Positions 1 to 64,000 of a stretch of 64,000 nt of DNA are shown here, piece by piece. The stretch is from Dehalococcoidia bacterium (GTDB lineage: Bacteria > Chloroflexota > Dehalococcoidia > Lucifugimonadales > UBA3495). Made by a program: the position numbers and the translations under genes. The notes below the pieces were generated by a model. It was not told the DNA's origin, made no database searches, and worked only from the letters and a program-made list of their open reading frames with translations. The stretch spans positions 2,588,095 through 2,652,094 of the forward strand of contig OZ244064.1 in NCBI GenBank assembly GCA_965215425.1, given 5' to 3'. The first letter of the stretch is position 1. Each line of letters opens with the position of its first letter.

Positions 1-2308
1 AGGGGGACGCCTGTAGGGCAGAGGTTATCGTCAGTTCCTCCCGGCGGTCGCGCCGGCGACGGGTGAAAGAGAGCTCCCCGTCCTCGGCCAGCGCGCCGGC
101 CAGCAGGTCGGCCTCCGCCGCCGTATAGCAGGTCACGAACACCGGGCTGTTTCCCCGCTCCAGCCGCCGCCGGAGCAGAGAGCGGAAATTATTGATAATG
201 CACCGGTTCAGGTCCGGTTCCAGAATGATGTCGGCGCCCCGGCCGGCCATGTTGGTGGCGACGGTAACCGCGCCCAACGCCCCGGCCTGCCGCAGGATTT
301 CCGCCTCATCGGGGCCGGTAACGGCGTTCAGCAGCCGGTGTTCAACGCCCAACTCGCCCAGGCGGCGGCTGACCTGGGCCGACTGTTCCACCGTCTGCAC
401 GCCAACCAGTACCGGCCGGCCGGTCTGACGGCAGAACCGGGCCGCGTCGGCAACGGCCGCCAACCGCTCCGCTCCAGTGGCATAGACCCGGCCGGGCAGG
501 TCCCGGCGCAGCAGCGGGCGCCTGGCAGAAATGGCGACCACTTCCAGGCCATACTGACGCCGGAACTCCGCAGCGGCCGCGACCGCCGTGCCGGTCATTC
601 CGGCCAGCCGGGAATAGCGACGGGCGAAACCTTGCACCGAGACCTGGGCCAAGGCTTCACAGTCCGGGTGGACGGTAACCGATTCTTTGGCTTCCAGGGC
701 CGGGTGCAGACCCTCCTGATAGCGGCTGTCCGGCTTGGGCCGTCCGGTGCAGCGGTCAATCAGAACCACCTGCTCCCCGGTTACCACGTAGTCCACGTCT
801 TTCTTAAGTAACAGGTAAGCCCGCAATAGTTGATAGACCTGATTCGCCACGTTCAGCCGCAGGGAGCGTTTTCGGGAGAAGGCCGAGGCAGCTTCCGATT
901 CCCCCTCGTTTTCCTTTTCTCCGGCAGCATAGAAAGCCCCCAGACGGGTTTCCAGCAGGGCCAGTCCCCGGGCGGTCAGGGTAACGAACCGTTCCTCCGG
1001 GTCGACCAGGTAGTATAAATCGCTGGTCAGGGACGGGTCGGGGCAGTCGGAGCCGTCGGGGTAGATAACCGACCAGGCCCTTCGGCAGGCACGGGGGTGG
1101 GCTGCCGTCCACTGGCGCAGGCCGTCGTCGTCCGGCTGGGCCAGCAGCGCCCGGCCCAGCAACTCGGCCTGCTCCCGGCGGCCCGGCGGCGGCGCATCCA
1201 GCCGGGCCAGATATGCTCGAGCCAACTCGGACTGGCGGGCGATAAGCTCCTCCACCGCCTTTTTCGCCCGGTCAAAGGCCCGCCGATTTACCAGGGGAGC
1301 GCCGGAGATTATCAGCGGGGTACGGGCCTCGTCAATCAACGCCTGGTCCGCCTCGTCAACCAGAGCCACCTGGAGCGCGCCCTGCACTTGCTCCGCCGGG
1401 GACATTTTCAGGTTGTCCCGCAGAAAGTCAAAGCCGAATTCTCGCAGCGTCCCATAGACGATTTGCCGGCCGTAGGCGTGTCGCCGCTCCTCATCCAGGA
1501 AGTGGCCCAGCACCACATCCACCGTGAGGCCCAGGGAGCGGTAAACCGGGGCCAGCAGGTCGCAATCCCGGGCGGCCAGGTAGTCGTTGGCGGTGATAAC
1601 GTGAACCCGGCGGCCCAGGGCAGCGTGCAACAGGGCGGGAAAGGCGGCAGCCACCGTCTTGCCCTCTCCGGCGTTCAGCTCGACTACTTTACCCCGGAAC
1701 AGGTGCAGCCCGGCCAGGATTTGCGCATCGGTGGCCTGGAAACGCAGCCGGCCTACCGGATCCTTGCGAGCCAGCGCCCGGTAAAACCCGGCCGGCAGGA
1801 GAATATCCCATCCGTACCGTCCCTGGCCGACTTCCCGAACGTAGCGGATAGTGTCAACGATAATTTGCCCGTCGGCGTCCAATCCGGCCGGCCCCGGCCC
1901 GGCCCCGGCAGATTGTCCGTCGGACTGATCTTCGGATTGGGTCAGCCGGAAATAAAGCTCCAGGTCTTGCCGGTCAAAGGAGGGGTCAAAGATGCGCCAG
2001 GCGCCCAGGCGGCGGCGAATGCTTTCGTCGCCAATGGCGAATGCCTCGGCCAACCGGGTTTCCGAGTCAGAGGTTTCCGGGCCGGACGTTTCGGCCCGGG
2101 CCGTTATCCAGGCCAGGGCATCCCGCAGTTCCCTATCGGAATAGCTCGCCAGGTCCAGGTCGGCATGGCGACGGCGCACCTGGCGCAGCAGTTCAGCCTC
2201 CGTCAAACCCCGCCCGGCGCTGGCCCGGCGGCCAAAGACGCCGGAGAGCCGGCCGGCCGCCGGGAATCCGCCACCCCGATCCGGGGAAATGCTGCCACTG
2301 GCGTCCAT
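1..2308 (-). CDS. Divergent SecA-family ATPase paralog (5' end complete; 3' end runs off the left edge of the window)
   Basis: Absent from the ORF track because the frame stays open to position 1. My minus-strand translation from ATG 2308..2306 gives ELNAGEGKTVAAAFPALLHAALGRRVHVITANDYLAARD, VYGTLREFGFDFLRDNL, ALVDEADQALIDEARTPLIISG, DVDYVVTGEQVVLIDRCTGRP, LAGMTGTA and TVATNMAGRGADI. These are the SecA Walker A, DEAD-motor, PPXD-flanking and NBD2 signatures. A roughly 70-residue insertion precedes the Walker A, and the sequence after GRGADI does not look canonical. The antisense ORF 1097..2314 is spurious. Confidence 0.8.
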   Translation of the reverse strand, partial: MDASGSISPDRGGGFPAAGRLSGVFGRRASAGRGLTEAELLRQVRRRHADLDLASYSDRELRDALAWITARAETSGPETSDSETRLAEAFAIGDESIRRRLGAWRIFDPSFDRQDLELYFRLTQSEDQSDGQSAGAGPGPAGLDADGQIIVDTIRYVREVGQGRYGWDILLPAGFYRALARKDPVGRLRFQATDAQILAGLHLFRGKVVELNAGEGKTVAAAFPALLHAALGRRVHVITANDYLAARDCDLLAPVYRSLGLTVDVVLGHFLDEERRHAYGRQIVYGTLREFGFDFLRDNLKMSPAEQVQGALQVALVDEADQALIDEARTPLIISGAPLVNRRAFDRAKKAVEELIARQSELARAYLARLDAPPPGRREQAELLGRALLAQPDDDGLRQWTAAHPRACRRAWSVIYPDGSDCPDPSLTSDLYYLVDPEERFVTLTARGLALLETRLGAFYAAGEKENEGESEAASAFSRKRSLRLNVANQVYQLLRAYLLLKKDVDYVVTGEQVVLIDRCTGRPKPDSRYQEGLHPALEAKESVTVHPDCEALAQVSVQGFARRYSRLAGMTGTAVAAAAEFRRQYGLEVVAISARRPLLRRDLPGRVYATGAERLAAVADAARFCRQTGRPVLVGVQTVEQSAQVSRRLGELGVEHRLLNAVTGPDEAEILRQAGALGAVTVATNMAGRGADIILEPDLNRCIINNFRSLLRRRLERGNSPVFVTCYTAAEADLLAGALAEDGELSFTRRRRDRREELTITSALQASP

Positions 2309-3759
2309 TATTGAGCTTCCCGGTTTTGCGGCTGGTTTTGCGGCTGGTTTTGCGACCGATTTCGAGAATCGCAGTTCAGCCGTATTACCACCAGGCCGGC
2401 GTCGTGGCCGGGCCGGGCCCACGTATTGTACCGTTGCAGCAAGTGGTCCCGGGAGGCCAGCACCTTCCGGGCCACCGCCGGGCGAGCCGCCATCAACTGC
2501 CGGCCCAGGGGAAAATCCAGCGTCCACTCCCGGCTGACGTGGCCGGCAAAGCCGGCCCGGCGGCAGATGTTCTGATATTCCCGGCGCAGCCGCAGGTATT
2601 CCCGCTCGCTGCGGTAGGGCAGGGGCGTAACGTAGAACGCATCGGAAAGGTAGAGGCCCAGCTCGTTCTCAAACACCTGCACCATATCGGTATCGGAAAT
2701 CCAGCCCTCCAGAGCGAAAAACAGGTTTTCCGGTATGTCCTGGGGAACCCGGTGGTAATAATAGCTCTCCTCGGCTTCCACCATCCGGACCGGTATGGCC
2801 GGTTTGTCGGAGTAGGACAGCAGCCGCTCGGCCTCGGCGCCCGGCAGCAGCAGGTAGGGGATATTGCCGTTGGTGGCGTCCATCAGAACCGGCGCTCCGT
2901 CCACCCAGTAGAGGAGGGCGGCATGTTGCCAGTAGCGCATATATCGCCTGGAAAAGCGAAAGTCAAAAGTAGTCAGCAGTTCCCGCAGACGACCCACCGG
3001 AGCCGGGTCGCGGGCCTGGTCCCCAGCAATGAGGTATTCGGAAACCAGGCCGTGGTGGTCGGTAAGGAACTTCAGGGCTTGCACCTTTTCGGTGCAGATG
3101 CCCCCGGAGCCGGCGGCGATGTTGCGCACCGTTTCGTCGCCGGTCTTGAAAATCAGCTTGTCGCCGGTGAAGCGGGAATAGTTCTCGAAGTCGCTGCGCC
3201 AGACGCGGCGGCCCAGGGCATCCAGGAACCGTAGCTGCCGCTCCCCGGAATCCAGTCGCAGCGCATCTTCCGCTCCCGCCACCCCATAGGCCGCTTGCAG
3301 GGTGGAGTAAACGAAATCGGCGAAAAAGTCGGGGGAGTTGTTCCAGCGACGCCGGTGAAAGCCGGTCCAATTCCGGTGGTAGCCTACGTTGACCCGGTCG
3401 ATAAGCAGGTCGATGACCAACGCCTCGGCATCCCCGGCCCGGGCCGGGCGGATGACCGGCGCCGCCGCCAGGTTGACCGGACGCTCCTGCTGCCGGAAAG
3501 CGATGCCGGCGAACATGTCGGCCAGGCATCCCCGGTCATCGCACCGGTAAATCAGGTCTTGCAGCGCCTGGAGCGTTCGCAAGGAATCCGGGGTGACGGC
3601 GCCGACCCGGAGCAGGCGGTCTGCCGGGCAGTCCCGAACATACTTGTCCAGCAGTTGGTGTAGTGAAAGCGGCCCGTCCGACGGGTCAATCCGCAGGGCG
3701 GTCTTACGCCCGGTAAGGGAGTCGGCCAGTTGAAGGATTAAAGGTCGGGACTCGACCAT
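2308..3759 (-). CDS. Uncharacterised 483-aa protein with a transglutaminase-like cysteine-protease core (putative Cys222-His279-Asp294)
   Basis: The ORF has balanced amino-acid composition. GSGGICTEKVQALKFLTDHHGLVSEYLIAG resembles the G-x-C-x-D/E-x-A-x-L...G-I-P-A-R-Y Cys motif of the transglutaminase-like superfamily, and QHAALLYWVDGAPVLMDATNG resembles its H-A-W...D-P-T-N-G motif. The Cys codon tgc lies at 3096..3094. The stop TAA (2310..2308) overlaps the downstream ATG by one base. Confidence 0.6.
   Translation of the reverse strand: MVESRPLILQLADSLTGRKTALRIDPSDGPLSLHQLLDKYVRDCPADRLLRVGAVTPDSLRTLQALQDLIYRCDDRGCLADMFAGIAFRQQERPVNLAAAPVIRPARAGDAEALVIDLLIDRVNVGYHRNWTGFHRRRWNNSPDFFADFVYSTLQAAYGVAGAEDALRLDSGERQLRFLDALGRRVWRSDFENYSRFTGDKLIFKTGDETVRNIAAGSGGICTEKVQALKFLTDHHGLVSEYLIAGDQARDPAPVGRLRELLTTFDFRFSRRYMRYWQHAALLYWVDGAPVLMDATNGNIPYLLLPGAEAERLLSYSDKPAIPVRMVEAEESYYYHRVPQDIPENLFFALEGWISDTDMVQVFENELGLYLSDAFYVTPLPYRSEREYLRLRREYQNICRRAGFAGHVSREWTLDFPLGRQLMAARPAVARKVLASRDHLLQRYNTWARPGHDAGLVVIRLNCDSRNRSQNQPQNQPQNREAQ
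2321..2352 (-). repeat. Tandem 12-mer (cggctggttttg, two full copies plus a partial) encoding the C-terminal NQPQNQPQ tail
   Basis: Direct reading of 2321..2352. The translation is ...SQNQPQNQPQNREAQ at the end of the 483-aa ORF. Confidence 0.8.
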
Positions 3760-3822
3760 TTCGCCCCACTATTGCGCCGGGGAGAGGAAAGCGAAGAAAG
3801 GCGGTTGAGAGGAGAAATTAAA

Positions 3823-3898
3823 TGGTCGGGGTGAGAGGATTCGAACCTCCGGCCTCTTCGTCCCGAACGAAGCGCGCTAGCCACTGCGCTACACCCCG
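3823..3898 (-). tRNA. tRNA-Pro (anticodon CGG), CCA encoded
   Basis: The reverse complement reads CGGGGTG-TA-GCGC-AGTGGCTA-GCGC-G-CTTCG-TTCGGGA-CGAAG-AGGCC-GGAGG-TTCGAAT-CCTCT-CACCCCG-A-CCA. This gives a full cloverleaf with a 7-bp acceptor stem, a GTTCGAAT T-loop and anticodon loop TT-CGG-GA. Confidence 0.93.
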
Positions 3899-4103
3899 AC
3901 AATCGGCGACCGGGCGCTGGCCCGCGTCTTGACCTGCTGCGGGCAATCAAGCCCTTGTCTTGATTATTATACTACAGACTGCTGCCAATCAGGTAGGTCT
4001 GTCCGGCAAAAGTAGGGTATCCGTTTGAGATTGACCGCCATCAGAGTATCGTCGCTGAAAAATTCAACCGGATACCCTACCTCGGCAAAAGTATTCCCAA
4101 TCG

Positions 4104-4718
4104 TCAGCCGGCATCCTCCGCCAACATTTCCCCGGCGATCTCGCTCAGCTTTTCCAGATTCAGCACGCCATCCCATTTTTTGTGGAGTTCCCCGTTGGCG
4201 GTGATGAACACGGTGGTTGGCAGACCCAGCACCCGGTACGACTGGACAACCTGATCATCGTCGGTATAACCAGCGGCGTAGGTTACGCCTAACTCCTCCA
4301 GCAACTTGCTGGCGTTTTCTTTTGACCCCAAGTTCAGGAACTGGCCCAGATCCACGCCGACCAGAGTAACCCGGCCCGCAAAGTCGTTGCGAAACTCCTG
4401 AAATTCCGGCATCTCGGCGCGACACGGCGGACACAACCCGGCCCAGAAGTTCAGCACCACCGGCGCGCCGCGCAGGTCGGACATTCTTATTTCGGTGGCC
4501 CCCAACTCCGCTTCACCCTGGTACAGAATAATAGTGAAGTCAGGAACCGGTTGTTTCGGCTCTGCCGGAACGGCGCACCCAGCGACGACCAGCGCCGCCA
4601 CTGCGGCGACGGCAGCCAGTAAAACACGCGGGGGAGGCAAAATGAACCCTGGCCGGCGCCGGGCCGCTAACGCCAGGGCTGCCCCGGCGCAGTGCGCCCG
4701 GTCCCGGTGGTTTGGCAT
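4104..4718 (-). CDS. TlpA/ResA-family thiol-disulfide oxidoreductase (thioredoxin fold), probable lipoprotein
   Basis: WAGLCPPCRAEMPEF contains a CxxC motif in a redoxin context. ALVVAGCAV is lipobox-like. A GGGAGGG RBS lies 7 nt upstream of the ATG at 4718. Confidence 0.85.
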   Translation of the reverse strand: MPNHRDRAHCAGAALALAARRRPGFILPPPRVLLAAVAAVAALVVAGCAVPAEPKQPVPDFTIILYQGEAELGATEIRMSDLRGAPVVLNFWAGLCPPCRAEMPEFQEFRNDFAGRVTLVGVDLGQFLNLGSKENASKLLEELGVTYAAGYTDDDQVVQSYRVLGLPTTVFITANGELHKKWDGVLNLEKLSEIAGEMLAEDAG

Positions 4719-4849
4719 TTAAGGCCCTCCCAAAAGCGAAGTACGTCCCATAAAACCACGCATTCACGCATTATAGAACTACGAAATCCGGCGCCAACCG
4801 GTTTCGGGCCATCTATCAATCGACTCCCAGGATGTTGCCGTTGCCTCTG

Positions 4850-7800
4850 TTACCCTACCATGCGCTCTATCCGTTCCTGGAATGCCTGGAGACGCTCCAA
4901 AGTGCGGGTAAGACGTTGCAGCCACTGGTCGCCCAGGGCCCGTATGGACAGCTTGATTTGCCGGTTGCCCACGCTTGCCACTGACCCCAAGGCCCGCTGT
5001 AACGGCAACCTGGCGCTACTCACCTCTTGCCGCAGGCCCAGGGTGATACTACCCGACGCGTGCAGGATGGATTCTACGCCGGCGGCAGCGGCCAGGGCGC
5101 GCAAGTCAATCAGGGTTAAGAGGTTCTCCACCGCCGGGGGCGGCGGGCCAAAGCGGTCGCGCAGTTCCCTGCGGAGTTCCGGCGCCGCCTGCCGGTCCCG
5201 GGCCTTGGCAAAACGCTGGTAGAGCGCCAGGCGAGTGGGAGTATGCGGGATGTAACTCTCCGGTATGCCGGCGGCCACCGGCAGTTCGATACGCGGCAAC
5301 TCAACTGAGGGACGGCTCGCCGCCACTCCGCTATCGTCCCCTCCTCTTTCCCTCAAATCCGCGACGGCCTCTTCCAGCAGTTGGCCGTAGAGTTCCATCC
5401 CCACGGCGTGGATTTGGCCGCTTTGGGCGGCGCCCAGCAAGTTGCCGGCGCCCCGGATTTCCAGGTCCCGCATGGCAATACGGAAACCGGAACCCAGGTC
5501 GGCAGCTTCGAGGACGGCTTGTATTCGCTGCTCGGCTGCTTCGGTAATCCGGAGCCCCCGGGGCAGCAGCAGGTAGGCATAAGCCCGGTGTTCGCCCCGC
5601 CCCACCCGGCCGCGCAGCTGGTACAGTTGGGAAAGCCCGAACCGGTCGGCCCGGTCCAGAATCAGGGTATTGACATTGGGCATATCCAGGCCGGATTCGA
5701 TGATGGTAGTGCAAACCAACACGTCGGCCTCTCCATCGGCGAAGGCGACCATTACCTCTTCCAACTCGGCCTCGGCCATCTGCCCGTGCCCGATCATGAA
5801 CCGGGCCTCCGGCACCAGAGCGGAAAGTTCCGCTGTGGTCTGCTGGATAGTCTTGACCCGGTTGTGCAGGAAGAACACCTGGCCGCCCCGTTCTATTTCC
5901 CGCAGGATGGCCTCGCGAATGGTATCCTCGCTATACTCGGAGACGAAGGTCTTGACCGGCAAGCGGGCTTCCGGGGGCGTATTCATAACGCTCATATCGC
6001 GGATGCCGGTCAGGGCCATGTGGAGGGTGCGCGGGATCGGCGTGGCGCTCAGGGTAAGGACATCAACCTCCTGCCGGAGCCGCTTCAGCGCTTCTTTGTG
6101 GCTCACGCCGAAGCGCTGTTCCTCATCCACTACTACCAGGCCCAGGTTCTTGAACCTTACGTCCTTCTGCAACAGACGGTGTGTGCCGATAACGATGTCC
6201 ACCGTCCCTTCCTGTAACCCGGCAATGACACCCTGCTGTTCCCGGGGCGTCCGGAAACGGCTCAGTACTTCCACCTGCAAAGGATAGGGACTCAGCCGCT
6301 CGCTGAAGGTGGCGTAGTGCTGCTGGGCCAGCACCGTGGTAGGCACTAACAGGCCGACCTGCATCCCGTCGGACACGGTCTTGAAGGCAGCCCGTAATGC
6401 TACTTCGGTCTTGCCATAGCCCACATCGCCACAAATCAGCCGATCCATCGGCCGGGGTTGCTCCATATCCAGTTTAACGTCATCTACGGCCTGAATTTGG
6501 TCCGGCGTCTCCTGGTAAGGGAATGAATCCTCCAGTTCCTGTTGCCACACGGTATCGCCGCCAAATTCGTGGCCTTGGGCAGCTTTACGGGCCGCATAGA
6601 GCTGCAACAGTTCTTCGGCCAGTTCCCGAGTGGAACTCTTGACCTTTTCCTTTATTCGCGCCCACTCGGCCGTACCCAGACGCGTCAGCGCCGGCGCCCG
6701 GTCCTGGGCGCCGACGTAAACCCCTACCCGGTCCAGGTGATCCGTGGGAACATAGAGCTTGTCGTTGTCAGCGTACTCTAGGACCAGAAACTCCTTATCC
6801 CCTTCGTCATCCGTCATCCGGGTGGTGCCGGCAAAACGGGCCACGCCGTGGTCTATGTGGACCACGTAGTTGCCCGGCGTCAGTTCTGACAAGACAATAT
6901 CCTCGCTCGGCCGCTCTTTGGCGCGGGAGGGACGGTAGCGGCGTTCCTTGACGGCGCCAAACAGCTCGGCGTCGGTCAACAGGGAAAGGGCCGGGCGGGT
7001 CGCTCCTTTCGCAAGGTCCCAGCCCTCATTCAGAGAGCCGGAAACCAGGTAAACATGGCCGGGTTCCGGCGGCGTTTCCAGGCAGTCCGACCGGGCAGCG
7101 CCCAACCCGGCCTCCGCCAACACCTCGGCCAGACGGCGGGCGTGCTGGCTCACGGCGACGACCGCCTGACCCTCGCGCAGTTGCCGTCGCAGGTCATCGG
7201 TAAACTGCTCCAGTTGGCCGTAATAGGAGGGGGCGGCGCGAAACATGCCATCGGCCTCCTCTCCGAGCCAGCTTTCCAGAAAGACCTTTTCCCGGCGCCG
7301 CTCCAATTGGGCGGATAGTTCCGGCCAGGTCAAGTAGGGAGAAGGGAAATTGCCGGGCAGTTCGCCGCGTTCTTCCCGGCTTCCCCGCATACGGAAGAAT
7401 TTTTCCTCCAGGTCCAGGGCCTCAGTCTCGATTTGGCCCGGTCGATCCAAAACCAGCAGGCCCTCCGCCGGCAGGTAGTCCAACAAGCTGGCCCGGTTAA
7501 GCAAGCCGTTGTAAAAGGAGAGGGTCTCGATGTTGGGACAGGAAAATAACTCCACCAACTCCGCATCAAACCGCTCCCGGATCAAGGCGGGACACCGGGA
7601 AAAGTCCAGCCTGGCAATACGTCGTTCTACCGCAATGCGGTCGGCCAGGTCGGGAAGCTGCTCCCGGGCTGGAATTACGGTTACCACCTCCGGGTTTTCC
7701 CCGGAAGGGGCCGCCGGGAAGGAACGCTGCGTGCCGGGGTCAAAAGCGCGGATGGTCTCCACCTCGTCATCCCACAACTCCAGGCGATAGGGCCATTCGG

Positions 7801-8419
7801 ACTGGGGCGGGAAGACGTCGATGATTCCACCCCGCTGGCTGAAAGAACCGGGACTTTCCACTACCGGCTCATGCCGGTAGCCCAGGTTTACCCAACCGGC
7901 CAACAATTGCTCCCGGCTGCGAATTCGTTGGCCTATTTGTATCCGGCCGGCCACCGCCACTCCGGGGTCAGCCCCCCCGATAACTTCGGGAGGCAGGGTA
8001 AGCCTCAGGGCCGCCGAAACGGAGGCTATCACCAGCGGGGGGAGTCGCTCAAGGTCTCCCGGCCCGTCATCGCCGGGAGAAGCCAAGGCCGCCAAGGCCA
8101 CCAGCCTTTGGTTGACGGTGCGGGCATCCACCGCCAAACGCTCATAGGGCAGCACTTCCGGCTCCGGCAGCAGGTAAACCGGGGCCGTCTCTCCCAGGTA
8201 AGTAAGCAATTGGTCGTACAGCCGCCGGGAATCATCGGGACGGGGGGTTATCACCAACGTGGGGAGGTTGCGCCGCAGCAGCAGGGAAGCCACGTACACC
8301 GGACGCGCCCCCCGTCGCGCCGCAAAACGGGGCGGCTGGGTCTTACTCTCCAGGTTTTCCGGCCCGCCGGGCCGGAACAGGTCGTTCAGCAACAGGGACA
8401 GGACACCCGATAAGGACAT
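4850..8419 (-). CDS. mfd: Transcription-repair coupling factor Mfd
   Basis: The protein is about 1190 aa. It has the helicase motif LICGDVGYGKTEVALRAAF, DEEQRFGV, an RNAP-interaction/CarD-like region (GNYVVHIDHGVARF) and a TRCF C-terminal domain. I chose the ATG at 8419 (MSLSGVLSLLLND...) rather than the upstream hydrophobic extension that begins at 8548. Confidence 0.9.
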   Translation of the reverse strand: MSLSGVLSLLLNDLFRPGGPENLESKTQPPRFAARRGARPVYVASLLLRRNLPTLVITPRPDDSRRLYDQLLTYLGETAPVYLLPEPEVLPYERLAVDARTVNQRLVALAALASPGDDGPGDLERLPPLVIASVSAALRLTLPPEVIGGADPGVAVAGRIQIGQRIRSREQLLAGWVNLGYRHEPVVESPGSFSQRGGIIDVFPPQSEWPYRLELWDDEVETIRAFDPGTQRSFPAAPSGENPEVVTVIPAREQLPDLADRIAVERRIARLDFSRCPALIRERFDAELVELFSCPNIETLSFYNGLLNRASLLDYLPAEGLLVLDRPGQIETEALDLEEKFFRMRGSREERGELPGNFPSPYLTWPELSAQLERRREKVFLESWLGEEADGMFRAAPSYYGQLEQFTDDLRRQLREGQAVVAVSQHARRLAEVLAEAGLGAARSDCLETPPEPGHVYLVSGSLNEGWDLAKGATRPALSLLTDAELFGAVKERRYRPSRAKERPSEDIVLSELTPGNYVVHIDHGVARFAGTTRMTDDEGDKEFLVLEYADNDKLYVPTDHLDRVGVYVGAQDRAPALTRLGTAEWARIKEKVKSSTRELAEELLQLYAARKAAQGHEFGGDTVWQQELEDSFPYQETPDQIQAVDDVKLDMEQPRPMDRLICGDVGYGKTEVALRAAFKTVSDGMQVGLLVPTTVLAQQHYATFSERLSPYPLQVEVLSRFRTPREQQGVIAGLQEGTVDIVIGTHRLLQKDVRFKNLGLVVVDEEQRFGVSHKEALKRLRQEVDVLTLSATPIPRTLHMALTGIRDMSVMNTPPEARLPVKTFVSEYSEDTIREAILREIERGGQVFFLHNRVKTIQQTTAELSALVPEARFMIGHGQMAEAELEEVMVAFADGEADVLVCTTIIESGLDMPNVNTLILDRADRFGLSQLYQLRGRVGRGEHRAYAYLLLPRGLRITEAAEQRIQAVLEAADLGSGFRIAMRDLEIRGAGNLLGAAQSGQIHAVGMELYGQLLEEAVADLRERGGDDSGVAASRPSVELPRIELPVAAGIPESYIPHTPTRLALYQRFAKARDRQAAPELRRELRDRFGPPPPAVENLLTLIDLRALAAAAGVESILHASGSITLGLRQEVSSARLPLQRALGSVASVGNRQIKLSIRALGDQWLQRLTRTLERLQAFQERIERMVG

Positions 8420-8602
8420 ATAAAGACTGCTCCAACAAGGTTGGCCCGGCCATTTTTCGGGCATCGGCCAAAGGGCAACAGGCAAAAGGGCTAACGCCAG
8501 CGTTAGCCCCGGTGGCACCATTGTAGTACCTCCCCCGCGCATAAACAAGGAGTGGGACCTGGTAATCCCATCCTGATCATTTCGGAACTAACTGCGGGAG
8601 GA

Positions 8603-8688
8603 GGTCTTTCTTCCAGCAGTGCGGAGCATCTCATCGACTACGCGCGGGGGAGATCTGGTATGGATCTTTCTCCCAGCAGTGCGGAGCA
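8603..8688. repeat. Repeat-spacer-repeat unit: 26-nt direct repeat (GGTCTTTCTTCCAGCAGTGCGGAGCA / GGATCTTTCTCCCAGCAGTGCGGAGCA-like) separated by 34 nt, period 60
   Basis: The copies lie at 8603..8628 and 8663..8688 and match at 24 of 26 positions. The intervening 34 nt are unrelated to the sequence after the second copy. Confidence 0.8.
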
Positions 8689-8798
8689 ACACCGGGGCAG
8701 ATAGAGTGCTACGAGTCTCCGTGGTGCAAGAAGGTCTGTCGCCAATGCCGATTTACGATACGATTAGCCCGACGACAATCCTGGGGGGAGGGGGGCCC

Positions 8799-9623
8799 GG
8801 GCAATCGCGTCTTAACTGCGAAGGACTTTCAGCAAGTGGGCATCCCGCCCGCTGGCTTGCCGGCGTTTGCCCCGGATGCCCACTTTCAGGCTGGTTTCCC
8901 GTTTCAGCAGGTTGGGGGAAATTTGCCGCAGCGTCGCCAGGTTCTGGGGCGCGTGAGCCTTGCGAATCCGGCATTGGTCTTCCCGGAAGGTCCCGTCCAG
9001 GCTTCGGTGCAAAGAGTTCTCGCTGCTCCGGTGGGTGCGTACTGCCGCCAGCAACTGCTCTGCCGGCGCGGTCAGACTGCTGATGCAGCACCTGGATTGC
9101 ACGGTTGACCCCTCCGCCGTCTCCCGATGGCCCACCACTTTGACCACCGCCGTCCAAATCCAGCAGTCCGCCCGCTTATTTCCCCGCCGCGCCCCCCGGC
9201 AAGTCCATTGCTCAGCACAGGCGATCACCGCCGCCGGTTGCCCTCCCGCCATAGCAGCCGGGCGCTGCCGGGCCTGCTCCCGCAGCCGCTCTAACGCTTG
9301 TCGCCCCCCTTTTTGACCCAGTTGCTGACCGTTTGCACCCTAACTCCCACCACCCGGCTGACCGCGCTCAGGCTGCTGCCCTCCCCATACATTTGCAGCG
9401 CTTGCTCCGTGACCGCCGGCCCCGCTGGGCTGATAGCGCCGGCCGCAATCCCCGCAGCGGTAGCGTTGCTGGCCCCGGTTATAGCCGTGCCTGGCCATCC
9501 AATTGGAACCGCAGTCGGGACAACGCACATCGTGGCAGTAAACTCGGGGACGGCGCAGCATCACACCTCCGACAACAGGCCTGCCTCAATCATAACTCTA
9601 TCCCAACTTATGTTGAAAAGACC
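8799..9623 (-). mobile_element. Chimeric IS remnant: the 3' part of an ISAs1-family element fused to the 5' part of an IS1-family element
   Basis: The left end carries the same terminal repeat GGGCAATCGCGTCTTAA as the 23007 copy. ORF 8812..9252 reads ...QWTCRGARRGNKRADCWIWTAVV (IS1 InsB N-terminus) joined directly to KVVGHRETAEG...ENSLHRSLDGTFREDQCRIRK...LLKVLRS (ISAs1 transposase C-terminus). ORFs 9340..9564 and 9291..9530 give a frameshifted InsA-like zinc finger (CPDCGSNW...RYRCGDCGRRY) plus HTH. The right end ...TGTTGAAAAGACC resembles the IS1-like end at 24497. Confidence 0.7.
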
Positions 9624-9815
9624 CCACCGTATAAACGGGGTCTTTCGATTCTCTCTCGGTTCTCAGCCCGGGGCCTGAACGACGCTCCCGGTCTTTCACC
9701 AGTAGGCCACGGGCTTCTTATCCCGCCAGGGACAGGGAGAAGGAAGGGTTCTACCGGATCGAGCTGGAGCAGTCGCTTAAGGGCGCCGGTTCAGCCTGAA
9801 TCAGCAAAGGCGGAA

Positions 9816-11030
9816 TCAGCAAAAGTTTTGCGTAAAATATACTCTACCGCCCGGGGATACGGCCACTCCAATCCCCTCCCTGCCGTAACTCCGGTTCAGG
9901 ATGTTGGCCCGGTGGCCGGGACTGCCCATCCAGCCCCGCACCGCCATAGCGGCCAGTTCCGCAGCGGAGCGCCAGTCCTTAATCGTAGTAGCTCCGCTGT
10001 AAGTGGTGTAAGTATAAGTAATGGAACCGTATAGCCAGCCCTGATAAATGTTCTCGGCCAGGCCATAGGTGTAGTACCGGCCATAATCTTTACGGCAAGT
10101 ATAGCCCTGCCGCACGCCTCGGTCAGTAGGGCTTTCCCCAACGGGATTCACGTGGGAAAAGTAGCCATACGCCGCCATATCATCGCTGTGAGCTTCAGCA
10201 ATGCCGGCAAGGTCGGCGTCATATACCAACGCCGCCAACCCCCGCCGCTCCCTTTCCGCGTTAACCAGTTCGTGAACCAGCCGGGCCAATTCCTGGAGCG
10301 GAATAACCGCAGCGCCGGTATCCGCCCGGTTAGCTATAGCCGGGGCCGAGACTATAGCCGGGGCCGAGACCGGGGTCGGGGCCGGTGGGGGAGGGACCAG
10401 TGGAGGAATGGGTACAGCGGCAAGTTCCGCCGGGGGAGTAGCCGGATCGGGTATTGCCGTGGGAACAATCGCCTCCGGCAGCTTGCCCGTAAGGATGAAA
10501 ACGTCAAACTGCTCTTTAGTGAGCGAAACTTCTACGCCGGTTGCTGGATGCTTTACCAGGTAGGAAAACCGGGCGGGCGGAATCAGAGTCGAAACAGGCG
10601 CCGGAGCAGGAGCCGGTGGAGCTGTGGGGGACAACACCGGCGCAGTTGGCGAAACAGCGGTAGCGGGTAGCCGGGTTGGAGTTGGCGTGATGGCGACAGA
10701 CGGGAGCCGGTCGGCGCCGGGGCGTCCGGTAATTTCCCCGGCCGGTTGCGCCGGTGAAGCCGGCCGGGGCGGGATTGGCGCGTTGGTGGAGGTTTCCGCC
10801 GGCTTCGGAGAAACCGGTTGGGGAGATTCACGGTTGGCCCGGTCGCGAAATACCGAGGCCAAATCAGCAATGAGGGCGGGGATGGCCTGCCATTGCTTAA
10901 GGGAAATTTCCCAGGCCCGCTGCGCCTCAAAGCGATTAGTCTCCCGGTAGTCCAGCCAGATGCCCCAACCGGCCCAGAGGAGAAGGGTCAGGGCGATCCC
11001 GATTAATGTTTTACGCAAGAACTCGCCCAT
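9816..11030 (-). CDS. Membrane-anchored CAP/SCP (YkwD-like) domain protein with a Pro/Ala-rich linker
   Basis: The C-terminal region NAERERRGLAALVYDADLAGIAEAHSDDMAAYGYFSH...GWMGSPGHRANIL matches the CAP-domain pattern. The N-terminal TM is LIGIALTLLLWAGWGIW. I prefer the ATG at 11030 (MGEFLRK...) to the ORF-track start at 11168. Confidence 0.8.
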   Translation of the reverse strand: MGEFLRKTLIGIALTLLLWAGWGIWLDYRETNRFEAQRAWEISLKQWQAIPALIADLASVFRDRANRESPQPVSPKPAETSTNAPIPPRPASPAQPAGEITGRPGADRLPSVAITPTPTRLPATAVSPTAPVLSPTAPPAPAPAPVSTLIPPARFSYLVKHPATGVEVSLTKEQFDVFILTGKLPEAIVPTAIPDPATPPAELAAVPIPPLVPPPPAPTPVSAPAIVSAPAIANRADTGAAVIPLQELARLVHELVNAERERRGLAALVYDADLAGIAEAHSDDMAAYGYFSHVNPVGESPTDRGVRQGYTCRKDYGRYYTYGLAENIYQGWLYGSITYTYTTYSGATTIKDWRSAAELAAMAVRGWMGSPGHRANILNRSYGREGIGVAVSPGGRVYFTQNFC

Positions 11031-11380
11031 TTTACCGCCACACCGCGCTGACTGGGCCGGTGGAGGAGTAACATTCTGACTTTGCTGCGCCGGGTTCGCC
11101 GGCCGGGGTGTAACGTCCCGTCCCCGCCAGACTTTCCGCCCCGGCCGGTATCCGCTCCGCTGGGCCAAGCCGGAAACACAGCGCCGCCGGGGGTGTTCGC
11201 CGCGCCCGTAATCCCGGTCATCCAGCGGCCTAAACTATCTGCTTACCCCAGCCGGATATGACTACGGACTGGACGGCGAAGTCGTAACTGGAGAGGGGCA
11301 TAGCTACCACCTGAAGGCGTCTGCATCACTATTTAGAATGGTAGCGCAATGCTACTGTCGGTTATCGGTCAATGGTGAAC

Positions 11381-12649
11381 TTACTCCACAAAAATAGAAT
11401 AGTTGGTAACCGCCACCCGTTCCCCACCGGCTTTGGCCCAAATCTGCACCGTATATACCCCGGGGCCGGCGGCTTCCAGGATGGGGGCAAGGTCTGCCGT
11501 TACCCGGAAGGACGAACCGGCGGCCTCCCAAACGGCGGCAGTGGTCCAGGGGACGGCGCGGGTATGGATAACATCCACCCGCAGGGGCGGCGCGTTAATG
11601 CGGTCCAGTCCCGGGTCCAGGGTGTAGGGGTCTATTCCCGTTTTCCAGGCGTAATTGGACACGTTATCCGCGTAGTAGCGGTCAGCCTCCAGGGGAGGGC
11701 GCAGGAAGACAGCCGGGTACTGGCCGGCGCCGTAGGAGTAAGTGGCGTCAAGCTGGCCCAGGGTCAACGGGCGGGGCGGCGGGTGATACCAGACGGCTAC
11801 GCTGTCCAACCCCATTCCCGGGGCCAGTTCACCGGCAAAGTTAAGCCTTCTCCCGGCAATGGCGGGTAGGGCGCTGAACCGTATGTGGTCGCCCTCAAAC
11901 TGCTGCACCACCCAACAGGTAAGGGCATTGCAGGCGATGCCCAGGTTAACCTTGCGGTGCCACGGGTCGAGGATGTTGGCGCGCTGCTCCGGGCTGACCA
12001 TAAAGGCCTCCTGAGTTCGGACCATCAACTTGCCGGGCGACTCGCTCCGGCCTCCGACCCCGCCGGTCAGCACGTCCGGGCCGGAAATGTTCTGTAGTTC
12101 CCGGTTAAACCCGCCGGCCAGGGTATAGCGCATATAGGGAGCCAGGCCGTTGGCGCCCCAGTGGGAGCGGTAATTGCGCCGCATCATATCCTCGGCGTGG
12201 CCCTGGGCGGCCGGGTTGTCGCCCAGGGTTAGCGGGACCAGGCCGAAATGCGCCCGGTCGGCGTTTATCAGCCCCAGCATCAGCCGTTGCAACAACCGGA
12301 GTTCTTCCGGGGCAACCGGGGACGGAGGGGAAACGGTTGGCCGGGCGACCGCTGGGGGAGGCTCTACGGCCCTGCCATTAGCGGTCAGGGCGGCCACAAC
12401 CAGGGTATCGGAGGTATCGGACGTCGGGGCGGGGGTAGTCAGCGTGGCGGGAGGCGTTGGGGCGTCGGACTGGAACGGCCCGACAATCAATTCCGGTATC
12501 TCAGCGAACCGTCCCCCGGCAGAGCCGAAGGCTCGTCCGGCTTTGAGGTCTCCGTACCGTTGATAGTCCTGCCACAGGATAATCCCGATTATGCTCAGTA
12601 AGGCCAGGGCGGACAGGGTGATAAGCCCGGCGACTGTTTTCTGATACAT
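11381..12649 (-). CDS. Membrane-anchored CAP/SCP domain protein (paralog-like neighbour)
   Basis: The N-terminal TM is GLITLSALALLSIIGIILW. The CAP motifs are LINADRAHFGLVPLTLGDNPAAQGHAEDMMRRNYRSHW and FMVSPEQRANILDPWHRKVNLG. Confidence 0.8.
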   Translation of the reverse strand: MYQKTVAGLITLSALALLSIIGIILWQDYQRYGDLKAGRAFGSAGGRFAEIPELIVGPFQSDAPTPPATLTTPAPTSDTSDTLVVAALTANGRAVEPPPAVARPTVSPPSPVAPEELRLLQRLMLGLINADRAHFGLVPLTLGDNPAAQGHAEDMMRRNYRSHWGANGLAPYMRYTLAGGFNRELQNISGPDVLTGGVGGRSESPGKLMVRTQEAFMVSPEQRANILDPWHRKVNLGIACNALTCWVVQQFEGDHIRFSALPAIAGRRLNFAGELAPGMGLDSVAVWYHPPPRPLTLGQLDATYSYGAGQYPAVFLRPPLEADRYYADNVSNYAWKTGIDPYTLDPGLDRINAPPLRVDVIHTRAVPWTTAAVWEAAGSSFRVTADLAPILEAAGPGVYTVQIWAKAGGERVAVTNYSIFVE

Positions 12650-12949
12650 TGGTAGTTCATCGGGGTTGCGCGAAATGGGGTTTATTTTGCGGGAACCGCC
12701 GCTCCGCCGGGGATTTGCCGGCGGCTCATTCGTGTCGCCAATGACAACGCCCCGGCCTCCGGCAGCTCGAAGACGGCTCGCTCGCTAGATTCCCGGTGGC
12801 CGCATTATAGCACGCCGGCTTCCGGCAGAAATTCCGAAAAATCGGTTCCGTTTACAATTATTGTTTACCCCGTATAAGACGCAACAACCGCACGCTAAAA
12901 GTAAAGTAAACGGAACCCGAAAATCCGAAAGGCGTCGCCGGCCCATATC

Positions 12950-14908
12950 CTACTCCTCGTCCCCGTATTGCTCCTTCAGGGACTCCACCACCGCCGGGTC
13001 GGCCAGGGTGGTAGTGTCGCCCAGGGCGCGGCCCTCGGCCACGTCCCGAAGGAGCCGGCGCATAATTTTGCCGCTGCGGGTCTTGGGCAGTTCGGCGGCG
13101 AAGTAGATGTCATCGGGGCGGGCCATCGGGCCGATCTTGGTAGCTACATGGGCTTTAAGCTCGGTTATCAGATCAGCGGAGGCGGCAACCTGGTCTTTGA
13201 TAGTAACAAAGGCCACGATAGCCTGACCTTTGATTTCGTGCGACTTGCCGATGCAGGCGGCCTCGGCAACTTTGGAGTTGTCCACGAGGGCGCTTTCCAC
13301 CTCCATAGTGCTGATGCGGTGAGCGGAAACGTTAATCACGTCGTCCACCCGGCCCAGCAGCCAGAAGTAACCGTCCTCGTCCAGCTTGGCCCCGTCGGAG
13401 GTAAAATAGATGCCCGGATAGCGGGACCAGTATTGCGCCACGAACCGCTCCGGGTCGCCGTAGATGCCCCGCAACATCGAGGGCCAGGGCCGCTTGATGG
13501 TCAGGTAGCCGCCACCACCGGGGCCGACCGGGTTGCCCGCCTCGTCGAGAATCTCGGCGTCGATACCGGGGAAAGGCTGCGTGGCCGAGCCGGGCTTGAG
13601 GGTGGTGATGCCCGGCAGGGGGCTGATCAATATCGAGCCGGTTTCGGTCTGCCACCAGGTATCCACCACCGGGCAGCGGCCGCCGCCGATGTTCTGCCAG
13701 TACCAGACCCAGGCCTCCGGGTTTATTGGCTCGCCCACTGAGCCCAGCAGACGGAGGGTGGACATATCGTGCCGGTCGGGGTACTCCTCGCCCCAGCGCA
13801 TAAAGGTGCGAATGGCCGTGGGGGCGGTGTAAAGGATGGTGCAGCCGTACTTTTCCACGATGGCCCAGAACCGGTCCCGGTCCGGGTAATCCGGCGAACC
13901 CTCATACATCACCGAGGTGGCGCCGTTAGCCAGGGGGCCATAGACAATATAGCTGTGGCCGGTAACCCAGCCAATATCGGCGGTGCACCAGTAAACGTCA
14001 TCTTCCTTCAGGTCAAAAATCCACTTGGTGGTGGCGTAGGCGCCGGTCAGGTAGCCGCCGGTGGTGTGGACAATGCCCTTGGGCTTGCCGGTAGTGCCGC
14101 TGGTGTAGAGCATATAGAGCATATCCTCGCTGTCCATCGGCTCCGGCGCGCAGGTCAGGGGCTGGCCGGCCACCAGGTCGTGCCACCAGACATCCCGACC
14201 GTCCACCATCCGGTCATCGGCGTGGCCGGTGCGCCGGACGACTACCACTTTTTCCACCGGAGTATCGCCCTCCAGGGAGGCGTCGGCGTTCTGCTTAAGC
14301 TGCACGATACCGCCGCGCCGGTAGCCTCCGTCGGCGGTAATCATCACCCTGGATTGGGAGTCGTCAATCCGGTCGCGGATTGACTCGGCGCTGAACCCGC
14401 CAAAGATGACGCTGTGGGCCGCGCCGATACGGGCGCAGGCCAGCATGGCTATGGGCAATTCAGGAACCATGGGCAGGTAAATAGTTACCCGGTCGCCCTT
14501 TTGTACGCCCAGGCTTTTCAACCCGTTGGCAAAGCGGCAGACTTCCCGGTACAGGTCCCGGTAGGTATAAACCTGCCAATCGCCCGGCTCTCCCTCCCAG
14601 ATGATGGCGGCCTTGTTGCGGCGGGCTGAGGCGAGGTGCCGGTCGATACAATTATAGGAGGCGTTGAGCTTACCCCCCACGAACCATTGGGCATAGGGCG
14701 GGTTCCAGTCCAGGATTTTATCCCAGCGCTGAAACCAGTCCAGTTCGCCGGCGAACCTGGCCCAGAAAGCTTCCGGGTCTTTACGGGCCGCTTCATAGAC
14801 TTCGGGGTCGCTGATGTTGGCCTGCCGGATAAACTCCGGCGACGGGGAAAAGGTGCGGTCTTCCTGAAGTAATGCTTCAATACTTCCGGTGTTTTCAACC
14901 ATAATCAT
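12950..14908 (-). CDS. acs: Acetyl-CoA synthetase (acetate--CoA ligase)
   Basis: The 652-aa protein has the AMP-binding motif [11 protein letters not shown] and WWQTETG. Its N- and C-termini are typical of Acs (...[17 protein letters not shown]...). The start could instead be the third codon (ATG at 14902). Confidence 0.93.
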
Positions 14909-15120
14909 TACCCCTTTTCAATACCTGATGAATACCACGACGATGGGCCCGCTGCCGTGCCATTTTAATCACAAGGCAGGGAGGTTGGCAAACTGGAGGC
15001 TGCGGTTTCAACACGCCGACAGGTTATCACACCGGCCCCCGCAAGCAAACGTCTGGCTAGAGGAGGAAGGGCCGGGTTGACCCGCCCCATCCCAGGGCCA
15101 ATTGCCGGTCAATTAACCTT

Positions 15121-15160
15121 CCGGCGGGTTCAACTCCAGCAGCTTTCCAAACACCTTCTG
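15121..15160. repeat. Duplicate of the 3' end of the exonuclease gene (left copy of a direct repeat flanking the Uma2 cassette)
   Basis: CCGGCGGGTTCAACTCCAGCAGCTTTCCAAACACCTTCTG matches 16106..16145 at 39 of 40 positions. Weaker similarity continues for about 20 nt. Confidence 0.85.
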
Positions 15161-15249
15161 GCTTGCGCCCATAATGCCAAGCCCCCAAGTGTGCTATTAT
15201 TGAACCTGGAATCCCAGCCAACCAAGCCGGATACCGCCGGAGTCCGCCG

Positions 15250-16023
15250 ATGACTACAAAACTCGCCTATCAAATCCGCTCCGTCATCAACTACGACCAG
15301 CTTTCCTTCAATCCCGACGTGCCGGAGCCACTGCCCGACGCTATGTATCAATACCCGGTCCTGCAAGAAGTTCTCCACGTCCTGGATACCCACCTGTCCA
15401 GCCTTTACCCCGCAGAAGAGGTCTTTCGCAGCAGCAACACCTTCATCTGCTACGACCCAGCGGACCTGAACCTCCGGGTTGGGCCGGATTTCTACGCAGC
15501 TTTCGGCGTTGACGCCCCAGCCATTGAGCGCCGGAAGCTGTACCTGCCCTGGGAGGTCGGCAAACCGCCCGACTTCGCCCTGGAAGTCGGTTCGGAGAGT
15601 ACCCGGCGTCAGGACAGCACGGTCAAACGCCAGCTTTACGCCCAGATCGGCATCTCCGAATACTGGCGATTTGACCGCACCGGGGGCGATTTCTACGGGC
15701 TGCCACTGGCTGGCGACCAACTGCAAAGCGGCGTTTACCAACCGGTGGCGCTGACCTCCGAACCCGACGGCGTCCTCAAGGGATACAGCCCAGCGTTACG
15801 GCTGAGCTTGTGCTGGCGGAACGGGATGCTCAAGTTCTACCACCACGAGTCCGGTCAATACCTCCGCAACCTGGGGGAGGCGGAGACCGACCGGCAAAGG
15901 GCGGAAGCTGGCTGGCAAAGGGCGGAGGCGGACCGGCAAAGAGAACGCGCCGCCCGGCAACGCGCGGAAGCTCGCCTCCGCGAGTTGGAGGCGGAAATGC
16001 GCCGGCGCCCGGGCGAAAACTGA
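15250..16023 (+). CDS. Uma2-family (DUF820) PD-(D/E)xK-like endonuclease with an Arg/Glu/Ala-rich repeat tail
   Basis: PDFYAAFGV...GKPPDFALEVGSESTRRQDSTVKRQLYAQIGISEYWRFD is the Uma2 core pattern. The C-terminal tail is DRQRAEAGWQRAEADRQRERAARQRAEARLRELEAE. Confidence 0.85.
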   Translation: MTTKLAYQIRSVINYDQLSFNPDVPEPLPDAMYQYPVLQEVLHVLDTHLSSLYPAEEVFRSSNTFICYDPADLNLRVGPDFYAAFGVDAPAIERRKLYLPWEVGKPPDFALEVGSESTRRQDSTVKRQLYAQIGISEYWRFDRTGGDFYGLPLAGDQLQSGVYQPVALTSEPDGVLKGYSPALRLSLCWRNGMLKFYHHESGQYLRNLGEAETDRQRAEAGWQRAEADRQRERAARQRAEARLRELEAEMRRRPGEN

Positions 16024-16100
16024 CCGCCGGCGCCGCCCAGGTTCCCCCGCTGTCGCTTGCCCGAATAACCGGACTCAAATACAGGAACGGTTGCGCCGAA

Positions 16101-16748
16101 TCACCCCGGCGGGTTCAACTCCAGCAGCTTCCCAAACACCTTCTGCGTTTGCACCACATCGCCGCCGGCACGATGGGGACGGATGCGGGCGGTAGATATG
16201 CCGAAGTCGGCGCAGGCCGTTGACAAGCTGTAGCGCATCCCGGGAACCCGCGCATCCAGCACTCGCTGGACATAGTCCCGGTGGCTTTCTCCCGGTTCCG
16301 GGTAACGTCCCAGTTTGTACCCCCGATACAGGGCCATGGCGTCGATAAAACGCCCCGCCGGCAGGTCATCCACCTCATCTATCACCCGGGCCAGTAGTCG
16401 TCCCTCCGCCACTGCCCGGCGATGCACCCGGGCAGCCTCCAGCAGAAAGGCCCGGTCAAAGCGGAGGATATTGTAGCCCACCAGGGGCCGGCCGCCGGTT
16501 CGCTCCACGAACCAGGCCAAAGCCGCGTCAATGGAAATCCCCCGCGCCGCCAAATCCAGATCGGTGATTCCCGTCAGGCTAACGATCCGGCGAGGGAGAG
16601 GCCGGTCTATTTTCACCAACACCGAGTCCGTGGCCGGCTCTTGTCCCGGCAGAACCAGGGAAACGCCGATCTCAATGATCAGGTCGTTCCAGCAGTCCAG
16701 ACCGGTAGTTTCCAAGTCCACTACCGCATAGCCATCTTGCAAATTCAT
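16101..16748 (-). CDS. DEDD-type 3'-5' exonuclease (DnaQ/PolIII epsilon-like)
   Basis: YAVVDLETTGLD is the ExoI motif. An H-x4-D ExoIII-like motif (RPHRAGGDVVQT) lies near the C-terminus. Confidence 0.85.
   Translation of the reverse strand: MNLQDGYAVVDLETTGLDCWNDLIIEIGVSLVLPGQEPATDSVLVKIDRPLPRRIVSLTGITDLDLAARGISIDAALAWFVERTGGRPLVGYNILRFDRAFLLEAARVHRRAVAEGRLLARVIDEVDDLPAGRFIDAMALYRGYKLGRYPEPGESHRDYVQRVLDARVPGMRYSLSTACADFGISTARIRPHRAGGDVVQTQKVFGKLLELNPPG
16106..16145. repeat. Right copy of the direct repeat (native 3' end of the exonuclease gene)
   Basis: See 15121..15160. This copy encodes ...QKVFGKLLELNPPG-stop. Confidence 0.85.
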
Positions 16749-16797
16749 CGTAGGAAACCGCCTTGTGAAGTTCAGAATTTAGGGGATAGTTTACCGC

Positions 16798-16829
16798 AAT
16801 TTACCTGGACGAGAATTTACCCGGACGAG
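16798..16829. repeat. Tandem 16-mer AATTTACC(T/C)GGACGAG x2 upstream of the molybdoenzyme gene
   Basis: Direct reading: 16798..16813 and 16814..16829 differ at one position. Confidence 0.8.
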
Positions 16830-17002
16830 CCGGTTATACCGGATTGAGAAGGAGAAAATATCCGGTGCAACTGGTTTATCCAGGGCTAAATCCCTCAGGC
16901 CGGCACGGCAGACCGGCACGGGTTAGAAACCGCTGGGCGGGTATGGTACAATGGCCCGGTCAAGTCCCGATTCCCCAAACACCGCAGCAGAGAGGGTTGG
17001 CT

Positions 17003-19285
17003 ATGTCCAATATCGTACTGTCAAATACGGAATACCAGGTGGTCGGCACCCGGCCCATTCGTCACGATGGCACGGACAAGGTAACCGGCCGCGCCAAGTA
17101 CGGCGGCGATTTCCAGATGACCGGACTGCTCCATGGCCAGGTGTTGCGCAGTCCCCACGCCCACGCCCGCATCAAGTCCATTGACACCAGCAAAGCCAAA
17201 GCCTACCCCGGCGTCAAGGCGGTGATAACCGGCCGGGACCTGCCCGTCGCTGGTATGGAAACTCCCGGGCGGGGAATGCGCTTCTCCAGTGAGAACATTC
17301 TGGCCCAGGACAAGGTCCTGTATCGGGGGCACGCCGTGGCCGCCGTGGCCGCCACCAACCTCCATATCGCCGAAATCGCCGTGGGGCTGATTGAAGTGGA
17401 GTACGAAGTTTTGCCTCCGGTAATCAGCGTTACCCAGGCGATGCAAGCGGACGCTCCCCTGGTCATCGAGGATATGACCACCACCGACTTGGGGGAACGG
17501 ACCGACACCCACAGCAACATTGCTACCCATTTCAAGTACGAACTAGGCGACCTGGAACAGGGATTTGCCGAAGCCGACGTGGTGGTGGAGCGGGAGTTCC
17601 GGACCGCTACCGTGCACCAGGGCTACATCGAGCCGCAGAACGCTGCGGCCCTGTGGAACGCCGACGACAAGTTGACCGTCTGGACCAGCACCCAAGGGGC
17701 TTTCAGCGCCCGGGATTCCCTGGCCCAGATTCTGGACCTGCCGGTCTCCCAGATTAAAGTGGTGCCGATGGAAATCGGCGGCGGCTTTGGCGGCAAGATT
17801 CCTGTTTACCTGGAGCCGATGGCCGCTATCCTGTCCCGAAAGACGGGGCAGCCGGTGAAACTGTTGATGTCCCGTACCGACGTATTCGAAAGCACCGGCC
17901 CCACTTCAGGCGCCACGATGCGGGTGAAAGTGGGGGCTACCAGGGACGGCAAGATTACGGCGGCGGATGCTACCCTGGCCATGGAGGCTGGAGCCTTCCC
18001 CGGCTCTCCTGTGACCATGGGCGCCCAGTGTATGTTCGCTCCCTATGACATTGAAAATGTCCGGGCCGAGGGTTATGACGTGCTGGTGAACAAACCCAAG
18101 GTCGCCCCCTACCGGGCGCCGGGAGCGCCCATTGCCGCCTTTGGCGGCGAGCAGGTAATGGACGAGGTCGCTCGCGAACTGGGCCTCGACCCGGTGGAGT
18201 TCCGCCTCCGCAACGCCTCCAGGGAAGGCACCCGACGGGTGGACGGCCCGGAGTTCCCGGTCATCGGCAACATTGAGTGCGTGGAAGCGGCCAAGGCTAC
18301 CGAGCACTACAATACTCCGCTGACCGGCCCCAACCGGGGCCGGGGCATCGCCTCCGGTTTCTGGTTCAACATCGGGATGCAGTCCAGTTGCAGTATTGGC
18401 GTCCAGTCCGACGGCACCATCAGCCTGGTCGAGGGTTCCACCGACATCGGCGGCACCCGGGCCTCCATTGCCATGCAAGCCGCCGAGGTGCTGGGCATTC
18501 CCGCGGCGGACGTGCGCCCCAGCGTGGCCGATACCGACTCGGTGGGCTATACCTTCCTGACCGGCGGCAGTCGCACCACCTTTGCCAGCGGTTGGGCCGC
18601 CTACGAGTGCGCCCAGGACATCAAACAGCAGCTGATTGACCGGGCCGCTACCATCTGGGAGGTGTCGGCAGCGGATGTGGAACTGGCCGGCGGGGTGTTC
18701 CAGCACAAGTCCGACTCGGACCTGAAAATGACCTTCAAGGAACTGGCGGCCCAGCTCAACGGCAGTGGCGGCCCCATCTCCAGCCAGGTCAGCGTTGACC
18801 CCCGGGGCGCCGGCGGCGCCTTCTCCACCCATATCGTGGACGTGGAAGTTGACCCGGACACCGGCAAGGTGGACATCCTTCGTTACACCACCGTCCAGGA
18901 CGCCGGCAAGGCGATTCATCCCAGCTACGTGGAGGGCCAGATGCAGGGCGGCGTGGTGCAGGGCATCGGCTGGGCCCTGAATGAAGAATACTACTTCAAC
19001 GAGGCCGGCCAGATGGTTAACTCCAGCTTTCTGGACTACCGGATGCCCATCAGCCTGGACCTGCCGATGATTGACACGGTGATTGTAGAGGTAGCCAATC
19101 CGGGCCATCCTTACGGAGCCAGGGGCGTGGGCGAAGTGCCGATAGTGCCGCCCATGGCCGCCATCGCCAACGCCATCCACGACGCCATCGGGGTACGGAT
19201 GGAACGCCTGCCGATGAGCCCCGGCGCTATTCTGGAAGCCCTGTGGTCGCAGAACGGTCAGCCAGAACAGCCGGCGGCAGACTAG
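17003..19285 (+). CDS. Xanthine dehydrogenase / aldehyde oxidase / CO-dehydrogenase-family molybdopterin-binding subunit
   Basis: GTRPIRHDGTDKVTGRAKYGGD, LRSPHAHARIKSID, HQGYIEPQ, GGGFGGK and the C-terminal GVGEVPIVPPMAAIANAI are hallmarks of this family's large subunit. The ATG at 17003 has a GAGGG RBS, and the upstream extension in the track is unlikely. Confidence 0.9.
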   Translation: MSNIVLSNTEYQVVGTRPIRHDGTDKVTGRAKYGGDFQMTGLLHGQVLRSPHAHARIKSIDTSKAKAYPGVKAVITGRDLPVAGMETPGRGMRFSSENILAQDKVLYRGHAVAAVAATNLHIAEIAVGLIEVEYEVLPPVISVTQAMQADAPLVIEDMTTTDLGERTDTHSNIATHFKYELGDLEQGFAEADVVVEREFRTATVHQGYIEPQNAAALWNADDKLTVWTSTQGAFSARDSLAQILDLPVSQIKVVPMEIGGGFGGKIPVYLEPMAAILSRKTGQPVKLLMSRTDVFESTGPTSGATMRVKVGATRDGKITAADATLAMEAGAFPGSPVTMGAQCMFAPYDIENVRAEGYDVLVNKPKVAPYRAPGAPIAAFGGEQVMDEVARELGLDPVEFRLRNASREGTRRVDGPEFPVIGNIECVEAAKATEHYNTPLTGPNRGRGIASGFWFNIGMQSSCSIGVQSDGTISLVEGSTDIGGTRASIAMQAAEVLGIPAADVRPSVADTDSVGYTFLTGGSRTTFASGWAAYECAQDIKQQLIDRAATIWEVSAADVELAGGVFQHKSDSDLKMTFKELAAQLNGSGGPISSQVSVDPRGAGGAFSTHIVDVEVDPDTGKVDILRYTTVQDAGKAIHPSYVEGQMQGGVVQGIGWALNEEYYFNEAGQMVNSSFLDYRMPISLDLPMIDTVIVEVANPGHPYGARGVGEVPIVPPMAAIANAIHDAIGVRMERLPMSPGAILEALWSQNGQPEQPAAD

Positions 19286-19292
19286 GGCAGCA

Positions 19293-19781
19293 ATGGCCGG
19301 AGCCAACCGGGAAGTACGCATCGGGATACCCAGCATACCGGCTAACGCCCTCCGTTGGTGGTATGGCTTGTTCAGTGTTGGCACGGTCTATTTGACCGTG
19401 GCCAACACCATCGCCGAGTCGGTCAGGGTTGAAGCCGAAACCTGGCCGGAGATACAGGGTATCGCCACCGTGGAACTGGCGCAGGCCGGGGCAGCGTCAG
19501 TGATTGGTTCAGCCATCATCGTGGAGGTAGGCCGGATGGTATTCGCCGCAATTTTCGAGGAACGAACCCGCCGGAAAGCTTTGGAAGAGGGACGTGAGGA
19601 GGGGAAAGAGGAGGGACGTGAGGAGGGACGTGAGGAAGGACGCAGAGAAGGGATAGAGCAGGAGCGCGCCCTATGGGTCGCCTGGAACCGACGCCGGGAG
19701 GAAATGGAGCAACGGGGCGAGGTTTTCACCGAGCCGCCGCCCAATACCGGCAACCAGAGCGGCAACAACGCTTCCCCGTAG
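19293..19781 (+). CDS. Small predicted 2-TM protein with an EEGREEG-repeat charged tail (unknown function)
   Basis: Hydrophobic segments are WWYGLFSVGTVYLTVANTI and AGAASVIGSAIIVEVGRMVFAAIF, followed by EEGREEGKEEGREEGREEGRREG. The architecture resembles ORF 55994..56431. There is no strong RBS. Confidence 0.5.
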   Translation: MAGANREVRIGIPSIPANALRWWYGLFSVGTVYLTVANTIAESVRVEAETWPEIQGIATVELAQAGAASVIGSAIIVEVGRMVFAAIFEERTRRKALEEGREEGKEEGREEGREEGRREGIEQERALWVAWNRRREEMEQRGEVFTEPPPNTGNQSGNNASP

Positions 19782-19807
19782 CTCTGACGACAAGGAGGAA
19801 CAAACCA

Positions 19808-20356
19808 ATGGCTAGAGTGCCTTTCGCCACCCGAGAATCCATGACACCGGAAGGGCAGCAGATTTGGGATGAGATCGAGAACAGCCGCGGCGGGGTAGCC
19901 CGCAACTACGCCGCCCTGCTGAATAACCCTCAAGCAGCGGGCAGCTACGCCGGCTTGGGTGGCTACGTCCGGTTCGAGACTCCTCTGGACCGGCGGGTCA
20001 AGGCCCTGGCGATTCTCACCGCCGCCCGGGAAGCCGGCGGGCATTACGTCTGGACCGTGAACCAAAGGGGCGCCCGAGAGGCTGGCCTGAGCGAGGAGGT
20101 TATCTCCGCCATCCGGGAGTTCCGGGCGCCGACCGGACTGGAACCCCGGGATGCCGCCGTGGTGCAGTTCGTCTTGGAACTGCTGCGTCAGCACCGCATA
20201 TCCGACGCCACCTTTGAGGGCTTGCGCGCCCAGGTGGGCGACGCCGGGGTGGTGGACGTGTTGGTAGTGGTAGCTTACTATCACGGTCTGGCCCACAGTC
20301 TCCAGGCGTTGGCGGTGGAACTGCCCGAGGGGATAACAACGGATTTGACGTATTAA
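19808..20356 (+). CDS. Carboxymuconolactone decarboxylase (CMD/AhpD-like) family protein
   Basis: An AAGGAGGA RBS precedes the ATG at 19808. The N-terminus MARVPFATRESMTPEGQQIWDEI is paralogous to 36170..36724. The pattern is typical of CMD-family proteins of about 180 aa. Confidence 0.8.
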   Translation: MARVPFATRESMTPEGQQIWDEIENSRGGVARNYAALLNNPQAAGSYAGLGGYVRFETPLDRRVKALAILTAAREAGGHYVWTVNQRGAREAGLSEEVISAIREFRAPTGLEPRDAAVVQFVLELLRQHRISDATFEGLRAQVGDAGVVDVLVVVAYYHGLAHSLQALAVELPEGITTDLTY

Positions 20357-20392
20357 CCGGTTGAGCGCTGGTCGGCGTTGGGGAAAGTTTAC

Positions 20393-20428
20393 GCCCGCTC
20401 CCGGAAACATCGGGGCGGGCAGTTTTTT
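20393..20428 (+). terminator. Intrinsic terminator after the CMD-family gene
   Basis: GCCCGCTCC (20393..20401) pairs with GGGGCGGGC (20412..20420), including one G-U pair. A TTTTTT run follows at 20423..20428. Confidence 0.65.
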
Positions 20429-20431
20429 CAG

Positions 20432-20529
20432 GGCCAGACACAGGCGACTATCGGGTGAGCTGGCTATCGGGCGGTGGGGCAGGCCCGGGCTACCGGCATA
20501 GGCCAGGCACAGGCAGCTATCGGGTGAGC
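20432..20529. repeat. 29-nt direct repeat GGCCAG(A/G)CACAGGC(GA/AG)CTATCGGGTGAGC x2 (period 69), within an array of five (C/T)(T/C)ATCGGG(T/C/A)G motifs
   Basis: The copies lie at 20432..20460 and 20501..20529 and match at 26 of 29 positions. Further ATCGGG cores occur near 20464, 20577 and 20629. Confidence 0.8.
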
Positions 20530-20795
20530 ATTACCTTTGGTTTCAGATTCTCATCCCTCCTGCCGGGCCAGGGCGATTATCGGGTGGGCGCTCAGGTCTA
20601 GCCCACCGGCGGGGCGGGCGGTTGATGGTCATCGGGAGGGCGCTTGTCCAACCCACACCGCTACCGGTCGGTTAGCTCCAACGGAGGCGTCGGGGCCTGG
20701 ATTTTCACTCCCCTCTATATGCCGGTATATAGCCGGCGCGCCGGGTTAGTTACCCCGTACATCCTGTCCCGATTGTTCCGACCCGGGAGCCGGAA

Positions 20796-21737
20796 ATGAC
20801 CCGGATAATTATTGATACCGACCCGGGGGTGGATGACGCTATTGCCATCCTGATGGCCCTGGCGGGCCCTTCGCTGGAAATTGTCGGGCTGACCATCGTG
20901 GGCGGCAATGTGCCGCTGGCCCGGGGCCTCCGCAACGCCCTGGCCTTGCTGGAGTACGCTGGACGGCGGGACGTTCCGGTGTTCCGGGGTAGTTCCCGTC
21001 CTTTGTATGGCAAGTTTGCCTATTCCTACCGATTCCACGGCAAAGGCGGCCTGTCCCGCCGGCTGCCCGAACCCCGCAGTCAACGTCCCGAAGCGGTCGG
21101 CGCGGTGGACTTCCTGGCAACCCAACTGCGCAGCTACCCCTGCCAGATCCGCCTGGTGGCCTTGGGGCCGCTGACCAACCTGGCCTTGCTGGAACGACAA
21201 TACCCCGGCGCTCTGTCCCGGGCCGCCTCCCTGACGGTAATGGGCGGCGCGGTGGATGTCCCCGGCAACAGCACTCCCCGGGCTGAGTTCAACTTCTACA
21301 GCGACCCGGCGGCGGCGCAGGAGATTATGTCCTCCGGCGTCTCTCTGACCCTGGTGGACCTGGCCGCCTGCCGACAGGTTGGCATTGGGCGGGATGCCGC
21401 CGCCGGCCTGCGCTCCGGCCACCGGCTGGGACAACTGGCGGCGCAACTGGCGCAAAACTGGTTCCGGCGAGATGGGCAGCGGGAGCGGTTCGAGTTTTAT
21501 GACCCGCTGGCGCTGGCCGCCGCCGTAGCTCCGGAGCTATTGATCACGCGCCGGGCCACCGTAACGGTAACCACCACCAGCGGCCCGGAACTGGCCGCCA
21601 GCCGGGTAACCGCCCCGTACGGCCCGGTATCGGTGGTGGAACGGGTGGACACGGCCGCGTTCTTCGCATTTATAAGCGAGATTCTGGGATGGGAGGGGAG
21701 TGTGGATTTTTCAGCGGGGAAGGACCCGGGAGACTAA
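20796..21737 (+). CDS. Inosine-uridine-preferring nucleoside hydrolase family protein
   Basis: The N-terminal IIIDTDPGVDDAIAILMAL is the DxDxxxDD signature of the IUNH family. Confidence 0.9.
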   Translation: MTRIIIDTDPGVDDAIAILMALAGPSLEIVGLTIVGGNVPLARGLRNALALLEYAGRRDVPVFRGSSRPLYGKFAYSYRFHGKGGLSRRLPEPRSQRPEAVGAVDFLATQLRSYPCQIRLVALGPLTNLALLERQYPGALSRAASLTVMGGAVDVPGNSTPRAEFNFYSDPAAAQEIMSSGVSLTLVDLAACRQVGIGRDAAAGLRSGHRLGQLAAQLAQNWFRRDGQRERFEFYDPLALAAAVAPELLITRRATVTVTTTSGPELAASRVTAPYGPVSVVERVDTAAFFAFISEILGWEGSVDFSAGKDPGD

Positions 21738-21862
21738 CTGAAGTGTAGGGAAGCTATCTCCCTGGCAGAGTTTCGTGCCCATCGGTCGACCGGAGATGAA
21801 TTACGTATGAATAACCCGATCCGCTCCACCACCAGTGGTTGACCGGACCCGCCGGTCAAGGT

Positions 21863-22861
21863 ATGTTCAACCCTATCCCAGACCATCAGGAGGCTGCAAG
21901 CGTGCGGGCGATTGACATTCACGCACACCAGGAACCCCAATGTTTTCAGCGAGCTATCCGGGCCGGCCAGTCTTGGCACGGGCTGACGGCAGCGAGCGAC
22001 GAGGCGGATATTGACCCCATGGAAACCTGGACGCCGGAGCAGCGCATCGCCGATATGGATTCTCTGGGGGTGGATGTTCAGGTGGTCTCCACCAGTTCCG
22101 CCTTTTACAAGTATGACCTGGACCCCGCCGTTACCCGGGCCATTGCCCGGGAATGCAACGACGAAGTGCATCAGCTTACTCTGGACCGCCCCGACCGGTT
22201 CAAAGGATTTGCTACCCTGCCGATGCAAGACCTCAGCGCCGCCGTCGCCGAGCTGGACCGGGCCGTCAATCAATTGGGTCTGGTGGGAGCGATGATTGAC
22301 GATAAGGTCAATGAAAAGACCTACGACGACCCGTCATTTCTACCTTTCTGGCAGGCAGCCGAGCAGTTGGGCGCGCTGCTTTTCATTCACCAGGGCGACC
22401 CGACGGTGGTGGAGGCCCGCACCGAAAGCTGGCACTTGCCCAATACCATCGGCAACCTGGTGGATCGGGCCATTACCTTCGCCTCTTTTACCTATGGCGG
22501 GGTACTGGACAAATGCCCGGACTTGAAGGTTTGCCTGGCCCACGGCGGCGGCTATACCTGCTTTGGCATTGGCCGGATGGATCGGGGTTGGCAGGTGCGC
22601 TCCGAGGCCCGGGCCAGTATCAAGCAACCGCCCAGCGCCTACCTGCGCCGGTTCTACTATGATTGCCTGACCCACAGCGAGCCGGCCCTGCGAATGTTGA
22701 TTGACACGGTCGGCGCCGACCGGGTAGTGCTGGGCACCGACTGGCCGGCCAATATGCGGATTGACTGGCCGGTATCCTGGGTGTTGAGCCTGTCCAGCCT
22801 GACCCAGGCAGAAAAGGAAGCCATCCTCTGGAAGAACCTGGAAAGCCTGCTGGGTATCTAG
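21863..22861 (+). CDS. Amidohydrolase-2 (ACMSD-like metal-dependent hydrolase/decarboxylase) family protein
   Basis: AIDIHAHQEP is the HxH motif, and CLAHGGGY and LGTDWP are also typical of the family. The start is uncertain: TTG 21839 or ATG 21863. Confidence 0.8.
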   Translation: MFNPIPDHQEAASVRAIDIHAHQEPQCFQRAIRAGQSWHGLTAASDEADIDPMETWTPEQRIADMDSLGVDVQVVSTSSAFYKYDLDPAVTRAIARECNDEVHQLTLDRPDRFKGFATLPMQDLSAAVAELDRAVNQLGLVGAMIDDKVNEKTYDDPSFLPFWQAAEQLGALLFIHQGDPTVVEARTESWHLPNTIGNLVDRAITFASFTYGGVLDKCPDLKVCLAHGGGYTCFGIGRMDRGWQVRSEARASIKQPPSAYLRRFYYDCLTHSEPALRMLIDTVGADRVVLGTDWPANMRIDWPVSWVLSLSSLTQAEKEAILWKNLESLLGI

Positions 22862-23661
22862 CGGGGGCGATTGCAACCGGAACGTCCATAAGAAAGCCCT
22901 TCTGTGTCGGGCGGGGCGAACCGCCGGCTCCAGCCCTTTGAGCCGATCAGAGCGAAGGGTGAGCTGCTAGTTCAACCGCCTTGCAATCGCCCTGGTAGCC
23001 AGCGCCGGGCAATCGGGTCTTAACTGCGAAGGACTTTCAGCAAGTGGGCATCCCGCCCGCTGGCTTGCCGGCGTTTGCCCCGGAGGCCCACTCTCAGGCT
23101 GGTTTCCCGTTTCAGCAGGTTGCGGGAAATTTGCCGCAGCGTCGCCAGGTTCTGGGGCGCGTGAGACCTGCGAATCCGGCATTGGTCTTCCCGGAAGGTC
23201 CCGTCCAGGCTCCGGTGCAAAGAGTTCTCGCTGCTCCGGTGGGTGCGTACTGCCGCCAGCAACGGCTCTGCCGGCGCGGTCAGACTGCTGATGCAGCACC
23301 TGGGTTGCACGGTTGACCCCTCCGCCGTCTCCCGATGGCCCACCACTCTGACCACCGATTTCAGGCCAGGCCAGGACTGGCCGGCGCTCAGGTAGGCCGG
23401 ACTCAACGGGTCGTTGATCACCCGGCGCTCCCGCCATTCCACGCGGCCGTGGTTCCTGTTCAGCGTGTTGGCATAGTCATGGGGAACTCCCTGGTAGCCG
23501 AACTCCTCCGCTCCGGCAAACAGGTCCTGCACCTCCTGATACAACCGGCCCTGGTTCCCTTTCAGGGCGAGAACGTATTGAGCCTCCCGCTCCAATATCG
23601 CTTGGGCGATAGCCTTCGGGCAGCCCAGGGCATCAATGGTGACGATGCGCCCCCTCAGTTC

Positions 23662-24437
23662 GGTATTCCCAATACGCGCTGGCATTTACATCAGGCCCAA
23701 CTTCCAGCAGATTCAGGGCTATTGATCCCCGCAGCATGGCCACGCTCTTGTTGTACCCCCTGGTCTTCCGTTGCAACCGCCGCAGCCGGTCCCGCAGCCG
23801 GGAGCGCAGTCCCTCATTCCGGTTCACCGCCCCGCCCCTTCCCGCCACCTGCCGGTCCTGGGGCAGCCACGCGTACACCACATAATGGTCGCTCCGGTAC
23901 AACTCCGCGTCCGGCAGCCGCTCATACAGTCGCAGGAGGGTCTCTTGGTCCCGGCGGCCCACCTCAAAGTCCACCCAGCGGGCGCCGTCCCCTTCTCCAC
24001 CACCGCCGTCCAGACCCAGACCTCCCGCCGCTTCCCCTTCCGCCGCGCCCCCACGTAGCTCCACATTTCGGCAGAGGCTATCACCTTGGCTGGCGGCTGC
24101 CCCGGCGGCTGCCCCGCCCGGCGCCGGGCTTCCCTGACGGCCAACTCCGCCGCCAGCTGGGCTTTTTTTGACCCAGGAAAACACCGTGGTCAGTTGGCCC
24201 CCCAGGACCCGGCCGAGGGCGGCGATGCCGGTTTCCTCGGCATACATCTCTAGGGCCTGACGCTTGACGGTCTCCGGGAAGTAGTGGCGGTTGCCCTCGG
24301 GGGTGAACCGGGGCAAGCAGTCACGGCAACGGTGAGTCTGCTTGCCCCGGGAATGGCCGTCTCCTGGGAGTCCAGTTGGAGCCGCAGTGGGGGCAGCGCA
24401 GGTCATGGCGGTAAGTGCGGGCGCGAGCCCTGTCCAT
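23662..24437 (-). pseudogene. IS1-like insA/insB reading frames with extra frameshifts
   Basis: The first half of the zinc finger, the second half plus HTH, the InsB N-terminus and the InsB C-terminus are spread over three frames. That is more frame changes than the single programmed -1 shift expected for IS1. Confidence 0.65.
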
Positions 24438-24497
24438 TCCTCCCGGAAGATCGTAGCATTGCCTCAATTTTACATAACAGCACGTGTTGAGAATACC
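23662..24497 (-). mobile_element. IS1-family-like insertion sequence nested in the ISAs1 element, with an 8-bp target-site duplication
   Basis: The ends are GGTATTCCCAATACGCGC (23662...) and GCACGTGTTGAGAATACC (...24497), imperfect inverted repeats matching at about 15 of 18 positions. CTCAGTTC is duplicated at 23654..23661 and 24498..24505. Removing the element restores the ISAs1 reading ...QQRLELRGRIVTIDALGC.... Internal ORFs are InsA-like (CPHCGSNW / RCRDC zinc finger, HTH, A7 run) and InsB-like (EMWSYVGARRKGKRREVWVWTAVV; LYRSDHYVVYAWLP; NRNEGLRSRLRDRLRRLQRKTRGYNKS). Confidence 0.8.
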
Positions 24498-25122
24498 CTC
24501 AGTTCCAGCCGTTGCTGCAACTGGGGTATGGCGGTAATTTCGTTGGACTTCTCTTCCGTCTTCACCTGGCCCAGGGTCAGCCTGTTGGCTGAGGCCCAGG
24601 CGCTGACCCGGTGAATGGCTTGCTCGCCAACGTTGCCATCGCGGGAACGGCGCACCGTCCTGCCGTCCATCGCCACCACTTCCCCAGGCAACAAATCGGC
24701 CACCCCCTGAGTCCATTCCATAAAGCCCGGCGGGAATCCCTCCGAATCCAGCCGGGAGAAGTCCTCGCCGAAGGCGTCGTGCGACGGGATGCCATTGGGC
24801 AGTTCCAGGTGGGTTCTAAACGAAGGTTCTAAGCCACTCCTCCCCGCCCTTGCCGGACAGTTCCATATGAACCCAGCTATCCGCCCCGCAGATGGTGGCG
24901 CAGATAGCGATGGCCACAATGTCCAAAAGATTGGGCCGCCTGCTCCGCTCTATCCCGGGATCCTCCAGGGCCTGGAAATAGTCTGTAATGGATGCACGCT
25001 TCGCTCCTCTCATCCTTCCCTCCGCACATCACATACCCCAATTCTATCCTGCTACCTGCCTCCGTTTAAGACGCGATTGCCCTGACCAGTCGGTTATTTT
25101 GCAGGCCGGTGGCTTCCCCGCC

Positions 25123-25131
25123 TGTTATAAT
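25123..25131 (+). promoter_or_regulatory. Extended -10 promoter element (TGTTATAAT) upstream of the PAC2 gene
   Basis: TGnTATAAT lies about 48 nt upstream of the ATG at 25179, immediately right of the IS end. Confidence 0.4.
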
Positions 25132-25178
25132 ACAGTCTGGAATAATGAAATCGCAGTATTGTTCGGGAGGAACGCTCG

Positions 25179-26129
25179 ATGGCCGATGAACTTTTAGTCC
25201 TCCATGAAAAGCCCAACGCCGAGTTTATGATTGCCGGTTGGCGGCGTCAGTGGTCCAACGGTGGCAGAATCTCCAGTGGCTTGCCCCGCTACCTGATTGA
25301 AAAGCTGGGAGCGCGGAAGATTGGTCGGTTGGGCGACCAGGTAGCTACCCTTTGCTATCCTTTTCAGGTGGCGGGAACCCACGACACCTTCCGCCCCGCC
25401 GTCGCCTTTCAAGAGGGGCTGCCCTCCAGCCCAATGGAGCGGGAGAACGATTTTTACGACGCCGGCAACGGTTTGATTATCTTCCTGGGCGAAGAACCCT
25501 GGAGTCGTATTGACCTGTACGGCGCCGGCTTCTTCCAGGCGGTCCGGGAGTTGGGTATCAAGCAGACGGTTGCCGTGGAAGGGGTCAACGGGCCGGCCCC
25601 GCCGGAAATGGAACGGAGGATTAACTGCGTTTACAGCCGCCCGGAAATGAAAAATACCCTGGAACGGTACGGCCTGATAATGTCCAGCCGGGGCACCGAG
25701 GGTCGCCGGGGGCCAACTATTGGCATGGCCATGGTTTCCCTGGCCCATTTCGAGTACCCGGAAGTGGAGATGTTCCGGTTGGGCGCGATGGCCCCGATGT
25801 ACCCCTTCGTGGTTTCCAACAATGAGCAACTGGGCATTTTCCGCGACCACCGCTCTTTCTACGACATCATGCGTCGCCTCAAGTCCATGTTCAAGCTGGA
25901 CATTGACCTGAACGAATTGCAGGCCCTGGGCGAGACCGAGTCCCGGGAGTTGCAGTCCAACCTGGACCGCATCGGGGAAAACAACGCCGAGGCCAAGCGC
26001 ATCATCGAACAAGTCCGCTCGGACTATAACGTGATTCCCTACGTGGAGCCGGTGGAGTTGGACCCGGCCTTGGACCGAACCCTTGAGGATATTCTGCAAG
26101 GTATGTCAGACCAGCCGGAAAGCCCCTAG
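25179..26129 (+). CDS. PAC2 (proteasome assembly chaperone 2-like) family protein
   Basis: The N-terminus EKPNAEFMIAGWRRQWSNGGRISSGLPRYLIEKLGARKIG and the length of about 316 aa fit bacterial PAC2-family proteins. A GGGAGGA RBS is present. Confidence 0.7.
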   Translation: MADELLVLHEKPNAEFMIAGWRRQWSNGGRISSGLPRYLIEKLGARKIGRLGDQVATLCYPFQVAGTHDTFRPAVAFQEGLPSSPMERENDFYDAGNGLIIFLGEEPWSRIDLYGAGFFQAVRELGIKQTVAVEGVNGPAPPEMERRINCVYSRPEMKNTLERYGLIMSSRGTEGRRGPTIGMAMVSLAHFEYPEVEMFRLGAMAPMYPFVVSNNEQLGIFRDHRSFYDIMRRLKSMFKLDIDLNELQALGETESRELQSNLDRIGENNAEAKRIIEQVRSDYNVIPYVEPVELDPALDRTLEDILQGMSDQPESP

Positions 26130-26171
26130 GGGAGGTCGTCCCGGCGTCCCCGCTCGGCGCAACTCCGTCCC

Positions 26172-26217
26172 CCGGCGTCGCTGCGGTGAAAAAGTTTCCT
26201 CTCCGCAGCGACGCCGG
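26172..26217. terminator. Bidirectional hairpin terminator between convergent genes
   Basis: A perfect 15-bp stem, CCGGCGTCGCTGCGG (26172..26186) with CCGCAGCGACGCCGG (26203..26217), encloses an A/T-rich loop. Confidence 0.6.
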
Positions 26218-26223
26218 GATACA

Positions 26224-27552
26224 TTACCCTGTTGCCGCCCCGGAGTGGGCGGCGGGGAGAGAATTATTCCGGTGGGACTGGGCCTCCCGGGTGGTCGGCA
26301 ACGGGCCGGTGGCGGCGTAGTATTTGACCCCGGCTACGATCAACTCCTCGGCCGGGAAGCGGGTTATCACCTGCGGCCCGTCTTTGGTTACCACCACCTC
26401 CTCCTCAATGCGCGCCGCCGACCAGCCGTCGGCGGCCGGCCAGAAAGTTTCCAGGGCGAACACCATTCCCTCCTCAATGGGCTGGGGATGTTCCAGGGAA
26501 AAGAGGCGGCTGAATATGGGCGCCTCCCAGATGTTCAGGCCCACGCCGTGGCCGTACTGCAAAGCAAAGGCCGCCTCCTCGCTGGCGAACCCGAACTCCT
26601 CGGCTTTGGGCCATAGCTTTACGATGTCGGCGGTAGTAATGCCCGGCTTGACGGCGGCGATGGATACGTCCAGAATCTCCCGGCATTTCTTGTAAGCGTC
26701 GATCTGGGGCTGGGAGGCGCTGCCGATAGCCAGAGTGCGGTAGTAACAGGTGCGGTAGCCCATATAGCTGTGCAGAATGTCAAAATACACCTGGTCGCCG
26801 GGGCGAAGGATGCGGTCGGAGTAGATATGGGGGTGGGGGCTGGTGCGCTCGCCGCCGATGGCGTTGACTCCCTCCACGTACTCCGACCCCAATTCGTACA
26901 GCACCTTGTTGACCAGGGCCACGCCATCATTTTCCCGCACCCCGGCCCGCAGTTCCTGGTACAGGACATCATAGGCGGCGTCCACCATAGCGCAGGCGGT
27001 GTTCAACAAGGTGATTTCGTCCTGGGTTTTGATCCGGCGGGCCTCCAGCATCAACTGCTGACCGTCCACCACGTTCAGACCCTCCCGTTGCAGGGCGAAA
27101 AGCACCACCGGCTCCACCACGTCCACCCCGATGGGTTCGTTTTGCAGTCCCCGCAGCTCCAGTTCCATGCGGATTTTCCTGGCCACATCCCCGGCCAGGT
27201 CGGCCCCGGGTGGCGTGGCGCCCCGCAGTGTCGAAATGCCGGCCCGGGAGCGCTTTCCCAGCCAGGGGCAATAGATCTGGTGGTGTCGAGCCGCCGAGCC
27301 GAAATCCCACAGAATCGGCTCGTCATCCTGGGGCAGCAGGGAAAACCGCACCAGCTTGTCCATAGCCCAGGTGCCGATAATGGTGGCAGTCAGGTAGCGG
27401 ATGTTGTTCATATCGAAGGTGAGCAGGGCGCCCAGTTCCGACTCTTTCAAGCGGTTCTTGATGCGGGCCAGCCGCTGGGTGCGCAGCCGCTCAAAATCCA
27501 CCCGCTCCTCCCAGTCCACGCCCATAGTCCCGAAACTCTTTATCTGCGTCAC
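26224..27552 (-). CDS. M24-family metallohydrolase (Xaa-Pro peptidase / creatinase-like)
   Basis: It has a creatinase/prolidase-type N-domain plus a pita-bread C-domain (DILHSYMGYRTCYYRT, YGHGVGLNIWEAP, VFALETF). I prefer the GTG at 27552, preceded by AAGGAG at a 5-nt spacing, over the TTG at 27648. Confidence 0.8.
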   Translation of the reverse strand: MTQIKSFGTMGVDWEERVDFERLRTQRLARIKNRLKESELGALLTFDMNNIRYLTATIIGTWAMDKLVRFSLLPQDDEPILWDFGSAARHHQIYCPWLGKRSRAGISTLRGATPPGADLAGDVARKIRMELELRGLQNEPIGVDVVEPVVLFALQREGLNVVDGQQLMLEARRIKTQDEITLLNTACAMVDAAYDVLYQELRAGVRENDGVALVNKVLYELGSEYVEGVNAIGGERTSPHPHIYSDRILRPGDQVYFDILHSYMGYRTCYYRTLAIGSASQPQIDAYKKCREILDVSIAAVKPGITTADIVKLWPKAEEFGFASEEAAFALQYGHGVGLNIWEAPIFSRLFSLEHPQPIEEGMVFALETFWPAADGWSAARIEEEVVVTKDGPQVITRFPAEELIVAGVKYYAATGPLPTTREAQSHRNNSLPAAHSGAATG

Positions 27553-27724
27553 AAGTTCTCCTTTCCCTTCCGGTATCTTGGCCTTGAGTGAACGAAAAAA
27601 CCCGGAGACCAACCGATCCCTGGCGCTATTATATTGCCGATATGCCAATCTGTCTTACCGACTTTATAATAGGCGGACTTTACCTGACCATACCCGGACC
27701 CAGACTTTTTTGGAGGAGATTGCC

Positions 27725-28153
27725 ATGGCAAAACGATTAGAGGTCATCCATACCGCCGACCGGGACCCGTCGGTTAACTTGCCCTATGCCCCGGCCATCA
27801 AGGTTACCGGAGGTTCCCTGCTATTCCTGGCCGGCGTTACCGCCGCCAAAACCTACCACAACCATCCCCATATCGAGTCGGAGTTCGATGATATACCCGA
27901 TGACGTAGCGGCGCAGACGCGTATGGCCCTGGAAAACGTGAAGGCCGGGCTGGATGCTTGCGGGGCAACCTTCGGCGATGTAGTACAGGTTACCCGGTAT
28001 CTGACCGACATCAATGAGCAAGACCGGCTCAATGAGGTCTGGTGGGAGTATTTCGGCGACCACCGGCCCGGAACGGCGACTATCGAGATTACCCGCCTGG
28101 CCGCGCATCCCAGGCTGAAAGTCGAGCTGTCGGCCATTGCGGTGGTGGACTAG
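27725..28153 (+). CDS. RidA/YjgF/L-PSP family protein
   Basis: A GGAGGAG RBS is present. APAIKVTGGSLLFLAGVTA..., TRYLTDI... and ...ATIEITRLAAHPRLKVELSAIAV give the typical RidA pattern, and the protein is 142 aa. Confidence 0.85.
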   Translation: MAKRLEVIHTADRDPSVNLPYAPAIKVTGGSLLFLAGVTAAKTYHNHPHIESEFDDIPDDVAAQTRMALENVKAGLDACGATFGDVVQVTRYLTDINEQDRLNEVWWEYFGDHRPGTATIEITRLAAHPRLKVELSAIAVVD

Positions 28154-28267
28154 CCGCGAAGCCAACGACGGGGTCAGAAAGAATGTGCCGGAGCTGTAGC
28201 TCGACTTTCCACCGGCCCTGGCGCTTCACCCCGGGGAGCCGGCCGGAAGTGAGGACGAAAGTCTCAA

Positions 28268-28296
28268 TTGACAGCTACCCGGCCCATAGATAGAAT
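28268..28296 (+). promoter_or_regulatory. Sigma-70-type promoter (TTGACA-17 nt-TAGAAT) for the gentisate dioxygenase gene
   Basis: The -35 lies at 28268..28273 and the -10 at 28291..28296, about 37 nt upstream of the ATG at 28333. Confidence 0.5.
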
Positions 28297-28332
28297 CAGC
28301 CCAAACCAAGTCTGGATTGCGGAGGAACGGCT

Positions 28333-29415
28333 ATGGCTACGTTGCTGGGAAGGGTGAGTCCGGAAGAGGAAGAACGTTTTTATGCGGGAACCGAGGCGGC
28401 GGGTCTGCGGGCGGCCTGGATGGGCCGACGTTTGGAACGTAAGCCCAGGGTCGTGCCCTTTGCCTGGCGCTGGGCCGATGCCAGGCCGCTGGTGTTGCGT
28501 AGCGGCGATATTGTAACCCCGGATCGGGACGTGGAACGGCGGGTGCTGCGGCTGGCTAATCCCGGCCTGGACCATGGCACTACCCATACTATTTCGGCGG
28601 CCCTGCAACTCCTGTTGCCCGGGGAAAACGCCCCGGCTCACCGGCACACGCCAACGGCCATTCGCTGGGTGTTGCAGGGGCAGGGGGCCTATACCACCGT
28701 TGAGGGCGATAAGTGCTACATGGAGCCGGGCGACTTGGTGCTTACCCCATCGTGGACCTGGCATGACCATAACAACGAAGGCAGCGAGCCGATGATTTGG
28801 CTGGACGGGTTGGATACCCCCCTGGTGAACAACCTGGAAGCGACTTTTTACGAACAGTTTCCCGAAGACCAGCAGCCGATTATCGGCGTTGGCGAGTCCG
28901 AGCGGAAGTACGCCTCGGGCGCGCTCCGTCCGGCTTGGGAGGCCCACAACACTCCCTACTCCCCCCTGTGGCATTACAAGTGGGAGCGGACTCACGCCGC
29001 CCTGCGCAGCCTGGCCGAGGTTGAAGCCAGCCCCTTCGATGACGTAGCGATGGAGTTCTCGGACCCGGCCACTGGCGGCCCGGTGCTGCGGACGATGGCC
29101 TGCTGGATTCAGTTGATTCGGCCCGGCGTGAACACCAAGGCCCACCGCCACACCAGCAGCGCGGTTTACCAGGTTTTCCGGGGCCAGGGCCACAGTGTAA
29201 TCAATGGACAGCGGTTCGATTGGGGCGAGGGCGATTTCCTGGTAGTGCCTTCTTGGGCCTGGCACGAACACGCCAATGACACTGATGGGGAAGCCATCCT
29301 TTTCTCCATACAGGACATTCCGGTTATGAAGTCCCTCTCCCTGTACCGGGAAGAGCCGTATGCCGAAAACGCCGGCCACCAGGAGGTTACCGCTCACTTT
29401 GCGGGCGAGAGCTAA
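28333..29415 (+). CDS. Gentisate 1,2-dioxygenase-like bicupin
   Basis: There are two cupin modules: LLLPGENAPAHRHTPTAIRWVLQGQGAYTTVEG...GDLVLTPSWTWHDH and IRPGVNTKAHRHTSSAVYQVFRGQG. Confidence 0.85.
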   Translation: MATLLGRVSPEEEERFYAGTEAAGLRAAWMGRRLERKPRVVPFAWRWADARPLVLRSGDIVTPDRDVERRVLRLANPGLDHGTTHTISAALQLLLPGENAPAHRHTPTAIRWVLQGQGAYTTVEGDKCYMEPGDLVLTPSWTWHDHNNEGSEPMIWLDGLDTPLVNNLEATFYEQFPEDQQPIIGVGESERKYASGALRPAWEAHNTPYSPLWHYKWERTHAALRSLAEVEASPFDDVAMEFSDPATGGPVLRTMACWIQLIRPGVNTKAHRHTSSAVYQVFRGQGHSVINGQRFDWGEGDFLVVPSWAWHEHANDTDGEAILFSIQDIPVMKSLSLYREEPYAENAGHQEVTAHFAGES

Positions 29416-29468
29416 CTTGCCGGCGCGCCGGCTTGGCCGTTGGTAGCCGCCAGCCAATAACCGGAAAC

Positions 29469-29504
29469 GAACCGCCCCGCCGACTATAGTCGGCGGGGCG
29501 GTTC
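29469..29504. terminator. Bidirectional hairpin terminator
   Basis: A perfect 16-bp stem, GAACCGCCCCGCCGAC with GTCGGCGGGGCGGTTC, has a TATA loop and sits between convergent genes. Confidence 0.65.
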
Positions 29505-29597
29505 CTTGGGGCGAGATCATAGTGCGACCGCCGGGGTTAGGCCGTATGCGGCAGACCTGCCGCACGGGCCGCCGGAAATCATATTCGGCCGCCGGGG

Positions 29598-30647
29598 TTA
29601 GGGCTTGAACAGGGCAACGCATTTGTTAGAGTTGAAGATGTAAGTTTCCACGTAGTCAACAATCTCCGGCTTGTGGCCCAGTTCCTGCATTGCTCCGGCA
29701 ATGCACATCCAGTTAAGCAGTTCCTGCTGCCCGGCGTCCTCAATCTGCTCGGTGGAAATCCGGCTCCACGCCGCATAATCTCCGTCGCGCAACTCCTCGA
29801 ACCGAGCCCGATCCGAAGGCACGTCCGGGTAGAGGAAGTGATTCTTTTCGGCCAGGAAGGCGTGGGACCAACTGGAAGAGCCGACCAATGCCACCCGCCA
29901 GGGGCTTTCCTTTAAGACCCGGGCCACGGCCGCGCCCACTTCCATGCACCGCTTGGGCGATGGGCCGGGCGGGTCAAGTTCCGCTTCGTACTGAATGGAG
30001 CCGCCCCGGTTGCGTACTACCTTGCTGCCGTAGCAGTTCACCAGGAAGGGAACCACCGGATAGTCAAACCCCTTCCGGTCATAATCCAGGTAGAGTAGGG
30101 TATTGAGGATGGCATGGCCCAGCCCGCCCTTTTCGTGCAGGGGCTTGTAGGCGTAGGACATATCAATCCCTTGCTCCAGCAGCCCCCGAACCAGACTGCG
30201 GGCCGCCGGCCGGTTGCCGGCGTACTTGAAGATCTTGTCCGCCGGCTCACCCCAGACGTTGCTGCGGGCGCTGCCGTCGCGGGCAGTGAAGGGCTGGCAC
30301 TCCATCTCGTCGTAGGCCAGGACGCAGAAAGGCGGGATGATGTCTTCCTTGAAGTTCTCGTACTGGTCGTCGCCCCAGATCAGGACAAAGTCCGGCTGGA
30401 AGGCGTCAATCTCTTCGCGCAGTTTGCGAAACCCGTTTACCAGCCGCTCGCGGGCCTTCCGGGCCGAGGCCAAGCCTTCATCCTCGCCGTACTCGATACG
30501 CATCGGCTCGGGCCAGTTGGTGGGGAGCCTCAACTCCGCGGGCAGCTTGTCGCTGCGCAGGCTGCGCGTTATGGAGAAGTCCATTTCCTCGTCGGGTTTG
30601 ATTAGCGATGGGGAATGAGTCAGACCAACACCAATCATTTCTGCCAT
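29598..30647 (-). CDS. Class III (LigB-type) extradiol ring-cleavage dioxygenase family protein
   Basis: MAEMIGVGLTHSPSL, FVLIWGDDQYENF and LVGSSSWSHAF fit the LigB-family pattern. The ATG at 30647 is preceded by a GGGAGG RBS, and the upstream 74 codons in the track are unlikely. Confidence 0.75.
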   Translation of the reverse strand: MAEMIGVGLTHSPSLIKPDEEMDFSITRSLRSDKLPAELRLPTNWPEPMRIEYGEDEGLASARKARERLVNGFRKLREEIDAFQPDFVLIWGDDQYENFKEDIIPPFCVLAYDEMECQPFTARDGSARSNVWGEPADKIFKYAGNRPAARSLVRGLLEQGIDMSYAYKPLHEKGGLGHAILNTLLYLDYDRKGFDYPVVPFLVNCYGSKVVRNRGGSIQYEAELDPPGPSPKRCMEVGAAVARVLKESPWRVALVGSSSWSHAFLAEKNHFLYPDVPSDRARFEELRDGDYAAWSRISTEQIEDAGQQELLNWMCIAGAMQELGHKPEIVDYVETYIFNSNKCVALFKP

Positions 30648-30831
30648 TTTGTGCCTCCCGATACATTGGATTGGGAATTTGCGTTGATTCGTGTGTTGCT
30701 TCGCGTTGAAAGTAATTATACCCGTTTTTAGGGGAATGGGTAGTATCGCTACCGCAGCTCTACCCGAGCGGCGCCGCTCGGGTGGGATTAAACCGTAAGG
30801 GCGCAGCGAGGGTAGAGCTGTGAAGGCCCCC

Positions 30832-30860
30832 TTGTCATTAACTTTGCCTGAAGGTATCAT
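30832..30860 (+). promoter_or_regulatory. Sigma-70-type promoter (TTGTCA-17 nt-TATCAT) for the TPP-enzyme gene
   Basis: Direct reading places it about 45 nt upstream of the ATG at 30906. Confidence 0.45.
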
Positions 30861-30905
30861 CCGGTACAATACTCGCTCCGATTACCGGCTTGGGGAGGTA
30901 AAGCA

Positions 30906-32582
30906 ATGCCAAGGATGACCGGCGCCCGATTTTTGGTAGAAACAATGCAAGCCTATGGTGTAACGCACGCCTTTTATATGCCGATGATCGTTACCCGAGC
31001 CCTGGTGGAGATGGAACGGGTGGGCATTGGCCGCATTATGGCCCACAGCGAGAAGGCCGCCGCCTACATGGCCGACGGCTATGCCCGCGCCGCCGGCCGA
31101 CCTTCGGTGTGTATGGCCCAGAACGTGGGAGCGGCCAACTTGGCCGCCGGGTTGCAGGACCCCTTCCTGGGCGGGTCTCCGGTAGTTGCCCTGACCGGCC
31201 GGGGCGCGCCCATGCAGCAGTACCGCAACTACTACCAGGAAGTTGACCACGTGCAGCCCTTCAACGCGGTTACCAAGTTTAACGCCCTGGTGGACAGCGT
31301 CGAGCAGTTGCCCGGCCTGCTGCGGCAAGCCTTTCGGGAGGCTACGTCCGGCGCTCCCGGGCCGGTTCATCTGGACCTGCAAGGTTCTTCGGGTAATGTT
31401 ATCATTGACGCCGAAGCCGACCTGGAGGTGATTGCAGAGGCCCCCTTTACCCATGTACCGCCCTTCCGCGGCGAGCCGGAAACGGAAATGGTGCGGTCTG
31501 CGGCCCGGGCCTTGTCCGCGGCGCGACGGCCGGTAATCGTCGCCGGCGGCGGAATCGTTTCCTCCCAGGCCCAGCGGGAGTTGGTGGAGCTGGCCGAGAT
31601 GCTGTCCATTCCGGTAGCCACATCCCTTAACGCCAAGGGCGCCATCCCCGACGACCATCCCCTCGCAGTGGGCGTCTGCGGCACCTATTCCCGCTGGTGC
31701 GCCAACCGGGTGGTAGCCGAGGCCGACCTGGTTTTCTTCGCCGGCAGTCACACCGGTAGCCAGGTAACCACCGAGTGGCAGATTCCCCGCCCTGGCACCC
31801 CGGTTATCCAGTTGGACATAGACCCGAAAGAACTGGGCCGCAGCTATCCGATCCAGGTAGGATTGCAGGGCGATGCCCGGGCTTCCCTGCGCAAGTTGAT
31901 CGAACATCTTGAACCCCTGGGGCCGCGGGGCGAGTGGGTAGGTCGGGCGCAAGAGTTGGTGCGGGAGTGGCGGGCGGAAGTGGCGCCCCTGGCTAACTCC
32001 GACGCGGCGCCGATGCGCCCGGAGCGTCTCTGCAAGGAAATCACCGACTACTTGCCGGACGACGCCGTATTGCTCTCCGATACCGGCCACTCCGGTATCT
32101 GGACCGGGACTATGGTGGACCTGAACCACCCGGACCAACGCTATCTCCGCTGCGCCGGTTCCCTGGGCTGGGCCTTTCCGGCGGCCCTGGGCGCCAAGTG
32201 CGCCGTTCCCGACCGCCCGGTGGTCTGTTTCACCGGCGACGGCGGTTTCTGGTATCACCTGAGCGAGGTGGAAACGGCAGTGCGTTACGGTATCAACACG
32301 GTTACTGTGGTAAACAACAACCACTCCCTGAACCAGGAAAAGCGGGGCAACGAGCGGGCTTACGACAGCGTCGGGGTTACCGGCAACGTGGACGAGTTGT
32401 GGGTGTTTCCCGATACCAACTTCGCCAGGCTGGCCGAGGACATGGGCGGCTTTGGCATTCGGGTGGAGCGTCCCGAGGACTTGCGGGGCGCCCTGGAACA
32501 AGCCGCCGCCGCCGGCAAGCCGGCGGTAGTTGACGTGGTTACTGACATTGAGGGAATCGCCCCTCGCGCCTGGGTAGGTTAG
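30906..32582 (+). CDS. Thiamine-pyrophosphate-dependent enzyme (acetolactate-synthase-like superfamily, function unassigned)
   Basis: It has the three-domain TPP architecture, with the TPP-binding motif GDGGFWYHLSEVETAVRYGINTVTVVNNN. Confidence 0.85.
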   Translation: MPRMTGARFLVETMQAYGVTHAFYMPMIVTRALVEMERVGIGRIMAHSEKAAAYMADGYARAAGRPSVCMAQNVGAANLAAGLQDPFLGGSPVVALTGRGAPMQQYRNYYQEVDHVQPFNAVTKFNALVDSVEQLPGLLRQAFREATSGAPGPVHLDLQGSSGNVIIDAEADLEVIAEAPFTHVPPFRGEPETEMVRSAARALSAARRPVIVAGGGIVSSQAQRELVELAEMLSIPVATSLNAKGAIPDDHPLAVGVCGTYSRWCANRVVAEADLVFFAGSHTGSQVTTEWQIPRPGTPVIQLDIDPKELGRSYPIQVGLQGDARASLRKLIEHLEPLGPRGEWVGRAQELVREWRAEVAPLANSDAAPMRPERLCKEITDYLPDDAVLLSDTGHSGIWTGTMVDLNHPDQRYLRCAGSLGWAFPAALGAKCAVPDRPVVCFTGDGGFWYHLSEVETAVRYGINTVTVVNNNHSLNQEKRGNERAYDSVGVTGNVDELWVFPDTNFARLAEDMGGFGIRVERPEDLRGALEQAAAAGKPAVVDVVTDIEGIAPRAWVG

Positions 32583-32643
32583 TCGGATTTTCTGTACAGT
32601 CGGAGGGTAAAATGGAATCGCCCCTCGCGCCTGGGCAGGTTAG
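32553..32643. repeat. Repeat-spacer-repeat unit: 30-nt direct repeat GGAATCGCCCCTCGCGCCTGGG(T/C)AGGTTAG separated by 31 nt, period 61. The first copy is the last 30 nt of the TPP-enzyme gene, including its stop codon.
   Basis: The copies lie at 32553..32582 and 32614..32643 and match at 29 of 30 positions. The spacer TCGGATTTTCTGTACAGTCGGAGGGTAAAAT is noticeably AT-richer than its surroundings. Confidence 0.85.
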
Positions 32644-32732
32644 CCCCGGTTAACCCAGCCCCGATTAACCTGATCCCCCGGCGTCAGTTGCTATACTGAC
32701 CCGGTAATGCCGAAACCTCGGGAGGGCGAAAC

Positions 32733-34136
32733 ATGGCGAATAGCGAACTGGCGTTGCTGGCGCACCTGCTCCGCCGGGCCGGCTTTGGCGCTACCCGCGC
32801 TGAACTGGAAGGCTGGGTTGCTCAGGGTTATGCGGCGACGGTAGAGCAACTGCTGCACCCGGAACTGGCCCCAACGTTGGATGAAGACGTGCTGCGCCGC
32901 TATCATATCGACCAGAACAGCCTGATGCTGATTGAAAGCTCCCAGGCTTACTGGCTGTACCGCATCATCAACACGCAGCGGCCTTTGGAAGAGAAGATGG
33001 CCCTGTTCTGGCACGGGTTGTTCGCCACCGCCTACGGGAAGCTGAACCACGCCAAGGCCGTCGTGAACCAGACCAATACCTTCCGCCGCTGTGGGCTGGG
33101 CGACTTCCGAACATTGCTGCTGGAACTTTCCCGCGACCCGGCCATGATTTTCTGGTTGGACAACAAGGACAACCACAAGGATGCGCCCAACGAAAACTAC
33201 GGGCGGGAACTGTTGGAGCTGTTTTCCATGGGCATTGGCAACTACACGGAAGCTGACGTGAAGGCGTGCGCCCGGGCCTTCACCGGCTGGACTATCGCCA
33301 ACGCCGATTATATGAGCATTCGCGCCTCCCGGGATTCCATTTGGCCCCATGGCCGTCTGGATTGGCAGTTTGTATATCGGCCCGAGGACCACGACGACGG
33401 CCTCAAGACTTTCCTCGGTCAAACCGGCCCCTTCAACGGGGAGGATGTCATTGACATAATTTGCCGGCAGCCCGCCACGGCATGGTTCGTCGCGTCCAGG
33501 CTGTACGGTTTCTTCGTTTCCGACACGCCGGATGAGGCCTCAATCCAGCATTTGGCAGACCGGTTCCGGGAAACCGATGGCGACATTCGCGCCGTGCTGC
33601 GCACCCTGTTTCTGTCCGACTTTTTCCGTTCCGAAGCGGTCCGCCTGGCCCGGGTCAAGAGTCCGGCCGAACTGGTGGCCGGTACGGCGCGGCTGGCCGG
33701 CAGCCACTGCTTCCCGGAATGGAGCATCGTCAACCTGGCGATGGACGTTAATTTTATGGGCCAGGAGATACTCAATCCCCCGACCGTCGAGGGTTGGCAC
33801 ACCGGCCGGGAATGGATTGACACTGGCAGCCTGGTGGAGCGGGTGAACGCAGCCGCCCTGGAAATGGGCGACATAACTCAACCCGGGGTTCAGGCAATCC
33901 TGGAACGGGTAAAAATGGTGGGCGACGCCTTGACCCCGGAGCAATTCGTGAACGCCTGCCTGGAGTCCCTCAGCCAGTTTGAGGTAACGGAAACTACCCG
34001 CCAAAGCCTGGTTGCCCATGCCCGACAGCAGGGGAACCTGGTATTTGACCGTCGCGGCGCTACCGAATGTTCGGAGCAGCGGGTAGCGGAAATGCTCCAG
34101 CTTATCGTCGCCACCCGCGAGTACCAACTGGCGTAG
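32733..34136 (+). CDS. DUF1800 family protein
   Basis: LLAHLLRRAGFGATRAELE..., ...FWHGLFAT... and ...NENYGRELLELFSMGIGNYTEADV... form the characteristic DUF1800 pattern. Confidence 0.8.
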   Translation: MANSELALLAHLLRRAGFGATRAELEGWVAQGYAATVEQLLHPELAPTLDEDVLRRYHIDQNSLMLIESSQAYWLYRIINTQRPLEEKMALFWHGLFATAYGKLNHAKAVVNQTNTFRRCGLGDFRTLLLELSRDPAMIFWLDNKDNHKDAPNENYGRELLELFSMGIGNYTEADVKACARAFTGWTIANADYMSIRASRDSIWPHGRLDWQFVYRPEDHDDGLKTFLGQTGPFNGEDVIDIICRQPATAWFVASRLYGFFVSDTPDEASIQHLADRFRETDGDIRAVLRTLFLSDFFRSEAVRLARVKSPAELVAGTARLAGSHCFPEWSIVNLAMDVNFMGQEILNPPTVEGWHTGREWIDTGSLVERVNAAALEMGDITQPGVQAILERVKMVGDALTPEQFVNACLESLSQFEVTETTRQSLVAHARQQGNLVFDRRGATECSEQRVAEMLQLIVATREYQLA

Positions 34137-34281
34137 CCCGTCGCTTCCGGCGGTTCGGCCAGCGTCAAGGGTACGACGAATGTTGCGGACGGATGTTGAC
34201 CGCCGCCTCCCTTCCTCCCGCATATGGGACGGGTATAGCGTCGAGAGTATGAATGTTGCGGACGAGTGTTGAGGGCTGCTG

Positions 34282-35319
34282 ATGACTACCGCCACATCCC
34301 TTCAATACAGCCATACGGTAGGGTTCATGGCAAATCAGGGACGGGGTTTCAACAACCCGGTGGACTTGGCCCTGGATAGTGCCGGCACGCTCTACGTGCT
34401 GAACCGGGCCGGGCCGGAGCTGGGCGTCCGGCTGCCCTACAAGCGGGTTACCGTCTGCACCGCGACCGAGGATTACCTGGGAGAGTTTGGCACGGGCGGT
34501 ACGGCGGACGGTGAATTCTGGTGGCCCAGTTCCCTGGCCTTTGACGCTGACGACCGGCTCTACGTGGCCGACGAAGCGCTCAACCGGATCTCCATATTTA
34601 ACCGGGACGGCGACTTCCTGGGCAAGTGGGGTGTGGCCGGGACCGCCCCGGGGGAATTGGCCCGGCCCTCCTTTATTGCCTTTGACGGGCCGGACAACCT
34701 GCTGATTGCCGACAGCCTGAACCACCGGGTTCAAAAATTCACCCGGGAAGGCCAATACCTGACCCATTGGGGAGGGTATGGCGACGCCCCCGGCCGATTC
34801 AATATGCCCTGGGGCCTGGCCCTAGACGTTCAGGGCAACATCTATGTGTCCGACTGGCGAAACGACCGGGTCCAGAAGTTTGACGCCGACGGGGCCTTCC
34901 TGTCCGTCTTCGGCGCCACCGGCAACGGAGACGGACAGTTTTACCGTCCCGCGGGCTTGGCGGTGGATCTCCGGGGCAACCTCATCGTGGCTGACTGGGG
35001 CAACGAGCGGGTGCAGGTATTAGACCGAGAGGGCAACTTTGTCGCCGCCGTCCGGGGCGATTCCGGCTCCTCCCGGTGGGCCGAGGACTACTTTACCGCC
35101 AACCCGGACGAGGCCGCGGCACGCCAGCAAGCCAGCCTGGAACCGGAAATAGCCCCCCGCCCGGAATACGACGCCCACCGGGGATACGAGTGGGAGCGCT
35201 CGGCCAATGTGGAAAAGCTGCTTTGGGGGCCGACCTCCGTCAAGGTGGACGCTGCCGGCCGTATCTATATCGTGGACAGCCTGCGCCACCGCCTCCAGAT
35301 TTACCACCGTCCCGGCTAA
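34282..35319 (+). CDS. NHL-repeat beta-propeller protein
   Basis: The motif (F/L)xxPxG(L/I)A(V/F)Dxxgn(l/i)yV(A/S)Dxxn(h/d)R(V/I)Q(k/v)F recurs six times. Confidence 0.85.
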   Translation: MTTATSLQYSHTVGFMANQGRGFNNPVDLALDSAGTLYVLNRAGPELGVRLPYKRVTVCTATEDYLGEFGTGGTADGEFWWPSSLAFDADDRLYVADEALNRISIFNRDGDFLGKWGVAGTAPGELARPSFIAFDGPDNLLIADSLNHRVQKFTREGQYLTHWGGYGDAPGRFNMPWGLALDVQGNIYVSDWRNDRVQKFDADGAFLSVFGATGNGDGQFYRPAGLAVDLRGNLIVADWGNERVQVLDREGNFVAAVRGDSGSSRWAEDYFTANPDEAAARQQASLEPEIAPRPEYDAHRGYEWERSANVEKLLWGPTSVKVDAAGRIYIVDSLRHRLQIYHRPG

Positions 35320-35355
35320 CGCCCGTCCCGGCTAACGCCCGTCCCGGCTAACGCC
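35308..35355. repeat. Tandem 16-mer CGTCCCGGCTAACGCC x3, the first copy containing the NHL gene stop codon
   Basis: Three perfect copies lie at 35308..35323, 35324..35339 and 35340..35355. Confidence 0.9.
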
Positions 35356-35380
35356 TGGAGCCCGATGCGGGATTCCCGCG

Positions 35381-36094
35381 CTATCCCGGCAGCAGAGGAG
35401 TAGCATTTGCGGCGGGTATAATGCAATCCGGGCGGTCGTGCGCCGTCGAGTTGACCAGGGTCGATACCCGGTCGAACCGCATCAGCTCCGCCGGATACGG
35501 GAGCAGCATGGAGCCTAACCGGGCGGGATCGCTTACGTCCGGGTCCAGCCAGGCAGCCTCCAGGTTGGGGGGCACAATGACCGGCATCCGGTGGTGAATC
35601 GGCGCCAGCAGCTGGTTGGCCGAGGTGGTTACTATGGCGCAGGAGTAGATAGTCTCGCCGGCGGGAGACTGCCACCGTTCCCACAGGCCGGCCATGCCAA
35701 AAGGTTCCTCCGGGGCCAGGGTAACTCGAAACGGCTGCCCCTTCCCGCCCAGCTTCCGCCACTCGTAAAAGCCGTCGGCCAAGACCAAGCAGCGCCGCCG
35801 CTCCAGGGCGCGTCTGAAGCTCGGTTTCTCGGCCAGCGTTTCGGCCCGGGCGTTTATCAGCCGATTGCCAATGGAGGGGTCTTTGGCCCAGGAGGGAATC
35901 AACCCCCAACGCATAAAGCCGGCCCGGTGCGCTATCCCGGACTCCCTGGAGTAATGTCCGGCGCTGACCACGGTCAGCGCCGGCTGGCTGGGCGCAACGT
36001 TAAAGCGGGGTTGAAAAGTCAACTCCCCGGCCGCAAACCCGAACCGCTCCTCCAGTTCCGTCAGGTCGGTTGTTAGAGTATATCTGCCGCACAT
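35381..36094 (-). CDS. SOS-response-associated peptidase (SRAP/YedK family)
   Basis: The N-terminal MCGRY carries the catalytic Cys2, followed by ...FNVAPSQ..., ...WGLIPSWAKD... and ...FYEW.... Confidence 0.9.
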   Translation of the reverse strand: MCGRYTLTTDLTELEERFGFAAGELTFQPRFNVAPSQPALTVVSAGHYSRESGIAHRAGFMRWGLIPSWAKDPSIGNRLINARAETLAEKPSFRRALERRRCLVLADGFYEWRKLGGKGQPFRVTLAPEEPFGMAGLWERWQSPAGETIYSCAIVTTSANQLLAPIHHRMPVIVPPNLEAAWLDPDVSDPARLGSMLLPYPAELMRFDRVSTLVNSTAHDRPDCIIPAANATPLLPG

Positions 36095-36169
36095 AGCTCA
36101 ACCATCCGGTTTGGCCGGCTCCCTAGTCCCCATTTCTCCCTGAGAAATGGCGGGCGGGCGGGGTGATAC

Positions 36170-36724
36170 CTAAACCGGCAGCAGCGGCTCTTCCCGGTTC
36201 GGCGGCAAATCGGTGTCGAAAGCGTTGATGCAAAAGGCCAGCATACTGTAACTGCCCATTACCAGCGTCAGTTCCACCAACCCCTGGGCGCCGAACTGCT
36301 CAAAAGCGGCCTGCCAACCGCCCCGGCTGACGTGATGGGTGCGGAAGAACTCCTGCCCGTAGTTTATTACTGCTTCTTCCTCCGGCGCCAGGTCGGACAG
36401 CTCTTCACCCTCGCGGAGGGCGTCCACCAGTTCGCGAGGAACCCCGGCCGCGCAGGCGGAGGCGGCATGAGCGTTCCAGATGTGTTGACAGTCCATTTCC
36501 CGCGCCGTCACCAGCATAGCCAGTTCCTGGATTTTCAGGGGCAGGCTGGAGTCCCGGCGCAGGTACTGGTTCAGCGCAGTTACCCGCCGGGCCGCCTCCG
36601 GCACGTGGATGGTTACCGAGCCAGGCCCCCGGCTGGGAGTCTCTCCGCCCTGCACGATTTCGTCAAAAGCTGCTTGCTGGCCTTCCGGTACGCTTTCTCG
36701 GGTTGCCAAGGGTAGTCGAGCCAT
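36170..36724 (-). CDS. Carboxymuconolactone decarboxylase (CMD/AhpD-like) family protein
   Basis: An AGGAGG RBS precedes the ATG at 36724. The N-terminus MARLPLATRESVPEGQQAAFDEI parallels the 19808 gene. Confidence 0.8.
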   Translation of the reverse strand: MARLPLATRESVPEGQQAAFDEIVQGGETPSRGPGSVTIHVPEAARRVTALNQYLRRDSSLPLKIQELAMLVTAREMDCQHIWNAHAASACAAGVPRELVDALREGEELSDLAPEEEAVINYGQEFFRTHHVSRGGWQAAFEQFGAQGLVELTLVMGSYSMLAFCINAFDTDLPPNREEPLLPV

Positions 36725-36759
36725 GTCGTCCTCCTGTTGGGTGTGCTTTGCCGGATTTC

Positions 36760-36832
36760 TTTTCACCCGGAGCCGCCGCAGATTCACCGGGAATCTGCGG
36801 AATCTGCGCAGCTCCGGGTCTCCGGGTGAAAA
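36760..36832. repeat. Small palindromic element with termini TTTTCACCCGGA / TCCGGGTGAAAA (short family member)
   Basis: It has 12-bp terminal inverted repeats and an inner inverted repeat CCGCAGATTC/GAATCTGCGG. The 3' 21 nt (CTCCGGGTCTCCGGGTGAAAA) are identical to those of the 60158..60311 copy. Confidence 0.75.
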
Positions 36833-36852
36833 GTGGTTTGGATCGCTTCTTC

Positions 36853-37578
36853 CTACTGCCGGCGCTTCTTGCCGGTTTTTTCCTCAAACAGTTGCCAGGT
36901 AAGGTCGTTGAAAGGGTAATACTTACCCGGCGAACAACGCTCAATCTCCAGTTGAGCCTTGATCACCCCCTCCACCTCTTCCCGTTCCTGGGCGATGGCG
37001 ATTACCTGGTCCACGACGGCGTGGGGTACGACCACTGCGCCGTCGTCATCGCCGACTATCGCATCGCCGGGGCGAACCAATACTCCGCCGCACTGGATAG
37101 CATCATTGACCTGCCAGGGCCAGAACTCGGCCGGCCCCTGCTTGGCGGTGGTGGCGGCGGAATAGACCGGAAAGCCATAGCCAACCAGGGCATTGCTATC
37201 CCGGACCGCCCCGTCGGTGACCAAGCCTCCGATCTGTCGCTGGTGCAGCCGGAGAAACTTGATGTCTCCGCCGATGGAGCTGTAAGTCCAGCCCATAGCG
37301 TCAATGACCAGCACTTCCCCGGGGCCGCAAAGTTCATAGGCCAGGTACTCCGCCGACCGGTCGCCCTTGGGCTTGTCCTGGGCCAGGTCGGGCCGGTGGG
37401 GCACGAAACGCAGGGTTACGGCCCGGCCGGCCATCTGTTGACCCTTCTGGAGCGGGCGGGCGCCTTCGATGTAGCTCATCGGCCAACCCATCACCCATAG
37501 GCCGTCAATCAGGGTTTGAGTCGGAATGTTCCGCAGCGTTTCCAGGGTAGGGTCGGAGATGGGAGTAAGGGTCGTCAT
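36853..37578 (-). CDS. RraA-like / 4-hydroxy-4-methyl-2-oxoglutarate aldolase family protein with a C-terminal extension
   Basis: GEVLVIDAMG...GGDIKFLRLHQRQIGGLVTDGAVRD...GFPVYS is the RraA-family core. A GAGGTG RBS is present. Confidence 0.8.
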   Translation of the reverse strand: MTTLTPISDPTLETLRNIPTQTLIDGLWVMGWPMSYIEGARPLQKGQQMAGRAVTLRFVPHRPDLAQDKPKGDRSAEYLAYELCGPGEVLVIDAMGWTYSSIGGDIKFLRLHQRQIGGLVTDGAVRDSNALVGYGFPVYSAATTAKQGPAEFWPWQVNDAIQCGGVLVRPGDAIVGDDDGAVVVPHAVVDQVIAIAQEREEVEGVIKAQLEIERCSPGKYYPFNDLTWQLFEEKTGKKRRQ

Positions 37579-37722
37579 TCAGCACCTCGGATTTACCAGG
37601 TTAGTCAATGGGACGGGTTTCGGTTCCAGCTTCAGTCCGAGGCTATTATACCAGCTTGCAAAGAATTGGGGACGGACATAGCGTCCGTCCCCAGAGGCGG
37701 TGCTTCGGAGGCTCCTGATCGT

Positions 37723-38937
37723 CTAGCTGTCGGGCCAGCCGTCGGCAGTCTCGCCGGCGGCGAGGGCCGCCTGAATCTTTCCCCGGGCCTCTTCGGTAAC
37801 CCAGCCACCCCAAATATCGGCGTTGCTGTTTAGCCACCAGATAGCGGTGGCCTTGGGGTCAGTAACCTGGTTTTCGTCCTGCCACTGGACGGCGCTCTTG
37901 TAGATGGCGATGTTGAAGTCCCAGTTCCGGAGCATCTCAACCACCGCGGGAGCGTTTCCGGGCAAGTTGGGGTTGACCGCGATCAGGATGGTGGCGTCTT
38001 CATAAGCGCAAGCCTTGGTGGTGAACCAGCATTCGTCGCTGTAGGCCGGCTCTTCCAGCCGAACCAGGTCCAGCTTCAACGCTGGGTCATTAGTGCCCCA
38101 CTGATAACCCAGCCAGGGTTCTCCCTTTTCATAAGCCCCGTACAGGTCGGCATTCAAGGCAGCGCCGTCGCCGGGGTTTACGATGTGGACATGGTCCGAC
38201 AGACCGTATCCTTTGATCTGGGCGTCGTTTACGCCTTCACAAGACCAGCCGATAACACAGGATACGAGCCGCGCCTTGTCCCCGGTTTCCGCGGTGTTGA
38301 ACAGGTCTTTGTACTGTTGTTCTCGCAGGTCGTCGATGCTGTCCAGTTCAGGATACTGCTCTTGCAGGTAAGCCGGGATGACAAAGGCGGACTGCCAGTC
38401 TTTGCCCAGGCTTTTGCCTACGGAGAGAACGGCGCCCTCCTCGCGTGCCTCATTCCAGGCCTCGTCCTGGTTGGGCAGCCAGATTTCCATAGTTACGTCG
38501 GTATCACCGTTTTTCAGGCCCTGGAACAGAGGCAGAGTGGCGCCGAACTTCACGTCGGTGGGATAGCCGTAGCCCTTTTCCACAATATACTGGGCGATGC
38601 GGTTCTGGAGCAGGGCGCTGGCCCAGTTGAGGTCTCCGAAAACAATCGTCTCTTTCGGCCCTTCGGGAGCCATTACCTCGACTTCGACGATGGTTTCAAC
38701 TTCCCTGATTACCTCAACGGGAACCTCTTTCTCGACCTGGACCTCCTTGACCACCTCCACCGGAACCTGTTTTTCCACCTCGACGATCTTCTCGACCTCG
38801 ACCTGAACCGGCACTTCTTTCTCGACAACCCTTTCGACCTCAATGACTTCAGGCGCTGCCGTACCGCAGGAGACGAGAGCTAGAAGAGCCACAACCGCCG
38901 CCATTAAAGATAAAGTCGCCCGATACTTGGTAAACAA
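37723..38937 (-). CDS. proX: Glycine betaine/proline-type ABC transporter substrate-binding lipoprotein
   Basis: LVSCGTA is a lipobox. An E/V/K-rich linker follows, then an OpuAC-type domain (DLNWASALLQNRIAQYIVEKGYGYP...TMEIWLPNQ). The start is TTG with an AAGGAGG RBS. Confidence 0.85.
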   Translation of the reverse strand: MFTKYRATLSLMAAVVALLALVSCGTAAPEVIEVERVVEKEVPVQVEVEKIVEVEKQVPVEVVKEVQVEKEVPVEVIREVETIVEVEVMAPEGPKETIVFGDLNWASALLQNRIAQYIVEKGYGYPTDVKFGATLPLFQGLKNGDTDVTMEIWLPNQDEAWNEAREEGAVLSVGKSLGKDWQSAFVIPAYLQEQYPELDSIDDLREQQYKDLFNTAETGDKARLVSCVIGWSCEGVNDAQIKGYGLSDHVHIVNPGDGAALNADLYGAYEKGEPWLGYQWGTNDPALKLDLVRLEEPAYSDECWFTTKACAYEDATILIAVNPNLPGNAPAVVEMLRNWDFNIAIYKSAVQWQDENQVTDPKATAIWWLNSNADIWGGWVTEEARGKIQAALAAGETADGWPDS

Positions 38938-39087
38938 AATCGACCTCCTTTAAGTTACGAGGTTACGGATAAGTTACGGACTTATAATTACGCGCTTGCT
39001 GCACCGTCTGAACTTGGGCAATCTTATCAATGTGCCTCGGCGCTGTCAAACCACTGTCCAGCTGTGGCGCAACCGGGGTATGTCTCC

Positions 39088-40203
39088 CTAACCCACCCCC
39101 AAAGACTGTTGCCGGTTGCGGGCCGCCGATTGGGTCAGGCGGTCGATGACGATTGCCAGGGAAACAATAGCCAATCCCGCGATAACGCCGTTGCCCGTTT
39201 CGTTCTTCTGCAAGGCGCGCAGCACGTTGTCGCCCAACCCGCCGGCGGCCACCATGCTGGCGATGGTTACCATCGCCAGGGCCATCATCGTGGTCTGGTT
39301 GATGCCGGCCATGATGGTAGGCAGCGCCATTGGTATCTGGACTTTGGTCAGCACCTGCATTGGCGAGGCCCCGAAGGAACGGGCGGCTTCCACCGTCTCG
39401 GCGGAAACCTGCCGGATCCCCAGGTTGGTCAAGCGGATTACCGGCGGCACGGCGTAGATGATGGTGGCGAAGATCCCCGCCGGTGGCCCCAGCCCGAAAA
39501 AGAGGATGCCTGGCAGCAAGTACACGAAGCTGGGCATAGTCTGCATCCCGTCCAGAATCGGCCGCATCAGGTTGTCCACCATCCGGTTGCGGGCGCCCAG
39601 CACGCCCAGGGGCAGGCCGATGACCATCGAGATAGCCACTGCCACCACCATCAAGGCGATGGTGTCAATTGCGTTGGCCCACAAGTCCATAAAGCCGATA
39701 AAGAGCAGGGCGAGGGCGGTGAAAATCGCCAGACTCCAGCGGCCCATGGCAAAGGCCAGAAGGGTCAGGCCTACCACCAGGACCGGCCAGGGGATCCACT
39801 TCAGTCCATCTTCGATGTAGTTCAGTCCCCGCTGAACCGCGGTCTTGACTCCGTTAAACAGCCAACTTCCCTTTGCAGTCAACCATTTAACCCCGGTATC
39901 TACGGTCTCTCCCGTAACCTGCCGGACCGTTTTCTCCAGTTGTATCGTAGAGCCACCGCCGGTGGGAATCTCCCTGGTCGAGACCGTCGTCGGAAACTCC
40001 ATCTCCGGCCCCCACATCGCCAGGGATGCTACCAGCACGATGACCACTGCGGCCAAACCGGCCACCCACTGGTAAATCACCGGCAAGGAACGAATGCTGG
40101 ATAGCAGAGACGGAGGGGGTGAACTGGCGCGCCCCGTCTCCGGGGTTGCAGATTGAGAGTCGGCAGGTTGAAGGTTGGATTCATCCCGAGTTAGTGAAGC
40201 CAT
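39088..40203 (-). CDS. proW: Glycine betaine/proline-type ABC transporter permease
   Basis: It is a multi-TM protein with the binding-protein-dependent permease EAA-like motif (VSAETVEAARSFGASPMQVLTKVQIPMALP). Confidence 0.88.
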   Translation of the reverse strand: MASLTRDESNLQPADSQSATPETGRASSPPPSLLSSIRSLPVIYQWVAGLAAVVIVLVASLAMWGPEMEFPTTVSTREIPTGGGSTIQLEKTVRQVTGETVDTGVKWLTAKGSWLFNGVKTAVQRGLNYIEDGLKWIPWPVLVVGLTLLAFAMGRWSLAIFTALALLFIGFMDLWANAIDTIALMVVAVAISMVIGLPLGVLGARNRMVDNLMRPILDGMQTMPSFVYLLPGILFFGLGPPAGIFATIIYAVPPVIRLTNLGIRQVSAETVEAARSFGASPMQVLTKVQIPMALPTIMAGINQTTMMALAMVTIASMVAAGGLGDNVLRALQKNETGNGVIAGLAIVSLAIVIDRLTQSAARNRQQSLGVG

Positions 40204-40277
40204 TGTTACCTCCTGCGACGTTGGCTGCTGCTAATGGCTGGAACAGGACAAATTGCATTAGGAGGCCGCGCCCTCCA

Positions 40278-40811
40278 CTAAAAGAGCTTCTCCACGGCCA
40301 GGGTGATAGAAACAGCCAACCCGGCGGTGGCAATGATGGTTCCAATCATCCACCGGATAGTGTTGGTTTGCGCCCGTTCAATGGCGACCAGCAGTTCAGC
40401 CCGCAGCCTTTCCCGATCGGCCTGCATATCGCCACGCAGCTTTTCCATATCGCCACGCAGCCTTTCCATATCGCCGCGCAACCTTTCCATATCGGCCTGC
40501 ATATCGCCGCGCAGCTTTCCCATATCGGCCTGCATGTCGCCGCGCAGCCTTTCCATATCGCCGCGCAGCTTTCCCATATCGGCCTGCATATCGCCGCGCA
40601 GCTTTCCCATATCGGCTTGCATATCGCCGCGCAGCTTTCCCATATCGGCTTGCATATCGCCGCGCAGCCTTTCTATATCGCCACGCAGCCTTTCCATGTT
40701 GGTCTGCATGTCGCCGCGCAACTTTTCCAGGTCGTCCTTAGTCGCCAAGTGATTTTGCAGCTCTTCCAGGGCAGCGACTCGTTCTTGTATTGGGACGGCT
40801 TCGGTAGTCAT
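40278..40811 (-). CDS. DUF1640-like coiled-coil protein with 11 LRGD-containing 7/11-residue repeats and a C-terminal TM anchor
   Basis: LATKDDLEKLRGDMQTNMERLRGDIERLRGDMQADMGKLRGDMQADMGKL... is followed by RWMIGTIIATAGLAVSITLAV. A GAGGA RBS precedes the ATG. The DNA repeats (21- and 33-nt units) span about 40421..40727. Confidence 0.65.
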   Translation of the reverse strand: MTTEAVPIQERVAALEELQNHLATKDDLEKLRGDMQTNMERLRGDIERLRGDMQADMGKLRGDMQADMGKLRGDMQADMGKLRGDMERLRGDMQADMGKLRGDMQADMERLRGDMERLRGDMEKLRGDMQADRERLRAELLVAIERAQTNTIRWMIGTIIATAGLAVSITLAVEKLF

Positions 40812-40888
40812 AATCCTCGTATCCGTTTGGCTTTCCCGGTTCCGGTAGTATGCGCCACCCGCGCTGTGGCTGGCCAGGGCATTTGGCT

Positions 40889-42232
40889 CTATTGGCCGGC
40901 GTTGCCGGGGTCATTGCTGTTTTCAGCGAGGCTGGCGGCGTTCAGGGCGGCATTGGACGCATAGTCCGAGTCCACCGAGGAGGTTTCGGCCAGGGCCTCG
41001 GCCAGGGCGCTCCGGTGCACCTCGCCAATGAGCATATTGTCGGCGTTGGTAACCGGGATGGGAAAGTCGGTGCCCATAGCCAATGGGATCAGCTGGTCGA
41101 AGGTGGTGCTGGGGGAAACCGATTGATGCTCCTGGTCAATGAATTCCCAAGCCTTGTCAAAGCGCTTGACCCCGGCCCGCAGGGCTTTCTCCGTGTTGGT
41201 AATGGACAGCAGGCCCATGTAGCGTTCCTGGCGGTCCACCACCCAGGCCACGTCGCCGTCGCTGTTGCCGATGGTGTGCAGGGCGGCCCGCGGTCCCTGG
41301 TGTCCCATTACCGTAGCCTTGGGGGATACCATCACCTTGCTGGCGGTCAACACGCTTTCCAGGCGCACGTCCTGGGTGAAATCGCCTACGTATTCGTCCT
41401 CGGGGTGCAGCACGATGTCTTCCGGCGAACCGATTTGGACTATACCGCCATCGTGCATAATGGCGATATGGTCGCCCAGCTTCAGCGCCTCGTTCAAGTC
41501 GTGGGTGATGAATACGATGGTCTTTTGGAACTCCGTTTGCAAGTTAAGCAGTTCGTCCTGCATTTGCCGCCGGATCAGGGGGTCCAGACCGCTAAAGGGC
41601 TCGTCCATCAGCAGAATATCGGTATTCACCACTAGGGCGCGGGCCAAGCCCACCCGTTGCTGCATTCCACCGGATAGCTGCCGGGGGTAGGAGTCCTCCC
41701 AGCCGCCCAGCCCGACCAGGCTCAGGATTTTCCGGGTTCGTTCATATCGTTCTTCCTTGGCAACCCCCTGAACTTCCAGCCCCCAGGCGGCGTTATCCAG
41801 CACGTTGCGATGGGGCATCAGTCCGTAGTGCTGGAAAACCATGGCGATCTTGGTGCGGCGGAAATCAACCAGTTCCTTGTCGGTCATCTGGGTGATGTCG
41901 GCGCCGTCGATGATGATCTCGCCGGCGGTGGGTTCAATCAGGCGCAACAAGCAGCGAACCAGGGTTGACTTGCCGCTGCCGGAAAGCCCCATAAACACGA
42001 AGGTTTCGCCTTTCCGGACTTCAAAGTTCACGTCCCGCAGGGCCAGCACGTTGCCCAGTTCACTCCGAAAAAACGCCTTATCCTTGCCGGCATGTTTTGG
42101 CTCCAAGACTTGTTCGGGGTTCTTGCCAAATACTTTCCAGAGGGACTGGACCAGGATATAGGGTTCAGAGCCGCTACCCTGGGCTGGTTCGGCGGTCAGG
42201 AGATTCTGGGCATCGTCATTATTATTCCGCAC
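40889..42232 (-). CDS. proV: Glycine betaine/proline-type ABC transporter ATP-binding protein with tandem CBS domains
   Basis: Walker A is GLSGSGKST, the ABC signature is LSGGMQQRVGLARAL, and Walker B is ILLMDEPFSGLD. A CBS pair forms the C-terminus. The start is GTG with an AGAGGGA RBS. Confidence 0.9.
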   Translation of the reverse strand: MRNNNDDAQNLLTAEPAQGSGSEPYILVQSLWKVFGKNPEQVLEPKHAGKDKAFFRSELGNVLALRDVNFEVRKGETFVFMGLSGSGKSTLVRCLLRLIEPTAGEIIIDGADITQMTDKELVDFRRTKIAMVFQHYGLMPHRNVLDNAAWGLEVQGVAKEERYERTRKILSLVGLGGWEDSYPRQLSGGMQQRVGLARALVVNTDILLMDEPFSGLDPLIRRQMQDELLNLQTEFQKTIVFITHDLNEALKLGDHIAIMHDGGIVQIGSPEDIVLHPEDEYVGDFTQDVRLESVLTASKVMVSPKATVMGHQGPRAALHTIGNSDGDVAWVVDRQERYMGLLSITNTEKALRAGVKRFDKAWEFIDQEHQSVSPSTTFDQLIPLAMGTDFPIPVTNADNMLIGEVHRSALAEALAETSSVDSDYASNAALNAASLAENSNDPGNAGQ

Positions 42233-42703
42233 TTTGCATCCCTCTGCCGGTTGCTGTTCGAAGAAACCTGCGGCCCTCGTCCGTCAGCGGCGTCGGTCCA
42301 TGGATGGTACGACGTTATCCTGGCACAATTGCCTGGCGCCTGAGCGGCGGCAGAGAGATGAAGGGAGGCGCCGGGCGCGGGCCGAAAGAGGCTGTATCTG
42401 GCCGGTGGCACGCCACGGTCACGACGCCGAAGTCCGGGCAGGAATCCGGTTCGTTCTGATTTGAGCAGCTGTTTGGAGACAGCATAAAATACAGCTTTCT
42501 TAACCTTTCTCTAACGTTAGCCTAACGTTTCAGCGAAGGATTTGTCAACCTTGGCGGGTGCGGGGCCAGGCGGCGAACCCTGCGCCCCCGGAAGAAAATT
42601 TCTTGTCAGCGACTTGCCCAGGTTTCCGCCACAGACAGAATAGTGTAAGATTAGAGGGTAGGATTCCCCAGAACGGGCGCCGGGCATTCCCGGGAGGTGT
42701 GTA

Positions 42704-43714
42704 ATGCCGAAAATAGCCATTGTAGGCACGGGCCTGATGGGTACTTCGCTGGGGCTAGCCCTGCGCCGCTCTCCGTTGCTGAACTTGGAACTGGTCGGCA
42801 CCGATGCCGACGGCGGCGCCCGTAGCGGCGCCCAGCGCAGCAATGCCTTCCACCGGGTGGAAAACCGGTTGCTGGATGCGGTGGCCGGCGCCGACATAGT
42901 TGTCCTGGCTACGCCGATTATGGCGATGCGGGAGCTTTTTGAGGTCATTGCGCCCCATTTGCCCGAAGGCTGCGTCGTCACCGACGTGGGCAGTTCCAAG
43001 AAGGTAGTGCTGGCCTGGGCCGACGAATACTTGCCCGGCACCGTGGATTTTGTCGGCGGGCACCCGATGGCCGGCAAAGAGACTGCCGGGCCAGAAAATG
43101 CCGACGCCAATCTGTTCCTTGGCAAGACCTACTGCATTATTCCCAGCGTCAGGGCCAGCGAGCGGGGCGTGGCCGAAATCACCACTATGGTCGAGGCTAT
43201 TGAAGCAGTTCCCTTCTATATTGGCACCGAGGAACACGACAGCTTTGTGGCCGCGGCCAGTCACCTGCCCTTCCTGCTTTCCGTGGCCCTGGTGGGTTGC
43301 ACTTCCGGCAGCGCTAACTGGGATGACATTGCCCGGGTCGCCTCCAGCGGCTACCACGACTTGACTCGCCTGGCTTCCGGGGACTCAGTAATGCACCGGG
43401 ACATCTGCGTCTCAAACCCGGAGCCGATTGTTGTCTGGATTGATGCCTTTATCCGGGAACTCTATGCGGTGCGCCAACTTCTGGCTGACGGGGAGAACCT
43501 GGATTCCGCCGCGGTGCTGGACTTGTTCGTCCGGGCCAGGGAGTCCCGGGCCAAATGGCTGGCTGGAGATTATGGCCCCCGTTCCCGCCAATATAATCCG
43601 CACCAGGAGTTGCCGACTTTTGCCGAGAGCATGGGCGATATGTTCGTTGGGCGCAAGCTCCTGGACGCCCAGCGGCGGCTCTTTCGCGGTTCCCGGGACG
43701 GAGACCGACGCTAG
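42704..43714 (+). CDS. tyrA: Prephenate/arogenate dehydrogenase
   Basis: The Rossmann motif is IAIVGTGLMGTSLGLAL, and ...FVGGHPMAGKE... is the PDH signature. Confidence 0.88.
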   Translation: MPKIAIVGTGLMGTSLGLALRRSPLLNLELVGTDADGGARSGAQRSNAFHRVENRLLDAVAGADIVVLATPIMAMRELFEVIAPHLPEGCVVTDVGSSKKVVLAWADEYLPGTVDFVGGHPMAGKETAGPENADANLFLGKTYCIIPSVRASERGVAEITTMVEAIEAVPFYIGTEEHDSFVAAASHLPFLLSVALVGCTSGSANWDDIARVASSGYHDLTRLASGDSVMHRDICVSNPEPIVVWIDAFIRELYAVRQLLADGENLDSAAVLDLFVRARESRAKWLAGDYGPRSRQYNPHQELPTFAESMGDMFVGRKLLDAQRRLFRGSRDGDRR

Positions 43715-43776
43715 GCCCGGGCCGAGAGCTAAAGGTGCAGCCATTGGGTCAGCGATTGGGAGGGGAGCTACCGGAA

Positions 43777-44376
43777 ATGGCCCCGGCAACCCCGCTATTG
43801 GTGGTGATTAGCGGGCCTTCCGGCGTGGGCAAGGATGCCGCCCTGGTCGAACTGAAGAAGTTGAGCCCCCCCTGGCATTTTGTGGTTACCGCCACTACCC
43901 GCCCGCCGCGCCCGGGCGAGCAGGACGGGGTGGACTACCTTTTCCTGGATGCCGACACTTTCCATAAAATGCGGGAACGGGACCAGTTTCTGGAATGTGC
44001 CGAGGTTTATGGTCGGTGGTACGGCGTGCCCCGCAGCCAGGTGCGGGAAGGTTTCAATGCCGGCAAGGATGTCGTCCTGAAAATAGACGTGCAGGGAGCG
44101 GAAACAGTGCGGCAACTGGCCCCGGAAGCCCTCTTTATCTTTCTGGTTCCCGGCTCCTTTGAAGAACTGGCCCGCCGTCTGGGTCGGCGAAAGACGGAAA
44201 CACCGGAGGAAGCGGACCTGCGCCTCCAAGTTGCCAGGGAGGAGTTGTCCCAGGTCAGTCGCTACGACTACCGGGTGATTAACCGGGATGGTTGTCTCCA
44301 ACGGGCGGTCGCAGAAATCGAGGCTATCATCGTAGCAGAGAAGTGCCGCGTGATTCCCCGGGTGGTCCAGTTTTAG
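43777..44376 (+). CDS. gmk: Guanylate kinase
   Basis: The P-loop is VISGPSGVGKDA, with TTRPPRPGEQDGVDYLF and ...EVYGRWYG.... The ATG at 43777 has a GGGAGGGGAG RBS. Confidence 0.9.
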   Translation: MAPATPLLVVISGPSGVGKDAALVELKKLSPPWHFVVTATTRPPRPGEQDGVDYLFLDADTFHKMRERDQFLECAEVYGRWYGVPRSQVREGFNAGKDVVLKIDVQGAETVRQLAPEALFIFLVPGSFEELARRLGRRKTETPEEADLRLQVAREELSQVSRYDYRVINRDGCLQRAVAEIEAIIVAEKCRVIPRVVQF

Positions 44377-44483
44377 ATAGCCTGGCGGATACTTCCAAGC
44401 CAGAGCGCAATAAAATAGCCGGTGTGAATGGAAATGGCAACGGCGCATCTATATCTATCGCATCTATAAGGAACGGAGATTTG

Positions 44484-45377
44484 ATGACCGACCGGAAGCG
44501 TAACGCCAACATCCGGCCCAGGCTGCCCGACTGGCTCAAGGTAACCATGCCGGGTAGCCCGCGTTATCTGGAACTAAAGCAGTTAATGCGGGGTCAGCAG
44601 TTGCACACGGTTTGCGAGGAGGCGCATTGTCCTAATATCGGCGAGTGCTGGGGAAGGGGCGCCGCTACTTTTATGATTCTGGGGGAAATCTGCACCCGCC
44701 GCTGCCACTACTGCGCGGTAACCACCGGCCGGCCGCAGGGACTGGATTTGCAGGAACCGGCCCGACTGGCCGAAACGGTTAAATGGATGGGACTGCGCTA
44801 TTGCGTCATTACCTCGGTTAACCGGGATGACCTGGTTGACGGGGGCGCTTTTATCTTTGCCGCTTGCATCAACCGGATTCGCGCCGAATCACCGGAGTGC
44901 AAAATCGAGACGCTAATACCCGACTTTGCCGGTTCCAGGGAGGCGTTGGCCCGAGTGATGGCGGCCGGGCCGGACGTGCTGAACCACAACATCGAATCTA
45001 CCCGGCGCATTTTCCCCCGAGTAAGGCCCCGGGGCGATTACCGGCGTTCCCTGGAGTTGTTAGCCCAAGCCAAGGAACTGGTTCCCGGCGCCGTCACCAA
45101 GTCCGGCATCATCGTCGGTATGGGAGAAACTGCGGCGGAAGTGGTTGAGACCATGCGGGACTTGCGGGAAGTGGGCTGCGATTTGCTGACCATCGGCCAA
45201 TACCTGCGGCCTTCGGCCAAACACCTTGCCATTGACCGCTTTTATCATCCGACGGAATTCGCCGACCTGGGCCGCATCGGACGGGAGCTGGGTTTCAAGC
45301 ATGTGGCCGCTGGCCCGTTGGTGCGCAGCTCCTACCATGCCGACGAGCAGCACGATGCCGCGATTCAGTCCGCCTGA
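44484..45377 (+). CDS. lipA: Lipoyl synthase
   Basis: CEEAHCPNIGECW and the radical-SAM motif CTRRCHYCAV are both present. The ATG is at 44484 (MTDRKRNANIRPRLPDWLKV). Confidence 0.92.
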   Translation: MTDRKRNANIRPRLPDWLKVTMPGSPRYLELKQLMRGQQLHTVCEEAHCPNIGECWGRGAATFMILGEICTRRCHYCAVTTGRPQGLDLQEPARLAETVKWMGLRYCVITSVNRDDLVDGGAFIFAACINRIRAESPECKIETLIPDFAGSREALARVMAAGPDVLNHNIESTRRIFPRVRPRGDYRRSLELLAQAKELVPGAVTKSGIIVGMGETAAEVVETMRDLREVGCDLLTIGQYLRPSAKHLAIDRFYHPTEFADLGRIGRELGFKHVAAGPLVRSSYHADEQHDAAIQSA

Positions 45378-45616
45378 TCCCCGCAGGCCGGTCGCTGACC
45401 GCTGCGAAAGCGGGAATCCAGGGCGTCCTGGCGCAGGTTCCGTTTGATTTTAGTGTTTCTTTGCGCATAGTTGCGCATATATTTTATATATATGTATATG
45501 TGCGCTGCCCCAGCGGGGTTAAACCCTGAAAGTGAACGGTATCCCGGCGTATAACAATTTTGCAGAGCAAGGTCATTTAGATTCCGGTTTTTCCGAATGA
45601 CCGACAAAAAGCCGAA

Positions 45617-47248
45617 ATGTCCGCTTACGCCGACTTGATCCTCGCCAACGCCCACGTCATCACCCTGGACCCGGCGCTACCCCTGGCCGAGGCGGTGGCC
45701 GTTTCGGGAGCTGAAATCCTGGCGGTGGGTCGCGATCGGGACATCGCCGATTGGCGCAAACCCCGCACCCAGGTTATAGACTGTCGGGGGCTGACCCTGA
45801 TTCCCGGCATCATTGACGCGCATTGCCATCTGCTGGCGTCGGCCTCGGCCCTGACCGGACTGGATTGCCGGCCGGCCGGCGGCGTTGTCTCGCTGGCCGG
45901 CCTGACCGGACGGCAGGGAATCATTGCCCGCCGGGCCGGAGAAACCCCGCCGGGCGGGTGGATTCGCGGCTTTGGCCTGGACCCGGCAGCTTTGGCGGAG
46001 GGCCGTTACCCCACCCGACAGGAATTGGACGACGCCGCCCCGGGGCATCCGGTACGGCTGGAACACGCCAGCGGCCACGCCGCCGTGTTGAACAGCCGGG
46101 GGTTGGAACTGGCCGGCATTGACGCCGCTACCGCCGACCCGCCGGAGGGTATCATCCACCGGGATGGAGCTACCGGAGAGCCGGACGGCCTGTTGCTGGA
46201 ACTGTCCGGCTGGTTGCGCGCCAGGCTCGGCAACACCCGCTCGGACGAAGAGCTTGCGGAGGGTGTGGCGCAGCTGAACCGCCGCCTGCTCCGCTATGGC
46301 ATTACCTCGACGCACGATGCCGGGCCCAACAACTCTCCCGACGCCTGGCAGACCTTTCAATCGCTGGTACAATCCGGCCAATTTCTCCCCCGGGTGCTGC
46401 TGATGGCCGGAGCCGGGCGGCTGTCCGACTTTGCGGCGGCCGGCTTGAGCTGGGGCAGCGGCGATGACCGGCTGCGGCTGGGCCACGCCAAGATAATGCT
46501 CACTCTGACTACCGGCGCAATGCAGCCGGCCCCGGATGAGTTGGGGGAATTGGTAGCGGACGCCCGTCGTCGCGGCTTTCCGGTGGCCGTCCACGCCATT
46601 GAGCAGGAGGCGATAGCCGCCGTCGCCGGGCTGATGGGGCTTGCCCGCCCCTTTCCGGTAGCGGAGGTCGCGGTCAAGGGTATTCCTTCCGGCAAGTCGC
46701 CGCCCCGCCCCCGGAACCGCATTGAGCATTGTGCCGAATGTCCGCCGGAACTGCTGGCGCAACTGCGACGCTGTGGCGCAATGGTGGTTACCCAGCCCGG
46801 GTTTATCTACCAGCGGGGCGACGGCTACCTGGAGCGGGTCGAGGCGGAACTGTTGCCCCACCTGTATCCCGTCGCTGCGCTGGCCCGGGCCGGGCTGCCT
46901 ATGGCCTTTGGCTCCGATGCGCCGGTTATCGACCCCTCGCCCTGGCCGGCCATCTACGGCGCCGTTACCCGTCGCACCGCCGCCGGACAAACTTTGCCGC
47001 CGGGAGCAATGGACGGCGCCGGGCTGCACCTGGAGTTCGAGGACGCTCTGCGGATTTACACCCGGGGCGGAGCTATAGCTGAAGGCGCCGAGTCGCGTAA
47101 GGGCGCCGTCCGCCCCGGAATGCTGGCCGACCTGGTCTTGATCGATCCCGGCCCGGCCGGGGCGGAAACCGAGGAAATAAAGGATACGAAGGTGCGGCTG
47201 ACCATAGTGGGCGGGCAGGTAGTTTGGGATGACGGAATCCGGGCTTAG
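45617..47248 (+). CDS. Amidohydrolase-3 (YtcJ-like) family metal-dependent hydrolase
   Basis: ILANAHVITLD...GLTLIPGIIDAHCHL is the HxH motif in the family's N-terminal context, and GSDAPV lies near the C-terminus. Confidence 0.85.
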   Translation: MSAYADLILANAHVITLDPALPLAEAVAVSGAEILAVGRDRDIADWRKPRTQVIDCRGLTLIPGIIDAHCHLLASASALTGLDCRPAGGVVSLAGLTGRQGIIARRAGETPPGGWIRGFGLDPAALAEGRYPTRQELDDAAPGHPVRLEHASGHAAVLNSRGLELAGIDAATADPPEGIIHRDGATGEPDGLLLELSGWLRARLGNTRSDEELAEGVAQLNRRLLRYGITSTHDAGPNNSPDAWQTFQSLVQSGQFLPRVLLMAGAGRLSDFAAAGLSWGSGDDRLRLGHAKIMLTLTTGAMQPAPDELGELVADARRRGFPVAVHAIEQEAIAAVAGLMGLARPFPVAEVAVKGIPSGKSPPRPRNRIEHCAECPPELLAQLRRCGAMVVTQPGFIYQRGDGYLERVEAELLPHLYPVAALARAGLPMAFGSDAPVIDPSPWPAIYGAVTRRTAAGQTLPPGAMDGAGLHLEFEDALRIYTRGGAIAEGAESRKGAVRPGMLADLVLIDPGPAGAETEEIKDTKVRLTIVGGQVVWDDGIRA

Positions 47249-47299
47249 ATCGCTGAAAAGGCCGGGCAATAGTGGTCGGGGAATGGCAAAGGAGCTTCC

Positions 47300-47391
47300 G
47301 GGTTTGTTTGCAAGGCGCTTGGAGCGACCCTACTACCACCGAGACCACGATAACCTGGGAGGGTCTGTTTGCAAGGCGCCTGGATCGACCC
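47300..47391. repeat. Repeat-spacer-repeat unit: 31-nt direct repeat GGGT(T/C)TGTTTGCAAGGCGC(T/C)TGGA(G/T)CGACCC separated by 30 nt, period 61
   Basis: The copies lie at 47300..47330 and 47361..47391 and match at 28 of 31 positions. The flanking and intervening sequences are unrelated. Confidence 0.85.
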
Positions 47392-47442
47392 GTCGCTTCT
47401 GCGCAAAGTTCAGGAGGAGCGGGCAGGGTTTGCCAACCGGCC

Positions 47443-48426
47443 CTAGCGGTTACGCTCCCGGACGTATTCCGCCAGGGTTTCCAGCGAGTCGCGGCTGGCG
47501 CATTGGGGAAGGGTTTCCAGGGACTGGCAGGCCTTGTCGCAGTATTCCCGGATAATGGTAAAACAGTCGGCGACGATGGTCGAGTTGTTAATCATATCCA
47601 GGGCTTGTTGGAGTTTCCCGTCCTTTTCCGGCTCCCGGAACAGGTCCGGGATGGGGTTGTCCACGGGGTACCGTTCCAGTAAGAGGATGGTGGGCAGGGT
47701 GAGCACCCCCTGAAGCAGATCGTTGCCTACCGGCTTACCCAACTCGTCCTCGGTGCTTTGCAGGTCCAACAGGTCGTCCACAATCTGAAAGGCCATCCCG
47801 ATGTTATACCCGTAGGCGCGCAGGGCCTGGATTTGCTCCTCAGTGGCCCCGCTCAAGACCGCCCCGGTCTCCGCGGCGGTGCAGAACAGGGAGGCGGTCT
47901 TGCGATAGATGCGGTCGTAGTACCGGTCCATCTCCTGTCTGGGGTTAAAGGTGTTGAAATACTCCATGATTTCCCCACTGGCCAGTTCCATGATGGTTTC
48001 GGCGAACCGGCGCACCACCCGCAAATTGCCGGTATCGCAAACCAGGGCTGCCGAGGCGGCGAAGAGGTAATCGCCGAACAGCACCGCCACTTGCTTGCCC
48101 CAGCGCCCGCTAACCGAGGTTCGGCCTCGGCGCAAGGCGGCATCGTCCACCGTGTCATCGTGAATCAGGGTAGCCAGGTGGAGTAACTCCACCCCGGCGG
48201 CCATGTTCACCGGGTTTTGAGAGTTCAGCGGAAAGATGTTGGCCGCCAGCAGGGTGAGGGCCGGGCGAACCCGTTTCCCGCCGTGGGAAAGAACGTGGTT
48301 GAGCATCGGCTCCAATTCCGGGATGGTGGTATCAGACAAATTGCGTAACTTGTCCTCAACCTGGGCCAGCTGTTCCTGAACCGGGGCGTAGATTACAACT
48401 GCCTGCTGATCTAATCCCTGCACCAA
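47443..48426 (-). CDS. Polyprenyl diphosphate synthase (hepta/octaprenyl type)
   Basis: The first DDxxD is LIHDDTVDD and the second is IVDDLLD. It lies 8 nt downstream of metG. Confidence 0.88.
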   Translation of the reverse strand: MVQGLDQQAVVIYAPVQEQLAQVEDKLRNLSDTTIPELEPMLNHVLSHGGKRVRPALTLLAANIFPLNSQNPVNMAAGVELLHLATLIHDDTVDDAALRRGRTSVSGRWGKQVAVLFGDYLFAASAALVCDTGNLRVVRRFAETIMELASGEIMEYFNTFNPRQEMDRYYDRIYRKTASLFCTAAETGAVLSGATEEQIQALRAYGYNIGMAFQIVDDLLDLQSTEDELGKPVGNDLLQGVLTLPTILLLERYPVDNPIPDLFREPEKDGKLQQALDMINNSTIVADCFTIIREYCDKACQSLETLPQCASRDSLETLAEYVRERNR

Positions 48427-48434
48427 AACATTCC

Positions 48435-50123
48435 CTAAATTGCCGGAGCCCCCAGCCGCCCGCTTTCCGCCGCAACGATTTGGGGGTCCAGCTTGGTATA
48501 AAGAGGCGCCGGCTGCCGCAAGATATTGCCGCCCCGGATACCATCGATCAGCGGCTCAAACTCCCACTCCTCTTCTTCTATCCTCCCGTCAAAACCCAGG
48601 TAGTGATGAACCTTTTGCGAACTGAAGGGCAGGAAAGGCGCCAGGATTACCTTCAGGCAGTTGATAACCTTGAGCGCCACGCAGAGAGAAGTGGCCGCCG
48701 CTTGCCGCTCAGTCTTGATAGCACGCCAGGGGGCTTTAACGTCCAGGTAGCGGTTAGTTTCCTGGGCCAGGGCAAAGGCCTGGCTGATCGCCGCCTTGAA
48801 CCGGGTATGGCCCAGGCTGTCGCCCACCGCTTCCAGGGCGGCGCGGGCCGCCGCCAGGATTTGCTCGTCCAACTGGTCCAGGGGCCCCGGCTCCGGCACC
48901 CTGCCGTCAAAGTTGCGATAGGTAAAGGAAAGCACCCGGTTGACCAGGTTGCCGTAAGTGGCGACTAGTTCCTCGTTGTTTCGCCGGACAAACTCGGCCC
49001 AGGAAAAGTCGGCATCTCCGGTCTCCGGCATATTGATTGACAGCAAGTAACGTAGCGGGTCGGGGTCGTACCGCTCCAGGTAATCGGGGAGCCACACCGC
49101 CCAGTTCTGGCTGGTGGAGAACTTGCGGCTCTCCAGGCTGAGGAACTCATTGGCCGGCACGTCGTAGGGCAGGTTCAGCCCGTTGCCGTAACCCATGATC
49201 ATCGCCGGCCAGATGATACTGTGAAAGGGAATGTTATCTTTGCCGATGAAGTAGTAGCTCCGGGTCGCCGGGTCTTTCCAGAAGTCATGCCAGCGGTCGG
49301 CCTGTCCGGTGTTGGCGGCCCACTCGACCGCTGCTGACAAGTAGCCGATTACCGCCTCGAACCAGACATAGATGCGCTTGCCTTCGTAGCCCTCCAGGGG
49401 AATGGGAATGCCCCAGGTCAGGTCTCGGGTAATCGCCCGGTCTTTCAGGCCGCCCTCCAGGAAGCTGCGGGTCTGGTTGGAGACGTTGGCCCGCCAGTGG
49501 GGCTGCTGCCGTATCCAGTCCAGCAGAGGTTCTTGAAAAGCGGACAGTTTCAGGAAGAAATGCTCCGACTCCCGGAACTCCGGTCCGCTTCCGCACAGGA
49601 TACACTGGACCTGAATCAGCTCCTGGGGGTCCAGCGTCCGGCCGCACTGGTCGCACTGGTCGCCGCGCGCCCGGGCATAACCGCAGTAGGGACAGGCGCC
49701 CTCGACATAACGGTCGGGCAGGAACCGCTGGCAACCGGAACAATAGGCCAGCAGCATATTCCCGGTATAGATATAGCCTTGGGCCAGCAGCGACGTGAAA
49801 ATATCGTGGACGACGCGTTCATGGTTTTCCGTGTTGGTGTGGGTGAAAAGGTCAAAGGTAACGCCCAACCGGTTCCAGGTGTTCAGAAATTCGGCGTGAT
49901 ACCGCTCCACCACCTCCCGCGGCGTGATACCCTCCTGGTCGGCGCGGATGGTGATGGGAGTGCCGTGAGTATCGCTGCCGGATACCATCAAGACCTCGTT
50001 GCCCCGCATCCGGTGGTAGCGGGCGAAAATATCCGCCGCCAGGTAGCAGCCAGCCAGGTGTCCCAGATGCAAAGGACCGTTGGCATAGGGCCAGGCAACG
50101 CCGATGAAAATGCGTTCGGTCAA
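48435..50123 (-). CDS. metG: Methionine--tRNA ligase
   Basis: PYANGPLHLGHLAG is the HIGH motif, a Zn knuckle is present (CPYCGY...CDQCG), and KFSTSQ is the KMSKS motif. Confidence 0.93.
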   Translation of the reverse strand: MTERIFIGVAWPYANGPLHLGHLAGCYLAADIFARYHRMRGNEVLMVSGSDTHGTPITIRADQEGITPREVVERYHAEFLNTWNRLGVTFDLFTHTNTENHERVVHDIFTSLLAQGYIYTGNMLLAYCSGCQRFLPDRYVEGACPYCGYARARGDQCDQCGRTLDPQELIQVQCILCGSGPEFRESEHFFLKLSAFQEPLLDWIRQQPHWRANVSNQTRSFLEGGLKDRAITRDLTWGIPIPLEGYEGKRIYVWFEAVIGYLSAAVEWAANTGQADRWHDFWKDPATRSYYFIGKDNIPFHSIIWPAMIMGYGNGLNLPYDVPANEFLSLESRKFSTSQNWAVWLPDYLERYDPDPLRYLLSINMPETGDADFSWAEFVRRNNEELVATYGNLVNRVLSFTYRNFDGRVPEPGPLDQLDEQILAAARAALEAVGDSLGHTRFKAAISQAFALAQETNRYLDVKAPWRAIKTERQAAATSLCVALKVINCLKVILAPFLPFSSQKVHHYLGFDGRIEEEEWEFEPLIDGIRGGNILRQPAPLYTKLDPQIVAAESGRLGAPAI

Positions 50124-50349
50124 GGGAGCGTCCTTAAAACGGGGTGTACGATCGCCGTCTAGGATAGCATAAATCGGGAATCAGTAACAATATAATCATC
50201 AGTATCAGCTATAATCGGAACAGGCGCTGGCAGCGAACCGGGAGGGAGACCGACAAGCCTTATGCGGGTTATCAGTGGGGAGATGCCGCCGGATTGAACC
50301 GGGTTGCTCGGGTTAAAGAGACAATTATCCGCCTGGTTGTAATTTTCTG

Positions 50350-50378
50350 TTGACAATGCTTATTCCCGTTGCTATCAT
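50350..50378 (+). promoter_or_regulatory. Sigma-70-type promoter (TTGACA-17 nt-TATCAT) for the ilv-leu leader
   Basis: The -35 lies at 50350..50355 and the -10 at 50373..50378, directly upstream of T-box Stem I. Confidence 0.55.
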
Positions 50379-50397
50379 TTCTGACAGTTATCGGTCC

Positions 50398-50685
50398 CGC
50401 TGAGAAAGGGAGTATTAAGAGTGCTTTGCCCCCAGAGAGCCGGCGTTTGGTGCAAGTCCGGCGGCAGTAGGCTCCCAACTCGCCCTGGAGCGGCCCGCCT
50501 GAACCAAGTAGGGCGTGGCGGTTGACCCCGTTAAAGGTTGGAAAAGCTGTTCCGGTCCCCATCCCGCGTCGAGCCTGTAGCGGGCTCATAGCTTGGTAAG
50601 CGTTGCGGGGTTTTGGGCCGGGAAAGAAGGGTGGTACCGCGGGAATTAAGCCCGTCCCTTCGGGGGATGGGCTTATTTATTTGGC
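50398..50685 (+). promoter_or_regulatory. T-box riboswitch leader, probable Leu (CUC) specifier, with terminator
   Basis: Stem I shows a K-turn (GCUGAGAA / GGAGCGG), an S-turn AGUA, an AGAGA bulge and a distal loop UUUGGUGCAAGU. The specifier loop is CCAA-CUC-G (CUC at 50479..50481). The T-box sequence AGGGUGGUACCGCG lies at 50628..50641 with a UGGU bulge, which would pair with an A73 discriminator. The terminator AAGCCCGUCCC-UUCG-GGGGAUGGGCUU plus a U-rich tail lies at 50648..50685. Confidence 0.85.
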
Positions 50686-50723
50686 AGCTAGCGATTGGTG
50701 CATCGCGAGAAGACGAGGAAAAA

Positions 50724-52418
50724 ATGGAACTGACCGGCGCGCAAATAGCTTGTGAAAGCCTCCTCCAGGAGGGGGTGGAAGTGATCTTCGGCTTGCCCGG
50801 GGGCGCAGTGCTGCCCTTTTATGGCGCCCTCAGCGGCTATCCCCAGTTGCGGCATATCCTGGTGCGCCACGAGCAAGCCGCGGCCATGGCCGCCGACGGC
50901 TATGCCCGAGCCACCGGAAAGGTCGGCGTTTGCACCGCTACCTCGGGGCCTGGCGCCACTAACCTGGCTACCGGCATTGCCGGCGCTATGATGGATTCCA
51001 TCCCGATGGTGGCGATCACCGGCCAGGTGCCCCGCCCGGCCATTGGCCGGGATTCTTTCCAGGAAACGGACATTACCGGCATTACCCTGCCGATAACCAA
51101 GCATAATATGCTGATTCTCCAGGTGGAGGACGTCGCCCCGGCCATCAAGGAGGCTTTCCACATCGCCAGGACCGGGCGGCCCGGGCCGGTGCTGCTGGAC
51201 ATCCCCAAAGACGTTCTGGCGGGGGAACGCTGTCCCTTCGTCTGGCCGAAGCAGGTTAACCTGCCCGGGTATAACCCGCCGGGGGCAGCTGACGCCGTTC
51301 AGGTATCCCAGGCCTGTGAATTGATCAACCGGGCGGAGCGGCCGGTTATCCTGGCCGGTCACGGGGTGCTTATTTCCCATGCCTACGCCGAGTTGAAGGA
51401 GTTGGCGGAGAAGGCCCAGATTCCGGTCATCACAACTCTGCTGGGCATCAGCTCCTTCCCCACCAACCACTTGCTCCACGCCGGTATGCCCGGTATGCAC
51501 GGCATGGCCTATGCCAGCCTCGCCATCGACCAGGCGGACCTGCTGATTTCCCTGGGGATGCGGTTTGACGACCGGGTAACCGGCCGGCTGTCCGATTTTG
51601 CCCCCAATGCCAGGGTGGTGCACGTGGACGTGGACCCGTCGGAGTTTCACAAGAACGTTAAGGCCACGGTGCCGGTGCTGGGCGAACTGAAACAGGTATT
51701 GAACCAGATGCTGCCCGAGGTGGAGCGCAAGACTCACCTGGCGTGGCTCCAGTGTATTGACACGCTGCGGGCGGAGCATCCTTCGCTGCACATACGGCAA
51801 ACCGACGAATTGCTGCCCCAGTACGTGCTGAAGCAGCTTTCCGACATCACCGAGGGCAACGCCATCGTGGTAACCGGCGTGGGCCAGCACCAGATGTGGG
51901 CGGCCCAGCACTATGCCTACAAAGAACCCAATACCCTGCTGACCTCCGGCGGCCTGGGCGCCATGGGCTTCGAGGTTCCCGCGGCCCTGGGGGCCAAGGT
52001 AGGCCGCCCCGACAAGGTTGTATGGTCCATCGCCGGCGACGGCGGGTTCCAGATGACTATGTGCGACCTGGCTACCGCGGTGGAGAACAACATTGACGTC
52101 AAGTTCGCCATTCTGAATAACGGCACGCTGGGCATGGTGCGGCAATGGCAGGACTTTTTCTATGACAAGGACTACTTTGCCACGGTCTATTCGGGTAATC
52201 CCGACTTTGTGAAGCTGGCCGAAGCCTATGGCATCACCGGAATACGGGTAACCGACAAGACCCAGGTGGCGGCGGGGATCCGTCAGGCGATGGAAACCCC
52301 CGGCCCGGTGGTGATGGATTTCATCGTCAAGCAAGACGAGCAGGTTTACCCGATGATTCCGGCCGGCGAGTCGGTCAACGAGATGATGGAAGAACCAGTC
52401 CCGGAGAGGATTTTCTGA
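50724..52418 (+). CDS. ilvB: Acetolactate synthase large subunit
   Basis: GAQIACESLLQEGVEVIFGLPGGA, the TPP motif GDGGFQMTMCDLATAVENNIDVKFAILNN, and its context with ilvN/ilvC support the call. The ATG is at 50724. Confidence 0.92.
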   Translation: MELTGAQIACESLLQEGVEVIFGLPGGAVLPFYGALSGYPQLRHILVRHEQAAAMAADGYARATGKVGVCTATSGPGATNLATGIAGAMMDSIPMVAITGQVPRPAIGRDSFQETDITGITLPITKHNMLILQVEDVAPAIKEAFHIARTGRPGPVLLDIPKDVLAGERCPFVWPKQVNLPGYNPPGAADAVQVSQACELINRAERPVILAGHGVLISHAYAELKELAEKAQIPVITTLLGISSFPTNHLLHAGMPGMHGMAYASLAIDQADLLISLGMRFDDRVTGRLSDFAPNARVVHVDVDPSEFHKNVKATVPVLGELKQVLNQMLPEVERKTHLAWLQCIDTLRAEHPSLHIRQTDELLPQYVLKQLSDITEGNAIVVTGVGQHQMWAAQHYAYKEPNTLLTSGGLGAMGFEVPAALGAKVGRPDKVVWSIAGDGGFQMTMCDLATAVENNIDVKFAILNNGTLGMVRQWQDFFYDKDYFATVYSGNPDFVKLAEAYGITGIRVTDKTQVAAGIRQAMETPGPVVMDFIVKQDEQVYPMIPAGESVNEMMEEPVPERIF

Positions 52419-52997
52419 ATGAACGGAAACGGTCGGCACCACACCATAATCGCCCTGGTACAGGATAAACCCGGCGTCCTGACCCGGGTTGCCGGACTGT
52501 TTCGCCGCCGTGGCTTTAATATCTCCAGTCTGGCGGTGGGTAACAGTGAACAAAAAGGTCTGTCCCGGATGACCTTCGTCGTCGATGGCGACCAGTACAC
52601 CGTCGACCAGGCCACCAAGCAATTGGATAAGCTGGTTGACGTGGTAAAAGTAGCCAACATATCCGATGAAGAAATAGTATCCCGGGAGTTGGCCCTGATT
52701 AAGGTGAGGGTTACTCCCACCACCCGGGGCGAAATTCTGGAAATGGTCAATCCCTTCCGCGCCGAAATCGTGGACGTGGGCGCCCAGTCAATGGTTATCG
52801 AGGTAACCGGCAGTGGGGATAAGATACAGGCCCTCTATGGCTTGCTGGAACCTTTCGGCGTCCTGGAACTGATGCGCACCGGCCGGGTGGCCATGGTGCG
52901 CGGTCAGGCCGAGGGCCGGGTGAGCGACGACCTGATAATCAACTACCACGGCGATGGGCTGAAGGTCAACGAAGCCTACGAAGTCGGCTCCTACTAA
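52419..52997 (+). CDS. ilvN: Acetolactate synthase small (regulatory) subunit
   Basis: The ACT domain is ALVQDKPGVLTRVAGLFRRRGFNISSLAVG. The ATG abuts the ilvB stop codon. Confidence 0.92.
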   Translation: MNGNGRHHTIIALVQDKPGVLTRVAGLFRRRGFNISSLAVGNSEQKGLSRMTFVVDGDQYTVDQATKQLDKLVDVVKVANISDEEIVSRELALIKVRVTPTTRGEILEMVNPFRAEIVDVGAQSMVIEVTGSGDKIQALYGLLEPFGVLELMRTGRVAMVRGQAEGRVSDDLIINYHGDGLKVNEAYEVGSY

Positions 52998-53054
52998 CGG
53001 GTAATCCGAAAACAGCGTAAATACACATGGCGCAAAGGAAGGAATAGCACAAAG

Positions 53055-54056
53055 ATGGTAAACGTTTACTACGACAAGGACGCAGACCTGGCGGCGCTGG
53101 AAGGCAAGACGATCGGCATCGTCGGCTATGGCAGCCAGGGTCATGCCCACGCCCTCAACCTGCGCGACAACGGCCAGAAGGTAATGGTTGGCCTCTACCC
53201 GGGGAGCCGAAGCCGGGCTGCCGCCGCGGCCGAGGGGTTGGAAGTGGCCGACGTACCCCAGGTGGCCGAAGTGGCCGACGTGCTGATGGTGCTGATCCCC
53301 GACCACGTGCAGGGCGATACCTACCGGGAGCAGATTGCCCCCAACCTGGCCCCCGGCAGCGCCCTGATGGTGGCCCATGGCTTCAGCATCCACTACCGGG
53401 AGATTGTTCCACCGGACAACGTGGACGTGATGATGGTGGCGCCCAAGGCCCCCGGCCACCGGATGCGTGAGTTGTTCACCGAGGGAGTCGGCGTCCCCGG
53501 CCTGCTGGCCGTGCATCAGGACGCCACCGGCAACGCCAAGCCGATCGGCCTGGCTTATGCCAAGGGCATCGGCTGCACCGGCGCCGGCGTGCTGGAGACT
53601 ACGATCAAGGACGAAACGGAAAGCGACCTGTTCGGCGAACAGAGTATCCTTTGCGGGGGGGTAACCGCCCTGGTCAACGCCGCCTTTGAGACGTTGGTGG
53701 AAGCCGGATATCCCCAGGAAATCGCCTACTTCGAGTGCCTGCACGAACTGAAAATGATTGTGGATCTGATGTACCAGGGCGGCCACAATTATATGCACTT
53801 CTCGGTCAGCGACACCGCCGAGTACGGCTCCCTCAGCCGGCGGGAGCGCATTATTGATGAGCATGTGCGGGAGAATATGCGGACGGTGCTGCGGGAAATC
53901 CAGGATGGAACCTTTGCCCGGGAGTGGATTACCGAAAACCACGAAGGACGCCCCCGGTTCGGCCCCATGCGGGAGGCCGCCCAAACCGCTCCCATCGAAA
54001 ACATCGGCAAGCAACTGCGGGCGATGATGCCCTGGATGGACCCGAAGGAAGTTTAG
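53055..54056 (+). CDS. ilvC: Ketol-acid reductoisomerase
   Basis: IGIVGYGSQGHAHALNLRDNG, ...GVPGLLAVHQD... and ...EYGS... are present. Confidence 0.93.
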   Translation: MVNVYYDKDADLAALEGKTIGIVGYGSQGHAHALNLRDNGQKVMVGLYPGSRSRAAAAAEGLEVADVPQVAEVADVLMVLIPDHVQGDTYREQIAPNLAPGSALMVAHGFSIHYREIVPPDNVDVMMVAPKAPGHRMRELFTEGVGVPGLLAVHQDATGNAKPIGLAYAKGIGCTGAGVLETTIKDETESDLFGEQSILCGGVTALVNAAFETLVEAGYPQEIAYFECLHELKMIVDLMYQGGHNYMHFSVSDTAEYGSLSRRERIIDEHVRENMRTVLREIQDGTFAREWITENHEGRPRFGPMREAAQTAPIENIGKQLRAMMPWMDPKEV

Positions 54057-54131
54057 GCGGACTCCGTTCCTTTCTCATCCGAAGGGGGTCGGGGGCGAAA
54101 GACACCGGGCGCTGAATCAGGAGGTACAAAT

Positions 54132-54242
54132 ATGATTGCGGAGGTAACTTGCACAGCAGTTCACCATCGCACGCTGGTCTTGGCTGGGCTGGCTGCGGTG
54201 GACTGCGTGATCCTGGCTTCCCTTTCCGTTTCAGTTGGGTAA
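54132..54242 (+). CDS. Candidate 36-aa hydrophobic small ORF (MIAEVTCTAVHHRTLVLAGLAAVDCVILASLSVSVG)
   Basis: It is below the ORF-track cutoff. The ATG at 54132 is preceded by CAGGAGG at a 7-nt spacing. It lies in the 234-nt ilvC-leuA gap. No homology can be assessed here. Confidence 0.3.
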   Translation: MIAEVTCTAVHHRTLVLAGLAAVDCVILASLSVSVG

Positions 54243-54290
54243 CCCCGGCGACTATATTTAATCTAAAGAAATGGAAGGAAAAGGAAGGAT

Positions 54291-55850
54291 ATGGCTAACG
54301 AAAGAGTAAGGTTCCTGGATACCACTCTCCGGGACGGAGAGCAGTCCGCCGGTATTGGCATGACGGTGGACGAGAAGGTCGAAATCGCCAAGCAGTTGGA
54401 ACGGCTGAAAGTGGACATCATCGAGGCCGGCTTTGCCGCTAGTTCTCCCGGGGACTTCCAGGCGGTCAGCACCATTGCTAAAGAGGTGCGTAGCCCGGTA
54501 GTCTGTTCCCTGGCCCGCGCCCACCCCAACGACGTGGACCAGGCCTGGGAAGCCATCAAGGACGCTGAGTCGCCCCGGATCCACGTGTTCCTGTCCTCCT
54601 CGGACATTCACGTGTTGCACCAGCTCCGCAAGAACCGGGAGGAGGTCATCGAGATGGCCGTCAATATGGTGGGACGCGCCGCCGGCTATTGCAGCGACGT
54701 GGAGTTCTCGCCGATGGACGCCACCCGCACTAACCCGGAATATCTCTTTGAAATGCTGGAGGCGGTCATCCGGGCCGGGGCTACCACGGTCAATATCGCC
54801 GATACCGTCGGCTATGCCATCCCCTCGGATTTTGCCCGACTGTTGCGGGAAGTCCAGGAAAAGGTAGCCGGTATCGACAAGGTTACCCTCAGCGTCCACT
54901 GCCACAACGACCTGGGCCTGGCCGTGTCCAACAGCCTGGCCGCCGTAGAGGCCGGCGCCCGTCAGGTGGAGGGCTGCATCAACGGTATCGGGGAGCGGGC
55001 CGGCAATGCTTCGCTGGAAGAGATCATCATGGGTCTGGATACCCGTAAGGACCTGTTCGGCGTGGACTTGAGCGTGGACACCACCCAGCTCTATCCCACC
55101 AGTCGCCTGGTCAGCCGCATCACTGGAATGTCGGTACAGGCCAACAAGGCTATCGTCGGCGAAAACGCTTTCCGTCACGCCTCGGGTATCCACCAGGACG
55201 GGGTACTGAAGGATCGCTCCACCTACGAGGTAATGCAGCCGGAGCGGGTGGGCGTCCCCGGCAACAGCCTGGTGTTGGGTAAGCTCAGCGGCCGGGCCGG
55301 CTTGCAAGCTCGCCTGGAGGCCTTGGGCTACAGCTTGAACCGGGAGGAAATCTCCAATGTCTTCGAGTCCTTCAAAGTGTTGGCGGACAAGAAGCGGGAA
55401 GTTACCGACCGGGACCTGGAGATCCTGATGGATGAGGAGAAGCGGGTTTCCAATGAGGCGGTGAACTACCGCTTGGACCACATCCATTTCTCCAGCGGCG
55501 ACCATGACATTCCCACCGCCACCGTGCGGCTGGTGGACTCGGCCGGCAACGAACTGACCGACGCCTCGACCGGCAACGGCCCGGTGGATGCGGCGTGCAA
55601 GGCTATTGACCGGGTCATTGGCTGTTCCACCCGGCTGGTGGACTTCAACGTCCAATCGGTCAGCGAGGGACTGGATTCCATCGGCACGGTAACCGTTCGC
55701 ATCGAAAATACCGGGCGAACTTTCTTCGGGCGCGGCGCCTCCACTGACATCATCGTCGCCAGCGCCAAGGCCTACCTTAGCGCAGTCAACCGGATGCTGG
55801 CCGCCGACGAGGAAGCCAGCATCCCTGCCGTAGGTACCACGCCGGACTAG
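54291..55850 (+). CDS. leuA: 2-isopropylmalate synthase
   Basis: The start is LDTTLRDGEQSAG, HCHNDLGLAVSNSLAAVEAGA is present, and the C-terminus is a LeuA-dimer regulatory domain. Confidence 0.93.
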   Translation: MANERVRFLDTTLRDGEQSAGIGMTVDEKVEIAKQLERLKVDIIEAGFAASSPGDFQAVSTIAKEVRSPVVCSLARAHPNDVDQAWEAIKDAESPRIHVFLSSSDIHVLHQLRKNREEVIEMAVNMVGRAAGYCSDVEFSPMDATRTNPEYLFEMLEAVIRAGATTVNIADTVGYAIPSDFARLLREVQEKVAGIDKVTLSVHCHNDLGLAVSNSLAAVEAGARQVEGCINGIGERAGNASLEEIIMGLDTRKDLFGVDLSVDTTQLYPTSRLVSRITGMSVQANKAIVGENAFRHASGIHQDGVLKDRSTYEVMQPERVGVPGNSLVLGKLSGRAGLQARLEALGYSLNREEISNVFESFKVLADKKREVTDRDLEILMDEEKRVSNEAVNYRLDHIHFSSGDHDIPTATVRLVDSAGNELTDASTGNGPVDAACKAIDRVIGCSTRLVDFNVQSVSEGLDSIGTVTVRIENTGRTFFGRGASTDIIVASAKAYLSAVNRMLAADEEASIPAVGTTPD

Positions 55851-55888
55851 TTCGGGTTTCGGTAACTGTTCGGCAAGGGTTAGGGGAG

Positions 55889-55922
55889 AAGGGGGCGGAC
55901 GATTTCACACATCCGCCCCCTT
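55889..55922. terminator. Bidirectional hairpin terminator after leuA
   Basis: An 11-bp stem, AAGGGGGCGGA with TCCGCCCCCTT, has a 12-nt loop and is flanked by A/T. Confidence 0.6.
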
Positions 55923-55993
55923 AAATATCCGGCCAACAGCTTTGAGAACTGTCGGGAGAAGGCATACGGCGCCGCCGCCAGCGCACGCGTCGG

Positions 55994-56431
55994 CTATTGC
56001 TCCTTTCCCTTTTCCTTGCGGGTCAGCCGCTCGAACTCAGCCCGGTATTGCGGCGGCAAATGTTCAGCCAAGTTCCGGAGAACTTGCTCTCTTTCAACAA
56101 CATCTTGCTCCTTGTCGGCAAACTCTTGCCGTTGCTCAGCAAGCTGCTGCTCTCGCTCGGCGAGCTCCCGATCCCGTTCGGCAAGCTCCCGCTCTTGGAC
56201 CTCCAGGGTTTGTTGGAGCGCCTCAGCCGCTTCCCGGTCCCGTTGGCGTACTATGCGGGAAAGCACCATAATGTCCAACTCCTCGTAAACAGTGTAGATA
56301 AAGGCCGTCAGCCAAGCGACGGTACTGATGGCAGTGCCACCGGTCAATGCAATCCAGGCGTTGTACCACCAAGGGTAGTCCTCCGGCACCCGGAAAATGA
56401 TAGCCGCTGCGGTTCCCGCCAAAAGGATCAA
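55994..56431 (-). CDS. Small predicted 2-TM protein with an E/R/Q-rich coiled-coil tail (unknown function)
   Basis: The hydrophobic N-terminus is LLAGTAAAIIF...WWYNAWIALTGGTAISTVAWLTAFIYTV, followed by QRDREAAEALQQTLEVQERELAERDRELAEREQQLAEQRQEF. The start is uncertain: TTG at 56431, and the frame stays open about 25 codons further upstream without ATG, GTG or TTG. Confidence 0.55.
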   Translation of the reverse strand: MILLAGTAAAIIFRVPEDYPWWYNAWIALTGGTAISTVAWLTAFIYTVYEELDIMVLSRIVRQRDREAAEALQQTLEVQERELAERDRELAEREQQLAEQRQEFADKEQDVVEREQVLRNLAEHLPPQYRAEFERLTRKEKGKEQ

Positions 56432-56680
56432 TGCCAGAATGTGAGCGGTCAGCTCCGGGTGCTGCTGTACCAGCGAGTTTCGGCTCTGGATAGTTGCCCC
56501 CCCTGTGGCATCAGGCCTGCCGGGTCAGCTTCGTCGTTGTTACAGCTTCCGGCCGGGTATTATTCTATTGTCAACGTCCGGGTTTCGGCAATTGCCGTTG
56601 GTTAAGTCATAGACCGGGCTTTGCCAAACCCTCCGGCTCAGTTCAGAGTCGTTTTCCCAACCCGACACTTTCATTATACG

Positions 56681-57700
56681 CTACACCAACTTCAGCTGAA
56701 ACCCGCCGTTGTCCTCGCCGCCGTTCTTACGGTCCAGGTGCACTGCCGGGTAGCCCAGGGTGCGCAGGTGAGCGGCCAGATTGGGGAAGCCGTTGACGGT
56801 GTAAACTTGTTTGGGCTGAACCTGTTGCACGTAATCTACCAGGTCGCTGAAGTCAGCGTGGTCGCTGTAGGGCAGGCTGGCGTCGCCGAGCCGGCCCCAG
56901 GAGCGTCGTCCCTTGCCACGCCCCCCGGAAGCCCAGCCAGTCAACTCCATGTACCGTTTGCCCAGGTAGCGGTTCAAGGCGCCGTTCAGGCTGCCGTTTT
57001 TCCGTTGCCCCGGCGGACAGACCAGCACCTGCCCCTCGGCCCACTTACCGTTGAAACAGGCATAGCTGCCGGGAAACTCGACTCCGGCTTGCTGATAGAT
57101 TTCGGCAACCTGGTAAATCCCTTCCTCCACCACCAGGTCAAACCCCTCGGCCAGCAGGTAGTACATCAATTCCTGGGCCTTGCCCAGCCGCCAGCCCTGC
57201 ACAATGGGCCGCTCGGCCCGTTCCAGCCAGACCCGCAGAGTGCGGTAGGCGGTCTCCAGCACGTTGTCCTCCGGCGGGAAGGTGTATTCCGGCTTGCCAT
57301 AGGTGGCCTCGATGACCAGCACATCGCACTCCACCGGCGTCAACGGTTCGTTAATCGGACTGGGCTGGGCCTTGAAATCGCCGGTGTAGAGCAGCCGCCG
57401 GCCACTTTTCTTGCTGGTTACCAACGCCTGGGCTGAGCCGAGGCAATGCCCTGCCGGATACAGGGTGAGGGTGTAGCCTTTCCGCTCCAGCGGCTCGCCA
57501 TAATCCAGGGTAATCGGGTCGGCCCGGTTCAGGTAATCCGCCAGCAGCAAGCGGGTGTTGGCGGTAAGGATCGGCCGGCGGTGCCGGGCAGTATGGTCGG
57601 AATGGGCGTGGGAGATAAGGCCCAATTCTTGCTTGCGAAGGGAATCCAGCCACAAATCCAGTTCCGGGAGATAGACGCCCCGGTCAAAAATCACATCCAA
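56681..57700 (-). CDS. MBL-fold (beta-CASP-like) hydrolase resembling ligase-associated DNA-damage-response exonucleases
   Basis: The metallo-beta-lactamase motif is LISHAHSDH, with ...VIEATYG... and the C-terminal ...YSDHADFSDLVDYV...VYTVNG. I prefer the TTG at 57700, preceded by GGGAGGGGGAAGG, because the ORF-track start at 57802 overlaps the divergent promoter. Confidence 0.7.
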   Translation of the reverse strand: MDVIFDRGVYLPELDLWLDSLRKQELGLISHAHSDHTARHRRPILTANTRLLLADYLNRADPITLDYGEPLERKGYTLTLYPAGHCLGSAQALVTSKKSGRRLLYTGDFKAQPSPINEPLTPVECDVLVIEATYGKPEYTFPPEDNVLETAYRTLRVWLERAERPIVQGWRLGKAQELMYYLLAEGFDLVVEEGIYQVAEIYQQAGVEFPGSYACFNGKWAEGQVLVCPPGQRKNGSLNGALNRYLGKRYMELTGWASGGRGKGRRSWGRLGDASLPYSDHADFSDLVDYVQQVQPKQVYTVNGFPNLAAHLRTLGYPAVHLDRKNGGEDNGGFQLKLV

Positions 57701-57808
57701 CCTTCCCCCTCCCAACGCACCCGCAGCCGGGCCGAAATCGGGTACAAGTATAGCACGGGCGGGGTGAGGGCCGGTTGGCAAGTACGTTGAAAATAGGCGC
57801 AATCCCGT

Positions 57809-57837
57809 TTGACACCGCCCGGCCCAATGCCTAGACT
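57809..57837 (+). promoter_or_regulatory. Sigma-70-type promoter (TTGACA-17 nt-TAGACT) for the second molybdoenzyme gene
   Basis: The -35 lies at 57809..57814 and the -10 at 57832..57837. An AGGAGG RBS lies at 57863..57868. Confidence 0.5.
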
Positions 57838-57874
57838 AGGGCCACCAGTTACTGAAAAAATCAGGAGGCCGCCG

Positions 57875-60157
57875 ATGACGACCACCGCCGAAGGCAAATA
57901 CAGCGTATTGGGCACCCGTCCCCCGCGCCATGACGGTTTTGACAAAGTAACCGGGGCCGCCCGGTTCGGCGCTGATATTAACCTGCCCGGAATGTTGCAC
58001 GGCAAGATTCTGCGCAGTCCCCACGCCCACGCCCGTATCCGGACCATTGACACCAGCCGGGCCGAAGCCCTGCCCGGCGTGCTGGCAGTAGCCACCGCGC
58101 AGGACTTCCCCATTGTCCGGGAACGCCCCTCCATCGACTACGAAAACGCGCAGCAGAACCCGCGCATTATCGCCGAGAATATCCTGGCCTACCGCAAAGT
58201 CCTGTACCGGGGCCACGCCGTAGCGGCAGTGGCGGCCACCAATCCCCACGTAGCCGAAGCAGCCCTGGACTTGATTGAGGTTGACTATGAAGTGCTGCCC
58301 GTCGTTCTGGACTTGCACGATGCTCTGAAAGAGGATGCGCCCCTGCTCCACGATGACATGACTACCCGCTTCCGGGTGGAGCGGTTCGGTCCCGGCGATG
58401 ATACCGGCCAGCGTAGCAATATCGCCGGCCATTTGCAGCACAAGTTGGGAGACGTGGAAAAGGGCTTTGCCCAAGCCGACGTGGTAATTGAACGGGAATA
58501 CGAAACTCAAACGGTGCATCAGGGCTACATTGAACCCCACGTGGCTACCGCCCAATGGTCCACCGACGGGCGACTGACCGTCTGGACCAGTACCCAGGGC
58601 GCCTTTGCCGTTCGCGCCACCACCGCCGCCATCCTGCGCTTGCCCGAGTCTATGGTCAAGGTGATACCCATGGAGATTGGCGGCGGCTTTGGCGCTAAAG
58701 GCGTAACCTACCTGGCGCCGGTAACGGCGGCCCTGGCTAAAAAGGCCGGCCGTCCCGTCAAGATTGCCATGAGCCGCAAGGAGGTATTTGAGGGCAGCGG
58801 CCCGGCCTCTGCCACCTTTATGCGGGTCAAGGTTGGCGCTACCCGGGAGGGTAAGATCACGGCCGGACAGGTGTATATGGCCTACGAGGCCGGCGCCTTT
58901 CCCGGCGCCCCGGTAGGCGGCGGCGCTATTACCGGCTTCGGCTCCTACAACATTGAGAATGTCTTGGTGGACGGCTACGATGTGGTCTGCAACAAGCAGA
59001 AAGCCCAGTCCTACCGGGCGCCGGGCCAGCCCCAGGCCAACTTTACCGTAGAGTGCGCCCTGGACGAACTGGCCGAGCAGCTGGGCATTGACCCCTTGGA
59101 ATTGCGCCTGAAGAACGCGGTTAAGGAGGGCGACCGGATGCCCAACGGTGTCCCCCACGCCGTTTTCGGCTGCGTGGAGCTGGAAGAGGCGATGAAAAAC
59201 CACGACCATTACAACGCGCCCCTGGGCGGCCCCAACCGGGGCCGGGGCATAGCTGTTGCCTTCCGGGCCCAGGGCGGGCAGACTTCCTCAGCCACCATCA
59301 ACGTCAACAGCAACGGCACCATCAACCTGATAACCGGCTCGGTGGATATTGGCGGCACCCGTACCGCCATTGCCATGCAGGCCGCCGAGACCCTGGGTCT
59401 GGCTTCGGAGGACGTATTTCCGGCGGTGGGAGATACCGATAGCGTCGGCTATACCGCCAACACCGGGGGCAGTCGCACCGCCTTTGATACTGGCTTGGCC
59501 GCCATCGCCGCCGCCGCGGAGGTCAAGGAGCAGATGAAGCGCCGGGCCGCCTTGCTCTGGGAAGTCGAAGATGAGGACGTGGCCTTTGAAAACGGCGTCT
59601 TTGTCTGTGTCAAAACGGAAGACCGGCTGACTTTCAAGGAACTGGCGGGACGGCTGATGCGTACCGGCGGCCCGGTTACCTGCTCGGCCTCGGCGGCCTC
59701 CACCGGGGTTGGCCCCATCTTCGCCGGCAACATCGTGGACGTGGAAGTGGACCCGGAGACCGGCAAGGTGGATATTCTGCGCTTTACCGCTTTTCTGGAC
59801 GCCGGCCAAGCGGTGCACCCCAGCTTTGTAGAGGGACAAATGCAGGGCGCCACGGTGCAGGGCATCGGCTGGGCGCTGAATGAAGAGTATTTCTATACCC
59901 CGGAAGGGACGATGGCTAACTCCAGTTTCCTTGACTACCGGATGCCCACCACTCTGGACCTGCCGATGATTGACACGGTGATTATCGAAGTCCCCAACCC
60001 CCGCCACCCCTTTGGCCTGCGGGGCGTTGGCGAAGGGCCGATAATCCCGCCCCTGGCGGCGGTAGCCAACGCGGTCTATCACGCCACCGGCGCCCGCATC
60101 CGCAAGTTGCCCATAACTCCGGGCGCGGTGCTGGAGGCTTTGGCGGAAAGGGAGTAA
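57875..60157 (+). CDS. Xanthine dehydrogenase / aldehyde oxidase-family molybdopterin-binding subunit (paralog of 17003..19285)
   Basis: GTRPPRHDGFDKVTGAARFGAD, LRSPHAHARIRTID, HQGYIEPH, GGGFGAKG and GVGEGPIIPPLAAVANAV are all present. It aligns collinearly with the first copy. Confidence 0.9.
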   Translation: MTTTAEGKYSVLGTRPPRHDGFDKVTGAARFGADINLPGMLHGKILRSPHAHARIRTIDTSRAEALPGVLAVATAQDFPIVRERPSIDYENAQQNPRIIAENILAYRKVLYRGHAVAAVAATNPHVAEAALDLIEVDYEVLPVVLDLHDALKEDAPLLHDDMTTRFRVERFGPGDDTGQRSNIAGHLQHKLGDVEKGFAQADVVIEREYETQTVHQGYIEPHVATAQWSTDGRLTVWTSTQGAFAVRATTAAILRLPESMVKVIPMEIGGGFGAKGVTYLAPVTAALAKKAGRPVKIAMSRKEVFEGSGPASATFMRVKVGATREGKITAGQVYMAYEAGAFPGAPVGGGAITGFGSYNIENVLVDGYDVVCNKQKAQSYRAPGQPQANFTVECALDELAEQLGIDPLELRLKNAVKEGDRMPNGVPHAVFGCVELEEAMKNHDHYNAPLGGPNRGRGIAVAFRAQGGQTSSATINVNSNGTINLITGSVDIGGTRTAIAMQAAETLGLASEDVFPAVGDTDSVGYTANTGGSRTAFDTGLAAIAAAAEVKEQMKRRAALLWEVEDEDVAFENGVFVCVKTEDRLTFKELAGRLMRTGGPVTCSASAASTGVGPIFAGNIVDVEVDPETGKVDILRFTAFLDAGQAVHPSFVEGQMQGATVQGIGWALNEEYFYTPEGTMANSSFLDYRMPTTLDLPMIDTVIIEVPNPRHPFGLRGVGEGPIIPPLAAVANAVYHATGARIRKLPITPGAVLEALAERE

Positions 60158-60311
60158 TTTTCACCCGGAACTTCCAAACACCCGGAGACCTTGAGGCGCA
60201 GAGAACCGGGGTGGGAGCCTCTCTGCGCCTCAAGGTCTCCGAGAGGAAACAGCCATTTTGCCGCTGGTGGTACAGTGGGTGCGCTGCGCCTCCGGGTCTC
60301 CGGGTGAAAAA
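60158..60311. repeat. MITE-like palindromic element (about 154 bp) with 12-bp termini TTTTCACCCGGA / TCCGGGTGAAAA
   Basis: The terminal inverted repeats lie at 60158..60169 and 60299..60310, enclosing the 21-bp perfect hairpin. It shares its termini and 3' 21 nt with 36760..36832. Confidence 0.7.
60184..60240. terminator. Perfect 21-bp hairpin between convergent genes (probable bidirectional terminator)
   Basis: GGAGACCTTGAGGCGCAGAGA (60184..60204) pairs with TCTCTGCGCCTCAAGGTCTCC (60220..60240) around a 15-nt loop. Confidence 0.6.
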
Positions 60312-60319
60312 CGCGCTCT

Positions 60320-61207
60320 CTACCCCACCGCCGCCGGTTCCCGCGCCTCCACTTTGGCAATAAACTCCAGCAACTGGGCGGCGTAGAAGGTGGCCTTCAT
60401 ATGGTAGCGGTTGGTGGCGGCGATGCCGGGAAAGGTGCGGTCGTGCTGACCGACGATGGCCCACTCGTCGTCAGTCCAGGCCGAAGGGCGCAGTTCCGAG
60501 TCGGGTATGAGGCGGTGGGCGCTCTCCGCCGCCGATTTGTGGTGCACCTCGTCCGGCGTGTTGCCCTCGAACAGCATTACCGGGCAGCTAATTCCGGCTA
60601 GTTGTCCCTCGGTCAAGTCGCTGACCGGGTTGGGGAGGGAATAGGCCTCCTGCCAACGGCGCATCACCGCGATGAACTCCGCCGGGTCCATGGTGCGCAG
60701 CCTTTCCGCGTTGGCCGGGTTGTCCTGGATGCGCTGGGCGAAGTATTCGGTCTCGGCCACGGCGGCCATACCGCCCTGTGCGGCGGCGTCAATAAACTGG
60801 CCGTAGTAGTTGGGCGCGGTGGCCTCGGCGCTGCGCGGGCCGCCGCTGACCTCCCAAATAAACACGCCTTTGACCACCTCCGGGCGGCGCGCCGCCAAGG
60901 TCAGACTGGTGCGGGAGCCGGCCGAGCCGCCGACGGCATAGGCCGGAGCGGCGTCCAGTTGCAGCAACAGCCCGGCCATCTCCTCGGCCCAAAGGTGCTG
61001 CTCCGAAAGCTCCCCGCCGATAACTACGTCGGACTTGCCGCAGTTGCGCCGGTCGTGGAGAATGACCCGGCAGTTGGCCGAAAGCAACGCCGCAATGGGC
61101 CGCAATCCGTTGGTGTCATTTCGACCGCCGGGGGTCAGTATTACCGTCGGGCCGGTTCCGTAGTCCTCATGATAAAGATTCACCCCATTCACGTTGGCGT
61201 ATGGCAT
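60320..61207 (-). CDS. Alpha/beta-fold hydrolase
   Basis: VNGVNLYHEDYGTGPTVILTPGG is followed by the nucleophile elbow GGSAGS. An AAGGAG RBS is present. Confidence 0.8.
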   Translation of the reverse strand: MPYANVNGVNLYHEDYGTGPTVILTPGGRNDTNGLRPIAALLSANCRVILHDRRNCGKSDVVIGGELSEQHLWAEEMAGLLLQLDAAPAYAVGGSAGSRTSLTLAARRPEVVKGVFIWEVSGGPRSAEATAPNYYGQFIDAAAQGGMAAVAETEYFAQRIQDNPANAERLRTMDPAEFIAVMRRWQEAYSLPNPVSDLTEGQLAGISCPVMLFEGNTPDEVHHKSAAESAHRLIPDSELRPSAWTDDEWAIVGQHDRTFPGIAATNRYHMKATFYAAQLLEFIAKVEAREPAAVG

Positions 61208-61289
61208 ATTTACTGCTCCTTTCCGCTAATGGCCCGGAAAACATTCGCCCCGGTTCTGGCCTGTTGGTGGGTAAACCGGGAAAGGCCAT

Positions 61290-61817
61290 TTAGCTGTTGA
61301 CGTAGGGAACGCCGAACCGTTCCCGGTGGGCGATTTCCGCCATGGGCTTGCGGGGAACGCTGGGGCGGCCCGAAGGCTGCCCGGTTCGGTAACCGTAGGG
61401 CATCAGGGTTATCAGCTCGTGGTCGGCGGGGATTGCCAGCAGTTCCTTAACCGCTCGCTGTTGTTCCTCAATCCGGACGCCCACAAAACAGGTGCCCAGG
61501 CCTTCAGCCCAGGCGACCAACTCCATCTGCTGCAATGCGCGTCCAGCATCCAGTTGGGGACGGGGAGCATCCGGCGCCATAACGATGGCAATGACCAAAG
61601 GCGCCTGCCCGATGAAGGCCCCCTGGGTGGCGATGCCGGCCAGGGCGGCCAGCGTGTCCGGGTCGCTGACCACCACAAAGTGCCAGGGCTGGGAATTGCT
61701 GGAACTGGGCGCCCAGCGTCCGGCGCGGAGAATCTTCCGCACCACCGCCGCTGGCACCGGGTCCGGTTTATAATCCCGCACCGTCCGGCGGCTGCGGATA
61801 CATTCGTAAACTTCCAT
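61290..61817 (-). CDS. Nitroreductase family protein
   Basis: IRSRRTVRDYKPDPVP...ILRAGRWAPSSSNSQPWHFVVV is the classic nitroreductase N-terminal pattern. A GGAGGAAGG RBS is present. Confidence 0.88.
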   Translation of the reverse strand: MEVYECIRSRRTVRDYKPDPVPAAVVRKILRAGRWAPSSSNSQPWHFVVVSDPDTLAALAGIATQGAFIGQAPLVIAIVMAPDAPRPQLDAGRALQQMELVAWAEGLGTCFVGVRIEEQQRAVKELLAIPADHELITLMPYGYRTGQPSGRPSVPRKPMAEIAHRERFGVPYVNS

Positions 61818-62090
61818 TTCCTTCCTCCAGGTATGGGGATGCGTAGTTGCCGGCCGGGTTGCATTATGGCACGGGAAGAGAGGAATGGGTAGTGGGGGGT
61901 ATTCCCGCAGCGGCGCTGCGATGCAGAGTCACGCCGCGAGCAAATAACCGTAACCTCAGTAACCTCGGCGAATCTCTGCTCCGCTGCGTTCTCCGGGTGA
62001 GAAAATCTCCAGACGATAGGTTATAATTGAGGTTATAGTTGGAGAAGCACCCGACGGAATCCCGACCCCATAACAAGACAGAGGTGAAGT

Positions 62091-62555
62091 ATGCCCGCAG
62101 AAATTGGCGACGTTGCGCCGGACTTCAAGCTGCCCTCGGTGAGCGAGGGCGATTTTACCCTGAGCCAGTTCAAAGGCGAGAAGAGGGTAGTCCTCTCCTT
62201 CCATGTCTTTGACTTTACCGCTGGTTGAACCACGCAGGCCACCTCTTTCCGGTCGTATCACGGACGGTTTGAGGAGATGAATGCCCAGGTGCTGGGCATC
62301 AGCTGCGACCACGTTAACGCCCATCGGGCTTGGAGCACGGCCATGGGCGGGCTGCCCTATCCGGAGCTTTCCGACTGGCATCCTAAGGGCCAGGTTACCG
62401 AGGCTTACGGCCTGTGGAACGATGCGCGGGGCGCCGGGACGCGCGCCATAATCATTGTGGACAAGGAAGGCATCGTCCGTTTCCGGGAGACCTACGCTCC
62501 CGGCACACTGCCGGATCCGCTTTACGTCCTGTCCGAACTGGAAAAGCTGGACTGA
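62091..62555 (+). CDS. BCP/PrxQ-type peroxiredoxin with an in-frame TGA (62226..62228) at the peroxidatic-Cys position: candidate selenocysteine enzyme, or else a pseudogene
   Basis: My translation from the ATG at 62091 (GAGGTG RBS) is MPAEIGDVAPDFKLPSVSEGDFTLSQFKGEKRVVLSFHVFDFTAG-TGA-TTQATSFRSYHGRFEEMNAQVLGISCDH.... It continues in frame into ORF 62277..62555, for 154 codons in total. The BCP consensus at that site is DFTPGCTxE. A hairpin lies 14 nt downstream of the TGA. Confidence 0.6.
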
Positions 62556-62720
62556 TGCCGGGCGGGACTGATTCAGGGGTTATACGGCTCGGTTAGTTGA
62601 CCGTTACCCGGTGCGACCGGGAGGCAAAAACCGGGGGTGAGGAAATTCCTCACCCCCGGTTTCATCATTTATCGCTCTGCCCGGCTTGGGCGGGGTTCAG
62701 GTTCGTTGCCGCTCAATAAA

Positions 62721-63602
62721 TCAGGCGCCAATTTTTTCGATCAAGTAGCTCAAGGTTCCCCTGGGCACCGTGATTTCCACTTCCTCGCCGACCGTGCGAT
62801 CCAGCAGGGCCTGGCCCACCGGGGACACCGTAGAGATTTTTCCGGAGGAGGCATCGGCCTCCCGCTTATCTACCAGGGTGTAGTTTATTCGCTTGCCGGA
62901 GGCTATGTCCTTTATGGTAATGCTGCTGCCCACTACCGTCCGTTTGCCGACGTTTGCCCCGGCCTCGCCGGAAAGTATCTGGGCATTGCTGACCTCCGAT
63001 TCCAGTTCCCGGATTTTAGCTACCACGAAACCCTGTCGTTCCTTGGCGGCATCCAGGGGGGCATTCTCCCGGAAGTCCTTGCCGGCCATGGCCTGCCTGA
63101 CTTCATCGTCGGCCCGTATCTTTTCCTCCCGGTATTTCGCCAACTCCTCCACCAGCCGGTCGTAGCCTTCTTTGCTGAGCTGGGGGCCGGTGGACTGGCT
63201 GCCGGCCCCGGCCGATTGACGGGCAGCGCCACCGCGGCGCGAGCGGCTGGCCCGCAAGTGGGTAGCCAGGTTGGTTTCTGTCCAGTTTTTCTTGCGCAGG
63301 AAGGCCAGAAACTCCTTAACCGGGGCTAACCGCTTCTGGGCATCCGCTCCCCGCTGGGAAAACTCTTTGGCATAATCTTCTATCTGGCTGGGGGAAAGGT
63401 CGCTCGCTTTCCGGTCCCGGCCATACCAGTCAATAAAGCGGATAATCTCCTGGTGCCCGTCCATTGATTTCCTGGCGTTCTTGCCGTTCTTTTTATCGGC
63501 AACAAAGAGGCTAAGCGCATCGTGCAGGTTGTTGCTGATCCCTTCAACCGACGGCTCAGCCGTCAGGGCGGTGTCCTCGTTAGGGTTATTGGGAGTAACC
63601 AA
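62721..63602 (-). CDS. GreA/GreB-family transcript-cleavage factor domain fused to a roughly 140-aa N-terminal extension
   Basis: The C-terminal approximately 150 aa read LSKEGYDRLVEELAKYREEK...GKDFRENAPLDAAKERQGFVVAKIRELE...GKISTVSPVGQALLDRTVGEEVEI, which fits the GreA coiled coil plus globular domain. The start is TTG with an AAGGAGG RBS. Confidence 0.8.
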   Translation of the reverse strand: MVTPNNPNEDTALTAEPSVEGISNNLHDALSLFVADKKNGKNARKSMDGHQEIIRFIDWYGRDRKASDLSPSQIEDYAKEFSQRGADAQKRLAPVKEFLAFLRKKNWTETNLATHLRASRSRRGGAARQSAGAGSQSTGPQLSKEGYDRLVEELAKYREEKIRADDEVRQAMAGKDFRENAPLDAAKERQGFVVAKIRELESEVSNAQILSGEAGANVGKRTVVGSSITIKDIASGKRINYTLVDKREADASSGKISTVSPVGQALLDRTVGEEVEITVPRGTLSYLIEKIGA

Positions 63603-64000
63603 GGTAAATACCTCCTTTAGCAGTATGGGGCTTCCGGCTGCGCTACGTTACGAGAGACGACTTGCCGTGATAGGTGAAGCTGGGCTGCTGCGGGACCGGG
63701 ACGGGCTGGACTGGTTCGGTGATTGCGGGGACTGCCGGGCGGGCAATGGAAAGGTTCCTGGCAAGGCGGCGAGGGCGGCGAGGAATAGAGTTCGCTTGGC
63801 CCGTTTCCTAACCGGGCCGGCCGGGGAGCCGGCCCCGGAGAGAGCCGGCCTTCTCTTGAGCTTCGCCGCGCCCCAAAAGCCGGCATCGGGATACCCTTGA
63901 TTTATCGGACCTTTCGCCACGGTCCCGTCATCCTTTCACCGCCAATGGCGCCGACCCTTCGGAAGGGTCGCCAACGGCTTGATGGGCTTAATGTCTGATG

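Follow-up and report, generated by a model that had tools for sequence, protein, structure and literature searches.

Lineage-specific repeat-spacer-repeat units with a 61-bp period in an uncultured Dehalococcoidia bacterium: probable off-target CRISPR spacer integration

Type I-E CRISPR arrays of Escherichia coli grow by 61 bp per acquisition, an event in which a repeat of about 28-29 bp is cut in a staggered fashion and a spacer of 32-33 bp is gained (PMC4081107). Off-target integration by Cas1-Cas2 creates solitary repeat-spacer-repeat units outside CRISPR arrays in the same species (Nivala, Shipman and Church, 2018, Nat Microbiol 3:310; 10.1101/148544, PMC7054753). These neo-CRISPR events are reported to have been rare and to have needed overexpression of Cas1-Cas2, and the evidence for natural off-target spacer integration, in two species, is termed circumstantial (10.1101/148544, PMC7054753). 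In vitro, Cas1-Cas2 of Pyrococcus furiosus carries out full-site integration at non-CRISPR sites, attacking at positions one repeat-length apart with a preference for G at the attacked position, and the sites used are detectably similar to the native repeat (PMC6698737). Small arrays of one or two spacers between two or three repeats, located away from cas genes, are also known from viruses (PMC6858448). The organism considered here is an uncultured SAR202-type Dehalococcoidia bacterium, and CRISPR-Cas is present in sponge-associated SAR202 genomes (PMC6306507).

The 64-kb stretch of this genome that we analyzed (the window) contains six intergenic repeat-spacer-repeat loci, here referred to as units A to F (Table 1). 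Start-to-start periods were 61 at four loci, 60 at one, and 69 followed by 60 at a locus with three copies. All units lie between genes, apart from overlaps with a gene end by R1 of unit C and R2 of unit E. The original prediction had listed five direct-repeat pairs, and all five are present; it did not include the sixth locus (60223/60284) or, at 20561, the degenerate third copy of unit D (period 60). Repeat boundaries depend partly on how the pairs are parsed: the pair 32553/32614 of unit C reaches 30 nt with one mismatch when the longest repeat is taken, and that of unit E (29525/29586) is 17 nt long but extends with mismatches to 29 nt from position 29513. R1 of unit F also pairs with upstream sequence to give a stem of about 21 bp.

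Table 1. Repeat-spacer-repeat units of the window (positions and periods in nucleotides; R, repeat copy; S, spacer).
Unit	Extent	Repeat copies	Spacer	Period	Location and remarks
A	8603-8688	R1 8603-8628; R2 8663-8688 (26 nt)	8629-8662 (34 nt)	60	Upstream of mfd (gene called 4850-8419, minus strand)
D	20432-20589	R1 20432-20460; R2 20501-20529 (R1/R2 pair 29 nt); R3 20561-20589 (degenerate, 72%)	S1 20461-20500 (40 nt); S2 20530-20560 (31 nt)	69 and 60	Starts directly 3' of a hairpin and T-run (about 20393-20430)
E	29513-29602	R1 29513-29541; R2 29574-29602	29542-29573 (32 nt)	61	Between convergent genes; R2 overlaps stop codon of LigB-like gene (29598-29600, minus strand)
C	32553-32641	R1 32553-32580 (28 nt); R2 32614-32641	32581-32613 (33 nt; 39% GC)	61	R1 spans the final 9 codons of the TPP-enzyme gene (30906-32582); AG of its TAG stop comes from the spacer
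B	47300-47391	R1 47300-47330; R2 47361-47391 (31 nt, 90% identity)	47331-47360 (30 nt by longest-repeat parse, 33 nt if repeat is 28)	61	Between convergent amidohydrolase and polyprenyl synthetase genes
F	60223-60310	R1 60223-60249; R2 60284-60310 (27 nt, 81% identity)	60250-60283 (34 nt)	61	Between convergent genes

Chance was modeled by first-order Markov simulations of the window, with pairs scoring at least 12 counted per distance. Four real pairs at a distance of 61 were found in the window, against about 0.01 per distance under this model (score at least 12). With four coding tandem arrays left out, 5 of about 13 short-range pairs (any distance from 12 to 400) fell at 60-61, for which a binomial estimate is about 5e-9. 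About 20 kb of conspecific DNA beyond the window supplied four further loci, bringing the total to ten. A scan of 84 kb of this species returned nine pairs at 61, three at 60 (one of which sits in a coding tandem repeat) and one at 59, compared with none or one at most other distances from 40 to 99; the few higher counts, all at multiples of 3, include contributions from coding tandem arrays. Only one interval, the first in unit D with its 69 bp, departs from this ruler. The 60-61 bp period that the original prediction had singled out is therefore strongly enriched over the Markov control in this species, and the simulations together with the distribution of distances rule out a chance origin. 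Other Dehalococcoidia (160 loci, 2.26 Mb) had just two pairs at 61 and no enrichment of this period, which rules out a clade-wide property: the units are lineage-specific. At the density seen here, about one locus per 8 kb, a 3.3-Mb genome would hold a few hundred loci.

Across the ten loci the duplications measure 26-31 nt, and they are exactly 28 nt wherever strain comparison or three-copy arrays fix the boundaries. An insert length of 33 nt is seen wherever both boundaries are clear, namely at locus C and at positions 12253-12402 of the conspecific contig L170, beyond the window, where the unit reads exactly 28+33+28+33+28. The units thus follow a fixed ruler of 28+33 nt. Three-copy mini-arrays occur at unit D and at positions 12253 and 18856 of L170, and in two of the three (unit D and L170 18856) the most degenerate copy is terminal. 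Repeat-to-repeat identity within units ranges between 100% and 71%, the spread expected if insertions keep arising over time. Comparison of fourteen inserts revealed no common ends and no inverted repeats, and the base directly after the repeat is not a constant, PAM-derived one. The earlier observation that spacers begin with T was an artefact of parsing, as it depends on taking the longest possible repeat; strain comparison places the true boundary at locus C 2 nt earlier, so that the two spacers known from this locus begin with AG and GA. A GG start of the repeat holds for 5 of the 10 targets and fails for the remainder. Several targets do have the GGAGC-like repeat ends that had also been pointed out. 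Tested overall, however, a shared motif was not significant: information content over the ten targets was 10.9 against 9.6 +/- 0.7 in controls when strands were not flipped, a marginal result (6 of 150 controls as good), and 36 of 150 controls were as good when flipping was allowed. An Rfam scan gave no match to CRISPR-DR families and nothing at the units, and folding of the units was unremarkable (z-scores from -1.9 to +1.9), which together rule out a structured RNA. Neither are the units bona fide CRISPR arrays, as each locus has its own repeat in two or three copies and no adjacent cas gene.

Conspecific DNA, at about 97.5% identity to the strain of the window, was used for strain comparison. 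At locus C, the conspecific contigs L161-L163 carry the same 28-nt repeats and the same flanks, about 100% identical between strains, around a wholly different, unrelated 33-nt spacer, and both alternative spacers leave the stop codon of the gene in place. The end of this gene is single-copy in the sister species represented by L001 and L164 and in more distant relatives; the intergenic region after R2 measures 89 nt, compared with about 88 nt in L001, where the target occurs once. Local alignment of the L161 spacer to the flanks in L001 and L164, with shuffles as control, gave no signal that it is an ancestral downstream flank. In the conspecific contig L172 the locus A target stands alone, with neither second copy nor spacer, and about 60 bp are missing at this site. 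Unduplicated target sites, which the original prediction had suggested looking for in related strains, thus exist for both loci. Other units are shared between strains: unit D is kept with the same spacers in L170 and L171, unit E has the same spacer and one substitution in R1 in L161-L163, and the spacer of unit B is identical in L165-L167. Taken together, the units are insertions with target duplication, and they turn over between strains. A search of JGI metagenomes yielded no closer relatives (best 88% amino acid identity). Units A and G both adjoin synteny breaks. A decayed insertion sequence (IS) with a DDE transposase is present in the window strain (23005 to about 25098), with a 353-bp partial copy at 8797-9149. 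The synteny breaks are due to insertions of this IS, and units as boundaries of genomic islands were therefore ruled out.

Several features of the E. coli neo-CRISPR loci recur here: solitary repeat-spacer-repeat units at non-CRISPR sites in which the repeat is a duplicated local target, a 61-bp unit, and possible growth to several copies. The present units differ in being natural, fixed and polymorphic, at about one per 8 kb in an uncultured Dehalococcoidia, and in not being linked to cas genes in the DNA scanned. Their dimensions and their 61 bp per event are those of canonical type I-E expansion, unlike which they have no common repeat, no recognizable leader and no adjacent cas genes, with two or three copies per locus, no match to an Rfam CRISPR-DR family and no constant base after the repeat. 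The duplications would correspond to paired nicks one repeat-length apart, as at the off-target sites of P. furiosus, and G or GG is found at the start of half the targets; those sites, however, detectably resemble the native repeat, whereas here the shared-motif test was not significant. The small numbers of spacers and repeats and the position away from cas genes recall virus-borne mini-CRISPR arrays. The latter reportedly carry repeats matching the CRISPR system of the host and are located in mobile elements, whereas here the repeat differs from locus to locus and is a copy of a gene end or of housekeeping intergenic DNA. The target-site duplications known from transposons and casposons span 2-15 bp and surround elements whose ends are defined. 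As in those cases, the units combine inserted DNA with a directly duplicated target, but the duplication here is about 28 bp rather than short and the inserts of about 33 bp share no ends, so that a transposable element or MITE was rejected.

We consider off-target CRISPR spacer integration (neo-CRISPR) by a Cas1-Cas2 with type I-E geometry to be the best explanation, with a probability of roughly 0.6, given that a 28-bp duplication plus a 33-bp insert makes the 61 bp of type I-E acquisition. In such a process the enzyme would cut its target in a staggered fashion, about 28 bp apart, a prespacer of about 33 bp would be joined between the cuts, and gap repair would leave the 28-bp target duplicated on either side of the insert. 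The outcome would be a repeat-spacer-repeat with a period of 61 bp, the "repeat" being whatever local sequence was hit. A second hit on an existing unit could give a three-copy mini-array, recombination between the repeats of a unit could remove or exchange its spacer, and insertions would survive selection only where they fall between genes or right at a gene's end. The original prediction of fossil ectopic spacer acquisitions is partly borne out, as regards insertion with target duplication and a fixed ruler, while we infer that the responsible enzyme is Cas1-Cas2 and that a type I-E-like system is, or at one time was, present in the genome. In line with the prediction, PADLOC detected no cas genes among 113 ORFs of the window; none were found in about 90 kb of annotated conspecific flanks either, hence none in about 150 kb of this species overall (window plus flanks), although absence from about 5% of the genome says little about the whole. 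Three young spacers had no exact 23-24-mer match in IMG/VR, GenBank phages and 2.5 Mb of comparison sequence gave chance-level matches only, and no spacer matched a virus or plasmid better than chance. A match of 15-16 nt between one spacer and the TPP gene in several relatives is one coincidence counted several times. The lack of cas genes in the sampled DNA, of a spacer source and of a significant target motif counts against the Cas1-Cas2 reading, as does a unit density far above anything reported for off-target integration. The missing match to Rfam CRISPR-DR families, the lack of a constant PAM-derived base, the 69-bp interval and the seemingly stronger conservation of shared spacers than of their repeats weigh on the same side. 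A bolder version, which we hold only tentatively and think doubtful, is that an adaptation-type integrase has placed several hundred solitary spacers in non-CRISPR intergenic DNA and is still active, and that either the spacers are functional or the enzyme is not canonical Cas1-Cas2.

The same ruler-type integration, with its duplication of about 28 bp and insert of 33 bp, could be the work of an enzyme other than canonical CRISPR Cas1-Cas2, candidates being a stand-alone Cas1-like integrase or an undescribed system. The extreme density of units, targets that resemble neither one another nor any Rfam CRISPR repeat, and the lack of cas genes in about 150 kb and of protospacers in IMG/VR and GenBank phages are all in its favor. 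We nevertheless regard it as unlikely, since a 28-bp duplication combined with a 33-bp insert is not known to us from any other enzyme, and the target duplications made by casposases measure about 14-15 bp. The 61-bp type I-E unit, in turn, is matched exactly (PMC4081107), and a scan of only about 5% of the genome gives the absence of cas genes little weight. Quite improbable, in our view, is that the units are functional small arrays, encoding crRNA-like or regulatory RNAs and kept for their spacers rather than as neutral scars. Across the five shared units, strains differed at 1.8% of spacer positions, as opposed to 6.1% of repeat and 7.2% of flank positions (Fisher p about 0.01), and spacers more conserved than repeats, as they seem to be, are not predicted by simple neutral fossils; the preserved stop codon at locus C points the same way. 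This conservation signal, however, amounts to 3 versus 59 substitutions and was found after the fact, and repeats diverging as fast as flanks are themselves not under selection. Moreover, with a different repeat at every locus no single processing enzyme could recognize them all, the folding is unremarkable, and units are gained, lost and swapped between close strains.

More conventional origins fare worse still. Terminator-like sequence between convergent genes does surround several units, unit F coincides in part with a long hairpin, and the distance from unit A to an IS copy is about 100 bp, all of which might suggest paired protein-binding sites, duplicated terminators, mobile-element remnants (MITE or IS footprints) or assembly artefacts. 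We give this group very little probability: repeats of 26-31 nt that are unrelated between loci are longer than typical operators, the inserts have neither shared termini nor inverted repeats, the IS accounts for the synteny breaks but not for a 60-bp insertion, and the units recur, with sequence differences, in separately assembled conspecific contigs (ERZ21848999, ERZ21849000 and the MAG GCA_964347845.1). Least probable of all is an origin of the units by replication slippage, as ordinary tandem duplications of about 61 bp of which one half diverged afterwards, even though short-range direct repeats are the usual product of slippage and unit D contains an internal short duplication (CTATCGGG is present twice). 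On that account the segment between the copies should be homologous to a flank, but the spacers resemble neither the sequence before R1 nor that after R2, even where repeats are 96-100% identical. Together with the wholesale replacement of the locus C spacer between identical flanks, this led us to reject tandem duplication followed by drift. Slippage also offers no reason to favor 61 bp at ten unrelated sites in one species.

In E. coli, off-target spacer integration is reported to have been shown only with overexpressed Cas1-Cas2 (10.1101/148544, PMC7054753). Should this organism lack Cas1-Cas2, the data would instead indicate an integration system not yet known, working to a 28/33-bp ruler. 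If the units do stem from off-target integration by Cas1-Cas2, they would make this genome a dated, natural archive of mutagenesis by the CRISPR integrase and of the birth of new arrays. Its few hundred target sites would allow the real specificity of the enzyme to be read and would provide direct material on the origin of new CRISPR repeats, and adaptation would then have a measurable cost to the genome, insertions into gene ends included.

Each repeat pair of the original prediction, which had noted units of period 60–61 nt and proposed ectopic integration of CRISPR spacers, was found at its reported position. In addition, unit D has a degenerate third copy, and a sixth locus (unit F) was recovered, both absent from the earlier list. 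The repeats are unrelated from locus to locus in all six window units (A–F), and every unit is intergenic, with the first repeat copy (R1) of unit C forming the final 9 codons of a TPP-enzyme gene and the second (R2) of unit E spanning the stop codon of a LigB-like gene. R1 of unit F and its upstream sequence form a stem of ~21 bp (CGGAGACCTTGAGGCGCAGAG ... CTCTGCGCCTCAAGGTCTCCG) between convergent genes, and a partial, reversed copy of R2 lies further upstream, so that this locus mixes direct and inverted repeats.

Repeat-spacer-repeat units and other features (lengths in nt). Window positions unless a contig is named; L161, L168 and L170 are from conspecific strains, L001 from a sister lineage, L091 and L122 from more distant Dehalococcoidia.
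Feature	Position	Repeat	Spacer	Period
Unit A	8603-8628, 8663-8688	26	34	60
Unit D	20432, 20501, 20561	29	40, 31	69, 60
Unit E	29513-29541, 29574-29602	29	32	61
Unit C	32553, 32614	30 (longest match)	31	61
Unit B	47300, 47361	31	30	61
Unit F	60223, 60284	27	34	61
L170 locus, exact	12253-12402	28, 28, 28	33, 33	
L170 locus	18856-19006	31 (two identical copies, degenerate third)		61, 59
L168 older pairs	1159; 5743			
Locus C stop codon, window	32578-32583			
Locus C stop codon, L161	11673-11678			
Stem, unit F	60166-60245			
Intergenic direct-repeat pair	34161-34272	36-39	37	73-76
Lone pair, L122	9868-9893	26		61
Tandem repeats, L001	8136-8311; 15253-15438			122-124; 96-97
CRISPR array, L091	2029-2740	at least 10 copies		70-72
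Decayed IS	23005-25098			
Partial IS copy	8797-9149			
Coding tandem array	40359-40739			21 and 33, mixed
T-box leader	50393-50662 (+)			
Dehydrogenase paralogues	16844-19285; 57809-60157			
RNase T-like ORF	16101-16748 (-)			

A TPP enzyme with 99% identity, found by protein search, gave access to conspecific DNA (contigs from MAG GCA_964347845.1 and ENA assemblies ERZ21848999 and ERZ21849000) with ~97–98% DNA identity to the window. At locus C the two repeats and two flanks are essentially identical across strains, and the 33-nt insert is unrelated (AGTCGGATTTTCTGTACAGTCGGAGGGTAAAAT in the window, GACTGCCGTCGGACTCCACCGGATACTGGGTGA in the other strains; 6 of 33 positions match by our own count). 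Because repeats and flanks were kept while 33 nt were replaced, the geometry is fixed, and the true unit is a 28-nt repeat, GGAATCGCCCCTCGCGCCTGGGTAGGTT, with a 33-nt insert. Both spacers complete the stop codon of the gene (T+AG giving TAG in the window, T+GA giving TGA elsewhere), and this restoration by unrelated sequences suggests selection on which insertions survive. The gene end is single-copy in the sister lineages L001 and L164, with ~88 nt of intergenic sequence remaining in L001 vs. 89 nt after R2 in the window. The unduplicated target to be looked for in related strains was seen at locus A, where another strain has one target copy and lacks ~60 bp. At loci B, D, E and F the strains share both unit and spacer, differing by point changes alone; two of the six window loci are thus strain-variable at 97.5% strain identity. 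Four further loci occur in ~20 kb of conspecific DNA beyond the window.

A decayed IS found only in the window strain, its DDE_Tnp_1/DDE_Tnp_1_assoc transposase split across three ORFs, accounts for the synteny breaks beside units A and G; this IS and a partial copy (353 bp, 97% identical) both coincide with collinearity breaks against the conspecific contigs. Strain alignments also break inside a long coding tandem array (CATATCGCCGCGCAGC.TTTCC units); the small gene that contains it scores weakly against coiled-coil Pfam models. Elsewhere in the window, an ilvB-ilvN-ilvC-leuA-like operon is preceded by a T-box leader (Rfam, 100.7 bits), and gene calls on the conspecific contigs place a 36-aa ORF between ilvC and leuA. 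Two molybdopterin-dependent dehydrogenase paralogues are ~66% identical at the DNA level across 2.2 kb.

At the chosen threshold, ~0.01 pairs are expected per distance from first-order Markov sequences matched in composition to the window, which itself has four pairs at distance 61 and two at 60 (one of the latter within a coding repeat); with four coding tandem arrays set aside, nearly all of its strongest short-range pairs fall at 60–61. Across 84 kb of this species there were nine pairs at 61, three at 60 and one at 59, about ten loci or ~1 per 8 kb, from which we infer a few hundred loci per genome. Enrichment of period 61 is not seen in other Dehalococcoidia, where 1.54 Mb from 80 related genomes, extended to 2.26 Mb by 80 metagenome loci, yielded two period-61 pairs; the units are accordingly lineage-specific. 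One of these two is a lone pair in a distant relative (TPP enzyme 67% aa identity). The TPP enzyme groups the window with uncultured SAR202-type Dehalococcoidia, and several close relatives carry the bin labels RHO1/RHO2/RHO3, which we take to be sponge-derived. The closest species representative, L001 (96% TPP-enzyme protein identity, ~87% gene DNA identity), has intergenic regions that cannot be aligned with the window; period-61 units were absent from the L001 sequence examined, which contains intergenic tandem repeats of other periods. Directly after the TPP gene (78% aa identity) of L091 (contig WNFD01081529.1) lies a true CRISPR array, and CRISPR arrays of a different type therefore exist in the clade.

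Tandem duplication followed by drift is ruled out because the spacers are unrelated and the one at locus C was exchanged between strains. An assembly artefact is ruled out because the units recur, not identical in sequence, in conspecific contigs that were assembled separately from the source contig. Folding gave no support for a structured RNA, and footprints of mobile elements are likewise unsupported because the inserts have no ends in common. The data call for an event by which ~33 bp of unrelated sequence are inserted and ~28 bp of target duplicated, with a fixed ruler, repeatedly and at many unrelated sites; sometimes it strikes the same site again. Integration has continued over time, as seen in repeat identities from 100% down to 71% and in the strain-variable loci. 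A different integrase with the same ruler is possible, but the Cas1-Cas2 spacer integrase is to our knowledge the sole enzyme with such a signature.

In Escherichia coli type I-E, 61 bp are gained per spacer acquisition (PMC4081107), and off-target integration yielding solitary units and new arrays has been demonstrated there, as described in two reports (10.1101/148544, PMC7054753), the first of which terms the evidence from nature circumstantial. Pyrococcus furiosus Cas1-Cas2 performs full-site integration in vitro at non-CRISPR sites with a spacing of one repeat length, favoring G at the attacked base (PMC6698737), and CRISPR-Cas was reported in sponge-associated SAR202 genomes (PMC6306507). 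Given the matching 61-bp signature, these precedents and SAR202 CRISPR-Cas, off-target adaptation by Cas1-Cas2 appears the likeliest mechanism (probability roughly 0.6). Ectopic spacer integration stands as the best available reading and came through both tests that were run, although the enzyme is only deduced.

Several observations do not fit readily. As originally noted, no cas1/cas2 occurs among the 113 window ORFs (PADLOC), nor were cas genes found in the annotated conspecific flanks. The window's Cas3-like matches are weak, the helicase domain of Mfd being their most likely source. In some type I-E systems prespacers are trimmed by DEDDh-family exonucleases. PADLOC's model for a CRISPR-associated DEDDh exonuclease has a single hit among the window ORFs (E=5e-24), in all likelihood the RNase T-like ORF, whose L170 counterpart bears an RNase_T Pfam domain; as a lone copy, it most likely serves a housekeeping role. 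Spacers had no matches beyond chance in IMG/VR, GenBank phages or ~2.5 Mb of window and relatives' sequence. No significant shared motif was found across ten targets, several of which loosely resemble type I-E repeats by eye; the units matched no Rfam CRISPR repeat family, and no constant base follows the repeat. Furthermore, unit density far exceeds any reported off-target activity, and ectopic integration leaves spacer conservation unexplained. In the shared units (B, D, E and F vs. L165, L170, L161 and L168), strains differ at 3/167 spacer positions (1.8%), 16/261 repeat positions (6.1%) and 43/600 flank positions (7.2%), spacers being the more conserved (Fisher p ~0.01), which keeps a functional reading of the spacers alive. 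An intergenic direct-repeat pair of longer period (AGCGTC...GAATGTTGCGGACG.ATGTTGA) with a unique spacer, kept in L161, could be the footprint of a second ruler or unrelated. With off-target Cas1-Cas2 adaptation as the preferred reading, we regard the period-61 units as a known type of event that takes a new form here, occurring naturally and in large numbers at scattered sites, with turnover still under way.

What the first reader, a model, noticed from the sequence alone, without database searches (positions are those of the whole stretch)
62091..62555. Peroxiredoxin with TGA in place of the peroxidatic cysteine: candidate selenoprotein
Seen in the sequence: reading from the ATG at 62091 gives a full-length (154-codon) BCP/PrxQ-type peroxiredoxin, interrupted only by TGA at 62226..62228. 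That codon falls exactly where the family has its catalytic Cys (FDFTAG-TGA-TTQATSF here, against the consensus DFTPGCTTEA). The frame continues without further stops into ORF 62277..62555. No other sign of decay is visible.

Starting 14 nt after the TGA is a hairpin: a CCUC/GAGG stem, a UUU/UUU internal loop, and a CCGGUCG/CGGACGG stem (7 positions with one G-A mismatch) closed by the apical loop UAUCA. Its apical loop falls in the distance range expected for a bacterial SECIS element.

Established knowledge: Sec-for-Cys peroxiredoxin-like proteins are a recognised bacterial selenoprotein family, and gene callers routinely miss them or label them pseudogenes. The usual resolving-Cys position (five residues on) is Thr, so this would be a 1-Sec enzyme.
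Basis: partly seen in the sequence, partly recalled or inferred. Interest (0 to 1): 0.7.

Follow-up and report, generated by a model that had tools for sequence, protein, structure and literature searches.

The report
Selenocysteine peroxiredoxin gene, missed by annotation
The "stop" codon inside this antioxidant-enzyme gene is almost certainly read as selenocysteine: the same TGA sits at the catalytic position in about 150 related bacteria, so this is a real but already known kind of selenoprotein that gene callers routinely cut in two.

Summary
Positions 62091-62555 (+) encode a 154-codon peroxiredoxin. Its only interruption is TGA at 62226-62228, at the peroxidatic Cys position.

This is not a recent nonsense mutation:
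- All 81 orthologues from distinct Dehalococcoidia/Chloroflexota species carry TGA at codon 46.
- Across the wider family, 155 sequences have TGA and 8 have a Cys codon.
- Codons 1-45 evolve as coding sequence, the same as codons 47-153.
- TGA still ends genes in these genomes, so the recoding is site-specific.

Synonymous sites are frozen over codons 45-69. Two conserved hairpins lie there, and both weaken in most Cys forms:
It shows compensatory changes and sits at the canonical SECIS (selenocysteine insertion sequence) distance.
- H2 (62281-62299) is new. It has 8 bp and a near-invariant A-GGUNC-U apex, about 60 nt after the UGA.

- The protein is AhpE-like, not BCP/PrxQ.
- The motif Pro is replaced by Val.
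- An invariant Cys72 makes the "1-Sec" claim uncertain.

Sec machinery could not be searched genome-wide. It is absent from the window. Published data list Dehalococcoidia MAGs with 46-49 selenoproteins.

Verdict: a new member of a known selenoprotein kind, of modest interest.

The parts
62081..62086 (+). Shine-Dalgarno-like GAGGTG, 4 nt before the ATG
   Evidence: Read from the sequence. Similar purine-rich boxes precede the ATG in orthologues.
62091..62555 (+). Full-length coding sequence of an AhpE-like peroxiredoxin with selenocysteine at codon 46 (154 codons plus a TGA stop)
   Evidence: Orthologues in 80 species are full length with the same single TGA.
62223..62225 (+). GGT (Gly45) just before the TGA; the codon is invariant in 81 orthologues although Gly has four codons
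   Evidence: Synonymous entropy ratio 0.00; GGT-TGA-AC is invariant.
62226..62228 (+). In-frame TGA read as selenocysteine (U46), at the peroxidatic position of the T-x-x-U motif
62242..62274 (+). Hairpin H1: CCUC/GAGG lower stem, U-rich internal loop, CCGGUCG/CGGACGG upper stem, loop UAUCA. It sits at the canonical bacterial SECIS distance (27 nt from UGA to loop).
   Evidence: MFE fold. Compensatory pairs, e.g. columns 27-57 CG/UA, 36-48 GC/CG/UA/AU, 37-47 CG/UA. Synonymous suppression at codons 51-62.
62281..62299 (+). Hairpin H2: AUGCCCAG-GUG-CUGGGCAU, 8 bp with a GUN triloop. The apex A-GGUNC-U is near-invariant. It lies about 60 nt after the UGA.
   Evidence: 99.3-99.6% of cells paired. 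Pairs 65-83 and 66-82 are kept in 117/117 and 102/117 near-clade sequences and in 27/27 far-clade sequences. The loop third base is free while the stem wobble sites are frozen. GGU is present in 110/117.
62304..62306 (+). Cys72 (TGC) in the invariant G-I-S-C-D motif; candidate resolving thiol
   Evidence: Invariant column. The role is inferred, not tested.
62628..62672 (+). Terminator-like 16-bp hairpin with a T-rich tail, between the peroxiredoxin gene and the convergent GreA-like gene
   Evidence: this is the only site found; the shuffles average 1.3 such sites; GreA domains in 62721-63602(-).

Best explanation
62091-62555 is one intact gene for an AhpE-like thiol peroxidase whose peroxidatic residue is selenocysteine, encoded by UGA 62226-62228.

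Shown here:
- The UGA and both flanks are conserved as one reading frame across about 150 lineages.
- Cys occupies the same position in a few homologues.
- An RNA element of about 75 nt downstream of the UGA is under selection at synonymous sites and forms two conserved hairpins.

Inferred mechanism:
- During translation, SelB bound to GTP and Sec-tRNA(Sec) binds this RNA. It delivers Sec to the A-site UGA in competition with release factor 2.
- H1 starts 14 nt after the UGA, so it stays folded at the mRNA entrance when the UGA reaches the A site.
- H2 carries the only sequence-invariant apex, GGU.
- Which hairpin SelB touches is not resolved. Position favours H1. Loop conservation favours H2, with H1 then acting as a folded spacer.

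Inferred chemistry: the selenolate of U46 reduces peroxides to a selenenic acid, which is recycled by a thiol. That thiol could be the invariant Cys72 or an external reductant such as a redoxin.
For: - TGA at codon 46 in 81 of 81 orthologues from distinct species at 70-95% amino-acid identity, and in 155 of 163 sequences of the wider family.
- Cys at the same column in P0008, P0011-13 and P0093. The position aligns with Cys45 of M. tuberculosis AhpE.
- Nucleotide identity by codon position is 0.83/0.885/0.50 upstream of the TGA and 0.81/0.86/0.51 downstream, so both parts are translated in this frame.
- TGA is still a terminator. It ends this gene and 15 of the 81 orthologues, window gene included, and 7 of 44 long ORFs in the window.
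- Synonymous-codon entropy over codons 45-69 is 0.52 of the gene-wide expectation. It is 0.89 and 0.85 in the rest of the gene (Mann-Whitney p = 9e-6).
- H1 plus H2 in 117 sequences: 88% of cells paired against 25-49% when partners are slid. There are 79 double-change cells against 26 in shuffles, and 0 of 500 shuffles reach the observed value.
- Both hairpins are weaker in most Cys forms. H2 energies are -0.7 to -12.9 (mean about -7) kcal/mol in Cys forms, against -11.1 +/- 1.4 in Sec forms.
- Database proteins of this family are mostly 87-104-aa C-terminal fragments, or have W at the site. That is the expected footprint of a missed Sec codon.
- Dehalococcoidia MAGs with the Sec pathway and 46-49 selenoproteins are on record (PMC13326102). 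Sec-peroxiredoxins with a TxxU motif are an established family (PMC1088965; PMC13188914).
Against: - No selA, selB, selD or tRNA-Sec was found in the 64-kb window or in 80 orthologous loci. The rest of the genome could not be searched.
- No Rfam family matches the region.
- Folded alone, the window hairpin is not better than shuffles (z = -0.16).
- H1 in the window has no G in the first two loop positions unless its innermost G-C and U-A pairs are opened. Only 44 of 117 H1 loops meet that rule.
- H2 meets the loop rule but lies about 60 nt from the UGA, outside the published 16-37 nt range (PMC13188914).
- There is no direct evidence of selenium in the protein.
Confidence: 0.9

Rival explanations
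1. Recent nonsense mutation: the gene is a pseudogene and the TGA stops translation after 45 residues.
For: Gene callers treat it this way: most database homologues are C-terminal fragments. The single-sequence hairpin is not significant.
Against: The same TGA is found in 81 of 81 species and in 155 of 163 family members. The upstream 45 codons are under the same purifying selection as the rest of the gene. There are no other stops or frameshifts.
Confidence: 0.01
2. Programmed UGA read-through without selenium. A near-cognate or suppressor tRNA inserts Cys, Trp or Gly at codon 46, and the downstream hairpins act as read-through stimulators.
For: The Sec machinery was not found in the sequence available. 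Neither hairpin fits the published bacterial SECIS model in full. Some pipelines translate the site as W.
Against: The site is the catalytic Cys position, and the only alternative residue seen in nature there is Cys. That is the classic Sec/Cys signature. Trp or Gly would kill the enzyme. Dehalococcoidia MAGs with the Sec pathway and large selenoproteomes are documented. The H2 apex GGU resembles the GGUC loop in the hairpin after the UGA of a neighbouring TGA-containing gene in far-clade contigs.
Confidence: 0.05
3. Two separate products: a 45-residue peptide, plus an N-terminally truncated protein started at ATG 62277 (92 aa) that works without the catalytic residue.
For: An ATG at 62277 opens the listed ORF. 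Databases hold many such 87-104-aa models.
Against: The split would cut the thioredoxin fold and remove the active site. The internal start is not conserved: callers pick starts giving 87, 88, 92, 94, 103 or 104 aa. Codons 47-62, between the TGA and that ATG, are conserved as protein.
Confidence: 0.02

Closest known systems
Selenocysteine-containing peroxiredoxins (Prx, T-x-x-U motif; first shown for Eubacterium acidaminophilum PrxU, abundant in Sargasso Sea/GOS metagenomes)
   Same: AhpC-TSA fold, with Sec replacing the peroxidatic Cys in a T-x-x-U motif (here T43-A-G-U46). There are Cys homologues, and a stem-loop lies just 3' of the UGA inside the coding region.
   Different: It is not the PrxU equivalog: NCBIfam NF040737 scores 73.6 bits against a cut-off of 270. 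The Pro of the PxxxTxxU motif is Val39, preceded by His38. In this clade Sec, not Cys, is the usual state (155 against 8).
Mycobacterium tuberculosis AhpE (Rv2238c), a 1-Cys peroxiredoxin reduced by mycoredoxin-1/mycothiol
   Same: It is the best solved-structure match (E 7.5e-25 to 1.6e-23 over residues 4-143). Length is similar at about 153 aa, and the alignment around the active site and the conserved Arg is ungapped. JGI names Cys homologues 'mycoredoxin-dependent peroxiredoxin'.
   Different: AhpE has Cys45, Pro38 and Val at the position of Cys72. The window protein has Sec46, Val39 and an invariant Cys72. The reductant in Chloroflexota is unknown.
Consensus bacterial SECIS model (Zhang and Gladyshev 2005, as summarised in PMC13188914)
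   Same: H1 has a 5-nt loop, a 7-position upper stem, 27 nt from UGA to loop, and an energy of -13.3 kcal/mol. H2 has a 3-nt loop that starts G-U on an 8-bp stem.
   Different: H1 lacks the required G in the first two loop positions in the window and in 73 of 117 relatives. H2 lies about 60 nt from the UGA, outside the 16-37 nt range. The constrained RNA is a tandem of two hairpins rather than one.

Membership tests
Peroxiredoxin (Pfam AhpC-TSA, PF00578) | Full-length match to the family profile above the gathering score | tested here: met
   118.6 bits against a cut-off of 26; residues 5-131 cover profile positions 1-123 of 124.
Peroxiredoxin (Pfam AhpC-TSA, PF00578) | Peroxidatic Cys/Sec in a T-x-x-C/U motif at the start of helix 2 | tested here: met
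   T43-A44-G45-U46 aligns without gaps to T42-G-I-C45 of AhpE. The column is C or TGA in all homologues.
Peroxiredoxin (Pfam AhpC-TSA, PF00578) | Pro of the PxxxTxxC/U motif | tested here: not met
   Val39 aligns with Pro38 of AhpE. F37-H38-V39 is invariant in the clade.
Peroxiredoxin (Pfam AhpC-TSA, PF00578) | Conserved active-site Arg | tested here: met
   R118 is invariant and aligns with the Arg of AhpE in 'anRgtfvvD'.
AhpE-type 1-Cys peroxiredoxin | Closest sequence relatives are AhpE proteins | tested here: met
   The top seven PDB sequences are all M. tuberculosis AhpE or a homologue (E 7.5e-25 to 9.8e-23). The next hits are typical 2-Cys Prx at 2e-20 or weaker.
AhpE-type 1-Cys peroxiredoxin | No resolving Cys (1-Cys mechanism) | tested here: inconclusive
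   The position five residues after the active site is Thr51. However, Cys72 is invariant. Its distance to U46 could not be measured with these tools.
   NF006960 scores 56.8 bits against 140; NF053650 scores 46.1 against 260.
PrxU (NCBIfam NF040737, Sec-peroxiredoxin of the E. acidaminophilum type) | Score above the curated cut-off | tested here: not met
   73.6 bits against 270.
Bacterial selenoprotein | In-frame UGA aligned with Cys in homologues | tested here: met
   L081 (Cys) and L113 (Sec) differ at 7 of 462 nt.
Bacterial selenoprotein | UGA conserved across species, with coding-type conservation on both sides | tested here: met
Bacterial selenoprotein | Conserved RNA structure 3' of the UGA with covariation | tested here: met
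Bacterial selenoprotein | Canonical bSECIS: loop 3-9 nt, stem 4-16 bp, G in the first two loop positions, 16-37 nt from the UGA, MFE at or below -7.5 kcal/mol | tested here: inconclusive
   H1 meets all rules except the loop G. H2 meets all rules except the distance.
Bacterial selenoprotein | selA, selB, selD and tRNA-Sec present in the genome | not testable with these tools
   None in the window or in 80 loci. Literature support is at class level only.
Bacterial selenoprotein | Selenium in the protein | not testable with these tools
   Needs 75Se labelling or mass spectrometry.

The most novel reading that the evidence does not exclude
The recoding signal of this peroxiredoxin family may be a two-part SECIS. 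In this reading, the SelB-recognised apex is the near-invariant A-GGUNC-U loop of H2 (62281-62299), about 60 nt after the UGA and outside the 16-37 nt range of the bacterial model. H1 (62242-62274) has a conserved structure but a free loop sequence, and would serve as a folded spacer that brings H2 to the right through-space distance. With H1 closed, about 27 nt of path remain between the UGA and the H2 loop. This would be a distinct class of bacterial SECIS. It might account for some of the roughly 13% of bacterial selenoprotein genes reported to lack a canonical element.
Probability: 0.3. Interest if true: 0.6.

Novelty: new member of a known kind. Interest (0 to 1): 0.35.

Why it matters
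- Annotation: the gene in this window, and its relatives in public records, should be one 154-residue selenoprotein. Public records currently hold 87-104-residue 'redoxin domain' fragments instead.
- Distribution: in one AhpE-like peroxiredoxin clade, spread through Dehalococcoidia/SAR202-type Chloroflexota and soil and marine metagenomes, selenocysteine is the normal catalytic residue and cysteine the exception. This bears on selenium demand and oxidative-stress defence in very abundant uncultured bacteria.
- Recoding signals: the family offers a well-sampled natural data set of over 140 sequences with two constrained hairpins. It could be used to test what a non-proteobacterial SelB actually recognises.

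Tried and rejected
- Rfam at gathering threshold on the whole window, and at E up to 10 on 62000-62700, gave no SECIS-type hit. Only chance miRNA-like hits appeared, on the terminator.
- ARAGORN found only tRNA-Pro in the window and no tRNA in 60 loci.
This is a weak test, since only 0.6 Mb was covered.
- Exact-protein look-ups of two window proteins, meant to identify the source record, found nothing on record.
- A scan of the window for other in-frame TGA candidates gave only frame shadows and adjacent genes. TGA 34270 lies 12 nt upstream of the ATG of an NHL-repeat protein and was rejected. TGA 52416 is the ordinary stop between ilvB-like and ilvN-like genes.
- CAGGTNCTG, the H2 core, occurs 9 times in the window against 1.7 expected. 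All nine read Q-V-L in frame and none but the peroxiredoxin site follows an in-frame TGA. This is a codon-usage effect, not further SECIS elements.
- Searching all loci for other conserved TGA genes gave mostly out-of-frame shadows. The exception was one credible second TGA gene next to the far-clade peroxiredoxins. Pfam did not identify it from a 70-aa fragment.
- Literature searches for SAR202 with selenoprotein or selenocysteine found nothing specific.

Full report
**1. The observation**

Reading from ATG 62091 gives 154 codons and a terminal TGA at 62553-62555. There is one internal TGA at 62226-62228, in the context FDFTAG-TGA-TTQATSF, and no other stop or frameshift. A GAGGTG box lies 4 nt before the ATG. 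A 16-bp terminator-like hairpin follows the gene at 62628-62662. With Cys in place of the stop, the protein matches Pfam AhpC-TSA over the whole profile (E 2.1e-34). As a single sequence it is no better than shuffles (z = -0.16). The description is accurate, but the hairpin alone proves nothing.

**2. Is the TGA a lesion or a codon?**

A protein search returned a telling pattern. Most close homologues are 87-104-residue C-terminal fragments. A few full-length ones carry W at the site and a few carry Cys.

I fetched the DNA of 80 orthologous loci from one-genome-per-species collections. Nearly all are Dehalococcoidia or Chloroflexota MAGs, including SAR202, at 70-95% amino-acid identity. Every one of the 81 sequences, window included, has TGA at codon 46. 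The context GGT-TGA-AC is invariant.

A metagenome scan seeded with the Cys-type relatives added 80 more loci. In all, 155 sequences have TGA and 8 have TGC or TGT. The TGA group includes a distant clade at about 40% identity with the motif LAWTPV-U-TAQMPAY.

Across the 81 orthologues, nucleotide identity at codon positions 1/2/3 is 0.83/0.885/0.50 for codons 1-45 and 0.81/0.86/0.51 for codons 47-153. Both sides of the TGA are therefore translated in this frame and are under equal purifying selection.

TGA remains a terminator in these genomes. It ends this gene and 15 of the 81 orthologues, window gene included, and 7 of 44 long ORFs in the window. This is site-specific recoding, not a reassigned code. 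The nonsense-mutation reading is excluded.

**3. The RNA downstream**

For codons whose amino acid is conserved, I compared the entropy of synonymous codon choice with the gene-wide usage of that amino acid. The ratio is about 0.85-0.9 over most of the gene. It falls to a mean of 0.52 over codons 45-69 (Mann-Whitney p = 9e-6). The lowest values are:

| Codon | Ratio |
|---|---|
| Gly45 | 0.00 |
| Phe53 | 0.20 |
| Arg54 | 0.38 |
| Gly58 | 0.26 |
| Arg59 | 0.28 |
| Glu62 | 0.17 |
| Asn64 | 0.00 |
| Ala65 | 0.17 |
| Gln66 | 0.28 |
| Leu68 | 0.24 |
| Gly69 | 0.33 |

Two hairpins account for this.

In 117 distinct sequences its pairs show compensatory changes:
- Columns 27-57: CG 84, UA 15.
- Columns 36-48: GC 86, CG 9, UA 4, AU 2.
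- Columns 37-47: CG 68, UA 17.
- Columns 30-54: GC 41, CG 9, AU 7.

Some of these are purely synonymous, for example ACC...GAG changing to ACU...GAA.

*H2 (62281-62299)* is new: AUGCCCAG-GUG-CUGGGCAU.
- It is paired in 99.3-99.6% of cells.
- It extends to 8 bp through Asn64 AAU and Ile70 AU. This explains why AAT is invariant.
- It is kept in both the near clade (117 sequences) and the far clade (27 sequences).
- The loop third base, the Val wobble position, is completely free (G/T/C/A = 35/35/24/23). This serves as an internal control for mutational saturation.

For H1 and H2 together, 88% of cells pair against 25-49% when partners are slid. There are 79 double-change cells against 26 in shuffles, and 0 of 500 shuffles reach the observed value.

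In the eight Cys forms both hairpins are usually degraded. H2 energies there are -0.7 to -12.9 kcal/mol, against -11.1 +/- 1.4 in Sec forms. The Cys forms that keep the hairpins are very close relatives of Sec forms. One Cys form, L081, differs from a Sec form, L113, at only 7 of 462 nt. Three of those differences lie in the active site: D41A, U46C and T47S. This is a very recent switch.

**4. Which hairpin is the SECIS?**

The published bacterial model requires four things (PMC13188914):
- a 3-9 nt loop on a 4-16 bp stem;
- a G in the first two loop positions;
- 16-37 nt between the UGA and the loop;
- an MFE at or below -7.5 kcal/mol.

H1 meets the size, distance (27 nt) and energy (-13.3 kcal/mol) rules. 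Its loop in the window is UAUCA. A G appears only if the innermost G-C pair, and the U-A pair RNAfold adds inside it, are opened to give GUAUCAC. Across relatives, only 44 of 117 H1 loops have the G, and loop length ranges from 3 to 13 nt.

H2 has the G-U loop start, with GGU present in 110 of 117 sequences, on a strong stem. But it lies about 60 nt from the UGA.

In far-clade contigs a neighbouring gene with a conserved in-frame TGA (LTGG-U-PxVC) has a hairpin with a GGUC loop about 21 nt after its UGA. The H2 apex therefore resembles what SelB appears to read in at least those organisms.

With H1 folded, the path from the UGA to the H2 loop is about 27 nt. I therefore regard the region 62242-62299 as the recoding element and leave the SelB contact unresolved. 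Position favours H1. Sequence conservation favours H2, with H1 as a spacer.

**5. What the protein is**

The closest solved structures are M. tuberculosis AhpE (Rv2238c; E 7.5e-25 to 1.6e-23). The alignment is ungapped and puts U46 on Cys45 and R118 on the catalytic Arg. No NCBIfam model reaches its cut-off:

| Model | Score (bits) | Cut-off (bits) |
|---|---|---|
| PrxU | 73.6 | 270 |
| BCP | 56.8 | 140 |
| PrxQ | 46.1 | 260 |

The protein is therefore an AhpE-like peroxiredoxin, not BCP/PrxQ and not the characterised PrxU.

Two clade-wide peculiarities stand out:
- The Pro of PxxxTxxC/U is Val39, preceded by His38.
- Cys72 in G-I-S-C-D is invariant.

Cys72 still makes a strict 1-Sec mechanism uncertain.

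**6. Sec machinery**

No tRNA-Sec and no selA, selB or selD was found in the window or the 80 loci. The genome-wide test could not be run with the remaining tools. Support is indirect:
- BSepDB includes only species with the Sec pathway. It lists two Dehalococcoidia MAGs, with 49 and 46 selenoprotein genes, among the ten richest bacteria (PMC13326102).
- Chloroflexi were already counted among Sec-using phyla in 2006 (PMC1794560).

**7. What is known, and novelty**

Sec-peroxiredoxins with a TxxU motif are an established family. Examples are E. acidaminophilum PrxU and the 43 genes in the Sargasso Sea set. This gene is a new, unannotated member in a lineage already known to be selenoprotein-rich.

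Three points go beyond the routine:
- Sec is the default state of a whole AhpE-like clade.
- Public gene models truncate the family systematically.
- The recoding element is a tandem of two hairpins that fits the consensus model only in part.

**8. Surroundings**

The gene stands alone. Upstream on the opposite strand lie a nitroreductase (61290-61817), an alpha/beta hydrolase (60320-61207) and, further upstream on the + strand, a Mo-hydroxylase large subunit (57809-60157). Downstream, convergent, is a GreA-like factor with a long N-terminal extension (62721-63602). The Cys orthologue L081 shares the GreA and LeuA neighbourhood.

Noticed in passing
window 8797-9149 and 23005-23357: A 353-nt direct repeat at 97% identity, with copies 14.2 kb apart. 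It overlaps ORF 8812-9252(-). From memory, the tail of that ORF resembles the C-terminus of an ISAs1-type transposase, but Pfam gave no hit.
   Followed up: partly
window, 44 long ORFs; and the 81 orthologous peroxiredoxin genes: Stop-codon usage is unusual for 62% G+C DNA. The window ORFs end in TAG 21, TAA 16, TGA 7. The peroxiredoxin orthologues end in TAG 44, TAA 22, TGA 15. TGA is rare and TAG is the most common. This may be linked to heavy use of UGA for Sec in this lineage.
   Followed up: partly
L081:3001-3462 versus L113:1001-1462: A Cys form and a Sec form of the same gene differ at 7 of 462 nt. Three differences lie in the active site (D41A, U46C, T47S) and the downstream hairpins are identical. 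This is a very recent Sec/Cys switch between near-identical strains.
   Followed up: yes
L136:2123, L143:2150, L145:2153 and 13 other far-clade loci: Next to the distant Sec-peroxiredoxin clade lies a second gene with a conserved in-frame TGA. Its motif is LTGG-U-PxVC-HR. A hairpin with a GGUC loop follows about 21 nt after the UGA. From memory the motif resembles GrdB/PrdB-type reductases, but Pfam found nothing on a 70-aa fragment.
   Followed up: partly
window 62205-62210 and 62304-62306: Two clade-wide active-site peculiarities. His38-Val39 stands where peroxiredoxins have the Pro of PxxxTxxC, and the best PDB hit is the engineered AhpE variant that has His at the equivalent position (5c04). 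Cys72 in G-I-S-C-D is invariant.
   Followed up: partly
window 50393-50662: A T-box leader (Rfam 100.7 bits) lies ahead of an acetolactate-synthase large-subunit gene (50613-52418). It is followed by ilvN-like, ilvC-like and leuA-like genes. The listed TTG start at 50613 lies inside the leader, so it is probably too far upstream.
   Followed up: partly
window 40359-40739: A repeat with 21/33-nt periodicity, in 11 overlapping copies, lies inside ORF 40278-40910(-). That ORF gives only coiled-coil-type Pfam hits.
   Followed up: partly
window 16844-19285 and 57809-60157: Two paralogous genes for xanthine-dehydrogenase-family Mo-binding subunits, with DNA stretches about 70-72% identical. Pfam was run on the second copy only.
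   Followed up: partly
window 62223-62239: RNAalifold also proposes a small invariant hairpin that includes the UGA itself (G62223-C62239, U62225-G62237, U62226-A62236, G62227-C62235). It shows no covariation, so it cannot be told apart from coding constraint.
   Followed up: no
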